From an uncultured Caldithrix sp. (GTDB taxonomy: Bacteria; Calditrichota; Calditrichia; RBG-13-44-9): a stretch of 64,000 nt of DNA. The stretch is taken from NCBI GenBank assembly GCA_964461135.1, contig CAYWTB010000016.1, forward strand, positions 84 through 64,083, read 5' to 3'. Positions 1 through 64,000 of this stretch are shown here, piece after piece. The position numbers were made by a program, and so were the translations under genes. Positions within the stretch are counted from its first letter, which is position 1. The number at the start of each line of letters is the position of its first letter. The notes under the pieces were generated by a model. It was not told the DNA's origin. It searched no databases and was given only the letters and a program-made list of their open reading frames with translations.

Positions 1-2427
1 TTTACGGATCAGCATCTCTGCTCCGGCCTGCAAGCGGTAAAAATAGATTCCACTGGCCAGATTATTGGCTATAAAATTTATTTTATAGATGCCGGCATTT
101 TGTCTTTTATTCACCAGAGTGGCTACTTTCTGCCCCAGTAAATCATACACTTCCAGTTTGACAAATTCAGTTTCCGGAATATCATACTGGATGGTGGTAT
201 TGGGATTAAAGGGATTAGGATAGTTCTGCAACAGATTATATCGTAAGGGAATTTCCCGTCGATTTTCCGGTATTGCGGTGGTACTGGTGGGATATTTAAC
301 CCGCAGATTATCAAAATATAAGACGCCATTATTGGTATCTCCCACTGCTCCCACATACCACAGTTTGATTTGAATGGATTTGAGTTTTATGGGAAAATTG
401 AAGGAGGAAGAGGGATCTATAGCATTAAAACTGCTGAGGGGAATTTTATACGTTTCGTAACCGGTAGAGTTTGTAGCAAATAATCCGGTCGAGGCGGTAA
501 ACAATTCATCATTATCGTCACTGATGATTACATCTGCAATATGATTCAGATTATTGGATTTGATATCAATCATGATGGTATCGGGAAGACCGTATACTGC
601 CTGATCGGTATTCAGATAAACCCAGCTTCGTCCCAGGCTGCTACGAACAAACTGGTAATTAAGTTTCAGAGCTCTGGTACCGATCGTACGAGGCGTGTCC
701 ACTGCAGTTAGTGCAGTACCCTGGGGATCATAATTTACACCCGATATACTCCAGTTATTTACATTGTCCATTGAATCTAAAACAACAACATCTTTTCCGA
801 TTTCCACATGAACAACACTGGTATCCGACTGATCCTTAAACTTAACAACGATTTGTGCCTGTCCTTCAGCGAATCCTTTGAATTTACCCGTAGTGTCAAT
901 GGAACCCACCGCAGGATTTAAACAGAACCATTCATAATCATTTAAAGCAATAAACGGATGCAAATTATCCACATCAGTGGGGATTACAGTGAACTGAACT
1001 GTCTGAATAGTATCTGTTAAAACCGATTTGGGCAGGATTTCAATTTCCTTGATGCCTTTAATAAAAATCCAGGCGGAATCCATCAGTCCCTGGTAGTTAA
1101 CATAGACATAACCACTGTCCGGCTCGTTAGCAACTGTAAGGACTCCACTGGAATCGACCTGGCCCAGCTGAGGATCCATGATATACTGGATATCAGGCTG
1201 AATTACAGCCACCGGATGATAGTATTCGTCCCAGCCACTGACTCTCAACTGAATGCTGTTTTTCAGAAAGACGCGCTGGTTATCCGGTTCCACCTGAATT
1301 GAGGTGATGCCACTTCCGGCCGGTGCCACGGAGACCGTGATCAGCGAATTGGCGACCGCACGCTCCGGTCCATCGGAGGGATGATTTTTGATCTGACCAT
1401 ATACGACCATGGTGGATGATCCGCCCCCGTCCAGGTTCACCGCCTGATCCGCCCCCAGATAGATCATCAGATCCGCCAGTTCGCGGTAGGACATGCCGGT
1501 GTAGCTTCCGGGAACCCGGCCGTCGACGGTAGCCAGGTAGAGTATGTGGTGATCAGCTGAAAAACCTGCCGCTGTTCGGGGATGAACATCCGTATTGGTA
1601 CTGCCGGTATAAGCGCCATTATCCACAATTTTAAGATTACCTCCAACCAGCTGTGTCAATTTCACCGGACCCGGCTGCAGCTTCAGCAACAGTTTTACAG
1701 TGTCCCCCACCTGAACATTGTTCTGCAGGAAAGTTCCGGCGGTTCCATGTCCGGATAATACCGCAATTCCCGGACTTAGACTCATGTCACCGCTGTTGCT
1801 CTTTTCTTCCACGCGGCAGCGAAGGGTATCATTTACATACCAATCACTGACGACTGTAACTTTAATTTCCGTTCCATAGATATTTGTACCGGTCGATCCT
1901 CCGTAAAATGAATTATACAAGATCAGTTGGTCAGTGCCGCGATCCCGGTTAATGCCATTAACCGGCTGATTTTGATTACCCGTAATCAGGCTGCCACTGA
2001 AACTCACCGGATCAATGGTGGGATAATTTTCAAAATCGAAGGAAAGAACCGGCCAGTCTATGGGATTCTGCAGGATCTGGCCATTTACCACCTGAGTATT
2101 TAAAGGAATACCACCGGAGGCGTAAAAATCTCCATTTACAGCACCTACCACCTCATGATCCTGATAATTTTTACGGCCGGCCATAGAACTGGTAGTTTCA
2201 TAACCGCTCAACCGCTCGTTGGCCTTAACCGTCTCCATAATGACATAGGGATTGGTCAGGTCAATCTCCAGAACATTGATATTCCACAAGCGGGAAGGGA
2301 CGGTAATATGTTTATACACCATTCCCGGTCCAACCCGTGTGGTGGTATGCGTCTCGAACAGGCTTTGAGCCTGGACTGACATCCAGGTGAGACACAGTAA
2401 AACGATAAAGTTGTTTAGTCGTTTCAT
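1..2427 (-). CDS. Phosphodiester glycosidase (NAGPA/DUF2233 family) with Ig-like domains, CBM-like domain and T9SS type-A CTD; 3' end runs off the window
   Basis: Not in the ORF track because the stop lies outside the window. Manual translation from ATG 2427 gives signal peptide MKRLNNFIVLLCLTWMSVQA, NAGPA motifs AVNGDFY, HPRTAAG, TVDGR and NLDGGGSSTM, then QNYPNPFNP...LASGIYFYRL...LIRK at base 1. Confidence 0.9.
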   Translation of the reverse strand, partial: MKRLNNFIVLLCLTWMSVQAQSLFETHTTTRVGPGMVYKHITVPSRLWNINVLEIDLTNPYVIMETVKANERLSGYETTSSMAGRKNYQDHEVVGAVNGDFYASGGIPLNTQVVNGQILQNPIDWPVLSFDFENYPTIDPVSFSGSLITGNQNQPVNGINRDRGTDQLILYNSFYGGSTGTNIYGTEIKVTVVSDWYVNDTLRCRVEEKSNSGDMSLSPGIAVLSGHGTAGTFLQNNVQVGDTVKLLLKLQPGPVKLTQLVGGNLKIVDNGAYTGSTNTDVHPRTAAGFSADHHILYLATVDGRVPGSYTGMSYRELADLMIYLGADQAVNLDGGGSSTMVVYGQIKNHPSDGPERAVANSLITVSVAPAGSGITSIQVEPDNQRVFLKNSIQLRVSGWDEYYHPVAVIQPDIQYIMDPQLGQVDSSGVLTVANEPDSGYVYVNYQGLMDSAWIFIKGIKEIEILPKSVLTDTIQTVQFTVIPTDVDNLHPFIALNDYEWFCLNPAVGSIDTTGKFKGFAEGQAQIVVKFKDQSDTSVVHVEIGKDVVVLDSMDNVNNWSISGVNYDPQGTALTAVDTPRTIGTRALKLNYQFVRSSLGRSWVYLNTDQAVYGLPDTIMIDIKSNNLNHIADVIISDDNDELFTASTGLFATNSTGYETYKIPLSSFNAIDPSSSFNFPIKLKSIQIKLWYVGAVGDTNNGVLYFDNLRVKYPTSTTAIPENRREIPLRYNLLQNYPNPFNPNTTIQYDIPETEFVKLEVYDLLGQKVATLVNKRQNAGIYKINFIANNLASGIYFYRLQAGAEMLIRK

Positions 2428-2925
2428 GATTTTTATCCCTTCGATTTAATCTCAGGTGAATTTTTTATCATTTAGATGATTATGCCCTTAGCTCAGCAAA
2501 AAGAAATAATAGTCGAAAATTTTTATATTTTTACTCTATTTTAAAACGGTTCATTAAAGACCCACCGTGCGAGACGCAATATCTTGATTTCCTTCATGTT
2601 CGGACAACCCCAAACAGGGGAGGTTGGTAAACCTAATTATTACTATAATTATGTCGCTCCTCTGGAGAGCTAGTACTCCCTAGCCTGATAAAAATCAGAA
2701 TTTCCCACAAACCTAAGTGAAATTAAATATTTATACGTTAAGCTCAGCTTAGGATATAGTCATTATCTTCTATACTCAGTTTTTTCTTTCCCATTAATTC
2801 AGTACGTTTTTAAAAAAATACCGATTTGTCTAAATAAGAATTAACACGGATTTTGCTGCGACTGAAATTTCATCAATCCAGGGAAGGTTTCATGCAAAAA
2901 GTTCACCTAATTTATAGAATATCAT

Positions 2926-2950
2926 TTTTATCCCGTTAATCCTGTTAAAA
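2926..2950 (-). repeat. Short GGATTAAC(A/G)GGAT-type intergenic repeat copy
   Basis: Reverse complement TTTTAACAGGATTAACGGGATAAAA; related copies at 56002-56021, ~58265-58306 and 58519-58541. Confidence 0.5.
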
Positions 2951-2966
2951 TTTTTTTCTAATGATA

Positions 2967-5489
2967 TTATTTTAACAAAATCATTTTACGTGACTGGACG
3001 AATGTGCCTGCCTGGATCTGGTATACATAGACTCCGGCTGCCAGATTGCTGGCATCAAAGCGTACCCGGTAAGTGCCGGGATCCTTCTCTTCCGAAACCA
3101 GCGTTTGAACCTGCTGTCCAAGTGCATTGAAAACTACAATTTTTACATGAACCCGCTCAGGAACTGCATAAGATATATTTGTAACCGGATTAAACGGATT
3201 GGGATAATTCTGCTCGAGCATGAACTGTGCCGGAATATTCCCATCAGAACCGGACCGGGCTATTCCGGTCATGGGGATTGCTTTAACTAATTGTAAATCA
3301 TCAATATAAACCTTTCCGCTGGTAGCGGCACCTGACTGATAGGTCAGCTGGAAGCTGTCCATACGATATTGCGGCATATCCAGAATACCATTTCCCAGAC
3401 CAGCCCAACTGCCCACCATGGCGGGGTCACCAAGGTCCCACTGCACCAGGCGCCAGCCCAGCCAGTCAATTTTGACCCACTGGGACACTTCATGATTCGG
3501 CCAGGATGTCCCGTCCCCCTCATCCAGTGCAAACCGGAAGAAATTATTTCCACCATCCCCGAATATGTAGCATTGTAACGTATAGGTGGTATCAAAGGTA
3601 ACATTACGCGGGGCAGATACATCCAGGTATTCCCGCATCAACCAGGTGGAAGCATTCAAATCCCAATCATAATATAATTCCATGGAGCGGGTGCTTCCGG
3701 TGAGTTCATTGAGGTATTGCTGATTTTCAGCCATATACACGCCCGGGGATGGATCGGTTCCGGTGGTACTGCCGCTCCAGAGCGGCTGCCGCCAGTAAGA
3801 AGAAAAGCCCGGTTCCAGGGCATCAATCTGCTGAAACTGAAAATCCGTAGGAGCACTGGTAAAACTGATTAAGCGGGTATTGGTGGTAGTATTTCCCAGC
3901 AGGTCCTTTAAACCGGGATAAAGCCGTACTACATGCAGAGCATTTGGGATTAAATCTACTGACGGAAAATAATTAAGAACACTTCGATCATTGACCACGT
4001 AGTGTTTAAGCACTCCCTGCACCGGCTGATGGTTCTGGTATTCCTCCAGCAGGAAAATATCATTGGTAATCGAACTGTCATCCAGCTGCTCATTAAATTC
4101 AAAATTGATAATCGGTCTTCGTTCAACATTCTTCTGATACATTCTGGGATAAAAAGCCAGAACTTCCGGTGGAAATACATCTATGCCGGTAGTAAAAGTA
4201 ATTTCCAGACTGTCTCCACCGATACCATCTCCGTTTCCGTCAAAGAGATGAGAGTATTTATCATTAACGGTTCCCGGAATGGATAAGGTATAGGTTGTCA
4301 GGAACTTCAAGGAATCACTGCGAATTACCAGGCGCGTATCATTATCCCACCAGGAATAAACAGGATTTATATCCGGTGTAACTACCAGTAATGATTCTAC
4401 CGATGCCCGGCTCATGGGCCGGCTGAATTGAAGGACAATATCCGCCAAAGTGGACACGGCAGTATCACCATCCGCCGGCGTACTGGACAATAACCTGGGC
4501 GGTATACGGGAAATCAGGGGGAAGTCTTTATAAGAAAAAAAGTCATCTGAAATGGCCACCCTGGCCGTATCTGAATAGTAATCATCCATCTGGACCGTTA
4601 CCACAACCGAGTCCGAATCCATATGTTCGAAATAATAGAAGCCATTATGGAGAAGATCCGGATCATTGGTGTATTGATTAAAAAGGGATTGATAGGTATC
4701 GGTAACATACTGCTGCCCGGCTGCATTGATTACTGCCCCGTTTAAAGGTTCTCCCGACTCCATGTTAGTCACAATTCCGGTAAGAATGTCAGCAGGCGGT
4801 CGCGGGATATTATGATAATCCAGAATCGACCAGTAAAAGGTACGCGCCTCCAGCCGAAGCCAGTCCATGTTCATGAACAGCTGATTCTGGATGGGATTGG
4901 TATGAAATCCCGCTTCACTTAGTTCGGAGGGCATAATGCTTTCGCGGTTCACATGCAACCAGGGACCGGTAAAGACGCCGCATCCGTAAAAAGTGCAATC
5001 ACCGATTGAGCCACTTATGGTGTAGGTACGCATGCCATCCGTCAGATACTGAATCATGATGTCTGACATGGCCCGGCCTCCGTTGGGTATTTTTTCCTGC
5101 CCGTTATTATACTGTCCCCACAGTAGAAGGGTACTGTTAGCATTGGGGCTGCTAGAGGCGTCACTGTGGATGGAATGATACCAGGCCGCATTGAGTGAAT
5201 TAGCCAGGGTAGTGCGTTGAGACAGCGACACCTGCTGAAAATCATCTGTGCGGGAAAGATAAACTGTATCAATATCAGTTTCCGTCAGTAATATATCTCT
5301 TAATTGCAGCGCCACGCGCACGTTACGTTTGGCCTCGGCCATGCCCCAGGGAAAAGGCGGCATATTCTCATTCTGACTGTGACCAGGATCTACGAAAATA
5401 TTCCATCCCTGTAAACCGGTTACCTGCGCAAATATCCCCAGAGGAAAAAGGAGAGTTAAAAAGATTACGATTTTATTTCTGATCATCAT
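2967..5489 (-). CDS. N-acetylmuramoyl-L-alanine amidase (Amidase_3) with two Ig-like (Big_5-like) domains, CBM-like domain and T9SS type-A CTD
   Basis: Signal peptide; Zn-amidase motifs VDPGH, E, SLSQR..LAN, SIHSDA, LSEAGFHTN; CTD QNYPNPFNP...RKMILLK. Confidence 0.9.
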   Translation of the reverse strand: MMIRNKIVIFLTLLFPLGIFAQVTGLQGWNIFVDPGHSQNENMPPFPWGMAEAKRNVRVALQLRDILLTETDIDTVYLSRTDDFQQVSLSQRTTLANSLNAAWYHSIHSDASSSPNANSTLLLWGQYNNGQEKIPNGGRAMSDIMIQYLTDGMRTYTISGSIGDCTFYGCGVFTGPWLHVNRESIMPSELSEAGFHTNPIQNQLFMNMDWLRLEARTFYWSILDYHNIPRPPADILTGIVTNMESGEPLNGAVINAAGQQYVTDTYQSLFNQYTNDPDLLHNGFYYFEHMDSDSVVVTVQMDDYYSDTARVAISDDFFSYKDFPLISRIPPRLLSSTPADGDTAVSTLADIVLQFSRPMSRASVESLLVVTPDINPVYSWWDNDTRLVIRSDSLKFLTTYTLSIPGTVNDKYSHLFDGNGDGIGGDSLEITFTTGIDVFPPEVLAFYPRMYQKNVERRPIINFEFNEQLDDSSITNDIFLLEEYQNHQPVQGVLKHYVVNDRSVLNYFPSVDLIPNALHVVRLYPGLKDLLGNTTTNTRLISFTSAPTDFQFQQIDALEPGFSSYWRQPLWSGSTTGTDPSPGVYMAENQQYLNELTGSTRSMELYYDWDLNASTWLMREYLDVSAPRNVTFDTTYTLQCYIFGDGGNNFFRFALDEGDGTSWPNHEVSQWVKIDWLGWRLVQWDLGDPAMVGSWAGLGNGILDMPQYRMDSFQLTYQSGAATSGKVYIDDLQLVKAIPMTGIARSGSDGNIPAQFMLEQNYPNPFNPVTNISYAVPERVHVKIVVFNALGQQVQTLVSEEKDPGTYRVRFDASNLAAGVYVYQIQAGTFVQSRKMILLK

Positions 5490-5519
5490 TTCAGTTTCCT
5501 AATTTCTTAAATCTATCAT

Positions 5520-6458
5520 TTATTTCTCTACTTCAATATATTCAATGGTACCCTGGTCGTATGTACTGTAGGCAATCCGGTTTCCGGAAGGAGACCAGGA
5601 AGGATACATGGCAATATTGTCAATATCCCGGGTAATGTTCTGGGTTATAGTGCCCGTCAGGTTCGAAATGTAAATATCGGAGGAGGTATATATATAGCCA
5701 TTATCCTGAGCCATCATATAAGCCAGGTACTGGCCGTCCGGTGACCAGCGGGGATAGTTCCCTCTTCCCAGATCCACCAGGGCTCCGGATTGCGTATCCA
5801 TTATGTAGCAATTTCCACCATAAACCTCAAAGGCAATATACCGGTTATCCGGGGAGATGGTGAGATTTAAATACTGCTTCCCCGCAAAGGGTCTCATTTC
5901 GGATTGCTCATCAGATATATTGTCCTTTATGAAAATTTTATCATTTTGTGAATAGAAGATTTTTCCGGCTTCACGACTCTCCTGAGGTTCCCCCACATCA
6001 ATAAACATTTCCTGTTTCCCATTGAAGAAATAAACCTGATAATTCCCAGGGGTCCATCTGGGAATATCAGGAAGAAAGGTACGGTATTCCGTCAGGTATA
6101 TTTCTGTAGTACGGGCGACGTTAAAAATCTTGATTGCACTTTGTCTGAGATTATCCTGGTATCTTGACACCCGTGCCAGAATAGTCTGACCATCATCCGA
6201 CCAGGAAAATCCAAATCCGGCGGACAACTCATCGGTAATTTGTGTTAACTGTTGGGTACCAAAATCGAAAAGCCAGATCCCCTTATAATTCCCGGAGGTA
6301 AAGGCAATTTTATTACCAACGGGTGCCCAGTTGGGGTTCATATAGGCCGTCTCATTGCCGGACGGAACCATCAGTACCTTAACCGATTTCACCTGAAATA
6401 TATCCTGGGAGTAAAGTTGTACGGCAATTCCCAGAACCAAAATTAAAATTCTTTTCAT
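5520..6458 (-). CDS. TolB-like PD40 beta-propeller protein, Sec signal, no CTD (periplasmic)
   Basis: Repeated PxWSPDG-like blades: PNWAPVG, FSWSDDG, PRWTPG, ISPDN, PRWSPDG, PSWSPSG. Confidence 0.8.
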   Translation of the reverse strand: MKRILILVLGIAVQLYSQDIFQVKSVKVLMVPSGNETAYMNPNWAPVGNKIAFTSGNYKGIWLFDFGTQQLTQITDELSAGFGFSWSDDGQTILARVSRYQDNLRQSAIKIFNVARTTEIYLTEYRTFLPDIPRWTPGNYQVYFFNGKQEMFIDVGEPQESREAGKIFYSQNDKIFIKDNISDEQSEMRPFAGKQYLNLTISPDNRYIAFEVYGGNCYIMDTQSGALVDLGRGNYPRWSPDGQYLAYMMAQDNGYIYTSSDIYISNLTGTITQNITRDIDNIAMYPSWSPSGNRIAYSTYDQGTIEYIEVEK

Positions 6459-6489
6459 TAAAGATCTCCAAAATACAATTAAATATTGA

Positions 6490-9400
6490 TTATTTGAGTA
6501 AAATCATCCGTTTATGTAAGACAACATCGCCGGCCCTCAATTCATAAATATAAACACCCGATGCGAGATTGGTCGCATTAAACTGAATTTTATAACTACC
6601 CGGCTGCATGACCTTGTTAACCAAAGAAACCACTTCCTGACCCAGAACATTGTAAATTTTAAGCTGGACCGGTCCGGATCTGCTGATATCGAAGGGTATG
6701 GTGGTTACCGGGTTGAATGGATTGGGATAATTCTGTTGCAGGGCAAATTGCTGAGGTAAACCGGCATTATGATTATCGGTGATTACCGTAATCTCATATT
6801 TTTTCTTGACCACGCGCAAGTCCTTGAAATAAAGGGTACCCGACATGGCGCCGGTACTGTCGTGCGTCAGCTGAAAACTGTCTATGCGGTAAGTACTCAT
6901 GTCCAAGGTACCGTTTCCGATCCAGTTGCCCACCATATCCGGATCGCTTAAATCCCATTGGATAAGTTTCCAGCCCATCCAGTCGATGGTAAACCATACC
7001 GATACTTCATGATTGGGCCAGAGGGTTCCGTTTCCTTCATCCAGGGCAAAACGAAATTTATTCAGACTTCCATCACCAAAGACATAACATTGGAGGATAT
7101 AATCGGTATTGAAAAATACATTTCTCGGTAGTGATTCATCCAGAAATTCCCTTAATAAATAATTGGGATTTCCTATTGCCAGCAAATCAGGATCCCAGAC
7201 ATAAGAAAGGCGTGCGGACTTTTTTTCAACCGGTGTATAAGCAGCGGGCAGATAAACATCGCTGACAATACCGAAGGTGCTTAATGTCGTATTCACCCCA
7301 TTGGTCGAGCCGCTGTACCCGGGATCCTGCCAGTTACCGGATCCGGAAAAATTATCAATCAGAGTTTTAAGCTCATAGGCATAGGGTTCGGTTTCAAAAT
7401 CCACTACAATCGCAGAATCCAGTGGATTACCGGATGTATCAGTAATATCGGTAAATACCGAAACCCGAAAGGGGTGTCCGGAATAGAGAGGATCTTCAGT
7501 CTGGACGCCGAGAACCGCTCGGTCATTCATGTTATAAATCATGGCCTTATGAGCCACGGGCTGTCCGGCTGTGGTCACAGCGGTGGAAGCAACTTGCAGC
7601 GAGGCGGGATCCAGCATTTCATCAAACCCGAAAGAGATAACATTATCCACATCAAAATCATCTACATAAGCCTTGACGGAAGGATTGCTGTAAACCAGAC
7701 GGGGAGGAAAAATATCCAAAGCACTGGTAAAAAACTGCAAGACATAATCTTCACTTCCCCCACCATTGGATTCTCCATCCAGCTGTTTACCATTGATGTC
7801 GGTAACTTCCTTATGGATGGTCAGAGCATATAAGGTATCATGAAATAGATCCTCATGAGGTATAATTACAAGTTGTTTCTGATCACTGTTCCAGTACCGG
7901 CTGAATGCAGGTACGGCAGGCTCGAAGGTCAAATTTCCCTGGAATGTGGCGGTATCCATAGTTTTGGAAAAATCTATAACTATAGGAATAAATACCGGTA
8001 TGGTATCTCCCGGCAGGGGATCCGTCCAGAGAACTACCGGAGCAAAGGAAGGGATGGAATCGCTCAGGTAAGTATTGGAGATAACCGATTCATTCCAGTA
8101 GCGGTCGAAACGGGTTGCATAATAGGTATAGCGGCCGTTGAAGTTCTGTAAACCGCTCATGGTATCGGTATAAGTATATACATCCTGGCCGAAATGAATA
8201 TCTATAAGTTCATCAGAAGCAACATCGGGGTTATCGTCTTCTGAACGGTAAATGGCAAAACGCTGATCCTCTGCTAACGGTTCGTTGGGTGATACCTCTA
8301 TGTCATATCTCAAATCATTGATTTTAGTGACGGTTATTAGGGGTGCGGAGGGAGACTGGTTATTAAGAAATGTAGCCGCGCGGACCTTGGTGAGCCGCTG
8401 AAAAAACAAATCCTTTGCCTCTTCCCAGTAGTCGTGATTTCTCCAGCTGCCATAACTGAAAAACTGAAATCCGTCCACCCAGGGAACATCGCGGGAACGT
8501 TGGACAATCTGAGTATGATTATCCCAAACATTTAGTTCGTCCAGTCTATAGGAACCGGGACCGACGGTAAACAGGCGGCCACTGTCTACGCCGGCCTGTA
8601 TCCAGTATCCCCAGCTTTCCTGTCCGTCCGCCACCAGCATACCGTAGAACTGATCGCCGGTCGTCCAGTGATAGTGCATGGGGGTCAGTTGATCGACAAA
8701 TCCCTGGTTAAACCAGAGGGCGGCATCCTGAAATACAATGCCGTATCCTTGCCAGCTGCTCCAGCGATATTTACCCAGTGCAGCAGGAGAGAGCCTTACC
8801 CAGGGTTTAACCTGCTGGATGGAATCGTGTAATGTCTTCACAAATTCAGTGACACTCCAGCGCCACCAGTCTTCCCATGTTGCAAAACCACCCGGTGCCG
8901 TGACCGGATCATAGGGATTCTGTACATCATACAAATAGCGTTCCTGGTTTGGCACCAGAGCCAGGTTTTCCATTTTCTGCTCGGAAAAAATTCCGTCAGG
9001 GGCGAATTTATCCTCTATACTCTCCACAGTAAGGCCGGTAAAATCGGAGCGGTCATATTCATTCCAGCGGACATAGTCCAGATGCAGACCGTCAATATCG
9101 TAATTGTGTACAATTTCCATGGCAACGTTGATGGTATAATCCCGCACGTCCTGCAATCCGGGCGAAAGGGCCCGGCTGGCCGGCATGGGAACCCCGTAGC
9201 CATCCCGGCAGACCCATTCCGGATGAACCTGGGCGGGCGCTCCATTCACAATATCCGAGGCACTGAAACAGTTAAACCAGGCATGCAATTCCAGTCCTCT
9301 TTTGTGGGCTTCCTGCACCGCATAGGCCAGCGGATCATAACCGGGATAGCTGTATCCTGCATAGTAACCCCAGGGTTCATAGGAAGAGTTATAATAGGCT

Positions 9401-9618
9401 GTTCCACTCTGCCTTACCTGCCAGAGGACGGCATTCATATTGGCTTTTTTAACATTATCCAGTATCTGCCGCACCCGCGCCTTATTTTCTTCCGGAGTGC
9501 TGTATGCACTGATATGTTCCCAGGTAATAACCCAGACCGCACGGAATTCCTCATTGGCGCCGGCAAAAACCCGGCTGAGGAGAAATAACAGAAAGAGCAA
9601 AAGAATAGAGACACGCAT
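6490..9618 (-). CDS. GHL10/DUF187 family glycoside hydrolase (DigH-like) with FN3/Ig-like domains, CBM-like domain and T9SS type-A CTD
   Basis: EFRAVW, NAVLWQVR, YDPLAYAVQEAHKRGLELHAWFN, YDIDGLHLD, QDAALWFNQGFVD..PMHY. Start moved from TTG 9636 to ATG 9618 (MRVSILLL signal peptide). Confidence 0.88.
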   Translation of the reverse strand: MRVSILLLFLLFLLSRVFAGANEEFRAVWVITWEHISAYSTPEENKARVRQILDNVKKANMNAVLWQVRQSGTAYYNSSYEPWGYYAGYSYPGYDPLAYAVQEAHKRGLELHAWFNCFSASDIVNGAPAQVHPEWVCRDGYGVPMPASRALSPGLQDVRDYTINVAMEIVHNYDIDGLHLDYVRWNEYDRSDFTGLTVESIEDKFAPDGIFSEQKMENLALVPNQERYLYDVQNPYDPVTAPGGFATWEDWWRWSVTEFVKTLHDSIQQVKPWVRLSPAALGKYRWSSWQGYGIVFQDAALWFNQGFVDQLTPMHYHWTTGDQFYGMLVADGQESWGYWIQAGVDSGRLFTVGPGSYRLDELNVWDNHTQIVQRSRDVPWVDGFQFFSYGSWRNHDYWEEAKDLFFQRLTKVRAATFLNNQSPSAPLITVTKINDLRYDIEVSPNEPLAEDQRFAIYRSEDDNPDVASDELIDIHFGQDVYTYTDTMSGLQNFNGRYTYYATRFDRYWNESVISNTYLSDSIPSFAPVVLWTDPLPGDTIPVFIPIVIDFSKTMDTATFQGNLTFEPAVPAFSRYWNSDQKQLVIIPHEDLFHDTLYALTIHKEVTDINGKQLDGESNGGGSEDYVLQFFTSALDIFPPRLVYSNPSVKAYVDDFDVDNVISFGFDEMLDPASLQVASTAVTTAGQPVAHKAMIYNMNDRAVLGVQTEDPLYSGHPFRVSVFTDITDTSGNPLDSAIVVDFETEPYAYELKTLIDNFSGSGNWQDPGYSGSTNGVNTTLSTFGIVSDVYLPAAYTPVEKKSARLSYVWDPDLLAIGNPNYLLREFLDESLPRNVFFNTDYILQCYVFGDGSLNKFRFALDEGNGTLWPNHEVSVWFTIDWMGWKLIQWDLSDPDMVGNWIGNGTLDMSTYRIDSFQLTHDSTGAMSGTLYFKDLRVVKKKYEITVITDNHNAGLPQQFALQQNYPNPFNPVTTIPFDISRSGPVQLKIYNVLGQEVVSLVNKVMQPGSYKIQFNATNLASGVYIYELRAGDVVLHKRMILLK

Positions 9619-9990
9619 AGTAAAATTTCCTGACAATATTAATGTAAAGTTTTATATTAATAATGAAGGTATCATAGCCTTTACATATACTAAACATACA
9701 AAAACTACTTTAACATAATAAGGGTTGAAAGAATATCAAAATGTATTTTTTTAAATGACTATTCCTTTAGTTCCGAAACGGAGCGGTGTATCATTACGGG
9801 CAGCACGCCAGACAGACCTGTCACATCCCTGTGCCAGACAGGAAGCAATCTCCTCAGGATTCTTGCAGTATTAGCCTTCCCTGGGATCAGCCAGTGAATA
9901 CGGGGATTAACTGACCTGCAGCTATTGTTGTCTGGTAAAATTTGAATTTTCAGTGCTTTTATCACTGGTTTCTAAGAGTTTGTCTTATCT

Positions 9991-10063
9991 GACCCTCCCC
10001 TGGCCCTATGAATAGGGCCTTTCCCCTCCCTCATACATGAGGGAGGGGATTAAGGGGTGGGTT
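9991..10063. repeat. REP-like compound palindrome
   Basis: GACCCTCCCC...GGGGTGGGTT outer arms enclosing two hairpins, GGCCCTAT-GA-ATAGGGCC and CCCCTCCCTCAT-AC-ATGAGGGAGGGG. Confidence 0.6.
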
Positions 10064-10161
10064 ATTTCCATCATCTGAAAATGAAAGAGATTTAATCAGT
10101 CAAATCTATAAATCCTACAATTATTTTACAATTCGCTATATATATGCAATCTTAACTGGAC

Positions 10162-10270
10162 ACTATTGGCCCGGCGTCTGCCGGGCGGGCCGCGACATCC
10201 ATGTCTCGCCACATAGTGGTCCCTTCCGGGACAATGACAGCCCGCTCAGTTTCGGAGCTAAAGCAATAGT
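10162..10270. repeat. GC-rich multi-hairpin element (REP/MITE-like or structured RNA)
   Basis: ACTATTG...CAATAGT closing stem; inner GCCCGGC/GCCGGGC, GCGACAT-CC-ATGTC-T-CGC and GTCCC/GGGAC hairpins, all in an AT-rich intergenic context. Confidence 0.5.
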
Positions 10271-10353
10271 CACAATCATTTTGATATTAACCTTGCAGTG
10301 TTTTCAGCCATTAAATATTTGAATGGTAAATTTTATCGATTTCATGTTAAAAA

Positions 10354-10386
10354 CAAAAGCCGACAGACAGGATCCGTCGGCTTTTG
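10354..10386 (-). terminator. Rho-independent terminator of the 26810->10410 operon
   Basis: CAAAAGCCGAC...GTCGGCTTTTG stem about 24 nt after the stop at 10410, with a U-rich tail on the minus strand. Confidence 0.75.
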
Positions 10387-10409
10387 CAAAAATAGAGCTT
10401 ACACCATAA

Positions 10410-11813
10410 TTACTTAACCAGCAGCATCTTTCCGGTAGCCACGGAATGATCAACTGTCAGTTTGAAGTAGTAGTGGCCGGAGGCCAGACCGCGTGCGTCA
10501 AACGTATATTTATGAGGTCCGGCAGACGTGTTTTCATCAATCACTTTTCCAACCAGAGCACCCCGCATATCATAAATCCTCAGAACCACATGCGCACTTT
10601 TATGCAGGTCAAACGGAATGACCGTGGTGGGATTGAAGGGATTCGGATAGTTATGATACAGGGTAAACAAGCCCGGTACCACTTTCCTATCCTGTCCGGG
10701 TTTGATGGAAGTGAATGTACCCGAGTAGTGTTTTATTCCGTAGCCATAATACTCTGCAGCATAAAACTCATCTCCCGCCGCATTGAAATAGGCGTCCCGT
10801 AGGCAACGCAGGTACTTTGGTTGAGCATAACCACCGGTGGTGGTATCGGATCCGTCAGTATTTGCGAAGAACTCGAATGATTTCAGGCTGTCCACAATCA
10901 TGTAATTCTGGTCCGGGTCAAGGGCAAATATCTTCCGGTAGCTGACATCATCATAACTGGCTATCCACAGAAGACCGGCTGGATTCCACTGTGCCAGGTT
11001 GGTCACGAAAGGATAGGTGGTAGTATCAACCGTCACCGAATACAGGATGGTATCGACCAGGGTGTAGGTTCCAAAAACGCCATCGGCACTGTAATAGCGA
11101 TGAATACCGCCACTCATAGAACATATATAGACATTCTTCCCATCGGGGGATACTTCCATACAGCGGGTCACACCGGCAGAGATACCGGTAACGGTGTTGA
11201 AGGGTGCTGCCCAGTCATCCGGATCGAGAATATCGACCTTGGTGGCGAATACTCCGTCCATCTGGTATACATATCCGTCCGCATCCACACCCGGTCGCCC
11301 GTTGCTTCCACCGGTGCTGTATTTACGAATGACATCGTGGGTCTGATAATTGATCTTATAGACCAATCCATTCGAGAAGGAGGCTATTATATTCCCCTGG
11401 GGGTCAGTCCCCATTCCCCGATGGCCCCCTACCAGGGTATCAATAGAACCATCCGGTAAATTAAGGAAGGCCAGGGTGTCCACCTCTCCGGTAGCGGGAT
11501 CCAGAATAAAAATAGGTTTCACAGCATATGTTGTGGTATCCGTCGGGGTCATGATGACAATTCTGTCCGGATATTCCGAAGTAAACTCAGTAAGGCGTTC
11601 GTAATAGGATCCACACCATATTTTACCATCCGGATCAAGTGTGACCGAGTAGGCATTTCTGAATCCGGGGACATTGACAGCTGCCGCGCCATAGTCGGTA
11701 GCGATCGTACGACCATTTACAATCAGGGAATCGAATGTCCAGGTCGAAAGCTGTCCATACCCCAGACCTGCCAGCAGCATCACAGTTAATACACCCAAAA
11801 GCAATTTTTTCAT
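10410..11813 (-). CDS. Secreted beta-propeller-like protein with T9SS type-A CTD, function unknown
   Basis: Signal peptide; blade-like repeats (LDPDGKIW, TDPQGNII, VDADGYVY, VSPDGKNVY); HNYPNPFNP...GKMLLVK; own SD AAGGAG. Confidence 0.8.
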   Translation of the reverse strand: MKKLLLGVLTVMLLAGLGYGQLSTWTFDSLIVNGRTIATDYGAAAVNVPGFRNAYSVTLDPDGKIWCGSYYERLTEFTSEYPDRIVIMTPTDTTTYAVKPIFILDPATGEVDTLAFLNLPDGSIDTLVGGHRGMGTDPQGNIIASFSNGLVYKINYQTHDVIRKYSTGGSNGRPGVDADGYVYQMDGVFATKVDILDPDDWAAPFNTVTGISAGVTRCMEVSPDGKNVYICSMSGGIHRYYSADGVFGTYTLVDTILYSVTVDTTTYPFVTNLAQWNPAGLLWIASYDDVSYRKIFALDPDQNYMIVDSLKSFEFFANTDGSDTTTGGYAQPKYLRCLRDAYFNAAGDEFYAAEYYGYGIKHYSGTFTSIKPGQDRKVVPGLFTLYHNYPNPFNPTTVIPFDLHKSAHVVLRIYDMRGALVGKVIDENTSAGPHKYTFDARGLASGHYYFKLTVDHSVATGKMLLVK

Positions 11814-11883
11814 AACATACTCCTTAGTTTAATTAGTGAATAATTTAAAGAATTTTCCATAAATGTTTTCCGGTATAAAAACA

Positions 11884-11898
11884 ATCACCTCCTTTCTC
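11884..11898 (-). promoter_or_regulatory. Orphan perfect Shine-Dalgarno (candidate STAB-SD mRNA stabiliser)
   Basis: Minus strand GAGAAAGGAGGTGAT about 73 nt upstream of the 11813 start, with no properly spaced start codon; identical 13-mer at 38834-38846. Confidence 0.5.
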
Positions 11899-11926
11899 TT
11901 TTCAATTCAACATTTACAGATTATTT

Positions 11927-13186
11927 CTATGGTTGTCTTCCATAATAAGGTGCGGAATTTTTGCCCATGGTTACCCGCACCACGGTGCGGTATTCCCCAC
12001 TTAACGACCTGCGATTTACATATAAATACTGACTGTTCCCCCACATAAAATTGGTGGCCGGCGGTAACAGGACTGCCGAATAAAGGGGACTTGCATTTTC
12101 CGGAAGATACCGGCCGTTTCCGTCCGGGGATATAACCGTGATGGCATCCGAAATGTCGGTTGAATCAGCTCCCACGTACAGATCCCCATCGTCAGCGAAG
12201 GTAATCGCCAGGATATCGGGAATACCAACCGTACCGGTGCCATAATAACTATTCCAATCAAAGACCAGTTCTTTGGAACCGAGATCGCCGGAGGTATTCA
12301 GAATTGGATTTCTCCATATACCCGATTTAACTGAATCAGGACTTCCCGGGGTTAGATTATATTTTCCGGCTACATAAACGTACCCGTTATAGACACGCAG
12401 TGAGTTTACCAGGTAATCCGGGTAACTTGCTGCTAATCTTTCATTCTTGTTTTGATCAATACTATAAATAGCAAATTTGGTGGAATAGTAGATATTCAGA
12501 TTTTCGTCAAAATCAAAATCATTTATTGCTTTGCCCAGTCTTATGCTGTCTTTGGTTGATTCGGTGAACTGATACAGATAAATGGTTCGACCGGCATAAA
12601 GAACACCGCCCGGTCCCATTTTCATAGTTCTGAAAGACTGGCCTGATTTTACAATGACAAAATCCGCCTGTTCCTCTTCCGGGGTCACTTTTAATATCTT
12701 TCCTTCACCCAGGGAGGCATACAGGTTTTCCGAAAGATCCACCGCCAGGCTGTAGGCATCGAAGGCACCGGTAATTCCACCGTATCCATCCTGCTGGGCG
12801 AATTCAACTTTATAAGGCTGAGATTCGCCAAACTGCATGGCCCCATCCACCTGTACCTTAATGATCAGCGAATCTCCCCCAATAACCGGTACAATACAGT
12901 GAATCTCAGTCGTTGTTACCGAAACAATTTCAGCCTTTTTCCCGCCGAAAAACACCCGCGTATGGGTATAATTATCACTGGGATCGAAATTAGTCCCAAA
13001 AATCGTAACCTCTGTAATGCCCGCATAAGCGCTGGCCGGTTCCACCCCGTTAACTGTGGGATTTGGTTTTACCGGGTAATTTGGATTCAGATCATACAAA
13101 CTTTTCTGTGGTTCTTCGGCGCACTGTAACAGAAACAAACTCAGCATTAGGATACTTAAAATAACTAAAAAATGATGCTTTTTCAT
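11927..13186 (-). CDS. IPT/TIG-domain lipoprotein with C-terminal NHL-like propeller
   Basis: Lipobox FLLQC after MKKHHFLVIL (ATG 13186 preferred to TTG 13210); IPT pattern PTVNGVEP...VTIFGTNF...VFFGG...IHCIVP. Confidence 0.8.
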   Translation of the reverse strand: MKKHHFLVILSILMLSLFLLQCAEEPQKSLYDLNPNYPVKPNPTVNGVEPASAYAGITEVTIFGTNFDPSDNYTHTRVFFGGKKAEIVSVTTTEIHCIVPVIGGDSLIIKVQVDGAMQFGESQPYKVEFAQQDGYGGITGAFDAYSLAVDLSENLYASLGEGKILKVTPEEEQADFVIVKSGQSFRTMKMGPGGVLYAGRTIYLYQFTESTKDSIRLGKAINDFDFDENLNIYYSTKFAIYSIDQNKNERLAASYPDYLVNSLRVYNGYVYVAGKYNLTPGSPDSVKSGIWRNPILNTSGDLGSKELVFDWNSYYGTGTVGIPDILAITFADDGDLYVGADSTDISDAITVISPDGNGRYLPENASPLYSAVLLPPATNFMWGNSQYLYVNRRSLSGEYRTVVRVTMGKNSAPYYGRQP

Positions 13187-13213
13187 TATGTGACTCCCAT
13201 TAACTTTCAAAGG

Positions 13214-14218
13214 TCAAAAGGTAAAATTCAACGAAAATCGTTGTACATTATCAAAAACACCAAAGGGTGTATAAGCATAATCAAATCCCAGACCAAATTT
13301 TTTAAAACCGAAACCGTAGGAAATATTTTCTTCATCCCGGCTGGAAACATAACCAAGCCTTAGAAAAAATGTACTCTGAAAACCATATTCCAGACCAAGC
13401 CGTGCAAATTCCGGATACGACCTGGGATGGGCGGCATCCACCGAGAATAAAACCCGGTGAACCTCAGAAAATTGAGGCATAAAATCCAGCACATTCATGG
13501 ATACCCCGATATTAAAAGTCAGGGGTAGCTGAAACCCTTCCCTGGCATAACGGACTTCTTTGGAAAAATTCCGCACGGACATGCCGAATACCAGACTTTT
13601 AAAGCCTGTTTTGTAGGTGGTTCCAAGATCGAAAGCGAAAACGGACACTTCATTTTCGATGGCATTCTGATAATCCGGTGCAGGTTCAAGAGAAACAATG
13701 GCCGCACCCAGGTACTGGTCTACTAGTTTCATCTGACCGCCCACTGAAAATTTGTCGGAAAGGCGCCTGGCGTAGCCCAGGCCAATTGAATAAGAGAAGG
13801 GTTGAATCAGGCCTGTTTCGATGAATCCCTGATCATTTCCGGCGATAATTGTACCTTCAATATCGCCATAATCCACGAACAAAAAACTAAATGCGAAAAT
13901 TCCATAGCGCCCGTTAGAGGGCTGGAAAGCACCGGTGACTGAATAGTTATTGATGTCTGCAATCCAGGAATTCTGATTAGCCATCAGGTCAAACCTGATA
14001 TTCATATCCGCCAGAATCGCCGGATTGGACCACAGGGCTGCCGAATAGGCAGGCATGGTGGTCATGGCACCGGCCAGGGCGGCTGAACGGGCGTCCTGAA
14101 TTACACTCAGGAATTGAAAACCGGTCTGTGCAAGTTTTTTGTCGGCCCGGACATTTGAGAACATAACCAGGCAAACCAGCAGTAACGTTAATATTTTTGT
14201 CGTTTTGTGATTCATCAT
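13214..14218 (-). CDS. PorV/PorQ family outer-membrane beta-barrel (paralogue 1)
   Basis: Signal peptide; GFQFLSVIQDARSAALAGA...WSNPAILA, FAFDLG, LPLTFNIG, DYAY; terminal amphipathic strand ending in F. Confidence 0.85.
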   Translation of the reverse strand: MMNHKTTKILTLLLVCLVMFSNVRADKKLAQTGFQFLSVIQDARSAALAGAMTTMPAYSAALWSNPAILADMNIRFDLMANQNSWIADINNYSVTGAFQPSNGRYGIFAFSFLFVDYGDIEGTIIAGNDQGFIETGLIQPFSYSIGLGYARRLSDKFSVGGQMKLVDQYLGAAIVSLEPAPDYQNAIENEVSVFAFDLGTTYKTGFKSLVFGMSVRNFSKEVRYAREGFQLPLTFNIGVSMNVLDFMPQFSEVHRVLFSVDAAHPRSYPEFARLGLEYGFQSTFFLRLGYVSSRDEENISYGFGFKKFGLGFDYAYTPFGVFDNVQRFSLNFTF

Positions 14219-14255
14219 TTAGTGCTCCGATATGGCATTTTATTCATTCTTTAAA

Positions 14256-16388
14256 TCAACGTATTATGATAAATTTTTTATTGATGGACTCACCATTCGG
14301 TTTCTCGATATGGGCAATATAAACGCCACTCACCACCGTCTGACGGGAGGAGGTTATCGAGTACCAGGCCTGATCTCCACTGCCGTCAGTATGTTCGATT
14401 GTATCCACCAGATCTCCGCGTTCGGTATATATTTTTATAGTACACCTTCCCGGAATATTATAGAACATTATCTTATTGGTTTCATTCAGAAACAAGAGTC
14501 GCTGCAGATCGGCATTTAAATAATAGGGATTAGGCACAATACGAATGTCCTTGAGAACATCCCCTCCCGGTCTGCGAAGATATGCCGGTTCGTTGGTGCG
14601 GGTATAGAACCGGCTGCTGTGCAGACTGCCATGGGGATTGGCATTTGTATTATTAGTTGAGCCATTACTGAATGCTTCAATGTAATAATAATAGGAGATG
14701 CCACGGATAGCTTTCACATCATCATAATTGTGCACAACTGCGGCATTATTGGTGCCCGTACCACAGGCAAATATTTCCTTAAATACCGTGTCCGGCTTTC
14801 CCTCGGCCCGATAAATTCGGTAACCCCCAAAACCCGGCACACCTTCTGAGGGACTGGGACTCCAATTTAAGGCGATTTTATCACCTCCCGAGAGAACTTC
14901 AAACAGAGTGGGAGGCTGTGGCGGCTGTGGGATCTGAAAATTCATGTCATAATTACGCTTGGCCCGGCTGAAGGTCAGCAGGATGGAATCTCTCCCGGTA
15001 TAGACCCAGGTATCTTTATAAACATCCTTATCGGGGGTGGTTGATCCGCCCGGAAGAACAAACGGACCCTTGTCATTGGGATCCTGGTAGGCCTTCTTCC
15101 ACCTCTGGCCGATTTCTTCACACATGGGGCGGCTTAATCCGGAAACCCCTTCAGCCTCAACGATTACAATACTATCGCCTTCCTGCAGGTCAAAGGGACC
15201 ATAGTTGATCCAGAGATTGGTCCCACCGCCATCGTTGTGTACCAGGTAGGGGTCTTTTTTCTGATCCTTATAAGTTTCCCAGAACCGGTCATTGCCGCCT
15301 AAACCGGTGAAGGGGATACCGCTGAGCATGGAATACTGCTGGATCATTTTGGGCAGCTCCGCCCGGGAAACCGTATTCATTCCGGGATAGGTGTCTCCGG
15401 CGTGCCAGCCCAGGGTAGTGGGCTGATTGGGATCATCCGAATGATCGGTTGCACTTATATCCACGTGTAAAACGGCCACTCCGGCATGCTGGGGTGCCGC
15501 CAGACGGCCATCCCGCGAAAGGTAAGGCCCGCCGATATTATCAAATGCATTTATTTCCGACTGCCCGGCCCAGACAAATCCACAGCGAATCCATTGCACG
15601 ATGGGATTATCCAGGGTTATTTCTTCATTGGCATGCTGCGGATAATCTTCACCCCGTTTGGTAACCCAGGTGTGTTTGCCCCAGGACTGGCCGTCTCCGA
15701 TGGCAAAGGAGCCTTCACGACTGACGCTGTAACGGATACCCCAGCCGATCCTGACACCCAGAAGCGGCCCATGACGTTCGATTTCCGGATCGTAATCCGT
15801 ATTACCGGTATTGGTGAAGGTGAAAATCTTAATGTGGTAATTATCATGATACTGCTGGCTGAAAGCATATACCGTCCGGTTCATGGTCAGTCCCATGGAG
15901 GTATTGATAATATTGGTCATGATGCGGTCCGGTATCTGATCGGGATTAATCTCATCCACATCATCAATATAAGGGAGGGTTAAATTACTTCCATCTACAA
16001 TGACTGTAGGTGCTTCAAATTTTGCAGTCTGTTTTAATTCAACCGGAAAAACAGATTCACCCACAAAGTCAGCAGACAGATAAATCCCATAGGCATCCCA
16101 GTACAATCCATCCTGGTCGACAAAATCTTTACAGCCCAACCAGGATCTTTTAATAACGGCGTTGTCCTGATAAAGATAATCCGCCGGCCAGATGAGGCCT
16201 TCATAGTAAGAATTATTCCAGGCCCGTTCCGATCCATAAGCCGAATAGTGGTTCTGAAGTGATCCCACCCGACGGATGTAACGCGCATCAGTACTTTGTA
16301 TCTGCGCATTCAGAATATGATAAAAGCAAATACTGGATACCACTGTGACTATCAGGATAACTTTTACAAGTTGATTCATAATTTTCAT
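14256..16388 (-). CDS. Large secreted protein with FN3 domain and 'VPNPY'-type CTD (cassette partner 1)
   Basis: Start moved to ATG 16388 because the ORF-track start overlaps the TBDR. Signal peptide; FN3 GGDKIALNW...GYRIYR...YYYYIEA; CTD IRIVPNPY...IMFYNIPGRCTIKIYT...SGVYIAHI...KFIIIR. Confidence 0.85.
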   Translation of the reverse strand: MKIMNQLVKVILIVTVVSSICFYHILNAQIQSTDARYIRRVGSLQNHYSAYGSERAWNNSYYEGLIWPADYLYQDNAVIKRSWLGCKDFVDQDGLYWDAYGIYLSADFVGESVFPVELKQTAKFEAPTVIVDGSNLTLPYIDDVDEINPDQIPDRIMTNIINTSMGLTMNRTVYAFSQQYHDNYHIKIFTFTNTGNTDYDPEIERHGPLLGVRIGWGIRYSVSREGSFAIGDGQSWGKHTWVTKRGEDYPQHANEEITLDNPIVQWIRCGFVWAGQSEINAFDNIGGPYLSRDGRLAAPQHAGVAVLHVDISATDHSDDPNQPTTLGWHAGDTYPGMNTVSRAELPKMIQQYSMLSGIPFTGLGGNDRFWETYKDQKKDPYLVHNDGGGTNLWINYGPFDLQEGDSIVIVEAEGVSGLSRPMCEEIGQRWKKAYQDPNDKGPFVLPGGSTTPDKDVYKDTWVYTGRDSILLTFSRAKRNYDMNFQIPQPPQPPTLFEVLSGGDKIALNWSPSPSEGVPGFGGYRIYRAEGKPDTVFKEIFACGTGTNNAAVVHNYDDVKAIRGISYYYYIEAFSNGSTNNTNANPHGSLHSSRFYTRTNEPAYLRRPGGDVLKDIRIVPNPYYLNADLQRLLFLNETNKIMFYNIPGRCTIKIYTERGDLVDTIEHTDGSGDQAWYSITSSRQTVVSGVYIAHIEKPNGESINKKFIIIR

Positions 16389-16398
16389 ATCTGCATCC

Positions 16399-19300
16399 TT
16401 AAAAATTGATCTTAATTCCGAAGAAAATATCGCGGGGATTAAGATATGTGAGTGCTTCAATATTAGGCATATCAATATAGGATTTTTTATTGATCCTTTC
16501 CTTATTGCGTGCTGAAATTGCGGCATCGTTATTGGGGTTGGGTTCCAGCGGATCAAAAGCTACACCGGCCGGCCGCCGGTCACCAATGCGGTCGTTCCCT
16601 TTCTGATCACCGCTTTCCCAGGGCCGTCGCAGGGATTCCAGGTATGCATTACGATCATAGGTATCTGAAAATCCGGCAAAACTGAAAATCTTAGTGTTCA
16701 ATAAATTCCAGATATCTGCATACAATTGCACTCCGAACCGGCTCATTCTGAAATCTTTGGTGATCCGTAAATCCACATTATAGGTATTGCGATATCTGAA
16801 ATTATCCACAACTCCCGGTGTAGAGTTTGGATTAAATGTATAATATCCCCCTGCCTTCCAATAAGCCAGAATGTTGAGTCTCCAGTTTTGAAAGAGATAT
16901 ATTCCCAGGATTTGCGGTCCAAATTCTGTGGGTGTCTGAACCATAATATTGGCCCTGGCATATGGTTGTGGCCTGGGGCGGGATTGAACAGGATTTTGCC
17001 GCAGGTACTCGTTCATGGTATTAGGATCCTGATAATTTTCCAACAGACCAAAGTAGCCTGAAGTTTGCACATCATAGGTATAATTTATAAATCCACTGAG
17101 CCATCTGGCTGCCCGTTTTGTGAGTGTTACTTCAAAACCGCGAATGTCCGCATAATTGTTATTTTCGGATATATAGTACTGTACAGTTCCGTTAATATTG
17201 CGGTAATACACCCAACCCGGCTGATTGGTCACGTCTTTATAGTAACCCGCTACTTTCAGCAGAAACATATTCCACAGACTGTGCTCATATCCCACCTCGT
17301 AGGCAATGGTGCGTTCCATCTTCAGGTTCCGGTTCCCGAGATAGGTTACCAGTCCATTAGATTCCCGCTGCAGGCGGAAACGGTAGGAGGAGGCGGCTTC
17401 GGATAGGAAATGACCATAGTTGAAGTATAATTTGGAGTTGGCGGTGATGGGATGTGATATACCCAGACGCGGACTGAGATACCAGTCAGGTTTGGCATCC
17501 ACGGAAGGAACCTGTTGTTCCAGACTATTCCCATATCCTGCCCGGTAATAGTTATCGTAGGTACTCAATTCATATACCGGTGCATTGGCATCTGAGTAGT
17601 CCAGCCGGAGACCCAGGTTGGCAATAAATCCCTCATACTCCAGTTTATCCTGGAGATAAGCACCCAGACGAAAAGGATAGATATTATAGATCATACTCCG
17701 GGTCCAGGTCCCCATGGAGGGACTCTCCGTGCTGGAGTTAATCCTGAAATCGTTGTAAACCAGGCGCAGGCCGGTTTTTACTTCGTTTTTCCCATTTAAC
17801 TGGCTGGTTAGATTTAAATCCATGGTATAAGTGGAATTGCGGCTTTTATCACGACCCAGATTCATCCAGCCACCCAGACTCATGCCATCTATGGCACTAC
17901 TGGAGTATCCCCAGTATCCATAGGGAGCTTCATCAACAAAATAACCGGGTACGGGCTGGTATATTCTGGAGGTATCCCGCAGGGTAGTTTGAAATGTATT
18001 ATACTGGCTTCTTTTATACTGGAGGTCGACGGTATAAAATGTTTTCAGATTCAAGGCATGTGTGAATTTTATACCTAACATGGCGCGATAGATATCTGAA
18101 GGGCTGTAATAGCCAGGAATATACAGTATTTCCGGTGAGTTGGCCAGATCCGCCACGGCTGATACCTGCTGCAGAACATAGCCGGTAGGAGTGGTAAGCC
18201 AGTCATAGGGTGAAGCAGAACGGACTTCCCCGTAAAGCGAACTCACTATTAATTTCATGCTGGGAGAAATATCGGAGGAAATTTTGATTTGTGTCTGATT
18301 TTCCGAATAACTGTCCCGGGAAAGCGGAAAAACAAACATATTCTGCTGGCGATAATGGGTCGCGAAAAATCGTAAGTTTCCCAGATATTTGTTTACAAAC
18401 GGAATTGGCCCTCCGAATGAAGCGTCCAGCAGATAGTCCGGTTTTCCGATGTCGCCGGCTCTTCTCCGCTGCCATTCAAACAATTGTCTGGCACCTGCCG
18501 GGGTTAAATCGTTATCAGGATTATTGTCCTGCAGAGTCCCTTGCGAAACCGCATTCCATCCTTCAAAATTCGGATACTGCTTTCGTGTATTTTCATCCCA
18601 GGCACCATTGTCTGTCCCGGTCCAACATACCGCCGGATCCATATAGGGACGATTAAAATAAGAATAGGGATCATACAGAGAGGGGCCAAAATGTTTTTGA
18701 GCTACCGGACTGTAATTGAAGGTAAACGAGCCGTTGTACATGGTTCGGTTGCCTTCCTTGGTCACTACACTTACCAGGCCCGAACGCATATCGCCATATT
18801 CGGCATTAAAACCTCCTGTCTGAATCTTAATCTCTTCCACTGCACTTAAACTCATGGCAGTATAGGGAATATTGGAGCGTTCATCATTGAGTGAGAATCC
18901 ATCGATCAGGAAGACGGTCTGATTAGCACCACCGCCACGAACTTCTATTCCCTGGGTGCCCAGTTCAATTCCCGCCTGAAGCGTCAATACCGTTTCGAGT
19001 CGCTGTACGGGCAGGGTTGCTATTTCCTGTGCTTCAATATTCATCTGGCTGTTGGACACGTCTTTGACCACAATGGGGCGTTCCGCACTTACCACCACCG
19101 GTTCTGCCTGAAAAGACTGTTCCTGCATTTTAATGTTAATCTGGGAAGTCAGATCGATTTTTACCACCACATTATTAACAAGTGAGGGGGCATAACCTAC
19201 ATACTCCGATTTAAGGGTGTAACTTCCCGGTGGTACATTCAGGATTACATAGTAACCGTCCCGGTCTGTGGCGGAACCCAGGATTGTCCCTTCAAGAAAC

Positions 19301-19434
19301 ACATTGACTCCGATGAGAGGATCTCCGGTCTGTTCATCGGTAACCACACCCACCACTTTACCGGTGGTACTGCCAAATAGGGGTAAATTTCCCATAAAAA
19401 GAATTAAAATGACGATGGTAATAAATTTTTTCAT
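16399..19434 (-). CDS. TonB-dependent receptor with N-terminal carboxypeptidase-regulatory-like domain (TBDR1)
   Basis: TTGKVVGVVTD...GSATDRDGYYVILNVPPG; plug VRGG...FLIDG, TGGFNAEYG...SGLVSVVTKEG; SPRLGISHPI; C-terminal PRDIFFGIKINF. Confidence 0.92.
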   Translation of the reverse strand: MKKFITIVILILFMGNLPLFGSTTGKVVGVVTDEQTGDPLIGVNVFLEGTILGSATDRDGYYVILNVPPGSYTLKSEYVGYAPSLVNNVVVKIDLTSQINIKMQEQSFQAEPVVVSAERPIVVKDVSNSQMNIEAQEIATLPVQRLETVLTLQAGIELGTQGIEVRGGGANQTVFLIDGFSLNDERSNIPYTAMSLSAVEEIKIQTGGFNAEYGDMRSGLVSVVTKEGNRTMYNGSFTFNYSPVAQKHFGPSLYDPYSYFNRPYMDPAVCWTGTDNGAWDENTRKQYPNFEGWNAVSQGTLQDNNPDNDLTPAGARQLFEWQRRRAGDIGKPDYLLDASFGGPIPFVNKYLGNLRFFATHYRQQNMFVFPLSRDSYSENQTQIKISSDISPSMKLIVSSLYGEVRSASPYDWLTTPTGYVLQQVSAVADLANSPEILYIPGYYSPSDIYRAMLGIKFTHALNLKTFYTVDLQYKRSQYNTFQTTLRDTSRIYQPVPGYFVDEAPYGYWGYSSSAIDGMSLGGWMNLGRDKSRNSTYTMDLNLTSQLNGKNEVKTGLRLVYNDFRINSSTESPSMGTWTRSMIYNIYPFRLGAYLQDKLEYEGFIANLGLRLDYSDANAPVYELSTYDNYYRAGYGNSLEQQVPSVDAKPDWYLSPRLGISHPITANSKLYFNYGHFLSEAASSYRFRLQRESNGLVTYLGNRNLKMERTIAYEVGYEHSLWNMFLLKVAGYYKDVTNQPGWVYYRNINGTVQYYISENNNYADIRGFEVTLTKRAARWLSGFINYTYDVQTSGYFGLLENYQDPNTMNEYLRQNPVQSRPRPQPYARANIMVQTPTEFGPQILGIYLFQNWRLNILAYWKAGGYYTFNPNSTPGVVDNFRYRNTYNVDLRITKDFRMSRFGVQLYADIWNLLNTKIFSFAGFSDTYDRNAYLESLRRPWESGDQKGNDRIGDRRPAGVAFDPLEPNPNNDAAISARNKERINKKSYIDMPNIEALTYLNPRDIFFGIKINF

Positions 19435-19473
19435 AAGATCACCTTAATAAAAGAATAACACCAAACTATTGCA

Positions 19474-20502
19474 TTAAAAATTAAATTCAAATGTAAACCG
19501 GTGCACTTCGTTAAATATGCCAAAATCGGTATAAGCATAATCCAGACCCAGGCCAAAACCCTTAAGAGACTGCTGAAAACCGGCACCCAGACTGATCCCC
19601 TGTTCATCGGTGGGAGTCGTATAACCCGCCCGCAATGAAAAGGTATTCAGGAATGTATATTCGAGGCCCATTTCCAGTTGTTCCACATAATCCCGGGGAT
19701 GTACCGCATCGATTGAGACAGATACCTGGTGCAATTCGGGATTTATGGTAGAGAAATCCAGCACGTTCATAGATATTCCGATCTTAAAAGTGAGGGGAAG
19801 CTGGAAAGATTCTTCGATATAGGTGATTTCCTGGGCAAAGTTACGCACATCCATTCCAAAATTCAGGCTCTTGAAACCGGTATGATAAAGGATACCAAAA
19901 TCGAAGGCAAATACATCGACATCAAAAGAGCGGGCGTCCGGATTTTCCCCACTGCCGAAGCGGACCACCCCGCCTCCCAGGCTCTGGAAAACATATTTCA
20001 CCTGGCCGCCTACTGAAAACTTGTCTGAAAGCGCCTTGGCATAACCGAATCCCACGGTGTAAGCAATGGGATTAAATTCCCCCAGGTCCAAAAATCCCTG
20101 TTCATTATCTGCCAGAATGGTATTGTACATTTTTCCGTAATCGACGCTCATAAGACTGACACCGAAGACACCGTAACGACCCTGTCTGGGGCTGAAGGCA
20201 GCCGTTCCGAATACATAATCGATATCGCCGATCCACCTGACCTGGCCCAGGACCCAATCTGTGGTCATGTCCATACGGGCCATACCTGCAGGATTAAAAA
20301 ATAATGCAGTAGACCGGCCTTCCAGTGACGTCATGGCTCCACTCAGAGCACTGGACCGGGCATCCAGAGGTACGGTAAGAAATTTAAGTCCGGTCTGGGC
20401 CAGTTTCCGGTATTCGGCGGAAAAGGTGCTTTGTGCCGAAACCATTAAAAGGAGGAGCACTATTAAACTCGTTTTTAAAATTGTTTTCATTGAACTACCC
20501 AT
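19474..20502 (-). CDS. PorV/PorQ family outer-membrane beta-barrel (paralogue 2)
   Basis: KLAQTGLKFLTVPLDARSSALSGA...FFNPAGMA, FAFDFG, QLPLTFKIG, DYAY, terminal F; clear paralogue of 13214-14218. Confidence 0.85.
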   Translation of the reverse strand: MGSSMKTILKTSLIVLLLLMVSAQSTFSAEYRKLAQTGLKFLTVPLDARSSALSGAMTSLEGRSTALFFNPAGMARMDMTTDWVLGQVRWIGDIDYVFGTAAFSPRQGRYGVFGVSLMSVDYGKMYNTILADNEQGFLDLGEFNPIAYTVGFGYAKALSDKFSVGGQVKYVFQSLGGGVVRFGSGENPDARSFDVDVFAFDFGILYHTGFKSLNFGMDVRNFAQEITYIEESFQLPLTFKIGISMNVLDFSTINPELHQVSVSIDAVHPRDYVEQLEMGLEYTFLNTFSLRAGYTTPTDEQGISLGAGFQQSLKGFGLGLDYAYTDFGIFNEVHRFTFEFNF

Positions 20503-20515
20503 TTTTTAATCGTTT

Positions 20516-22663
20516 TTAACGAATGACCGCAAACTTCATTACCTTGCTGTCGCCCTTCCTGAAAATTATTTTACCGGTGTTGGTGTCCCGGATGTCCTCC
20601 GTCACTTCGATGTGGGCGATATAGATTCCACTGACTACAACCTGATTGTAGGTGGTTGTGGCGTACCAGTAAGCATCTCCGCTTCCATCGTTATGTTCGA
20701 TGGTTTTTACCAGTTCGCCGGTTTCCGTGTATATTTTAATCCGGCACTGCCCCGGGATATTAAAGAAAGCCAATTTATCAGACTCTCGACCACCACTGTA
20801 CCGCAGGCGTCCGTCAGAGGAAGAAATAATATAGGGATTGGGAACAATCCGGATATCTGCCATATTATTGCCCTGGGGGCGTTTCAGAAATGCGGGATCA
20901 TATGACTGTGTAAAAAAGCGACTGCTGTTCAGGCCATTCTGACCCACTGCAATAATATAATAATAATACGCCACTCCACGGACAGCCGTAAAATCATCAT
21001 AACCGCGCTCCCCCGCCCCGGCATCGTAGATTTTTACCGGAAACTTCAGAGGATTATCATATTCACCACGCATGCGGTATATTTCAAATCCTTTCAGGTT
21101 TTCGGTATCATAGACGTCCCAGGTCAGGGAGATGCGGTCCCCACCACCTGCCACTTCGAAAACTTTGGGAGGTTTGGGAGGCCGTGGAATCTGATAATCC
21201 GCAATATAGTTATCAATGGCATTATAATAGGTTTTAAAGAGGGAATCCTTGCCGGTCATGATATATTGATTTTTGGTATAGGTGTTTATCGTTCCGGCTT
21301 TATATTGCTTACCATACTCAATGCATTTTTCAGTACTCAGGCCGTTTACAGCTTCAGCCATGACGATATGAATAGTGTCACCCGGACCGATGGTATAGGG
21401 TCCGAAACCGTTGCCGATAGAAAAACCACCGGGTCCACCGTTCTTGGGTCCTCCCAGGCTGATATTGGCGCCTTTGGTCTGATTGGCAAAATCCCCACTG
21501 GGAACCACCGCCCAGGCGTGACGGGGAGTAAAATGACCCATTTCCATCCAGGTATAACGCTTCTGCATTTCAGCCACATTATAGGGATCGCTGTTGGATC
21601 CGGTTTCCGGCAGGTCCGAACCATACCAGCCGGTGGTCCTTGGCTGCGCCGGATCGTCAACTTTTTCACCGGTTGACATATCGGCGTGTAAAGTGAGGAC
21701 TCCCACGAATTGCGGTGCCCCCAATCGTCCAACGGTATCATAGTCTGCCACATATGGAGCGAAAGGCCTCCAGATGGGTCCGCCGATATTATCGTAACTG
21801 ACCACTTTATCAGGAAAATAGCCATGCCAGACAAACTGGGTACGAATGGCTTTTCCGTTGTATTCTCTTTCCTCCGGAAGATCTCCATAAAGATCCGGAT
21901 TTTCCGTACCGTCTCCGCGTGCATCTATCATGGTATTCATTCCCCATCCCGTCCCGTTGCCAATGATATAGCGGGTCTGTTGGGTGGGGGCGAGCCGATA
22001 CTGCCAGAAAAGCCAGACATCTGTGAGAGTGTTATTGGGAAGTTCAATTTCTTCGTCATCATCCGCATTACCGGTATTGGTAAAAAAGTATTCTTGCACG
22101 ATATAATTATCGTGCCCGGGAATACTGAATTGCATGATCCTGCGTTCCATGGTTAAACCCAGCAAAGTATTAGTTTTATTAATAAGCATCATGGAAGGAG
22201 CTATAGCGGGATTTACCTGGTCTACCTGAATGTTTTTTTCGAAGGATAGCACATTATCCACAAACACTTTGGGCAGATCGAAGCGGCTCACCATTTTAAA
22301 TTCTGTGGGGAAAAATTCACCGAAACCTTGCGAACGGGGTCCAATGGTTACAACTTTATATTCATACAGATCACCACGCTCGTCGGTAAAGTTTTTGCAT
22401 CCTATCCAGAAACCTTTGGCTGCCTGGTTATCCTGATAAGGCAGATTAGCCGGCCAGATCCAGCCATCCTGCTGATTGGCGGCAGAGGAGCGTCCCTCTT
22501 CCACTTCGCTGCCCATTTCCGAAAACCAGTTTTGAAGCGATCCTGCCGCCATCCACTGGTATTTCTGGGCCTGAAGGAGAAACGGCAGGGTTATGAAAAA
22601 AATAATCGCAAATAGTTTTAAAGCAAACAGGTCGTATCGTTTTGAGTTCATCATATTCCTCAT
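20516..22663 (-). CDS. Large secreted protein with FN3 domain and 'VPNPY'-type CTD (cassette partner 2)
   Basis: Signal peptide; paralogue of 14256-16388 (GSLQN, WPA...YQDN, DNIGGP, GRL.APQ); CTD IRIVPNPY...KFAVIR. Confidence 0.85.
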   Translation of the reverse strand: MRNMMNSKRYDLFALKLFAIIFFITLPFLLQAQKYQWMAAGSLQNWFSEMGSEVEEGRSSAANQQDGWIWPANLPYQDNQAAKGFWIGCKNFTDERGDLYEYKVVTIGPRSQGFGEFFPTEFKMVSRFDLPKVFVDNVLSFEKNIQVDQVNPAIAPSMMLINKTNTLLGLTMERRIMQFSIPGHDNYIVQEYFFTNTGNADDDEEIELPNNTLTDVWLFWQYRLAPTQQTRYIIGNGTGWGMNTMIDARGDGTENPDLYGDLPEEREYNGKAIRTQFVWHGYFPDKVVSYDNIGGPIWRPFAPYVADYDTVGRLGAPQFVGVLTLHADMSTGEKVDDPAQPRTTGWYGSDLPETGSNSDPYNVAEMQKRYTWMEMGHFTPRHAWAVVPSGDFANQTKGANISLGGPKNGGPGGFSIGNGFGPYTIGPGDTIHIVMAEAVNGLSTEKCIEYGKQYKAGTINTYTKNQYIMTGKDSLFKTYYNAIDNYIADYQIPRPPKPPKVFEVAGGGDRISLTWDVYDTENLKGFEIYRMRGEYDNPLKFPVKIYDAGAGERGYDDFTAVRGVAYYYYIIAVGQNGLNSSRFFTQSYDPAFLKRPQGNNMADIRIVPNPYIISSSDGRLRYSGGRESDKLAFFNIPGQCRIKIYTETGELVKTIEHNDGSGDAYWYATTTYNQVVVSGIYIAHIEVTEDIRDTNTGKIIFRKGDSKVMKFAVIR

Positions 22664-22684
22664 TGCTGAGCTGAATAAATTTAC

Positions 22685-23617
22685 CTATTCAAATAGTTTT
22701 ATAATCACTTCCGCTTTGCCCCCGGGAAAGGTATCGCTGGTGTTATTTAACTGATAAATATTGTCCGGCTGAGCATTAGTGGGAATGGTTCCTTTGAACA
22801 TGGTCAGTTTAAAGGGTTGCATTGAGAAAGGTGGCACCGGAGGCAGTATATTTACAACCACTTCCGCCCCGCGCAGATCAATATTCAGTGCGGCACCAGA
22901 CGTATCTACCTGGATATTCTCACCCGGAAAGGCAAATGTGGGTATTAATTTTGCCGGATCGGTAGAACCATAAATATTCTGTGCATCCGCAGCTGATGCC
23001 TTGGTGAAATATCCCGTAGGGAAGGAGTCACCATTGACTATTACATAAGCCTCGTATCTCCAGCGGGGTAGTGCATCCGGCAATTCCAAACCGGCTGCCC
23101 TGGTGGTGTCGGTGAATCCGGTCATAAACCAGATACCTTGTATGGAATCGGTTCCGGGTGCTGTCAGAACCTGATACTGCCCCAGGGCCTGGCTGGCATC
23201 AAAATTGAGAAGATATTCCGTGCCGATGGAAAATGTACCACTGTTTGCTTTTAGTTTGGATGCTATTACCTGGTAAACGCTGGCCGAATCCAGTGTACTG
23301 TCTGCATTCTCAATCGAAATCACCAGGTTAACTGTTTTTTGAATGACTCCCAGTGGCACATTAAACAAACTCTGAGAGGGTGCACCCTGGTTATCAACCG
23401 TAAATCTTCCGATAAAATCAGTCTCTTGTGCCGTACTGGGGCCGTACTCCGACCACAGGGCGTAATCGGCATCAGATCCCAGGTTATCTAATCCGGTTAT
23501 ACTCAGGTCTATCTGTGTTAACTGATTCTGAGGAGCTAATACTTTCGTCTTTTTATCGCAACTGTTAAGACAAACCAGGATGAACAGAAAAACCAAAAAG
23601 ATTGATATTTTTTTCAT
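22685..23617 (-). CDS. Lipoprotein of unknown function (weak resemblance to RskA-C-like lipoproteins)
   Basis: Start at ATG 23617 (MKKISIF), lipobox CLNSC; two loosely repeated units GLDNLG..YALW and GLELP...YEAY. Confidence 0.7.
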   Translation of the reverse strand: MKKISIFLVFLFILVCLNSCDKKTKVLAPQNQLTQIDLSITGLDNLGSDADYALWSEYGPSTAQETDFIGRFTVDNQGAPSQSLFNVPLGVIQKTVNLVISIENADSTLDSASVYQVIASKLKANSGTFSIGTEYLLNFDASQALGQYQVLTAPGTDSIQGIWFMTGFTDTTRAAGLELPDALPRWRYEAYVIVNGDSFPTGYFTKASAADAQNIYGSTDPAKLIPTFAFPGENIQVDTSGAALNIDLRGAEVVVNILPPVPPFSMQPFKLTMFKGTIPTNAQPDNIYQLNNTSDTFPGGKAEVIIKLFE

Positions 23618-23636
23618 TGTAACCGCTTCCTTATGT

Positions 23637-26600
23637 TTATAGATCAATTGAAAATCTCACCCCCCAGAAAAAATTCCGGGGATTTAAGAATGTAAAGAAA
23701 TCCAGATTAGGCATATCTATATATGCTTTGGAATCCAATACTTTATTGGTGCGACCGGAATCCTGGTAAAAGCTTTGTGATGTGGCATTCCACCAGTAAA
23801 ATTGCTGATTTTTCGTATCGTAGTACATATAACGTTCGCTGCGGTCAGTATCGTCAGTACTTCCTATAACCACGATGGGTACGTACTGGGCTCCGGCACT
23901 CCGGTAGTCGCCGGGTCGGTCATCTCCCGGGATATTTACATATCCGAACTGGTCAAGGGCTTCAGTGGATGCCGGAAGATGAAGGGATTTAAAATACTGA
24001 TTTCGGTCATTACTGTCCACAAAACCGTAATCGGTCATGTATTTATAATTGAAGAGGTTATTAACATCCACGAAAAATTCCATGGTACCGAAATTGGCAA
24101 TTCTGAAATTCTTTCCAATGCGAAGATCCACATCCCAGTAATCCGTCCACTGCACATTGGCGAACACACCAGGTATACTGCCCCCTCCTACCCAGGTTGA
24201 AAACCGTCCGGCTTTCCAGTTGGCAAGGAAATTTATCCGCCAGTCAGATAGCGGTCTGATTCCGACAAATTCGGGCCCAAAGCCACGCGGAGACGTAAAA
24301 TCAAAATTGGCCCGTGCATAAGGTCTGGGTTTAGGTTTAGACTGATAGTAGTAAGTAGTTTCCCTTTCATACTGCCGTTGTGTGGCCGGATTTTCATAAT
24401 AATCTCCATATCCAAAGTAACCATAGGTAGAAACCATATAGGTATAATTTATAAAACCACGAATCCAGGTACCGCGGTTCTTTTTCACAGTAATTTCGAA
24501 TCCACGTATATCTTCATAATTGGTGGGTTCTGTTTTATCGTAAAGAACTGAACCATCAAAATTTTCATAGGTGACCAATTGTGGCTGAAGGGTAATATCC
24601 TTATAATACCCGGCGATCCGTACCAGATACAGATTCAAAAGGCTATGTTCATAGCCCAGTTCATAAGCCACTGTTTTCTGCAATTGAATATCGGGATTGC
24701 CAATGCGTGAAATCTGTCCGGTGTAACTGGCCTTCCGGATCAGATAGAGATCATCCGGTATGGGCATTTGACGGAAATGACCATAATTAAAATATAATTT
24801 ACTGTTTACCGTAACGGGAAATGCAATCGCCAGACGGGGGCTGAATGTGAATATATGTTTTGTAGCACTTTTATTCAGAAGAGTATCTATACCACCGACA
24901 TAGGTACCGCTGAAGGCAATACTATAGGGACTGGTGGAAAAATCGTACCATTCTCCGCCAGCATGAGAATAATCCACGCGCAGCCCAAGAGTTGCAATCA
25001 TGCCTTCATATTCCAGTTTATCCTGAATGTAGAGAGCACCCCGCAGGGGTGTTTTATCCCACTTATTCTGGGTATTGGAACGGGGCAGAAAATCGTCATA
25101 GCGGGCATAGTTTACTTTACTTCGGGTTACTACAAAGTCGCCACCAAATTTGATATTATTCCGACGGTCCAGCTGGGTGGTAAAGTTGCCATTAAACTGA
25201 TAACTGGTCACTTCACTGCTGTCCCGGGCATTGCTCATGCCTGCTCCCATGCGCATACCGTCGATGCCGCTGATTGAAGCCGGTTCAAATCCGAAAGGAG
25301 CTTCATCCACATAATAACTGTTGCCGAATTTATATCTCAGCGTATTATCCCGGAAAGCTCCGGTACCCTTTTCATATTTAGATCTGAACAAATTAAAACT
25401 GGTTTCATAGAATGTACGGTCACTGAGGGCATGGGTCCATTTCAAACCAAGACTGAAATAATCGGTCTTTGCCGGACCCCAGTAATCGGTATTGAACATA
25501 CGGGCATCAATATACTTGGGACCATTACTCAGGGCAGCTCCTATATCCGATGAGTTGGTAAACATGCCGGGAGTTCCGTTATTGTACTGATCCACACCGT
25601 TTTCATTTCCCAGTAGACTGGTTAACATGAGTTTTTTGCCCGGCCCCACATCGGAGGTCAATTTCAACTGCCAGGTATAGGTGTTATAAGAATCGAAATG
25701 CAACGGTATGAGGTAGGCTGATTGAGTACGCCGATAGGAGGTATAAAATCTTAGATTTCCCAGGCGATGGCTGATGCCGGGTACGGGACCGCCGAAACTC
25801 CCATCGGCTGTATAATCAGGAATCTGAATGTCCAGCTGGCGGCGATGCTGAAAGAGAAAAAGTTCCTGGGCGGCGGCTGGTGTCAGATCATCATCCGGAT
25901 TATCATTCTGGAGTGTTTCCTCGGATATGGCATTCCATCCCTTGAATTCGGGATATTGACGCTGGGTATAGGGATCCCATGCCCCGTTCTGAGTACCGGT
26001 CCAGGCAACATTATTGTCCAGAAAAGGCCGTATCCAGTAGGAATTGATAGAGTTGGGAGACATACCAAAATGTTTAGCCGACTCAGGTTTGTAGGTTCCC
26101 AAGAAGGAAGCACTGTATTTATCGGTGCTTCCCTCCCGGGTAACGGCATTAATAATACCGGAACGGATATTGCCGTATTCCGCACTGAATCCGCCCGCCT
26201 GTACCTGCAATTCTTCCACCGAGGTAAGACTTATAGCAGTATAGGGAGTATTATTACGTTCATCCCGCAGTGTGAGACCATCCAGTACAAGAGCCACTTC
26301 ATTGACGTTACCCCCGCGGATGGACAGACCCTCAACGCCGGCCTGCAGACCCACCACACTTGAGACGTTTACCACCGGCAGAGCTTTAATCTCTTCCATG
26401 GAAATATTGGACCGGCTGGCTGCCACGTCCTTTTCCACTACCGGCCGGGAAGCCACAACTATAATGGCTTCTCCCAGTTCAAGGGCTTCTTCCTCCAATT
26501 TGGTGCTGAGATTGCTGGTCTGGTCAATATTAACCCGCACCTCGGTAAACTTTTGAGTTGCATAGCCAACCATGCTGAAGGAAACGGTATAATCACCCGG

Positions 26601-26810
26601 GGGTACATTCAGGATAACATAAAATCCTTCCAGATCGGTAGCTGCACCCAGAAAGGTACCCTCTACCACCACATTAACTCCGGGAAGGGGTTCTCCCGTT
26701 TTTGTGTCCTGTACAATTCCGGTAATTTTTCCGGTGGTAGCGGCCCATGGGAGGTTAAACAAGCTACAAATGAGTAGTAAAGAAAAGATTTTTGGTTTCA
26801 AATTTTTCAT
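23637..26810 (-). CDS. TonB-dependent receptor (TBDR2)
   Basis: Same architecture as TBDR1: TTGKITG, IRGG, AGGFSAEYG, SPRLAIAFPV, NPRNFFWGVRFSIDL. Confidence 0.92.
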   Translation of the reverse strand: MKNLKPKIFSLLLICSLFNLPWAATTGKITGIVQDTKTGEPLPGVNVVVEGTFLGAATDLEGFYVILNVPPGDYTVSFSMVGYATQKFTEVRVNIDQTSNLSTKLEEEALELGEAIIVVASRPVVEKDVAASRSNISMEEIKALPVVNVSSVVGLQAGVEGLSIRGGNVNEVALVLDGLTLRDERNNTPYTAISLTSVEELQVQAGGFSAEYGNIRSGIINAVTREGSTDKYSASFLGTYKPESAKHFGMSPNSINSYWIRPFLDNNVAWTGTQNGAWDPYTQRQYPEFKGWNAISEETLQNDNPDDDLTPAAAQELFLFQHRRQLDIQIPDYTADGSFGGPVPGISHRLGNLRFYTSYRRTQSAYLIPLHFDSYNTYTWQLKLTSDVGPGKKLMLTSLLGNENGVDQYNNGTPGMFTNSSDIGAALSNGPKYIDARMFNTDYWGPAKTDYFSLGLKWTHALSDRTFYETSFNLFRSKYEKGTGAFRDNTLRYKFGNSYYVDEAPFGFEPASISGIDGMRMGAGMSNARDSSEVTSYQFNGNFTTQLDRRNNIKFGGDFVVTRSKVNYARYDDFLPRSNTQNKWDKTPLRGALYIQDKLEYEGMIATLGLRVDYSHAGGEWYDFSTSPYSIAFSGTYVGGIDTLLNKSATKHIFTFSPRLAIAFPVTVNSKLYFNYGHFRQMPIPDDLYLIRKASYTGQISRIGNPDIQLQKTVAYELGYEHSLLNLYLVRIAGYYKDITLQPQLVTYENFDGSVLYDKTEPTNYEDIRGFEITVKKNRGTWIRGFINYTYMVSTYGYFGYGDYYENPATQRQYERETTYYYQSKPKPRPYARANFDFTSPRGFGPEFVGIRPLSDWRINFLANWKAGRFSTWVGGGSIPGVFANVQWTDYWDVDLRIGKNFRIANFGTMEFFVDVNNLFNYKYMTDYGFVDSNDRNQYFKSLHLPASTEALDQFGYVNIPGDDRPGDYRSAGAQYVPIVVIGSTDDTDRSERYMYYDTKNQQFYWWNATSQSFYQDSGRTNKVLDSKAYIDMPNLDFFTFLNPRNFFWGVRFSIDL

Positions 26811-27443
26811 GGATGCTTTAGCTCCCTAATTAATTAGGATAAATTTTCGATTTTTTTACAGTAGACTACCATGATTTCCCTGAAACAAAATTCTGTAAAA
26901 AACTTCTTTTTTTTAATCCAATCCGGATCTTAACCCATCATTTTTTGTTGCTTCCAAGATGGCAAACCATTATGACGTATCAGACATCAGAAGTAATACT
27001 ATTCATATATATTATAAAATGCCCGCCACATTTCACCGTTTATTATAGTAAAACGGCAAGGCATGTATATAGCCAGTTTCTGATCTGAAGAAAAATGCCG
27101 GTTTTCTGTGAAGAAAAAATATCATCCGTCTGATTACCGGATATTTCCGGCGGGCAACCGAGTGGTTGAGAATAAACTTTATTCTCTTTAAAAGATATGG
27201 GAACAAGTGTCAAAACATTACCTTTATATATCTTCCGAATTATAAGTAAAAAAAAGAAAAATTTCAAATAAAAAAAATAACTTGAATGGTATTTTTTAAT
27301 CTTTAAGATTTAAACTACTTAATTTGTCTAACAACTTTTTTTTGACATTAGTGATGTACACCATTCACAATTCATGGTTAGAATATATCCTCTTACTTTA
27401 ATAATGATTTTAATCCCCTCAGATGACGATAAGAATTTAATTT

Positions 27444-30326
27444 TTATTCCTCAACACTTTCTTCCTGCGCCAATGTTTCTCCCGATTTTTGTAATACCGC
27501 TTTCATGACGGCATTATGGAATTCTCGCCGGGCCTGGTATATTCCCTCTTTCTCACGAGTGGGATAAACCCGGTTGGTCAGAAGAATAACAGCAATTCTG
27601 CGCCGGGGATCGATCCAGATGGAGGTGCCGGTAAAACCGGTATGGCCAAAGCTTCCTTCCGAAAAATAATCACCGGCCGAGGATCCCTTCCCGGCAGGTA
27701 CAGCCCATCCCAGGGCTCTTTTGCTGCCGGGAGGAATATCCTGCGGTGTCGTCCACATCCGCACAGTTTCTGCGGAAAAAATCCGGGTATGCCGGTAAAT
27801 TCCCTTATTGATCAACATCTGGGCATAATTGGAAAGATCCTCCGCCATAGAAAATAGTCCGGCATGACCAGCTACGCCCCCCAGGAAAAAGGCATTTTCA
27901 TCATGGACTGTACCGTGAATCAGTCCCCGCTTCATGTTCCCACCGATTTCGGTAGGAGCAATACGGTACCTCAGACTTTCCGGCGGATTAAACAGGGTAC
28001 TGGACATTCCCAGGGGATCATATATCATTTCCCGTGCCATCTGATCCAGGGATTGCCCGGTTATGGTTTCCAGTATTTTGCCCATCAGAATAATTCCGAG
28101 ATCCGAATATACCATAGAATCTCCCGGAGCAAATTTCAGAGGCAGATTATAAATATATTCTATAGCCCCGGGAGCATTCTGTGCTTTTTCCCACAGGGAA
28201 TCCCATCCGGGAAGTCCGGACGAGTGCGTTAAAAGATGACGGACCTTCACGGAATCTTTCCGGCCGCCACTGAATCCGGGCAGATAGCTTTTAATCGGGA
28301 TATCCAGACGCAGTTTTCTCTGATCGTAGAGATGCATCGCCACAGCAGTGGTGGAAGCCACTTTTGTCACCGAGGCTAAATCATAGATGGTTTCGCTGGT
28401 GATGGGAGGAGAATCCGCCTGGTAGGTCTGGTGGCCAAAACCCCGGGATGCAATTAGTTTACCATCATATAATACTGCTACCTGGGCTCCCGGAAATATA
28501 GAGTCCGCAATAGCTTTTTCCAGAAAATGATACGCTTCGGATAGAAAATCATCATTCAGTTCCTTCTCAACCTGCATTGGGTAAACAGGACGGGTTAATC
28601 CTTCTCCCCTTTCTGCCAGACCCGGTATGGATACCGGAATTTTAGCACGAATGGGTATTTCACCGAAAATTGCGCGCGTGGCAGCTGCTATTGCCAGCGG
28701 GTCCGCCGAATAAGCACAGAAATAACTGCGGACCTGAGGTATCTGGCGCAGAATATAGGGAGAACCAAAAGAGACCACCGCCATGGGTTTGGCGACTTCA
28801 AAAAATTTTGTTAATAAATTTACGGTAGTATCCGGAAGGGTTACCGAACCTTTGTAGCTACCCCAGGTCACAAATACTCCTGTAATAACAGCCCGGGAAG
28901 ATTGGGCCAGGCTAATGATTTTTTCAATTTCCTCGGCCGAAGAACGCGAGTCTATAAGCGCACTTTTTACTGCCGGTATCCGTCGGGACACCTGCCGTTC
29001 CAGCTGGTCCCGATACATATAGCCCCATTCACGATCGGTTATGGCCACCACCAGCACACTATCCAGACGATCCGCTTTGAAAGGAATGTTGTTATTCTCG
29101 TCACGGATAAGCGTGATGGCCGCATTGGCAATTTCTTGAGCTGTTTCCCGGTATTCCGGCCTGGAAAAAATATCTTCAAAATGTTGGACATTAAAAACAG
29201 GTTTCCTTTCCAGGCCCATCTGTGCCTTCATTTCCAGAATCCGGCGTGTTGCTGTATCAATTCTCTCCGCTGAAATGCGCCCCTCGCGTGCGGCCTGCAA
29301 CACAAAACGATAGGTTGATTCAAAGTTGGGTGAATTCAAGACCATATCATTACCGGCATTTATGGCCATGACAGCGGCCTCACCTGACCAATAATTATTG
29401 GATATTCCTCCCATTCCCATGGCATCGGTAACCACCAATCCATGAAATCCCAGTTGGTTGCGCAGAACATCCTCAATAAAATAGGAGTCCAGGCTGGCGG
29501 GCCGTCCCTGCATCTGGGGAAAAGCGCTGTAAGTAATGTGTGCCACCATCACCATTCTAACCCCTGCATCCACTGCGGTTTTAAAAGGAACCAGTTCCAC
29601 CTGATTAATACGATCACTGCTGGCGGCTATTGTGGGTAAACCCAGGTGGGAATCCACATCGGTGTCCCCGTGTCCCGGATAATGCTTGGCGGTGGCGATC
29701 AAACCATTCTCCTGGGTACCGCGGATAAACGCCGCTCCCAATTTTGAGACCAGTTCAGGATCCTCGCCAAAGGAGCGGGTATTAATAATGATATTCTGGG
29801 GATTATTATTTACATCCATTACCGGAGCAAAATTCACGTGAATACCTAAAGTCCGGGCTTCTTCTGCAGTAATCTTTCCCATCTGATACGCATATTCCTC
29901 AGAGCCGGTAGCACCAACAGCCATGTTGGGCAGGAAATAGGTACCTTCATTGATACGCATGGGCGTCCCCCACTCCATATCCGCCATGACCATCAGGGGC
30001 ATATCTGCGGCAGACTGCAGTCTTTCGATATTTCGTGCCGCAGCGTACGGATCGCCCCTCCAGATAATAACGCCTCCGGCATGACATTCCTTCACATAGT
30101 CTACAAATTCTTCGAAACGGGAGTCATTATTATTATAATAGTTGGGAGTAAAACCGAAAACCATCATCTGGCCGACTTTCTGATCCAGGGTCATGGAGCG
30201 AATCTGCTGGTCGACCCAGTCTGCCGGCCTTTCCTGCCGGATACCGGAACAGCCCGGCAGAAGCAGCAGAGCGTAGAAAATGATCAATGCAGATATCCAC
30301 CTGGCCGGAATCATGAAAAGTTTCAT
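27444..30326 (-). CDS. nagZ: Bifunctional GH3 beta-N-acetylglucosaminidase (NagZ) fused to AmiE-like serine hydrolase (beta-lactamase fold); lipoprotein
   Basis: KHYPGHG...DSH NagZ motif and nucleophile VTDAM; C-terminal half has DLASVTK (SxxK), YSD and HTGFTG; lipobox LPGC; ATG 30326 preferred. Confidence 0.88.
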   Translation of the reverse strand: MKLFMIPARWISALIIFYALLLLPGCSGIRQERPADWVDQQIRSMTLDQKVGQMMVFGFTPNYYNNNDSRFEEFVDYVKECHAGGVIIWRGDPYAAARNIERLQSAADMPLMVMADMEWGTPMRINEGTYFLPNMAVGATGSEEYAYQMGKITAEEARTLGIHVNFAPVMDVNNNPQNIIINTRSFGEDPELVSKLGAAFIRGTQENGLIATAKHYPGHGDTDVDSHLGLPTIAASSDRINQVELVPFKTAVDAGVRMVMVAHITYSAFPQMQGRPASLDSYFIEDVLRNQLGFHGLVVTDAMGMGGISNNYWSGEAAVMAINAGNDMVLNSPNFESTYRFVLQAAREGRISAERIDTATRRILEMKAQMGLERKPVFNVQHFEDIFSRPEYRETAQEIANAAITLIRDENNNIPFKADRLDSVLVVAITDREWGYMYRDQLERQVSRRIPAVKSALIDSRSSAEEIEKIISLAQSSRAVITGVFVTWGSYKGSVTLPDTTVNLLTKFFEVAKPMAVVSFGSPYILRQIPQVRSYFCAYSADPLAIAAATRAIFGEIPIRAKIPVSIPGLAERGEGLTRPVYPMQVEKELNDDFLSEAYHFLEKAIADSIFPGAQVAVLYDGKLIASRGFGHQTYQADSPPITSETIYDLASVTKVASTTAVAMHLYDQRKLRLDIPIKSYLPGFSGGRKDSVKVRHLLTHSSGLPGWDSLWEKAQNAPGAIEYIYNLPLKFAPGDSMVYSDLGIILMGKILETITGQSLDQMAREMIYDPLGMSSTLFNPPESLRYRIAPTEIGGNMKRGLIHGTVHDENAFFLGGVAGHAGLFSMAEDLSNYAQMLINKGIYRHTRIFSAETVRMWTTPQDIPPGSKRALGWAVPAGKGSSAGDYFSEGSFGHTGFTGTSIWIDPRRRIAVILLTNRVYPTREKEGIYQARREFHNAVMKAVLQKSGETLAQEESVEE

Positions 30327-30944
30327 AATCTCTTTCCTACCTACTGGATTCAAGGTACTTCAGAAATATTTATCTGTTTGACAGGACAATTTTAGAAAAA
30401 TGATGGTGAATTCAACTCTATGTGCGTTATAAACATATGATTTTGAAGCCATTCAATAATTATTTTCCCGTCATTATGGATATGTTTAAGATTCGTCCCT
30501 GAATCTGCATTAAAATTAAGGGTTGAGACGAAATTTTCTACATTTTTTTTAACTATATATGATACTAAATTAGCAGAAAAGTATGAGAATTAACCCTAAC
30601 TCTGGAAATTTTAGTCTTCTTCGCATCAGTATACACTCAAAAAAGACGGAACAACAGGTCTGGCAATCATAATATCATTCAAGAAATCCGGATTATCAAA
30701 CAGTAAATTGCCGCCCTTTATATAAGTCTTACTGAGTAAAAAATTTTCACCCGGGGGACGATCCCGCAATAAATGTTAAAATAATTGGCATATTTGCCGG
30801 ATTAATACTGGAATAATTAATTTTTTTTTGCTATCTATTTGAGAATATTTGTAATTTTGCCGGACAGCGGAATTTGAACCTGGACAAAAACACAGAGTAA
30901 ATCTGATCATCTAAGTATAATCATCTATTATAGAAAGGTGTGTT

Positions 30945-32045
30945 ATGCAAAACCGTTTAACATCTCTGGATGCTTTTCGCGGTATCACGATTGCCGGAAT
31001 GATTCTGGTAAACAACCCGGGAAGCTGGTCTCATATTTATTCTCCGCTGGGCCATGCCAGCTGGCATGGGTGGACACCTACTGATCTTATCTTTCCATTT
31101 TTCCTGTTCATCGTGGGAGTAGCTATTACCCTGTCACAGAAAAAACAGCTCTCTCAACACGATCGAAAATATTTGTATTTAAAGATTTTGAGAAGGACTC
31201 TGATCATTTTTGCCCTGGGAATTGTTTTGAATGCTATTCCAATATCCAGAATTCCTCATCTGCGAATCCCCGGCGTCCTGCAGCGAATTGCCATAGTCTA
31301 TGGAATTTCTGCAGTGATTGCCATGAATACCAATTTTAAAGTCCAGGCCTGGATTACCGCTGGCATTCTACTGCTTTACTGGGGACTAATGAAGCTTATT
31401 CCCGTACCGGGATACGGAGCGGGTGATCTGAGTGTGGAAGGTAATCTGGCCGCTTTTGTGGACAGTCATCTTCTGCACGGTCATATGTGGAAAGCCACCT
31501 GGGATCCGGAAGGAATCCTGAGCACCATACCGGCGGTTGCCACTGCTTTATCCGGCATATTGACCGGACATCTGCTGCAAATGAAGAAAGAGAGGTCGGA
31601 AATTGCCGGCTGGATGTTTGTGATTGGCTGGATGGCCATCGTGGTGGGATTATTCTGGAGCATTGTATTCCCCATCAATAAATCTCTGTGGACCAGTTCT
31701 TATGTGGTATTCACCTCCGGTGCCGCCCTGCAATTCCTGGGCTTCTGTTACTGGCTGATCGATGTAAAAGGAATACAGAAATGGGCATATCCGGCCATTG
31801 TTTACGGAATGAATGCTATTGCAGTGTTTGTGTTGTCGGGTCTGCTGGCGAAATTTCTGGCGTATACTAAACTTACCGGACCGGACGGTAATCCGATATC
31901 GTTGCAGAACTGGATATATAACAATATTTTTGCCAGCTGGGCCAGTCCCATCAATGCCTCACTGTTATTTGCCATTGTAACTGTTCTCTTCTGGCTGGGA
32001 ATGATGATGATTTTGTATCAAAAGAAAATTTTTATAAAAATTTGA
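30945..32045 (+). CDS. Heparan-alpha-glucosaminide N-acetyltransferase-like (DUF5009/DUF1624, NagX-like) membrane protein
   Basis: RLTSLDAFRG, HASWHGWTPTDLIFPFFLFIVG, GVLQRI, DPEGILS, PINKSLWT; many TM helices. Confidence 0.88.
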   Translation: MQNRLTSLDAFRGITIAGMILVNNPGSWSHIYSPLGHASWHGWTPTDLIFPFFLFIVGVAITLSQKKQLSQHDRKYLYLKILRRTLIIFALGIVLNAIPISRIPHLRIPGVLQRIAIVYGISAVIAMNTNFKVQAWITAGILLLYWGLMKLIPVPGYGAGDLSVEGNLAAFVDSHLLHGHMWKATWDPEGILSTIPAVATALSGILTGHLLQMKKERSEIAGWMFVIGWMAIVVGLFWSIVFPINKSLWTSSYVVFTSGAALQFLGFCYWLIDVKGIQKWAYPAIVYGMNAIAVFVLSGLLAKFLAYTKLTGPDGNPISLQNWIYNNIFASWASPINASLLFAIVTVLFWLGMMMILYQKKIFIKI

Positions 32046-32085
32046 AAGCATTTTTTTTGATATCCCGGTAAACCACAGCATTCCA

Positions 32086-32292
32086 TTGACTTGCCGGGTA
32101 AATATTTCTATTTTTAATTTGCTGGGTCAGAAAGTTAAAACGCTGGTCAAAAATAGACAATCCCCGGGAAAATACCGGGTCTTTTGGGACGGTACAAATC
32201 AGGAAGGTCACAAGATCGCCACAGGCGTGTATATATATAAGCTGGAAACGGACCACTTTACCCAATTCCGCAAGATGCTATTAATCCGATGA
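32086..32292 (+). pseudogene. Orphan T9SS/FlgD-Ig CTD remnant
   Basis: IFNLLGQKVKTLV...PGKYRVFWDGTN...ATGVYIYKL...RKMLLIR; lacks the NYPNPFN motif, signal peptide and SD; TTG start. Confidence 0.65.
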
Positions 32293-32333
32293 TTTTTTAA
32301 ATAAAAATGATACATTAAAAACTGGTGGGCAGG

Positions 32334-33587
32334 ATGAAGATTAAAACCGTGATTTTTCTCTTATGGTTTATGTTGGTGGTTATCAGTAATTGCTCGGTGG
32401 AAACACAAAAACAGGAGGTGGTCAGCACCGGCCTGGACAATATCGGAATTGACTACGGCTTTCTGAAACACAGAAAGGTGGGAATTGTAGCCAACCATAC
32501 CGCCTATGATTCACAGGGCAGGTTTATTACAGAGGTATTTCGCTCTTTGAAAGATGTTAAAATTACTGCACTTTTCGGTCCGGAGCACGGGTTCCGGGGC
32601 ATGGCGGAAGCGGGTGCCGGGGTGGATACGGGATACGATTCTTCCCTGAATATACCGGTCTACAGTTTATACGGTAAAACCAGGAAACCCACTCCGGAGA
32701 TGCTGCAGGATGTGGATGTACTGGTATTTGATATCCAGGATATCGGTGCACGCTATTATACCTATATCTCTACCATGGCCCTGGCCATGGAGGCGGCCGC
32801 GGAACTGGGAATCCCATATGTGGTACTGGACCGCCCCAATCCCATTACCGGGATGGCAGTGGAGGGGAATGTGGTGGATACCGCCTATGCCAGTTTTGTG
32901 GGATTGTTTCCCATCGCAGTCCGTCATGGCATGACGGTGGGAGAACTGGCCATGATGTTTAACGGTGAAGGATGGCTGAAGGATGGTATAAAGGCAGACC
33001 TGACCGTAATTCCCATGAAAAACTGGAAGAGGCGAGACTGGTATGATCAAACCGGTTTGAAATTCATAGCCCCTTCGCCTAATATGCCAAATCTGGCTGC
33101 TGCTACCGTATACCCCGGTATTTGCCTGCTGGAAGGGACCAACCTGTCCGCCGGACGGGGCACGTCTGCCCCTTTCCAGAATTTTGGCGCACCGTGGATA
33201 AAAGGTCCGGCACTGGCTGAAGCATTGAATAAACTGAATCTGAATGGTATAAGTTTTAAGGATACCTCGTTTACACCGGAAGCCGTTCCAGGAACGGCCG
33301 ACAATCCCAAATACCGGGACCAGTTATGTTCGGGCATCAGGTTAAAAATCACTGACCGAAACGGCTTTGAGCCTTTTTATACGGGCCTGCAAATAAGTCA
33401 GACACTTCTTCAGCAATATCCGGATAGTTTTAAATTTCGTCCACCTCATTTTGACCGTCTGTGTGGCACTGATTCCATTCGTAAAGCCCTGATGGAGGGT
33501 ACTTCTGTTACTGAGATCCGGGATAACTGGCAGCCGGAATTATCGGAATTTAAGACTATCAGAAAAAAGTATCTGCTGTATGAATAA
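32334..33587 (+). CDS. namZ: Exo-beta-N-acetylmuramidase NamZ (DUF1343/GH171), probable lipoprotein
   Basis: LFGPEHGFRG, DIQDIGARYYTY, VLDRPNP, RHGMTVGELA, SPN, EGTNLSAGRGT; ATG 32334. Confidence 0.92.
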   Translation: MKIKTVIFLLWFMLVVISNCSVETQKQEVVSTGLDNIGIDYGFLKHRKVGIVANHTAYDSQGRFITEVFRSLKDVKITALFGPEHGFRGMAEAGAGVDTGYDSSLNIPVYSLYGKTRKPTPEMLQDVDVLVFDIQDIGARYYTYISTMALAMEAAAELGIPYVVLDRPNPITGMAVEGNVVDTAYASFVGLFPIAVRHGMTVGELAMMFNGEGWLKDGIKADLTVIPMKNWKRRDWYDQTGLKFIAPSPNMPNLAAATVYPGICLLEGTNLSAGRGTSAPFQNFGAPWIKGPALAEALNKLNLNGISFKDTSFTPEAVPGTADNPKYRDQLCSGIRLKITDRNGFEPFYTGLQISQTLLQQYPDSFKFRPPHFDRLCGTDSIRKALMEGTSVTEIRDNWQPELSEFKTIRKKYLLYE

Positions 33588-34575
33588 GCGACGATTCGGG
33601 CATACGGATTTACAGGTAAGCGAGGTTGGTTTTGGTGCCTGGGCCATTGGTGGCCCGTTCCAGGCCGGAGATATTCCTCTTGGCTGGGGAAAAACCGACG
33701 ATGAGGAATCCTGTAAAGCACTTAAGACAGCTGTGGATCGAGGAGTAAATTTCATTGATACCGCCGATTTCTATGGTCTTGGTCATTCCGAAACACTCAT
33801 CGGAAAAACTTTTGGAAATAACCGTGACATAATCATTGCCAGTAAAGTGGGTCATCGCCTGGGTGAGGATGGTTCTATCGTGTTCGATTATTCTAAAGAT
33901 TATATCATGGGAGCCTGCGAGGCCAGTCTGAAACGACTGAAGCGTAATTCCATTGATTTGTATCAGTTACATACTGCCAGAGTATCACATCTCCGGCAGG
34001 GTGATTGTTTGATGGCCATGGAAACATTGCAGAAGGCCGGTAAAATACGCTACTGGGGGACATCGCTTAATACCTACAATCCGTTTCCCGAGGCGGAGCA
34101 TGCGCTGGAGAATAATCTGGGTTACGGCTTTCAACTGGCTCTCAATATTATCAATCAGCGTGCCCTGCCTATTCTGAAGGACGCTTTGGAAAGCGGATTT
34201 GGTATTATTGCCCGCATGCCACTACAATTTGGTTTGCTCAGCGGAAAATTCAGCACAGAGACGACTTTCAGTGAAAACGACCACCGGCATTTCAGACTGA
34301 GACCTCCGGTTATGGAAAAGGCTCTGAATGATCTTAAACCGGTTTGGAAAATGGCTGATAAATATGGAATCTCGCCCGTTCAGTTGAGTTTAAGCTTTAT
34401 ACTCAGCTTTCCGGAAGTCTCAACCGTGATCCCGGGTATCCGAACGGTTGATCAGGCCAACGAAAATTCCACCGGAATTGTAAAGCTGGAACGGGAAGAC
34501 CGGGTCTATCTTCTTGAATATTATGATGAACGTCTGAAGAAACTGCTGGAAATGATGGAACAGAAGGAAGGATGA
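33580..34575 (+). CDS. Aldo/keto reductase
   Basis: GFGAWAIGG, FIDTADFYG, SKVG, SLKRL...IDLYQLH, VIPG; overlaps the namZ stop by 8 nt. Confidence 0.9.
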   Translation: MNKRRFGHTDLQVSEVGFGAWAIGGPFQAGDIPLGWGKTDDEESCKALKTAVDRGVNFIDTADFYGLGHSETLIGKTFGNNRDIIIASKVGHRLGEDGSIVFDYSKDYIMGACEASLKRLKRNSIDLYQLHTARVSHLRQGDCLMAMETLQKAGKIRYWGTSLNTYNPFPEAEHALENNLGYGFQLALNIINQRALPILKDALESGFGIIARMPLQFGLLSGKFSTETTFSENDHRHFRLRPPVMEKALNDLKPVWKMADKYGISPVQLSLSFILSFPEVSTVIPGIRTVDQANENSTGIVKLEREDRVYLLEYYDERLKKLLEMMEQKEG

Positions 34576-34579
34576 ATCG

Positions 34580-34665
34580 GCAGAAAGCTGAAAGCAGAGA
34601 GCAGAAAGCAGTAGGCAGAAAAGCTCAAGGCCCAAGGCTAAAGGATAAGGGACAACAGACAAGGG
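34580..34665 (+). repeat. Degenerate 7-nt tandem repeat array
   Basis: GCAGAAA GCTGAAA GCAGAGA GCAGAAA GCAGTAG GCAGAAA ... GCTCAAG GCCCAAG GCTAAAG GATAAGG. Confidence 0.7.
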
Positions 34666-34738
34666 AAATAGGATAAGTTGGCAGTTACAAACATCCAGTA
34701 ACCAGCATCTTGAAAAAATAATCAGAAGGAAGGTTAAC

Positions 34739-35206
34739 ATGTTTGTTTATTCATTTAAGGTTGCCCTTGATTACAATAAACGTATATACCGAATTATTGA
34801 CATATTGGGAAATCAAACTCTGGATGATTTTCATGGTATAATTTTTCACGCATTCAACAGGTATGATCAACATTTATATGCTTTTTATATCACCAAAACA
34901 GCAACGAAAAGTCTTAGGGCAAGAATTAACGCTACGGAATATGTTCATCCAAGCGGACTCCAGGATTTTTTTTCTTTTTATCCTGTTAAGAAGAAACATG
35001 ATGCATCAAAAGCAAAAATTGGCAACCTGAATCTGCAGATAAAAGATAAATTTTATTACTTATTTGATTTTGGGGACAGCTGGTGGCATGAAATTACCCT
35101 TGAATCCATCCGCGATACCGCGTACACAAAAGGCTATCCCAGGATTACAAAAACATCGGGGGATTCGCCCGATCAATATCCCGAAATAGAAGATGAATTT
35201 GAGTAA
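34739..35206 (+). CDS. pRiA4b ORF-3 family (IS1096 passenger TnpR-like) protein
   Basis: R.I.I....TLDDFH.IIF.AF....HLYAF, YLFDFGDSWWHEI, YPRI....GDSPDQYP. Confidence 0.85.
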   Translation: MFVYSFKVALDYNKRIYRIIDILGNQTLDDFHGIIFHAFNRYDQHLYAFYITKTATKSLRARINATEYVHPSGLQDFFSFYPVKKKHDASKAKIGNLNLQIKDKFYYLFDFGDSWWHEITLESIRDTAYTKGYPRITKTSGDSPDQYPEIEDEFE

Positions 35207-35317
35207 GGATGAATAAAATTAGTGGGCAGTTGGCTGTATTTAAGATCAAAAAACAAAGAAAGAGCGCAAGGGTAAAGTGAAAAGGGTAAAGGCGGAAATA
35301 CATGAAGAATGGGTAGG

Positions 35318-35398
35318 CTTGAGCCTTTAGCCTTTGTCCTTCATCTTTCATCCTTAATCCTTAATCTCGCCTTCGCGCTTTGCGCCATGCGCTATGCG
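35318..35398 (-). repeat. Degenerate 7-nt tandem repeat array, inverted relative to 34580-34665
   Basis: CTTGAGC CTTTAGC CTTTGTC CTTCATC TTTCATC CTTAATC CTTAATC ... CTTTGCG CCATGCG CTATGCG; the first two units are exact reverse complements of GCTCAAG and GCTAAAG. Confidence 0.7.
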
Positions 35399-35447
35399 GT
35401 TAAAGGAAAGTTTTAAAACGATATTTTGAATAAAGCGGATAAAAGAA

Positions 35448-36299
35448 ATGGAAAAATACTGGCTGCATGAAGATGCAGTATCTTACGGTATTGTACAATA
35501 TAGCGTTGTCAACATGCGAGCCCAATCGGTGTTTCAATCGGAACTGGTCAATCAGGTTCTGCTGGGAACCATCGTGCCTGTGCTGGATAAGCGCGATGAG
35601 TTTTATTTGATCCGGAACTGGGATGGATACCAGGGCTGGATCAGCCGGCATGGGCTGGTACCGGGTGACAAAAAACTGGCTGAACGCTGGTTAAAATCCC
35701 AACAGGTTATGGTCAGAGAGAATTACGGGGTAGTTTATTCACAACCACAGGATGAATCGGACATCATCACCGATCTGGTGCCCTGTGCTGTTCTAAGGAA
35801 GACCGGCGTAATTGAAGGTTATGTAACCATTGAAATGCCTGACGGACAGGCCGGTTATGTAAAAAAGGAAATCCTGATTGATAAAGACCAGCAGGAAAAA
35901 ATAGAGATATCCGGTAAAAAAATCATCCGGCAGGCACGAAAATTTCTGGGAATCCCCTATCTTTGGGGCGGTAATTCCAGCAAGGGATTTGATTGTTCGG
36001 GCTTGGTACAAACCGTTTTCCGTTTATTGAATGTTGAACTGCCGCGTGATTCTGGCCCCATGTCCCGCATAGGTGAAACTATTCTCCTGGAAGGAGGACC
36101 TGATAATTTTAAAGTGGGAGATCTGCTCTTTTTCGGTAAATCCGTGAAGCGTATCAATCATGTGGCAATTTACATAGGAGAAGGTTTCTATATTCATTCC
36201 CGCGGTAAGGTGGGAATTAACAGTCTGATCCCGGATCATCCCCTCTACAATGACTACCTCAGATCACTCTTTGTGAAGGTTCAGCGGGTGACGTCTTAA
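35448..36299 (+). CDS. SH3b + NlpC/P60 (C40) peptidase, YkfC/dipeptidyl-peptidase VI-like gamma-D-glutamyl endopeptidase; cytoplasmic
   Basis: SELVNQVLLG..DGYQGWI SH3b; PYLWGG...GFDCSGLV, GDLLFF, HVAIY, YIHS catalytic C/H/H; no signal peptide. Confidence 0.88.
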   Translation: MEKYWLHEDAVSYGIVQYSVVNMRAQSVFQSELVNQVLLGTIVPVLDKRDEFYLIRNWDGYQGWISRHGLVPGDKKLAERWLKSQQVMVRENYGVVYSQPQDESDIITDLVPCAVLRKTGVIEGYVTIEMPDGQAGYVKKEILIDKDQQEKIEISGKKIIRQARKFLGIPYLWGGNSSKGFDCSGLVQTVFRLLNVELPRDSGPMSRIGETILLEGGPDNFKVGDLLFFGKSVKRINHVAIYIGEGFYIHSRGKVGINSLIPDHPLYNDYLRSLFVKVQRVTS

Positions 36300-36340
36300 T
36301 GTTCCAAGCTCAGCTTGGAACCGCTGAGCTTGGAACATTA

Positions 36341-36372
36341 AAAAAAAGGCTGGCCATTAAGGCCAGCCTTTT
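36341..36372. terminator. Bidirectional rho-independent terminator
   Basis: AAAAAAAGGCTGGCC-ATTAA-GGCCAGCCTTTT between convergent genes. Confidence 0.85.
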
Positions 36373-36399
36373 TACATGACGCGGTTCGTGCCTCAATGA

Positions 36400-38754
36400 C
36401 TATCTCATGAGAGTCATTTTGCGCGACTGGACAAAGCTGCCTGCTTTTATGGTATAGATATACATACCGCTGGCAACTTTAAGTCCGCTGTCGTTAGTGC
36501 CATCCCACAGAACTTTATAAGATCCTGCCGGTGTGGATTCATTCACCAGCGTTCTCACTTTCTGTCCCAGAGCGTTGTAGATAACCACCTGCACATTTAC
36601 TGCCTGAGGCAGATCAAAGGCTATCCAGGTTTCCGGGTTAAACGGATTAGGATAGTTCTGCTTCAAAGCAAAGGACTTGGGCAGGTTATTTCCATCATTA
36701 GTTATTCCCAGTGGTACCGAGATTTCATCGGATAAGTTACCCTGGTTACCGTTGAAATCAAAAGCGACCACGCGATAGAAATATCCAGTTCCCTGTACGT
36801 TCTGATCAACGAATGACAGACCGGTGGTTGTACCAACTTCCGTAGCTGGATCTGCGGCATTAAAGCCTGGCTGATCTCCCCTGCGAATTGAGTAATAGTT
36901 AATATCCGGATCAGGCGATTCATTCCAGCTCAATTCCACATTGGAATCCATCACCCGCGCCTGCAGATTCAGGGGTGCAGTGGGAATCAGATTATCTTTG
37001 GACATACCCGTTTTGGGAAATGATTTCCAGTTCACATACGGATCCGGTGTATGAGAGGAGACCACGAAGGTTCCCTGGTAATCCACGCCATCGCCCAGGG
37101 TGGGCACCACGGCAGCATAATAGGGAACCTGCACCGGTACCGTCGAGGCGACCTGCACCGGGTATTGGCCGGCATCAATTCTCCAGACTACATATTGTGA
37201 AATGGTTTCCTGTTCAATATTTGCAGCCGATTCATCTATTCTGACCGGTACCAGCTTCATCCCGTTGATGGTCACATCCGGGAAAGCAAGGTCTTTTGGA
37301 CCGAATACGGCGACAGGTATGGTTCCGTTATTTCCTGATACCTCATCCATTGGTACATCATCCTCAGATGCCTGCCAGATGGTCCAGACCTGACGACCCT
37401 GATCATTGGGTACATCGAGTACATTGGTAATAATAGCCTGGTTTCCCGGAATAAGATCCAGGATCACCAGTGGCTGTGGCGGAACTGTCTGAGTCAAACC
37501 GCGCGGTGTGCCCGTATAAAGCACTTCATCTTCTCCGTCGCCATCCAGATTTGAAATAGCAAAAACATCATACTGTTGCGCAGCGGAAATCCCCTGATCA
37601 ATAACGGTCAGTTCCCAGTTATTGGGATCGGTGATGGTTCCGCCCTGGTATTCGCAGCGATAAATAAGGCCGTTCGGAGTGGATTGGCGGGTACCAAAAA
37701 CAAAGTCCAGATTCCCATCATCATCGATATCACCGGCCGCACCGCCATAGGACCGATATCCGGCAGCAGGAACGTCCTTAATTTTACTGGCCAGCAAAGA
37801 GTCACCGGATTGCTGCAAAAGATAGATGTCATTATCAGCACTACTACCAAAAGAAGCAACAATAATCTCGGATGTGCCATTGTTGTCCACATCCACCACC
37901 TGTGCGGAATTCCATGATCCAAGACCGGCTTTGGCTGAAAGAAGCTTAACCTGGAAAGAATCTCCCGGTGTTACATAGGCCACTTTATAGATATTACCAT
38001 TGCTCTGAATCCCATAAATGACATTGTCCATAACGGTCATATCATAAAATGTTCCGGTTACTCCACTGAATTCCAGGGTCCAGGTCTCAGTGCTGTCTGC
38101 CGCATCGGGAATATCATCCACTGAATACACCTGGATTCCGTCTCCTGCGCGGCAACCGGCCACAAGTTCATCGACCTGGTCATCATCGACATCAGCCACC
38201 ATCCAGCGGAAAGGCCGAAGATCTACCTGAGAACCGGTGGTGATGGTCCACTGGGCATTGGGACGCCAGGTGCCATCAGCATTTTCCACGCCCATGTTAT
38301 CGCTGCCATCGCCCGGGGTTTCATAAACAACGATTCTTTCCGGATTGGGTTGCAATCCACCGCCAAAATTATTGCACGGACCCCAGATAATTTCCATTTT
38401 TCCATCTTTATCCAGGTCGCCGCTGGTGAGGGCGGGCCAGGTATTCTGGAAATTCAGCGGCAGGCGGGTGGACCATACCATCTGCCACATCCCCGCATCA
38501 TCCTTTTCATATTTGTAAATACGGGGAACCAGATCATATCCAATAACATCATACCAGTCACTGTTTGCCGCATAAATTTCCACCCTTCCGTCTTCATCAA
38601 AATCAACTCCGCCAACAAAATAACCAAATCCTCCAACATCCAGCGTATCTTCCTGTATGGTGGCGGACCTGTCAAAACGATCCTGTGCCTGCACCGAAAA
38701 AACCATAAAAACCATTAAAGCAAATATTGCCAGAACATTCAAATAATACTTCAT
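36400..38754 (-). CDS. Secreted FG-GAP/VCBS-repeat protein with FN3 domain and T9SS type-A CTD
   Basis: Repeats DFDEDGRVEI, GDLDKDGKMEI, DVDDDQVDEL, DVDNNGTSEI, GDIDDDGNLDF, NLDGDGEDEV; DVPNDQG; FN3; QNYPNPFNP...KMTLMR. Confidence 0.85.
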   Translation of the reverse strand: MKYYLNVLAIFALMVFMVFSVQAQDRFDRSATIQEDTLDVGGFGYFVGGVDFDEDGRVEIYAANSDWYDVIGYDLVPRIYKYEKDDAGMWQMVWSTRLPLNFQNTWPALTSGDLDKDGKMEIIWGPCNNFGGGLQPNPERIVVYETPGDGSDNMGVENADGTWRPNAQWTITTGSQVDLRPFRWMVADVDDDQVDELVAGCRAGDGIQVYSVDDIPDAADSTETWTLEFSGVTGTFYDMTVMDNVIYGIQSNGNIYKVAYVTPGDSFQVKLLSAKAGLGSWNSAQVVDVDNNGTSEIIVASFGSSADNDIYLLQQSGDSLLASKIKDVPAAGYRSYGGAAGDIDDDGNLDFVFGTRQSTPNGLIYRCEYQGGTITDPNNWELTVIDQGISAAQQYDVFAISNLDGDGEDEVLYTGTPRGLTQTVPPQPLVILDLIPGNQAIITNVLDVPNDQGRQVWTIWQASEDDVPMDEVSGNNGTIPVAVFGPKDLAFPDVTINGMKLVPVRIDESAANIEQETISQYVVWRIDAGQYPVQVASTVPVQVPYYAAVVPTLGDGVDYQGTFVVSSHTPDPYVNWKSFPKTGMSKDNLIPTAPLNLQARVMDSNVELSWNESPDPDINYYSIRRGDQPGFNAADPATEVGTTTGLSFVDQNVQGTGYFYRVVAFDFNGNQGNLSDEISVPLGITNDGNNLPKSFALKQNYPNPFNPETWIAFDLPQAVNVQVVIYNALGQKVRTLVNESTPAGSYKVLWDGTNDSGLKVASGMYIYTIKAGSFVQSRKMTLMR

Positions 38755-38833
38755 TCTACCCCCTATTTTTTTGTTTAAATGAAGAAAAATATGATTTAAT
38801 TAAGTAATGATAAAATAAATTCCTTTTCCCATG

Positions 38834-38846
38834 CACCTCCTTTCTC
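38834..38846 (-). promoter_or_regulatory. Orphan perfect Shine-Dalgarno (candidate STAB-SD), second copy
   Basis: Minus strand GAGAAAGGAGGTG 80 nt upstream of the 38754 start; identical to 11886-11898. Confidence 0.5.
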
Positions 38847-38880
38847 GGTTGAAATTTCAAATTTCCGTTTATGATGACTG

Positions 38881-39927
38881 TTAATAACGTATGGCAAATG
38901 ACACAAATTGAACATTATTCAGGCGGCCGTAATCTGCCCAGCCGAAATCGAATTTCAGATGGGTTCCGGCCACATTATATTTCAAACCGGCACCGAAGGT
39001 CAGGCCCTGTTCACTGTTTTCCAAAAACAGAGATTTGTATCCGGCTCTTAAAAACAAGGTATTGCGTAAGCCCAGTTCCACACCACTATTTATATATTCT
39101 GAGTTATCATTAGGTTGATTCCCGTCCACTGCCGCCAGCAGCTCGATATTTTCATTGGTGATAGCTTTCCATGCCAGGCCGAATTTTAGATTCAGCGGCA
39201 AATCATAACTCTCAATACGATATTCTGCGGCCACATCGGAAACCGAGCCCGGCTGGTTCAGGGGATTATGGTTGATGAAAAGATCCCGGCCATCCAGCTT
39301 CATTTTGGTACCGAAATTGGTAACGGCAGCACCCAGGGTTAAGCTTTTCACCGGCGTCTGGTACAGAATTCCCAGATCGAAAGCCGCCCCCCTGGCAGCC
39401 ACATTGAATATTTTCTCCTGGATAAATTTCCCGGTAAAGCCGATGGAAAAGCGATCGGTCAGATTAATGGCATAACTGGCACCCAGTGCAATCATATTTG
39501 CATCCCATTTCTGGCCGGTGCCCTCGGGAGATTCAATGGTTCTCACATCCTCTTCGGGGGTGCGGAAGGAAATGACCTGCAAACCGATTGCACCGAAACC
39601 ACTGAGGTTCATGGAAACCGCTCCTACATCATAATTTGTTTCGGCCAGCCAGGACGCATGATTGAAAAATGCTTCTCCATTACCGATAACCCGTGATAAA
39701 CCGGCAGGATTCCAGTAAACCGCCATCACATCGGTAGCCAGGGCTGTGTAGGCTCCGCCCATTCCTACTGGTCTGGCACCGGCTGCAATTTTCAGAAATT
39801 GTGCAGCTGTAGTACCCACCCGGTTAATAGAAGATACCCCCTGCGAACTCGATTGGGAATATACCATTTCAGACAGCAACAACATGAGCAGGAAGCAGCA
39901 AATAAGAAAAATGCCCGATTTCTTCAT
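38881..39927 (-). CDS. PorV/PorQ family outer-membrane beta-barrel (paralogue 3)
   Basis: GTTAAQFLKIAAGARPVGMGGA...YWNPAGL, AFDLG, LPLNLKFG, terminal aromatic; start at ATG 39927. Confidence 0.88.
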   Translation of the reverse strand: MKKSGIFLICCFLLMLLLSEMVYSQSSSQGVSSINRVGTTAAQFLKIAAGARPVGMGGAYTALATDVMAVYWNPAGLSRVIGNGEAFFNHASWLAETNYDVGAVSMNLSGFGAIGLQVISFRTPEEDVRTIESPEGTGQKWDANMIALGASYAINLTDRFSIGFTGKFIQEKIFNVAARGAAFDLGILYQTPVKSLTLGAAVTNFGTKMKLDGRDLFINHNPLNQPGSVSDVAAEYRIESYDLPLNLKFGLAWKAITNENIELLAAVDGNQPNDNSEYINSGVELGLRNTLFLRAGYKSLFLENSEQGLTFGAGLKYNVAGTHLKFDFGWADYGRLNNVQFVSFAIRY

Positions 39928-49971: not shown

Positions 49972-51465
49972 ATGAGCAAATTTATTTTACTTTCTGTTTT
50001 ATGTATCATGCTTGGCGTATTTACAGCATTTTCGCAGACAAATGAATGGCATACTGATTATGTGACCTTAGATGATGCCGCTAACGGCACGGGTTATCAG
50101 GTGGCCAGTGTAGCTGTGACCGGCCCGAACCAGTTTGTTGCCCTGGTTACACAAACGCCGGATGTGCCGGTTTTAAGTAATCTTTTCACACCCCCGGGAA
50201 ACTACCTGGTCGGTTACTGGGATGCTGATTCCACTATGGGCCGGGTACCCTCCCCCATCGGCGGTCAGCAGACCGCACCTCAATATGGGGTAGCAGGACA
50301 ATATACCATCTGGCAATATTCACTGGATCAGGTTCAGCTTCAGGGAGCCTGGCAAATAGCCGCCGACAAAAATGGCAATATTTATGTAGCCAATAATGAT
50401 GTCAGCCACAACATTCTGGTTTTCAACCTGATAGCATCCGGTCTGGTATCTACCGAATATCGTCTGGAAACGGGCGACCAGAATATCTGGGGAATTGAAG
50501 TGGACACCAGTGGCTATGTTTATGTAGTGGACTATGAGGGAGATGATGTCAAGACGGCCGAAGTTCGCGTATATGCCGGAATTGATGCCCCCGGAACCAA
50601 CTGGGCCACCTTTGGCGGCCATGTGGATCCACCCGTTTCCACCATCGACCTGCCTACCGGTATTTACCAGGGTATCACCGTCAGCGGAGACGGAACCGCC
50701 CTCTATATCAGTGCCACATCAGAACGCAGTGTATGGCGCTATAGCGGTGATCCTGTGGGCGGCTACACGCTAGACGCCGGATTCAGTTATACCATGGCAG
50801 CAGATGATACGGTGGACGATGGCGGGCTGGGTACACCCAGCACTCTGGGTCTGGCCTATCTGGATGAACCACCCCTGGTTTTTGCAGCTGCCGATACCTT
50901 CCTGTACATAGGTACAGATGGCGGCTACCCCTATGGACGAATCTATGTCCTTCATCCCACAGAGGGTACACCGCTGGATACCATAGATATTGCTGCCTGG
51001 AACCTGGCCATTACCGGTGCGTACAATACCGGTTCCAGTAACGGTCGGGCCGGGGGTTTTACGTCGGTCCTGGATGTGGATGTTGAAGCGACCCAACCGG
51101 GCATTTATACCCAGACATACTATGGCTGGGCAGTGGAAAAATGGCTGTTTGACGGTAATCTCCCGGCAGTGGGAATTGAAAAAATATCCGATCAGATCCC
51201 GCAGGCCTTCCTCCTCAAACAGAATTATCCTAATCCGTTCAACCCGGAAACAATCATTGAGTTTACAATCCGGCAGAGTGACCAGGTAATCCTGGATATA
51301 TTCAACACCGTGGGGCAAAAAGTCGGAACCTTAATCAATGAAAAGATGAGCCCGGGCACCTATCAGGTTACCTTTAATGCAGGTCAGCTGCCGTCGGGTG
51401 TCTATTTTTACCGAATCAAGGCAGGTACCTATTTTGATATCAAAAAGATGACCCTGCTGAAATAA
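49972..51465 (+). CDS. Secreted beta-propeller-like protein with T9SS type-A CTD
   Basis: SD AGGAGG; signal peptide; IAADKNGNIYV, IEVDTSGYVYV, ITVSGDGTALY blades; QNYPNPFNP...KMTLLK. Confidence 0.8.
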   Translation: MSKFILLSVLCIMLGVFTAFSQTNEWHTDYVTLDDAANGTGYQVASVAVTGPNQFVALVTQTPDVPVLSNLFTPPGNYLVGYWDADSTMGRVPSPIGGQQTAPQYGVAGQYTIWQYSLDQVQLQGAWQIAADKNGNIYVANNDVSHNILVFNLIASGLVSTEYRLETGDQNIWGIEVDTSGYVYVVDYEGDDVKTAEVRVYAGIDAPGTNWATFGGHVDPPVSTIDLPTGIYQGITVSGDGTALYISATSERSVWRYSGDPVGGYTLDAGFSYTMAADDTVDDGGLGTPSTLGLAYLDEPPLVFAAADTFLYIGTDGGYPYGRIYVLHPTEGTPLDTIDIAAWNLAITGAYNTGSSNGRAGGFTSVLDVDVEATQPGIYTQTYYGWAVEKWLFDGNLPAVGIEKISDQIPQAFLLKQNYPNPFNPETIIEFTIRQSDQVILDIFNTVGQKVGTLINEKMSPGTYQVTFNAGQLPSGVYFYRIKAGTYFDIKKMTLLK

Positions 51466-51483
51466 GAAAGCACGTTTATTATC

Positions 51484-51514
51484 CCTGCCATCAGTCGATG
51501 GCAGGAATTTTTTT
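51484..51514 (+). terminator. Rho-independent terminator
   Basis: CCTGCCATC-AGTC-GATGGCAGG followed by AATTTTTTT. Confidence 0.75.
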
Positions 51515-51579
51515 AGTTAAAACCACTGCCTCCCTGCGTGGGATTTAACTTTATTAACATATTCAGTATAGTTAATATT

Positions 51580-52929
51580 ATGAGACGCTTCATAAAAGCA
51601 ATACCGGTTATTTTACTTTGCGTAACCCTTGGTCTGCCACAGGCAAATTCCATCAATTATGATCCCCAGATAGATTCCCTGATTCAACAGGTGGATACCG
51701 CCAACATATCGCGCTATATAGCGGATCTGGCCTGGGCAAATGGACATCAGAGCCGGGTCAATCTTACTCCCGGAAATGAATGGGCTGCCGGCTATTTAAA
51801 GCAGACCCTGGATGGTTTTTCCGGTCTAACTTCGGTTGAATTTGACACATTCTACGTCCTGAATGCCCCGGCTCCCTACAACAGCAGACCAATGGTCAAT
51901 GTTGTCGCTACCCTGGCCGGTCATGGACAAACGGATATGTACTATATTATTGGCGGTCATTTTGATACTTCCGCCAGTCTGGATCCCACCATCACCTGGT
52001 CCACCGACTGGCCCACTGCCGTTGCGCCGGGAGCTGACGATAACGGATCCGGGGTGGCAACCACTCTGGAAATTGCCCGGATTCTGAGCGACCCGGATAA
52101 TCAGTTCAACAATGATATCACAATAAAATTTATCCTATTCGGAGCCGAAGAAAGCAGTCCCGCTTATTTTAATGATCATCACAAAGGCAGCCATCATTAT
52201 GCTTCAACAGCCTATAGCAATGGTGATAATATTCAGGGCGCATATATCCTGGATATGTATGGTTTTAATGATACCGGAAATTATTATTTCAACATCGTTT
52301 CCAATCCCAATTCACTGATACTGGGTGAAGATATGCTGGAAATCAATCAACTTTATCAAATCGGCCTCCAGTCCAACAGCAGTCCCTTTACCTATGCAGA
52401 CTACTCTGACCACGATCAGTTCTGGGCCTACTGGTATAAAGCCATCCTGTTGATTGAAAATGCACCCCCCTGGGATGACAATCTGCCCTGGTATTCGGCT
52501 AATCCGTATTATCATACTCATCAGGATACCCCTGATAAAGTCAACATGGAACTGGTAGCCAAAATTACCCGGATCACCCTGGGAACCATTGCCTCTCTCA
52601 CCAAAGGAGTTACCGATATCCATGCAATCCAGCCGGGCGAAACTGTTCCGGAAACCATCAGCTTGTTTCCCAATTATCCTAATCCTTTCAACGCCACTAC
52701 CACAATTTCTTACCGGTTAAGATCCAGCGGAAAGGTAACGTTGACACTCTACAATTCGGCAGGCCAGGAAGTTTCTGAACCGGTGAACCAGTGGCAATCA
52801 GCCGGAGATTATAAGATTCACTGGACGGCAAATGACAATTCCGGAAATGGTCTGCCCAGCGGACTGTATTTTGTCCGGTTACGTATGAATGGCACTGAGA
52901 ATACCCGAAAGATGATCTTGCTGCGATAG
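51580..52929 (+). CDS. M28 family aminopeptidase with T9SS type-A CTD
   Basis: GGHFD, PGADDNGSG, GAEE, LDM, SDH, YH..QD metal ligands; ATG 51580. Confidence 0.9.
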   Translation: MRRFIKAIPVILLCVTLGLPQANSINYDPQIDSLIQQVDTANISRYIADLAWANGHQSRVNLTPGNEWAAGYLKQTLDGFSGLTSVEFDTFYVLNAPAPYNSRPMVNVVATLAGHGQTDMYYIIGGHFDTSASLDPTITWSTDWPTAVAPGADDNGSGVATTLEIARILSDPDNQFNNDITIKFILFGAEESSPAYFNDHHKGSHHYASTAYSNGDNIQGAYILDMYGFNDTGNYYFNIVSNPNSLILGEDMLEINQLYQIGLQSNSSPFTYADYSDHDQFWAYWYKAILLIENAPPWDDNLPWYSANPYYHTHQDTPDKVNMELVAKITRITLGTIASLTKGVTDIHAIQPGETVPETISLFPNYPNPFNATTTISYRLRSSGKVTLTLYNSAGQEVSEPVNQWQSAGDYKIHWTANDNSGNGLPSGLYFVRLRMNGTENTRKMILLR

Positions 52930-53045
52930 AATTAATGTATTGGTTAATACTGTACGAAGTTCTTACTCAAATAACGATCCTTCCAGTGGAAAGTGGTTCA
53001 TTGCACTCAAATTTAAAATAAGAACATAAAGCACCGAGGATTGAA

Positions 53046-53681
53046 ATGAAATATATCTTACTGGTCTTATGTGTTTTTTATCTCACTGGTTGGGGACAAA
53101 CCGGGTTAGAAGAACTGGTAAACGTCAGAGAATTTATACCGGATATAGTCCTCGATCTGAAATATAACACTGTCGATAACTTCCTGAGTCAAAAACTGTA
53201 TACCACAGATGAATGTTACCTGGCCCGTGCAGTGGTCGAACGATTAATGCTGGTCCAGGACAGCCTGCGCCACATTATCTCTTTCGATGGAATAAATTAT
53301 CCGCAGGGACTGGGCTTGAAGATCTGGGACGGTTATCGTCCGCGGGCGGTTCAGTTTCTGATGTGGGAGATCATGCCGGATCCCAATTTCGTAGCTAATC
53401 CTTACACCGGCTCGCGCCATAATCGTGGTGTGGCAGTTGATGTGACGCTAGTTAACCGAGCCACCGGAAAAGAACTGGAAATGCCTACTCCGTTTGACGA
53501 TTTTACAGAAAAAGCGGCCCACACCTACATGAACCTGCCAGCGAATGTCATTGCTAACCGTACACTCCTGAAAAATATGATGGGGCAGGTAGGTGACCTG
53601 GAATTATACAATGCGGAATGGTGGCACTATTCCTATGCAGCTGCAGCCAGTTATCCGCTGCTGGATTTTCAATTGAAATGA
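53046..53681 (+). CDS. ddpX: D-alanyl-D-alanine dipeptidase (M15D, VanX/DdpX family) with signal peptide
   Basis: DGYRP, GSRHNRGVAVD (SxHxxGxAxD), MPTPFDDF, EWWHY. Confidence 0.88.
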   Translation: MKYILLVLCVFYLTGWGQTGLEELVNVREFIPDIVLDLKYNTVDNFLSQKLYTTDECYLARAVVERLMLVQDSLRHIISFDGINYPQGLGLKIWDGYRPRAVQFLMWEIMPDPNFVANPYTGSRHNRGVAVDVTLVNRATGKELEMPTPFDDFTEKAAHTYMNLPANVIANRTLLKNMMGQVGDLELYNAEWWHYSYAAAASYPLLDFQLK

Positions 53682-53689
53682 GGTGTTCT

Positions 53690-55975
53690 ATGAAATTTAT
53701 ACATCTGTCTATTTTATTACTGTTGAATACTGCGGTACTAACAGCCCAGAGCGAATTCCGGGTAAATTCTTATCTTGACTCCGCCCAGCACGAACCGGCC
53801 ATAGCCCGGGATGCCTCCGGAAATTACGTGGTGGTATGGACATCGGAATCGCAGGTTGACTCTGTTTCGCAGGGAGATATCTTCCTGCAGCTGTTTGATA
53901 ATCAGGATCAGATGATCGGCGGCGAAATACAGGTAAATTCCCACACGGCCAGTGAACAGGAAAAACCGGCAGTTGACATGGCGCCCGGCGGAGAATTTGT
54001 GGTGGTTTGGGCATCCGTAACGGATTTTACAGACAACTATGATATCTATGGCCAGATATTTCGTAATAATTCACCATTCGGCTCAAATTTCAGGATTAAT
54101 ACGGAAGTCGCTTACGCCCAATCCCGGCCCGATCTGGTCATGTATCCTGATGGCCGTTTTATTGTGGTATGGGATTCCTGGTTTCAGGATGGCAGCGACC
54201 GGGGGGTTTTTGGCCAGCGTTTCACTTCCGACGGCCTGAAAAACGGTCCGGAATTTTCAGTTAATACCACCACTGCTTACAGCCAGGCCCGGCCTTCTCT
54301 GGCACTGACCGGCAACGGTGAATTTGTGGTCATCTGGGAATCCTGGAAACAGGATATTGTCACGCTCGATGGTTACGGACTATTCGGACAACGCTTTGAT
54401 GCCGCTGCCAATAAAATTGGAGGCGAGTTTCAAATTAATACCTATACCAATGATTATCAGTGGCTGGGGGATATCCTGGGATTTGATGATGGCAGTTTCG
54501 TGGTGGCATGGTGCAGCTGGGAACAGGATGGAGATGACGGGGGCATATATCTGCAGAGATTCGGGCCGCAGGGTTCCAAATCCGCTTCCGAAATAAGGAT
54601 AAACAGCAGTACCGCTTTTTATCAATGGCTTCCCCGGTTTGCAAAACTATCCGGTGATAATTTTGCCGTTATCTGGTCCAGCTGGAAACAGGATGGTGAC
54701 CGTGAAGGAGTGTATGCAAAAATTTTTGATCGTGATGGAAAAGAGCTGGCTTTCGAAAGCAGGATTAACCTCACCACGCAGAATTTTCAGTGGGAACCGG
54801 TGGCCATCGGCGGATCATCAGAGATGGAGATTGTGGCGGTCTGGTCCAGCTGCAGCGGGCCTGGGATCGATTATGATGTGATAGCCAGGCGGATGGAACT
54901 GTCCTCTCCCACCGGCTATATGAATCCCAATACCGTCAGTCATCCCACCGGACGTACAACCAGTGAAGTGGTTGTTCACGTGTTTGACAGCACCGCTGTT
55001 ACCGGCGAAAGCTACCAGGTCACCTTTCAGGTTCCGGACAGCCTTCCCGCATCCATGAATATCCAGAATTTAAGCACTTCGCAAATGACAATATCTGATT
55101 ACACCTTTTACGGGGGGGCTGGATTTTTCTACCTGACGCCGGTTTTCGAAGGAATTGCCGTGGAAATAAAACCAGTATTTGAACTGGACATAAATACCGA
55201 TCAATCCCATTTCATTAACCATACCGGCAGTAATCTTTCTTTTGATATCTCAGCGGTTAATGACAATCTAAAACATATCGTTCCCATAAATGTGGTGCTG
55301 GTCTGGGGCAGTACTGATACCCTTCCCAACGGCCGATATGCGACTCCACTGGATACCGCCATGTCCATTGCTGCAAAATTCGAGGTGCAGGTTCCCTTCC
55401 GGGCCTGGGATCTGACCGAAAATCAACCTCTGGGAATGTGGGTAATAGAGACCTCCGGTACCTACAATCAACGCTGGGATCCTCATGAGACTATCCGGAT
55501 CCTCACGCCACCTCCTAATTCAACACGTCTTGGCGAATCTCATGCGCAGGTCGTGCCGGTGGTGCCAACCGGGACCCTAATATTACCCGGCATCAGCGAC
55601 TCCATTATGATCTATACTCAGCGTCCCCTCACAGATCAGGATACCATCCGCTTTGTAGCAGATCCATCAGGCATCATTACCGGGCTGGAAAATAAAGGTC
55701 AGCAGCAACCTCTTCGCTTTTCCCTGGAAAATAATTATCCCAATCCGTTCAATCCAGCCACCACCATTCCCTTTACAGTAGACAGGAGTGGGCGGGTGAA
55801 GCTCACGGTGTATAATATCCTGGGGCAAAAAGTGGCTACCTTACAGGACGGATATTTAAGCCCGGGCCGTCACCGGGCTTTATTCAATGCCGCCGGCCTG
55901 GCCTCCGGTATATACCTGTACAATCTAGCCCGGGATAATTACAGCATTACCCGGAAAATGATCCTTCTAAAATAA
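53690..55975 (+). CDS. Secreted seven-repeat beta-propeller protein with T9SS type-A CTD
   Basis: Start moved to ATG 53690 (signal MKFIHLSILLLL); seven ~57-aa repeats EFxVN....Q..P......G.FVVVW.S; NNYPNPFNP...KMILLK. Confidence 0.85.
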   Translation: MKFIHLSILLLLNTAVLTAQSEFRVNSYLDSAQHEPAIARDASGNYVVVWTSESQVDSVSQGDIFLQLFDNQDQMIGGEIQVNSHTASEQEKPAVDMAPGGEFVVVWASVTDFTDNYDIYGQIFRNNSPFGSNFRINTEVAYAQSRPDLVMYPDGRFIVVWDSWFQDGSDRGVFGQRFTSDGLKNGPEFSVNTTTAYSQARPSLALTGNGEFVVIWESWKQDIVTLDGYGLFGQRFDAAANKIGGEFQINTYTNDYQWLGDILGFDDGSFVVAWCSWEQDGDDGGIYLQRFGPQGSKSASEIRINSSTAFYQWLPRFAKLSGDNFAVIWSSWKQDGDREGVYAKIFDRDGKELAFESRINLTTQNFQWEPVAIGGSSEMEIVAVWSSCSGPGIDYDVIARRMELSSPTGYMNPNTVSHPTGRTTSEVVVHVFDSTAVTGESYQVTFQVPDSLPASMNIQNLSTSQMTISDYTFYGGAGFFYLTPVFEGIAVEIKPVFELDINTDQSHFINHTGSNLSFDISAVNDNLKHIVPINVVLVWGSTDTLPNGRYATPLDTAMSIAAKFEVQVPFRAWDLTENQPLGMWVIETSGTYNQRWDPHETIRILTPPPNSTRLGESHAQVVPVVPTGTLILPGISDSIMIYTQRPLTDQDTIRFVADPSGIITGLENKGQQQPLRFSLENNYPNPFNPATTIPFTVDRSGRVKLTVYNILGQKVATLQDGYLSPGRHRALFNAAGLASGIYLYNLARDNYSITRKMILLK

Positions 55976-56001
55976 AGTCTGGTGGTCGACGCAGAATATT
56001 T

Positions 56002-56021
56002 TTAGACAGGATTAACAGGAT
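56002..56021 (+). repeat. TTAGACAGGATTAACAGGAT repeat copy
   Basis: Near-identical inverted copy at 58519-58541 (reverse complement TTAGACTGGATGAACAGGAT). Confidence 0.55.
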
Positions 56022-56388
56022 ATTATACGGATGACTCAGATTTTTTGGATAAAATGTTTGGGATTTTGAGAAGAGATTCGAGAATGCCTTTTACTTATTA
56101 TAACCTTTAAATATTTCATCTTCTAGAAACAAATTCAGGTACACCAATTTCGATTATATTCTAAATAAAAGCAGGTCCCGGGAATATTATATAATTTAAA
56201 GTAATTAATGGATTTACTAACCTCCCCCTGTTTCCCCTGTCTGGCTGCCGGACAGGCCCTCCTTTGTAACTGATCCTTATACATAACACAGTATTCTGGA
56301 CACTGGAGTATCATCCCTCCCTTGGGACTTTGTGTGATGAAGGTATTTCCCATATCCTATATTATCCTTTGTTGGTTTTTATTGACCT

Positions 56389-56596
56389 TCAGAAAAAATC
56401 TGAAGAAATTCCAGTGCACCGAGCACAAAAATTCTTTCTGTTTGAGCTAGCACTCAATAGATACAAAAAACTTTGATGTCTATTAGACTATTGAGTGCGA
56501 GCGAGTTTAAGAATTTTAGGGAGGTGCATCGCTGAATTTCCAGATTTTTTCTGACAGTCTTGATTTTTTGGTTCTTTTGCATCAAGGCAAAAGAAC
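56389..56596. repeat. Long imperfect hairpin plus terminal small hairpin (MITE/REP-like)
   Basis: Nested pairs TCAGAAAAAATCTG/CAGATTTTTTCTGA, GAAATTC/GAATTTC, TGCACC/GGTGCA, AAAATTCTT/AAGAATTTT, GCACTCAATAG/CTATTGAGTGC; then GTTCTTTTGC-ATCAAG-GCAAAAGAAC. Confidence 0.7.
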
Positions 56597-56903
56597 ATAT
56601 AAAAAAACCAAAAGTAATTTGAAATATTAGAAGATACAGTACAATCCAGCTTAGTAAATTTATTTTGATTTCATCATTTGATCATACAGGCAACTGGTAA
56701 GATAAAATTGTTTTACTTATCCCTAAAACCCCTGTCTGGCCGCCCTGCCTGCAGCAGGCAGGCAGGCTTCCCTAATACAATAGCGAAGGAATTTTCACAA
56801 TGCTTTTGCCTACTATCCGGAATAATTTGACGAACATAATTAGTTGTAAAAAGGGGCGAGGACGGATTTTTCTGATAAAAAGGGTATGTATTTTCTGAAC
56901 AAC

Positions 56904-58169
56904 TCATGGATTTTCATTCATAAACCGGTTCAAATTCGGCAGACAAGGTCGCTCCCTATCAGATTCATAGTCATAAATCACCCGACCCAATTCCGCCAGA
57001 AATGGTAAACCTATTTCATCATATTCATAGGTATCATCATTATAAATCCGGTTCTCATTCACCTGAATAACCGCCGTTAGCAGAAATTCCACCTTCTTAT
57101 CAAGATCTATGATATAAGCATTGTCGATTAAATAGCCATAGGCCTGTCCGCTTTTATTGAATATCCTGATATTTGATGGAATTATCTGCCGGCTGTTCAA
57201 GTACATAAAAAATTTAAGATAACCATCGGGATATTCGGTGGTATCCCGGTAAGCGGTTATTTCGCTTTGACGGGGAAGCATGGACATGTAAGTATAGAGA
57301 AAACGATAATCATCGGCCGTAAGATCAAATACTCCACCGGAATCAGGCGGATCGGGATAGATAACCGCTTTCAGAATATTCTGCAGATCAGGTACAGAGA
57401 GGTAATTGGAATAACTGAAATCAATGGGATGGTGAACCAGTTCGCCGTTCCGGTAATATCCGATCCCCTGTTTCACTCCTTTCATTTTCACCTGCAATGT
57501 TTCCGGATTTATCACTACAGGTTGATGGTAAAGGGTCCGGTCATTTTCAAAAAAAGTTATGGGATTGGTGGCACGGTTTTCCAGAGTAGAAAGCCCCGAT
57601 TCCAGACGCCGGATAATCCGCACATCTGTGTATCCTTTGGCCCACAAGGTCCGGTTGATGTACTGCTGGCCCAGAAATTCGTACAATCGATTAAAAGCAT
57701 CATTATCACTAACCAGGAATATTTTCTTAATAAAATGGGCTATGGACGGCAGGTTGTTACTGGCCGTTGAATCATTATATTCCCGGCTTTGTCCGCTGTA
57801 GGCGCTGTCTATGCGCATTGAGGTATATTTGTTTAGACCAGGTATATTCAGCAGATTTATTTTTTCCAGGGCCAGCACTGCCACCGGCAGTTTGACGGTA
57901 CTTGCCGGATAAAAATATTCCCGGTTATTCACATGGTATTGAAAGGAGTGAAAATGTGGCTGATTCAGACTGTCCCGGTCAATGCACGTATACAGGATCT
58001 GCAAGCGGAATTTTTCCGGATTGTTTAATATTCCTGCAAACTTTGGCATATTTTTCTTGAGCAGATCCGGCAGGAAAATATCATCCTGACGGTTTCTGTT
58101 TGTACAGTGTGATACCAGTATCGCTATAAAAATCAGGATAAACCAGAAAACGGATTTTTTCATATTCAT
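56904..58169 (-). CDS. Class A beta-lactamase-related serine hydrolase, lipoprotein
   Basis: Lipobox LVSHC; YPASTVK (SxxK), SDN and NKSG motifs. Confidence 0.82.
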   Translation of the reverse strand: MNMKKSVFWFILIFIAILVSHCTNRNRQDDIFLPDLLKKNMPKFAGILNNPEKFRLQILYTCIDRDSLNQPHFHSFQYHVNNREYFYPASTVKLPVAVLALEKINLLNIPGLNKYTSMRIDSAYSGQSREYNDSTASNNLPSIAHFIKKIFLVSDNDAFNRLYEFLGQQYINRTLWAKGYTDVRIIRRLESGLSTLENRATNPITFFENDRTLYHQPVVINPETLQVKMKGVKQGIGYYRNGELVHHPIDFSYSNYLSVPDLQNILKAVIYPDPPDSGGVFDLTADDYRFLYTYMSMLPRQSEITAYRDTTEYPDGYLKFFMYLNSRQIIPSNIRIFNKSGQAYGYLIDNAYIIDLDKKVEFLLTAVIQVNENRIYNDDTYEYDEIGLPFLAELGRVIYDYESDRERPCLPNLNRFMNENP

Positions 58170-58518
58170 ATGATATATGTTGCTTAATGGTTAGAAGGTT
58201 TAATGTGAACAAGTTATTAGCTCCCACACGAAGTACAGCAATTCATAAATACAATAACATAAATTTTAGACGGGATTAATGCCACAGGCATCACTATGTG
58301 ACAGGACTCAATAATAATTTAAATCCTATAAATCACACATCATAATTTTAAACCAACAGCTCACTCCTGCACCCCGAATGTTAAAAACGGTTGTTAACTA
58401 TTTGCCGGTTTCAGCCTACACATGGTGAGAATCAATTTGGGGCAGAGGTTTTATCCAGTATATTAACCTGTACATTTTCTACAAAATATGCGAATAAACC
58501 CGATGAAATTCTATTTTT

Positions 58519-58541
58519 TTAATCCTGTTCATCCAGTCTAA
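58519..58541 (-). repeat. Inverted copy of the TTAGAC(A/T)GGAT(T/G)AACAGGAT repeat
   Basis: AATCCTGTTCATCCAGTCTAA is the reverse complement of the 56002 motif with 2 mismatches. Confidence 0.55.
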
Positions 58542-58589
58542 TATGAATACATTTCATGATTTATGAAAAAATACTCCTTCGGATTCCCC

Positions 58590-61082
58590 TCAGCGTAGTA
58601 GGGACATCTTGCCGGAAAGAGATTGTTCTCCTGCTGTTAAACGATAAATATACACTCCGGAGGGCACTGACTGACCCCTTTTATTTAAACCGTTCCAGAT
58701 TACACTGTACTGGCCGGGCGGCTTATTTTCATTCAGTAAAGTAATTATTTTGCGTCCCAACACATCAAAAATCTCCAGCCTGGTATGCACCATTCCACCA
58801 GCGGGTATGGTAAATGTGATGGAGGTAGAGGGATTGAAGGGATTGGGAAAATTCTGGCTCAACTTGAATTGGCCGGGGATCCCATCAGGCCCTGTAGAAG
58901 TGAGAGCAGAGGGATGACCAAAAAACTGCAGTATGCGGGCCATCAGGCTGTCCCGGGTACCGGACGGATAGAAGGTTTCAAATGGAACAGCCAGGTATAC
59001 CAGCTTCCCGGGCACGGTACCTGTTCCGAACGTCCCCTGGAACTGAATTCCCGCCCCGCCGTATGTTGCCGGAGTAAAACCGTTGTGGGTCATACATTGT
59101 ATAGAACCATCGATCGGACGGATGCCATCCGGATAATCCACGTCATAAGATCCCTGTGAACCGTCATCAAATAGAAGATTTAGAAGATCATCAAATATAG
59201 AGGACGTAACACCAGATACCGTATGGGTTGGTACACGGTCCAGCACATATTCCGCCTTCAGATAATCACGGTAAAATGCTTTATCCTCACTACTGCCCTG
59301 TTCCACCAGATCGTAACCGATTTCCGATCCTGACACAAAGAAATTGCCACCATTTCTCAGGAAAATAGATACCCGTTGCTGTTCGGCTATACTGAAACTC
59401 TCATCGGTGGTTCCCTCTTCCCCGGAAATCCAGATGACCACATCATAATTCGGCAGCGAAATGATGCCGTCAATGATGCATTCATTGGAACAGGAATCAA
59501 AAACCCGGCCTTCCCTGACTACGGAAGGGGCAAATCTGTTAATATAATTGAAATTATTAACCGTACCGCTGACCCGGTCAAAACCGTTTACAATTATAAT
59601 ATCCGCCTGTGCAGACGATGGTTTTACAGCCAGCACTTCTGTGGGGAGGCTTTCTCCATTGCCATTAACTGCAGAAAATTTAAAATAATAAAGTGAATCG
59701 GGTGACAGTGCGTTCAGGACTATATCCGGATTGGGAAAATCAGTACCTGTATCAAAACTATTACCATCAGTACTTTTGTACAGACGATATCCAGTTGCCC
59801 CGGCTGCCGGTGAAACGGTAACCGCGGAACTGTAGTTGCCCAGGTTTGTAATCCGGAAATTCACCGGTCTGAGCGGCGGACTGCTGGAACCGAATGCATT
59901 GGCAAGTGCGGCCTGTAATTCCTGCCGCTGCCCGTCATAACTGAGAGCCCAGATGGCCACCCCCCTTAAATTGTCCTGATTGATAAGATTGAATTTAAGG
60001 GCAAGGCTCAGACTGTCATCATACCATCCCTGATACCACAGAGAATTATCGGAATATTTATACCAGGGAGTTTGCGACTCCGGTTCCCATAAGCGTCCGT
60101 AATACAGAGCATTTACATACGCCGTACTGTAGAAAATAGCGGTTCCGGATGACAGGGAGGGAGAATTGAGCCCGTCATCTGCAGTATTCCATTCAAAACC
60201 GTAGAAAGGAACACTGAGTATAAGCTTACTGACATTCTGTAATGTTTTATCAAGATAATCTTCCACCGTCCAGGACACACAATACGTTCCCCAGAGGGGA
60301 CCTCCGGTAAGAGGTGCAACCGGCCCGGCATTGGGAGCAGTACGCCAGTGAAAGTCATATCCCTGCATGATCAAACCATCGGTTACGCGGACAAGATTAT
60401 AATAATCGAAGGCATTGCTCCAGTCTACCGCCGGGGTAAAAATTGTCACATAGGAACCCGGGATGGTAAAGTGGAAGGTTGTGGCCAGCTCTGTCATAAA
60501 ATCCGTTAATCCCTGCCGTGCGGAGGATGGAACTCCTTCAAAATCGATGGTAACCCCATCGGCATTGGCATTCTGAACCTGGGTCAGCAGGTTAGTTACC
60601 AGGTTGGTGCGGCTGGAAGGAGAATTAAGCAGTGTTCCCAGTTTGGTACGATCAAACAGGATCACGGTTAATACTACCCTCACCCCTTCCGAATGGGCCT
60701 GGTTTATGAGCCCGGCTGCCGGCCAGTTATGCAAATTGACGATGTTGCCTGACTCATTGATATCTGCACCGAAGTAGGCAATGGTAGTCAACAGGCTGTA
60801 ATTCAGATTCGGATAATAGGAATAGACCCAATAAGGCAAATAACCAAATACTTCCCTTCCCGGCGGGACTTCCCTAGGAATTAAATCCATCGGCCGGCCC
60901 TCAAAAACAGGCGCGTTCTGTTGAGGTACATAATTCCGGTATTCTTCCCATTCCACCTGATGGATACTTTTTGAGCTTTTCATCCCGGCAAAAAACTCCT
61001 CAGAGTTCGCAGACCATAAAACACTTGAGGTACTCAACATTACCACCAGTATCAAAATATTTTCTATTCTGCTCAATACCAT
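58590..61082 (-). CDS. GH18 glycoside hydrolase (chitinase/peptidoglycan N-acetylglucosaminidase-like) with FN3, 'GFDR' alpha/beta domain and T9SS type-A CTD
   Basis: VFGYLPYW, ADGVTIDFE catalytic motif, MQGYDF, KLILSVPFYG, WYDD..SL..K, GVAIWAL; QNFPNPFNP...KMSLLR. Confidence 0.88.
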   Translation of the reverse strand: MVLSRIENILILVVMLSTSSVLWSANSEEFFAGMKSSKSIHQVEWEEYRNYVPQQNAPVFEGRPMDLIPREVPPGREVFGYLPYWVYSYYPNLNYSLLTTIAYFGADINESGNIVNLHNWPAAGLINQAHSEGVRVVLTVILFDRTKLGTLLNSPSSRTNLVTNLLTQVQNANADGVTIDFEGVPSSARQGLTDFMTELATTFHFTIPGSYVTIFTPAVDWSNAFDYYNLVRVTDGLIMQGYDFHWRTAPNAGPVAPLTGGPLWGTYCVSWTVEDYLDKTLQNVSKLILSVPFYGFEWNTADDGLNSPSLSSGTAIFYSTAYVNALYYGRLWEPESQTPWYKYSDNSLWYQGWYDDSLSLALKFNLINQDNLRGVAIWALSYDGQRQELQAALANAFGSSSPPLRPVNFRITNLGNYSSAVTVSPAAGATGYRLYKSTDGNSFDTGTDFPNPDIVLNALSPDSLYYFKFSAVNGNGESLPTEVLAVKPSSAQADIIIVNGFDRVSGTVNNFNYINRFAPSVVREGRVFDSCSNECIIDGIISLPNYDVVIWISGEEGTTDESFSIAEQQRVSIFLRNGGNFFVSGSEIGYDLVEQGSSEDKAFYRDYLKAEYVLDRVPTHTVSGVTSSIFDDLLNLLFDDGSQGSYDVDYPDGIRPIDGSIQCMTHNGFTPATYGGAGIQFQGTFGTGTVPGKLVYLAVPFETFYPSGTRDSLMARILQFFGHPSALTSTGPDGIPGQFKLSQNFPNPFNPSTSITFTIPAGGMVHTRLEIFDVLGRKIITLLNENKPPGQYSVIWNGLNKRGQSVPSGVYIYRLTAGEQSLSGKMSLLR

Positions 61083-61120
61083 AGTTTAATATCCCTTCCC
61101 TGGCACATTATTCGGACGTT

Positions 61121-63373
61121 TCATTTAGTAAACAACAGCTTCCAGGATTTTTTATACTTTTTTTGTGAATTAACAGCCTGCGCAGAGAAAGTGGCGATAT
61201 AAACGCCGCTGGCCACCAGCCGGCCTTCTTCATTGATTCCATTCCAATCCACCCGGTAACCGCCGCTCTGAAATTGTCCGTCAACCAGTCTCCTTATAGG
61301 CTGTCCCAGCATATTATATATGACCAGGTCCACCCGGGAAGCAAGCGGTAACTGAAAATGAATGGTGGTGGACGGATTAAATGGATTAGGATAATTAGGT
61401 GACATGGAAAAATTTTCAGGTATTTGGACGGAATTGTCCGGATATATGGAGGATGCTTCAAAGAAGTAATTCAACACCCGGCTAAAAAACTCAACCCGTA
61501 CCCCGGCATTAAAAACGGTCTCAAAGGGAAACGTGCAATACACCAGGAGCCCGGCGCTGGTTCCATTCCCGAAGATTCCTTCATAATAAATCGCGGCTGT
61601 CTGTCCCGAAGCATATTCCAGGCCGGCGATGGTACTTCCCCCCACCGGCAGGATAATATCTATGGAATCTGGCGTATAGGGTGATTGTCCAACTGCGGCG
61701 GAAAATCCGTCAAAAATTGATCCGCCTTGTCCGGTGACATTATATAGCCCGGCCTGATGATCACTGAAATCTGCTTTCAGATAATCGGATAAAAAGAGCG
61801 AGTCATCCGGTGTGGCCCCTGGATTTGCATCCGGATCAAGATCCGTGGCGATATCCGAGCCGCTTACAAAGAGATTTCCGCCATTCTCCAGGTAACGTAT
61901 CACCCATTGCTGTTCCGACGCACTGAACGTTTCATCAGCAACGGATTCATCACCCAGAATCCAGAAAACCGCTTCATAATTGTTCAGATCGATCAAACTG
62001 TCCGTGATCGCTTCGTTGGGTACGGTATCAAAACTGTACTGATTATCCCGCAGTGCTCTTCCGTAAATAAATCCGAAAGTGTGATAGGGAACTGGCCAGG
62101 CGCCATCTGTACGGTCAAATCCATCTACAATCAGCACGCGGTGAGGAAAGGCAGAGCCGTTGCTTGTCCCGTATATATCCGAGGAAATACTCTCGTTGGT
62201 TACCGGCGCACTGTCCACAGCCGTAAGCCTGAAATATGCATCGGTATTAATGACCTGCCTCAGCAAGGTGTCTGTGATCGAAGGTGTCAGAATATTTTCA
62301 TCCTTGAATAACGTCCATAGGCTGTTATCAAAACTGAAATAAAGCCGGTATCCCAGCAGGTCCTGATCGGTATTGGGATACCAGGCAAGGTGCATACCGG
62401 TATCTGTCCCCTTCAGGTAGCTGAAAACAGGCTGCTCCGGAGGGGTGGTATCAGAGGCTACTACTCTGACGCGTACATATGCCGTCTCCGCATTCTGGCG
62501 GGTATCTTCGGTAAAAACCATCACCACATAATCATCTTCCGGGAGATTCCGGGTGTCCCAGTAATCATCTATACCAATACTGTTGGTAACCTGGTAAACG
62601 TGACTGGAGGTGCTGGATAACGGTGTAAAATATACGTAACTGAGGTAAGTGTTATTGGGTTTGAAATCAAATTGATAGCGGATACCGCCGTTGAGCGGCT
62701 CATAAACCACAGTTCCGGAATCGCTGCTGAGAATGCGATACCCGATCTTATAGGTCCCGTTGTTAAGAACCGAGGTTGAAGATCCCGGCGGGCCATTATG
62801 TTCCTCTACTTTTACAATAATGTCCACCAGTCCGCTCAGGTTCGGGCCTGGAAATTCATTGGCGGTATTATTCTGGTAAAATCTCACAAAAGTAATCTCC
62901 GGTGCCCAGGTATCCACCAGTGCAGCAAAACTGTTATGATATACCATGCTGTTCACTTCGACACCGACATACCCATTGGTAAAATGTACATGTCCCTGGC
63001 CGGCTAAAATGTTTCCCAGAACAGTGACCGAGGCATAGACAGAATCACCTACGGACAGGGCTGGATTTGGTGTGATATGCACATAAGCTTTATCCTGCAC
63101 GCGCACATAGGCATCGGTTCCGGTGGGATAAATCGTGCTGACAATGCCATCTCTTACCGGATACACCGCAGAATAATCCGGCTTGGGAATATCGGTACCA
63201 TTATGAAAGTGACCGGGGGTGGTGGTACTGCGGTACTCACAAAACGTACCGGTAATCAGGTGATTCTGGTTGAAGGGTTTTACCGGCCAGGGAAACAGAT
63301 CCTGGCTGTGGGCCTGAAGAACCGGGACCAAAAATAGCAGGAAAAATATTAAAAAATGTTTCTTTGATGTCAT
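61121..63373 (-). CDS. M23-like zinc metallopeptidase with Ig/FN3, 'GFDR' alpha/beta domain and T9SS type-A CTD
   Basis: TGTFCEYR..HFHNGTD (HxxxD) and HVHF (HxH); PNYPNPFNP...KLLFTK. Confidence 0.78.
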   Translation of the reverse strand: MTSKKHFLIFFLLFLVPVLQAHSQDLFPWPVKPFNQNHLITGTFCEYRSTTTPGHFHNGTDIPKPDYSAVYPVRDGIVSTIYPTGTDAYVRVQDKAYVHITPNPALSVGDSVYASVTVLGNILAGQGHVHFTNGYVGVEVNSMVYHNSFAALVDTWAPEITFVRFYQNNTANEFPGPNLSGLVDIIVKVEEHNGPPGSSTSVLNNGTYKIGYRILSSDSGTVVYEPLNGGIRYQFDFKPNNTYLSYVYFTPLSSTSSHVYQVTNSIGIDDYWDTRNLPEDDYVVMVFTEDTRQNAETAYVRVRVVASDTTPPEQPVFSYLKGTDTGMHLAWYPNTDQDLLGYRLYFSFDNSLWTLFKDENILTPSITDTLLRQVINTDAYFRLTAVDSAPVTNESISSDIYGTSNGSAFPHRVLIVDGFDRTDGAWPVPYHTFGFIYGRALRDNQYSFDTVPNEAITDSLIDLNNYEAVFWILGDESVADETFSASEQQWVIRYLENGGNLFVSGSDIATDLDPDANPGATPDDSLFLSDYLKADFSDHQAGLYNVTGQGGSIFDGFSAAVGQSPYTPDSIDIILPVGGSTIAGLEYASGQTAAIYYEGIFGNGTSAGLLVYCTFPFETVFNAGVRVEFFSRVLNYFFEASSIYPDNSVQIPENFSMSPNYPNPFNPSTTIHFQLPLASRVDLVIYNMLGQPIRRLVDGQFQSGGYRVDWNGINEEGRLVASGVYIATFSAQAVNSQKKYKKSWKLLFTK

Positions 63374-63790
63374 ATCGTGGGAACCTTTGAACTTTGATAT
63401 TTTGTTATACTATTGTGTCCTTAGCTCAACTTAAAAAAATTATACTCAGAAATTTTGATATTTTTACTCCCTTTCATAGCGGGCTATTAGAAACCTGCTC
63501 CGGGCAAAGTAATAGTAGGATTTGTTTCATGTTCAACCACCCCCATAATCCCCTGTCTCACTATCGATGGCCAGAGGAAACAGGAGGAGTTCAGTAAGTT
63601 TAATAATTACAATAAAATACATATTTTTTCAGCATACTCCTTAAATTAGTGACTGAAATCATGATAGTGCCTAAATAAGTCTCAAGACCATTAAATTTTA
63701 ATACACAAGGCTGAGCTAAGAACATAATCATATTTTTTAATACAAGAATTTCACCTGCCGTTTCCAGGCAGATCTATCTTCCACTGCTGC

Positions 63791-64000
63791 CTATTTCTCC
63801 CTAAATATCTCAAAAGAATTCTCAAATCCTGCTCTGATTTCCAGGCCGTCGGTTGAAATTTGCAGGGAGGGCTGAATGAATGATTCACCCGGGACATTTA
63901 TGTTCTGAAGTAATTCACCCTGCTGATCATACACTTGAATGACCGGTGATTCATAAACGAAATTATGTCCATCCCAGCGGTTTTCGGCCACCAGTAGTAC
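63791..64000 (-). CDS. C-terminal part of an unknown protein entering from beyond the window
   Basis: Frame is open to base 64000; the visible tail (VIQVYDQQGELLQNINV) looks like a beta-propeller blade. Confidence 0.55.
   Translation of the reverse strand, partial: VLLVAENRWDGHNFVYESPVIQVYDQQGELLQNINVPGESFIQPSLQISTDGLEIRAGFENSFEIFREK

What the first reader, a model, noticed from the sequence alone, without database searches (positions are those of the whole stretch)
1..63373. A ~60-kb peptidoglycan-utilisation locus with a secreted cell-wall-degrading arsenal
Seen: candidate enzymes for nearly every peptidoglycan bond cluster here. Glycan strand: GHL10/DigH-like, GH18, NagZ, NamZ. MurNAc-L-Ala amide: Amidase_3 and an AmiE-like domain. 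Cross-links: M23-like and an SxxK hydrolase. gamma-D-Glu bond: YkfC-like. D-Ala-D-Ala: DdpX. Also M28, plus three TBDRs. The polymer-acting enzymes carry export CTDs, NagZ and NamZ look like lipoproteins, and the YkfC-like peptidase is cytoplasmic, giving an outside-to-inside order. Inference: this is for feeding on foreign cell walls (necromass or prey) rather than recycling the cell's own sacculus.
Basis: partly seen in the sequence, partly recalled or inferred. Interest (0 to 1): 0.8.

Follow-up and report, generated by a model that had tools for sequence, protein, structure and literature searches.

The report
Peptidoglycan-foraging supercluster in a Calditrichota bacterium
This stretch of an uncultured sediment bacterium's genome packs together secreted enzymes for nearly every bond of bacterial cell wall, outer-membrane import gates and the enzymes that finish the digestion, so it most likely lets the cell feed on other bacteria's walls.

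Summary
Only the M23 call is below threshold, but its catalytic residues are invariant in 74 orthologues. Export tags, lipoboxes and the signal-less YkfC-like protein are as described. The genome holds MurQ, a MurK-type kinase, sodium symporters, NagB, two dipeptide-epimerase-like genes, SprA and PorU. AnmK, AmpG and canonical NagA were not found. The downstream genes sit on contig C80. In relatives they are contiguous with the window's genes, so the real locus is probably about 85-90 kb. GH18 is closer to cortex-lytic YdhD/SleL than to chitinases. One non-catalytic module is shared by GH18, M23 and (in a relative) Amidase_2 enzymes. Foraging on exogenous peptidoglycan is the best reading (about 0.7). 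Dead versus live prey cannot be told apart. Each receptor comes with a large T9SS-tagged protein and a PorV/PorQ-like barrel, a SusD-less unit found 14 times in this genome. New variant of a known kind; no expression or biochemical data.

The parts
1..2427 (-). g1: NAGPA-like phosphodiester glycosidase + Big_2 + T9SS CTD (full length 814 aa, stop 16 nt left of the window)
   Evidence: PF09992 8e-30, PF18962; PDB 6ozd, DUF2233 3ohg, NAGPA 6pku 3e-6; length
2967..5489 (-). g2: secreted N-acetylmuramoyl-L-alanine amidase (Amidase_3) + Big_5 + CTD
   Evidence: PF01520 2.3e-16, PF13205, PF18962; residues 326-840 are 38% identical to g4 528-1048
5520..6458 (-). g3: PD40/TolB-like beta-propeller, signal peptide; role unknown; kept between g2 and g4 in relatives
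   Evidence: PF07676; synteny G013, G002, G004
6490..9636 (-). g4: secreted GHL10 glycosidase (Cwp19/DigH-like) + Big_5 + CTD
   Evidence: PF02638 7.9e-33; only PDB sequence hit is C. difficile Cwp19 5oq2, 1.9e-28
10410..11813 (-). g5: T9SS-tagged protein, weak propeller signals, distant paralogue of g25
   Evidence: PF18962; 27% identity to g25
11927..13210 (-). g6: TIG-domain lipoprotein at the end of TBDR unit 1
   Evidence: PF01833 2.9e-12; lipobox FLLQC
13214..14218 (-). g7: PorV/PorQ-family outer-membrane barrel, unit 1
   Evidence: NF033709 183 bits, cut-off 90
14256..16556 (-). g8: large secreted protein of no known family with divergent CTD-like end, unit 1 (likely start about 16388)
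   Evidence: No Pfam/NCBIfam family; 36% identity to g11 over 733 aa; C-terminus like that of g22
16399..19434 (-). g9: TonB-dependent receptor, unit 1
   Evidence: CarbopepD_reg_2 + Plug
19474..20502 (-). g10: PorV/PorQ-family barrel, unit 2
   Evidence: NF033709 200 bits
20516..22663 (-). g11: paralogue of g8, unit 2
   Evidence: no family found
22685..23647 (-). g12: lipoprotein of unknown family, unit 2
   Evidence: lipobox CLNSC; no family found; conserved in G013
23637..26810 (-). g13: TonB-dependent receptor, unit 2
   Evidence: CarbopepD_reg_2 + Plug
27444..30353 (-). g14: lipoprotein fusion of NagZ-type GH3 beta-N-acetylglucosaminidase and an AmiE/PBP4B-like beta-lactamase-fold domain
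   Evidence: PF00933 4e-85, PF00144 2.6e-68; PBP4B 206 bits, below cut-off; B. subtilis YbbD 3bmx 5.9e-74; KHYPGHGDTDVDSH and SVTK
30945..32045 (+). g15: NagX-like transmembrane acetyltransferase
   Evidence: NF046061 216.8 bits over the full length, below cut-off 480; PF07786; next to NamZ in G013, G019, G025, G026, G028
32325..33587 (+). g16: lipoprotein exo-beta-N-acetylmuramidase NamZ (GH171)
   Evidence: PF07075 8.2e-87, PF20732 9.8e-55; PDB 4k05 2.9e-86; lipobox VISNC
33580..34575 (+). g17: aldo-keto reductase overlapping the NamZ stop; role unknown
   Evidence: PF00248 5.1e-50; kept after NamZ in G004 only
34739..35206 (+). g18: PRiA4_ORF3-like protein; probably unrelated passenger
   Evidence: PF07929; no counterpart in the relatives' loci
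35448..36299 (+). g19: cytoplasmic YkfC/DPP VI-like gamma-D-glutamyl-L-diamino acid peptidase
   Evidence: SH3 + NlpC/P60; Bacteroides DPP VI 3pvq 1.5e-49, B. cereus YkfC 3h41 3.3e-26; DCSG Cys183; no signal peptide
36400..38754 (-). g20: FG-GAP repeat protein + CTD at the end of TBDR unit 3
   Evidence: PF13517, PF18962/TIGR04183
38881..39993 (-). g21: PorV/PorQ-family barrel, unit 3 (likely start 39927)
   Evidence: NF033709 205 bits; homologues about 348 aa; predicted to bind the g22 C-terminus
40016..43624 (-). g22: 1202-aa secreted protein of a large unnamed family with CTD-like end, unit 3
   Evidence: No Pfam family; 2617 homologues, all hypothetical; Atlas clusters without a family; paralogues in 4 other TBDR units
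43709..46582 (-). g23: TonB-dependent receptor, unit 3
   Evidence: PF00593, Plug, CarbopepD_reg_2
48021..49823 (+). g24: FG-GAP protein + CTD, divergent from g23
   Evidence: syntenic with g23 in G004, G025, G028
49972..51465 (+). g25: NHL/propeller-like protein + CTD
   Evidence: synteny
51538..52929 (+). g26: secreted M28 aminopeptidase + CTD
   Evidence: PF04389 4.8e-27
53046..53681 (+). g27: exported D-Ala-D-Ala dipeptidase (DdpX/VanX family)
   Evidence: PF01427 9.3e-32; PRK10178 155 bits, cut-off 176; signal peptide
53618..55975 (+). g28: T9SS-tagged protein of unknown function (likely start 53690)
   Evidence: PF18962 only
56904..58169 (-). g29: lipoprotein, class-A-like penicillin-recognising fold (SxxK, SxN, KSG)
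   Evidence: PF13354 2.8e-13; STVK90, SDN154, KSG339; no PDB sequence hit; 53% orthologue near the G025 locus
58590..61082 (-). g30: secreted GH18 (YdhD/SleL-like) + fn3 + shared module + CTD
   Evidence: PF00704 1.5e-29; best PDB hits 4wiw, YdhD 3cz8 6.3e-22, SleL 4s3j, YaaH 4s3k, chitinases weaker; DGVTIDFE
61121..63373 (-). g31: secreted M23-like metallopeptidase + Ig-like domains + GATase1-like module + CTD
   Evidence: AF2 pLDDT 88; module fold
63791..64000 (-). C-terminal end of a 420-aa secreted protein of unknown family that follows g31 in G028 as well

Best explanation
The window is the larger part of a peptidoglycan (PG) foraging system of a T9SS-bearing bacterium. The bacterium is probably a member of Calditrichota.

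Proposed course (steps 1-5 are inferred from family membership, localisation signals and synteny; none is shown by experiment):

1. T9SS-exported endo-acting enzymes attack PG outside the cell. These are the Amidase_3 g2, the GHL10 glycosidase g4, the GH18 g30, the M23-like peptidase g31, the M28 aminopeptidase g26, and possibly the NAGPA-like g1, which could remove GlcNAc-1-phosphate-linked wall polymers. Their own sacculus lies behind the outer membrane and is out of reach.
2. Fragments are bound at the cell surface and pulled through three TonB-dependent receptors (g9, g13, g23). Each receptor is encoded with a large T9SS-tagged protein (g8, g11, g22) and a PorV/PorQ-like barrel (g7, g10, g21). 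The barrel is proposed to hold that protein at the surface.
3. In the periplasm, the lipoprotein NagZ-AmiE-like fusion (g14) and NamZ (g16) strip GlcNAc, stem peptides and MurNAc from non-reducing ends, as the three Bacillus subtilis enzymes do. DdpX (g27) and the SxxK lipoprotein g29 trim peptides. NagX-like g15 may re-acetylate GlcN residues.
4. Sodium symporters, a MurK-type kinase, MurQ and NagB take the sugars into metabolism. These genes lie on contig C80, which by synteny is the continuation of this locus.
5. YkfC-like peptidases, dipeptide-epimerase-like enzymes, DUF1611, an S13 peptidase, a DAP-decarboxylase-like enzyme and an alanine symporter deal with the stem peptides.
For: Family assignments.

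Localisation signals.

Specificity hints:
- g14's N-terminal part matches B. subtilis NagZ/YbbD at 5.9e-74 and has KHYPGHGDTDVDSH.
- g19 matches DPP VI/YkfC structures.
- g4's only solved relative is the wall hydrolase Cwp19.
- g30 scores 80-81 bits against YdhD-type GH18s, against 48 bits or less for chitinases.
- One roughly 300-aa module sits behind GH18 (g30), behind M23 (g31) and, in G025, behind Amidase_2.
- g2 and g4 share a 520-aa tail.

Genome content:
- Present: MurQ, SprA, PorU, MurA.
- Not found: AnmK, AmpG family.
- The C80 cluster holds AraC, a PF01869 kinase, a second NagZ-AmiE-like fusion, 2 SSF symporters, NagB, MurQ, MR_MLE, an Ala symporter, DUF1611, S13, an Orn/DAP decarboxylase, a second YkfC-like protein and a second MR_MLE.

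Synteny:
- G013:C12 carries, on one strand, kinase-NagZAmiE-SSF-MurQ-g13-g12-g11-g10-g9-g8-g7-g6-g5-g4-g3-g2-g1-YkfC2-epimerase, at 46-80% identity.
- G002:C21 has g5-g4-g3-g2-g1 followed by AraC and the kinase, as at the start of C80.
- G025, G019, G026 and G028 mix window genes and C80 genes in other orders.

Literature (passages read):
- NagZ+AmiE+NamZ together digest intact PG, and the B. subtilis operon is murQ-murR-murP-amiE-nagZ-namZ (PMC8054146).
- The Tannerella murTKQ operon has a sodium-symporter MurT and a PF01869 MurK (PMC5790795).
- DigH degrades denuded glycans (PMC12288456).
Against: - No canonical NagA at E<=1e-3 in this 98.8%-complete genome. It is over its cut-off in only 3 of 31 genomes of the order, so the step after MurQ is unaccounted for.
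- Several assignments are below curated cut-offs: PBP4B/AmiE-like, NagX, DdpX, NagZ equivalog and M23.
- The AmiE-like function rests on context only.
- GH18 lacks the middle Asp of DxxDxDxE.
- NagX here, GH9 on the right flank and GH20 in G026 are also typical of chitin/chitosan use.
- Many members have no link to PG other than position: FG-GAP, NHL, PD40, g28, AKR, PRiA4.
- g26-g28 were not found in the 26- to 80-kb stretches around NamZ of six relatives, nor in the four contigs of G013, G002 and G004, apart from a weak g28-like match in G013 (22-24% identity).
- A same-genus genome (G001, one contig, 92% complete) lacks the lipoprotein-type NamZ, so the trait is not fixed.
- No shared regulatory motif was found.
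Confidence: 0.72

Rival explanations
1. A general amino-sugar-polymer and protein degradation region (chitin, chitosan, glycoproteins, detrital protein). PG would be only one of several substrates, and the three TBDR units would import unrelated glycans.
For: - The TBDR / large protein / PorV-like unit is generic: 14 such units in the genome, and g22 has paralogues in 4 other units.
- NagX-like g15, GH9 next to the window and GH20 in G026's locus fit chitin/chitosan use.
- M28, FG-GAP and NHL proteins carry no PG signature.
Against: - NamZ, the two muramoyl-alanine amidase types, M23, DdpX, YkfC-like, the S13 peptidase and MurQ have no role in chitin use.
- GH18 is nearest to cortex-lytic enzymes.
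- In G013, murQ is immediately upstream of the g13 TBDR unit on the same strand. In G025, G028 and G004 the g23-g22-g21 unit stays with NamZ/MurQ genes.
Confidence: 0.12
2. Recycling of the cell's own wall turnover products, as the homologous B. subtilis operon is described; the secreted enzymes would be autolysins.
For: - The NagZ, AmiE and NamZ genes of B. subtilis are described as a recycling operon (PMC8054146, passages read).
- The lipoproteins g14 and g16 could face the periplasm, where the cell's own fragments arise.
- A second, signal-less NamZ exists on C15.
Against: - Eleven proteins carry T9SS sorting domains that send them across the outer membrane, away from a diderm's own sacculus.
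- Uptake through TBDRs implies an external source.
- AnmK and the AmpG family, the entry points for anhydromuropeptides, were not found.
- The locus is missing from a same-genus genome, which is unusual for housekeeping.
Confidence: 0.07
3. Primarily a weapon: secreted lytic enzymes that kill neighbouring (mainly Gram-positive) bacteria, with nutrient gain secondary.
For: A secreted amidase, M23-like peptidase, GH18 and GHL10 are the same enzyme types that bacteriolytic organisms use (general knowledge). They are exported by the T9SS.
Against: - No immunity genes or toxin-delivery components were seen among the 31 ORFs.
- The tight, conserved linkage to receptors, exo-enzymes and a full catabolic route points to nutrition.
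- Killing and feeding are not exclusive, so this overlaps with the best explanation.
Confidence: 0.09

Closest known systems
Bacillus subtilis murQ-murR-murP-amiE-nagZ-namZ operon (PG recycling / MurNAc catabolism)
   Same: - NamZ (both Pfam domains).
- A YbbD-type two-domain NagZ.
- A beta-lactamase-fold partner domain in the place of AmiE.
- MurQ.
- Exo-enzymes act outside the cytoplasm, and the three together degrade PG from non-reducing ends (PMC8054146, passages read).
   Different: - NagZ and the AmiE-like domain are fused and lipid-anchored.
- Transport is by TBDRs plus sodium symporters, and phosphorylation is by a kinase, instead of the MurP PTS.
- The regulator is AraC-type instead of MurR.
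- There is an added layer of T9SS-secreted endo-enzymes.
- The locus is about ten times larger.
Tannerella forsythia murTKQ plus NamZ1/NamZ2 (MurNAc scavenging)
   Same: - PF01869 kinase, sodium-symporter-family transporter(s) and MurQ clustered (PMC5790795, passages read).
- Two NamZ paralogues (for Tannerella, from the abstract shown in the search listing).
- A T9SS-bearing FCB-group organism.
   Different: - MurA is present here, so there is no MurNAc auxotrophy of that kind.
- This locus adds TBDR units and a set of secreted endo-hydrolases and peptide-catabolic genes.
Bacteroidota polysaccharide utilisation loci (SusC/SusD utilisomes)
   Same: TBDRs with an N-terminal CarboxypepD_reg domain, weakly matching SusC/RagA. 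They are co-encoded with surface or secreted hydrolases and periplasmic exo-enzymes for one polymer.
   Different: - No SusD-family protein among the 31 ORFs.
- In its place stand a large T9SS-tagged protein of no known family and a PorV/PorQ-like barrel.
- A relative (G019) does have a SusC/SusD pair inside its PG locus.
B. subtilis ykfABCD / Bacteroides DPP VI (stem-peptide catabolism)
   Same: - YkfC/DPP VI-like peptidases: g19 and a second copy on C80.
- Enolase-superfamily epimerase-like genes next to them.
   Different: - One YkfC-like copy is cytoplasmic and the other is a lipoprotein.
- One epimerase-like protein has a signal-like N-terminus.
- Substrate specificities were not tested.
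E. coli DigH and C. difficile Cwp19 (GHL10 wall glycosidases)
   Same: g4 has the GHL10 domain and matches Cwp19. It is encoded two genes from an amidase that would make denuded glycans, the DigH substrate (PMC12288456, passages read).
   Different: - g4 is exported by the T9SS with Big_5 domains, so it is not a divisome or S-layer protein.
- That DigH itself belongs to GHL10 is recalled, not shown by a call. only shows that E. coli has a GHL10 match.

Membership tests
NamZ / GH171 exo-beta-N-acetylmuramidase (g16) | Both NamZ_N and NamZ_C domains over Pfam cut-offs | tested here: met
   290.3 and 185.9 bits; PDB 4k05 2.9e-86
NamZ / GH171 exo-beta-N-acetylmuramidase (g16) | Hydrolysis of non-reducing terminal MurNAc | not testable with these tools
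   Needs an enzyme assay
NagZ-type GH3 (g14, N-terminal part) | GH3 N-terminal domain with the NagZ Asp-His signature KH(F/I)PG(H/L)Gx4D(S/T)H (motif recalled) | tested here: met
   PF00933 4e-85; KHYPGHGDTDVDSH, with Y for F/I; YbbD 3bmx 5.9e-74. The NCBIfam equivalog score of 169 bits is below its cut-off of 207
AmiE-type exo-muramoyl-L-alanine amidase (g14, C-terminal part) | Beta-lactamase-fold domain with SxxK, encoded with NagZ and NamZ | tested here: inconclusive
   PF00144 2.6e-68, SVTK661. The best NCBIfam hit, PBP4B at 206 bits, is below its cut-off of 385. No AmiE sequence or structure was available for comparison
Peptidase M23 / LytM (g31) | HxxxD and HxH zinc motifs plus the catalytic His | tested here: met
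   H57-D61, H99 and H128/H130 invariant in 74 sequences
Peptidase M23 / LytM (g31) | Pfam PF01551 over the gathering score | tested here: not met
   16.2 bits against 28.7; 28 of 120 listed homologues do carry it
GH18, PG-active YdhD/SleL branch (g30) | GH18 domain with the catalytic DxE; closer to cortex-lytic enzymes than to chitinases | tested here: met
   PF00704; IDFE present, with the middle Asp of DxxDxDxE replaced by Thr; ranking
Bacteroidota PUL (SusC/SusD) | Adjacent SusD/RagB-family lipoprotein | tested here: not met
   No SusD_RagB hit in any of the 31 ORFs
Bacteroidota PUL (SusC/SusD) | SusC-type TBDR (TIGR04056 over its cut-off) | tested here: not met
   72-84 bits against a cut-off of 368; only the N-terminal part matches
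T9SS type A cargo | C-terminal sorting domain TIGR04183/PF18962, with the T9SS core present in the genome | tested here: met
   TIGR04183 over its cut-off in g1, g2, g4, g5, g20, g24, g25, g26, g28 and g30; SprA; PorU
Tannerella-type MurTKQ route | SSF transporter + PF01869 kinase + MurQ clustered | tested here: met
   C80; contiguous with the window's genes in G013
Tannerella-type MurTKQ route | MurNAc auxotrophy (no MurA/MurB) | tested here: not met
   MurA at 567 bits, over its cut-off; MurB not searched
Complete amino-sugar catabolism (NagA-NagB) | GlcNAc-6-phosphate deacetylase NagA | tested here: not met
   No TIGR00221 match at E<=1e-3; NagB-like PF01182 is present
PorV/PorQ family (g7, g10, g21) | NF033709 over its cut-off | tested here: met
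   183, 200 and 205 bits against a cut-off of 90; below the PorV and PorQ equivalog cut-offs

The most novel reading that the evidence does not exclude
Calditrichota and neighbouring FCB lineages may use a SusD-less 'utilisome'. In it, a TonB-dependent receptor works with a very large T9SS-delivered protein (the g22/g8/g11 families, no known domain). That protein keeps a divergent C-terminal domain and is held at the cell surface by a cognate PorV/PorQ-like barrel encoded next to it.

The locus studied here would be three such units specialised for peptidoglycan. They would be wired into a single regulon of about 90 kb that takes a foreign sacculus all the way to central metabolism, including a not-yet-identified replacement for NagA.
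Probability: 0.35. Interest if true: 0.75.

Novelty: new variant of a known kind. Interest (0 to 1): 0.6.

Why it matters
Peptidoglycan is a large, nitrogen-rich share of microbial necromass in sediments, yet who degrades it, and with what machinery, is poorly known outside a few model recycling pathways.

This locus gives a concrete, testable gene set for extracellular PG breakdown and uptake in a widespread sediment phylum that had been noted for protein degradation. That description of Calditrichaeota comes from passages in PMC6365825 citing Marshall et al. 2017, which I did not read.

It offers candidate enzymes for rarely covered steps:
- a secreted denuded-glycan hydrolase;
- a possible wall-polymer phosphodiester glycosidase;
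- a fused NagZ-amidase.

It points to a missing GlcNAc-6-P deacetylase across an order.

It also exposes a receptor / T9SS-cargo / PorV-like-barrel architecture that may be the local counterpart of SusCD systems.

Tried and rejected
- Regulatory motif: I looked for 16-mers (up to 3 mismatches) shared among 16 intergenic regions of the window and C80. Only three AT-rich matches, each across 3 other regions, turned up, and none was convincing. A first, slower script timed out.
- Rfam on the whole window: 0 matches.
- The promoter/terminator scan of 26.5-36.5 kb added nothing beyond a strong hairpin between g19 and g20.
- Whole-model Foldseek of g31 returned only Ig/FN3 chains. I therefore folded residues 400-650 alone. 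That gave a glutamine-amidotransferase-like fold with TM about 0.5 and no PG-binding precedent, so the shared module's function remains unknown.
- PIG-L family as a NagA substitute: 4 genes in the genome. None lies in the PG loci, and their neighbours are uninformative.
- Contig ends of C16 and C80 share no sequence. Their adjacency rests on synteny only.
- Sequencing runs: no RNA holder listed.
- Literature searches found no description of such a locus. One search was spoiled because 'SusC' also matches 'susceptibility'. One search (DUF1611 + D-glutamate) found nothing, so the idea that DUF1611 plus an enolase-type enzyme form a D-glutamate route is recalled only. The British spelling 'utilisation' was not searched. 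Supplements were not opened.
- MurNAc auxotrophy was rejected because MurA is present.

Full report
**What is in the window.**
ORF listing and Pfam/NCBIfam scans give 31 large genes between 1 and 63373.

- GHL10 (g4);
- GH18 (g30);
- a GH3 NagZ-type domain fused to a PF00144 beta-lactamase-fold domain (g14);
- NamZ with both of its domains (g16);
- Amidase_3 (g2);
- SH3 plus NlpC/P60 (g19);
- Peptidase_M15 D-Ala-D-Ala dipeptidase (g27);
- M28 (g26);
- a Beta-lactamase2-type protein with STVK, SDN and KSG motifs (g29);
- three TonB-dependent receptors (g9, g13, g23).

The one weak call is M23 for g31: E 0.013, below the Pfam cut-off. I collected 502 homologues and aligned 74. H57-x3-D61, H99 and H128-x-H130 are invariant, and by my count 28 of the 120 listed homologues carry a precomputed PF01551. 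I therefore accept g31 as M23-like.

Ten proteins carry a type-A T9SS sorting domain over the TIGR04183 cut-off, and g31 has a sub-threshold one.

Read by eye, g14, g16 and g29 have lipoboxes, g19 has no signal peptide and g27 has one.

- g1 is a NAGPA-like phosphodiester glycosidase with a CTD.
- g15 resembles the transmembrane acetyltransferase NagX over its full length, but below the curated cut-off.
- Each TBDR is followed by one or two large proteins of no known family (g8; g12 and g11; g22) and by a PorV/PorQ-family barrel (g7, g10, g21; 183-205 bits against a cut-off of 90).

**Specificity for peptidoglycan rather than chitin.**
- By sequence against solved structures, g30 is closest to 4wiw and to B. 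subtilis YdhD (80-81 bits), then an immunomodulatory chitinase (48 bits) and the cortex-lytic SleL (47 bits) and YaaH (40 bits). The remaining chitinases score below 40 bits. Its catalytic strand reads DGVTIDFE.
- g4's only solved relative is the C. difficile wall protein Cwp19.
- g14's N-terminal part matches B. subtilis NagZ/YbbD and carries KHYPGHGDTDVDSH.
- g19 matches Bacteroides dipeptidyl-peptidase VI and B. cereus YkfC and keeps the DCSG cysteine.
- Domain shuffling gives an independent argument. A roughly 300-residue module follows GH18 in g30 and M23 in g31. In relative G025 it follows an Amidase_2 domain, at 31-36% identity. Three unrelated catalytic domains on one targeting scaffold are most simply read as three activities aimed at one substrate.
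- Likewise the amidase g2 and the glycosidase g4 share a 520-residue tail at 38% identity.
- The core of the g30/g31 module folds with confidence (pLDDT 91, pTM 0.90) as a glutamine-amidotransferase-like domain (Foldseek TM about 0.5). It has no invariant Cys or His. Its role is unknown.

**Rest of the genome.**
The assembly is 5.0 Mb in 180 contigs, 98.8% complete.

- MurQ is present over its cut-off on contig C80.
- Around MurQ lie an AraC regulator, a PF01869 kinase, a second NagZ-AmiE-like lipoprotein (60% identical to g14), two sodium:solute symporters, NagB, an enolase-superfamily epimerase-like gene, an alanine symporter, DUF1611, an S13 DD-peptidase, an Orn/DAP decarboxylase, a second YkfC-like lipoprotein and a second epimerase-like gene.
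- Kinase, symporter and MurQ match the Tannerella murTKQ pattern (PMC5790795, passages read).
- SprA and PorU are present.
- MurA is present, so this is not a MurNAc auxotroph.
- AnmK and the AmpG family were not found.
- Canonical NagA was not found either. It is over its cut-off in only 3 of the 31 genomes of the order that were searched.
- MurQ's product, GlcNAc-6-phosphate, needs deacetylation for any known fate. I therefore read this as a missing, non-orthologous enzyme rather than a dead end, but it remains unexplained. Four PIG-L genes exist, but none is linked to the locus.

**Synteny.**
The closest named NamZ relatives are Calditrichaceae, Calditrichia and Caldithrix MAGs at 49-62% identity. 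That is the basis for the taxon. Among 80 NamZ loci from many phyla, a NagZ-like gene lies beside NamZ in 33 by my count, and in 4 of them it covers g14's full fused length.

Within the order, the lipoprotein-type NamZ was found in 19 of 30 relatives. A second, cytoplasmic type (the C15 copy here) is more widespread.

Decisive cases:
- G013 (same family, another genus) carries, on one strand of a 40-kb contig, kinase-NagZAmiE-symporter-MurQ directly followed by g13-g12-g11-g10-g9-g8-g7-g6-g5-g4-g3-g2-g1 and then YkfC2-epimerase. NagX and NamZ lie upstream.
- G002 (same genus) has g5-g4-g3-g2-g1 followed by AraC and the kinase, exactly as C80 begins.
- G004 has NagX-NamZ-g17-g19-g20-g21-g22-g23 | g24-g25.
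- In other families (G019, G025, G026, G028), window genes and C80 genes are interleaved in different orders. G019 even has a SusC/SusD pair in its locus.

Hence the window and C80 are one functional set. In this genome they are most likely one locus of about 85-90 kb split by the assembly. g1 ends 16 nt from the window's edge and 67 nt from the contig end, and the contig ends do not overlap.

The linkage of g26-g28 is not supported by relatives. g17 is kept only in G004 and g18 nowhere.

**The receptor units.**
- The genome has 24 PorV/PorQ-family genes over the cut-off and 28 Plug-domain genes. Fourteen of the 24 lie 3-7 kb downstream of a Plug gene on the same strand, and three of these are in the window.
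- g22 has paralogues in four other such units. It belongs to a family of at least 2617 proteins that are all unannotated.
- g8 and g11 are paralogues. g8, g11 and g22 end in a shared roughly 100-residue segment with the look of a T9SS sorting domain.
- A co-fold of g21 (residues 26-348) with g22 (residues 1085-1202) scored 0.92 (three runs: 0.91-0.92) against 0.00 for the best of three controls. The partner's pLDDT was at least 75, and the runs agreed in at least 87% of contacts. By the tool's calibration, 58 of 80 solved complexes and 2 of 110 mismatched pairs reach the mark, roughly, since my own alignments were used.
- Complexes of PorV-type barrels with cargo domains are known: PorU on PorV and PorZ on PorQ (PMC10202324, passages read). 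The pass may therefore reflect that likeness. It says nothing about specificity.
- I propose, as inference, that each barrel holds its neighbour at the surface beside the receptor, in the place SusD or surface glycan-binding proteins occupy in Bacteroidota.

**Comparison and verdict.**
The system works like the B. subtilis NagZ/AmiE/NamZ-MurQ pathway joined to a PUL-like uptake layer and a T9SS-secreted lytic layer. It is not a member of the SusC/SusD class: no SusD is present, and TIGR04056 scores far below its cut-off.

I found no description of such a locus in the searches listed under Tried and rejected. Those searches are by exact words, and subscription journals are not covered.

I rate it a new variant of a known kind: well supported by computation, untested by experiment.

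Noticed in passing
whole genome G000; 30 relatives: Canonical NagA (TIGR00221) is not found in this 98.8%-complete genome. It is over its cut-off in only 3 of 31 genomes of the order, although MurQ is present in this genome and MurQ homologues lie in the loci of G013, G019, G025 and G026, and a NagB-like gene lies beside MurQ here. This suggests an unrecognised GlcNAc-6-phosphate deacetylase in this lineage.
   Followed up: partly
G000:C15:38048-39226: A second NamZ copy without a signal peptide, 41-44% identical to g16, sits next to a helicase-like gene. This type is the more widespread one among relatives.
   Followed up: partly
whole genome G000: The PorV/PorQ family is expanded to 24 genes over the cut-off. 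Fourteen lie 3-7 kb downstream of a TonB-dependent receptor gene on the same strand, which makes this a recurrent unit.
   Followed up: yes
L004 (C16:64000-73777), i.e. window 63917 onwards: To the right of the finding lie an unknown 420-aa secreted protein (it also follows g31 in G028) and a GH9 with CelD_N. After these comes a FAD-linked oxidase plus a CCG/4Fe-4S protein of the GlcD/GlcF type. That pair could oxidise the D-lactate released by MurQ; this is inference only.
   Followed up: partly
L100:12454-16731 (relative G019): A SusC-like TBDR and a SusD_RagB lipoprotein lie between the AraC regulator and NagX inside that relative's PG locus. The same pathway is thus served by a classical SusCD pair in another family.
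   Followed up: no
L106:12490-16671 (relative G025): A T9SS-tagged Amidase_2 enzyme shares the g30/g31 module. It lies next to a YkuD (L,D-transpeptidase-fold) lipoprotein.
   Followed up: partly
window 46583-48020: A 1.4-kb AT-rich (about 36% GC) gap lies between the divergent g23 and g24. It has no ORF of note and no Rfam match, and is presumably a shared control region.
   Followed up: partly
window 27444-36299: Near-identical DNA is held by runs labelled salt marsh metagenome. Besides the possible source run, two runs hold 0.74-0.84 of the sampled words. All listed runs are from one year, so they may be one campaign.
   Followed up: no
G000:C80:13581-14648 and 10992-12101: DUF1611 lies two genes downstream of an enolase-superfamily gene, separated by an alanine symporter, in the catabolic cluster; the two are directly adjacent in G025. 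From recall, such a pair has been linked to D-glutamate catabolism. My one literature search for it found nothing.
   Followed up: partly
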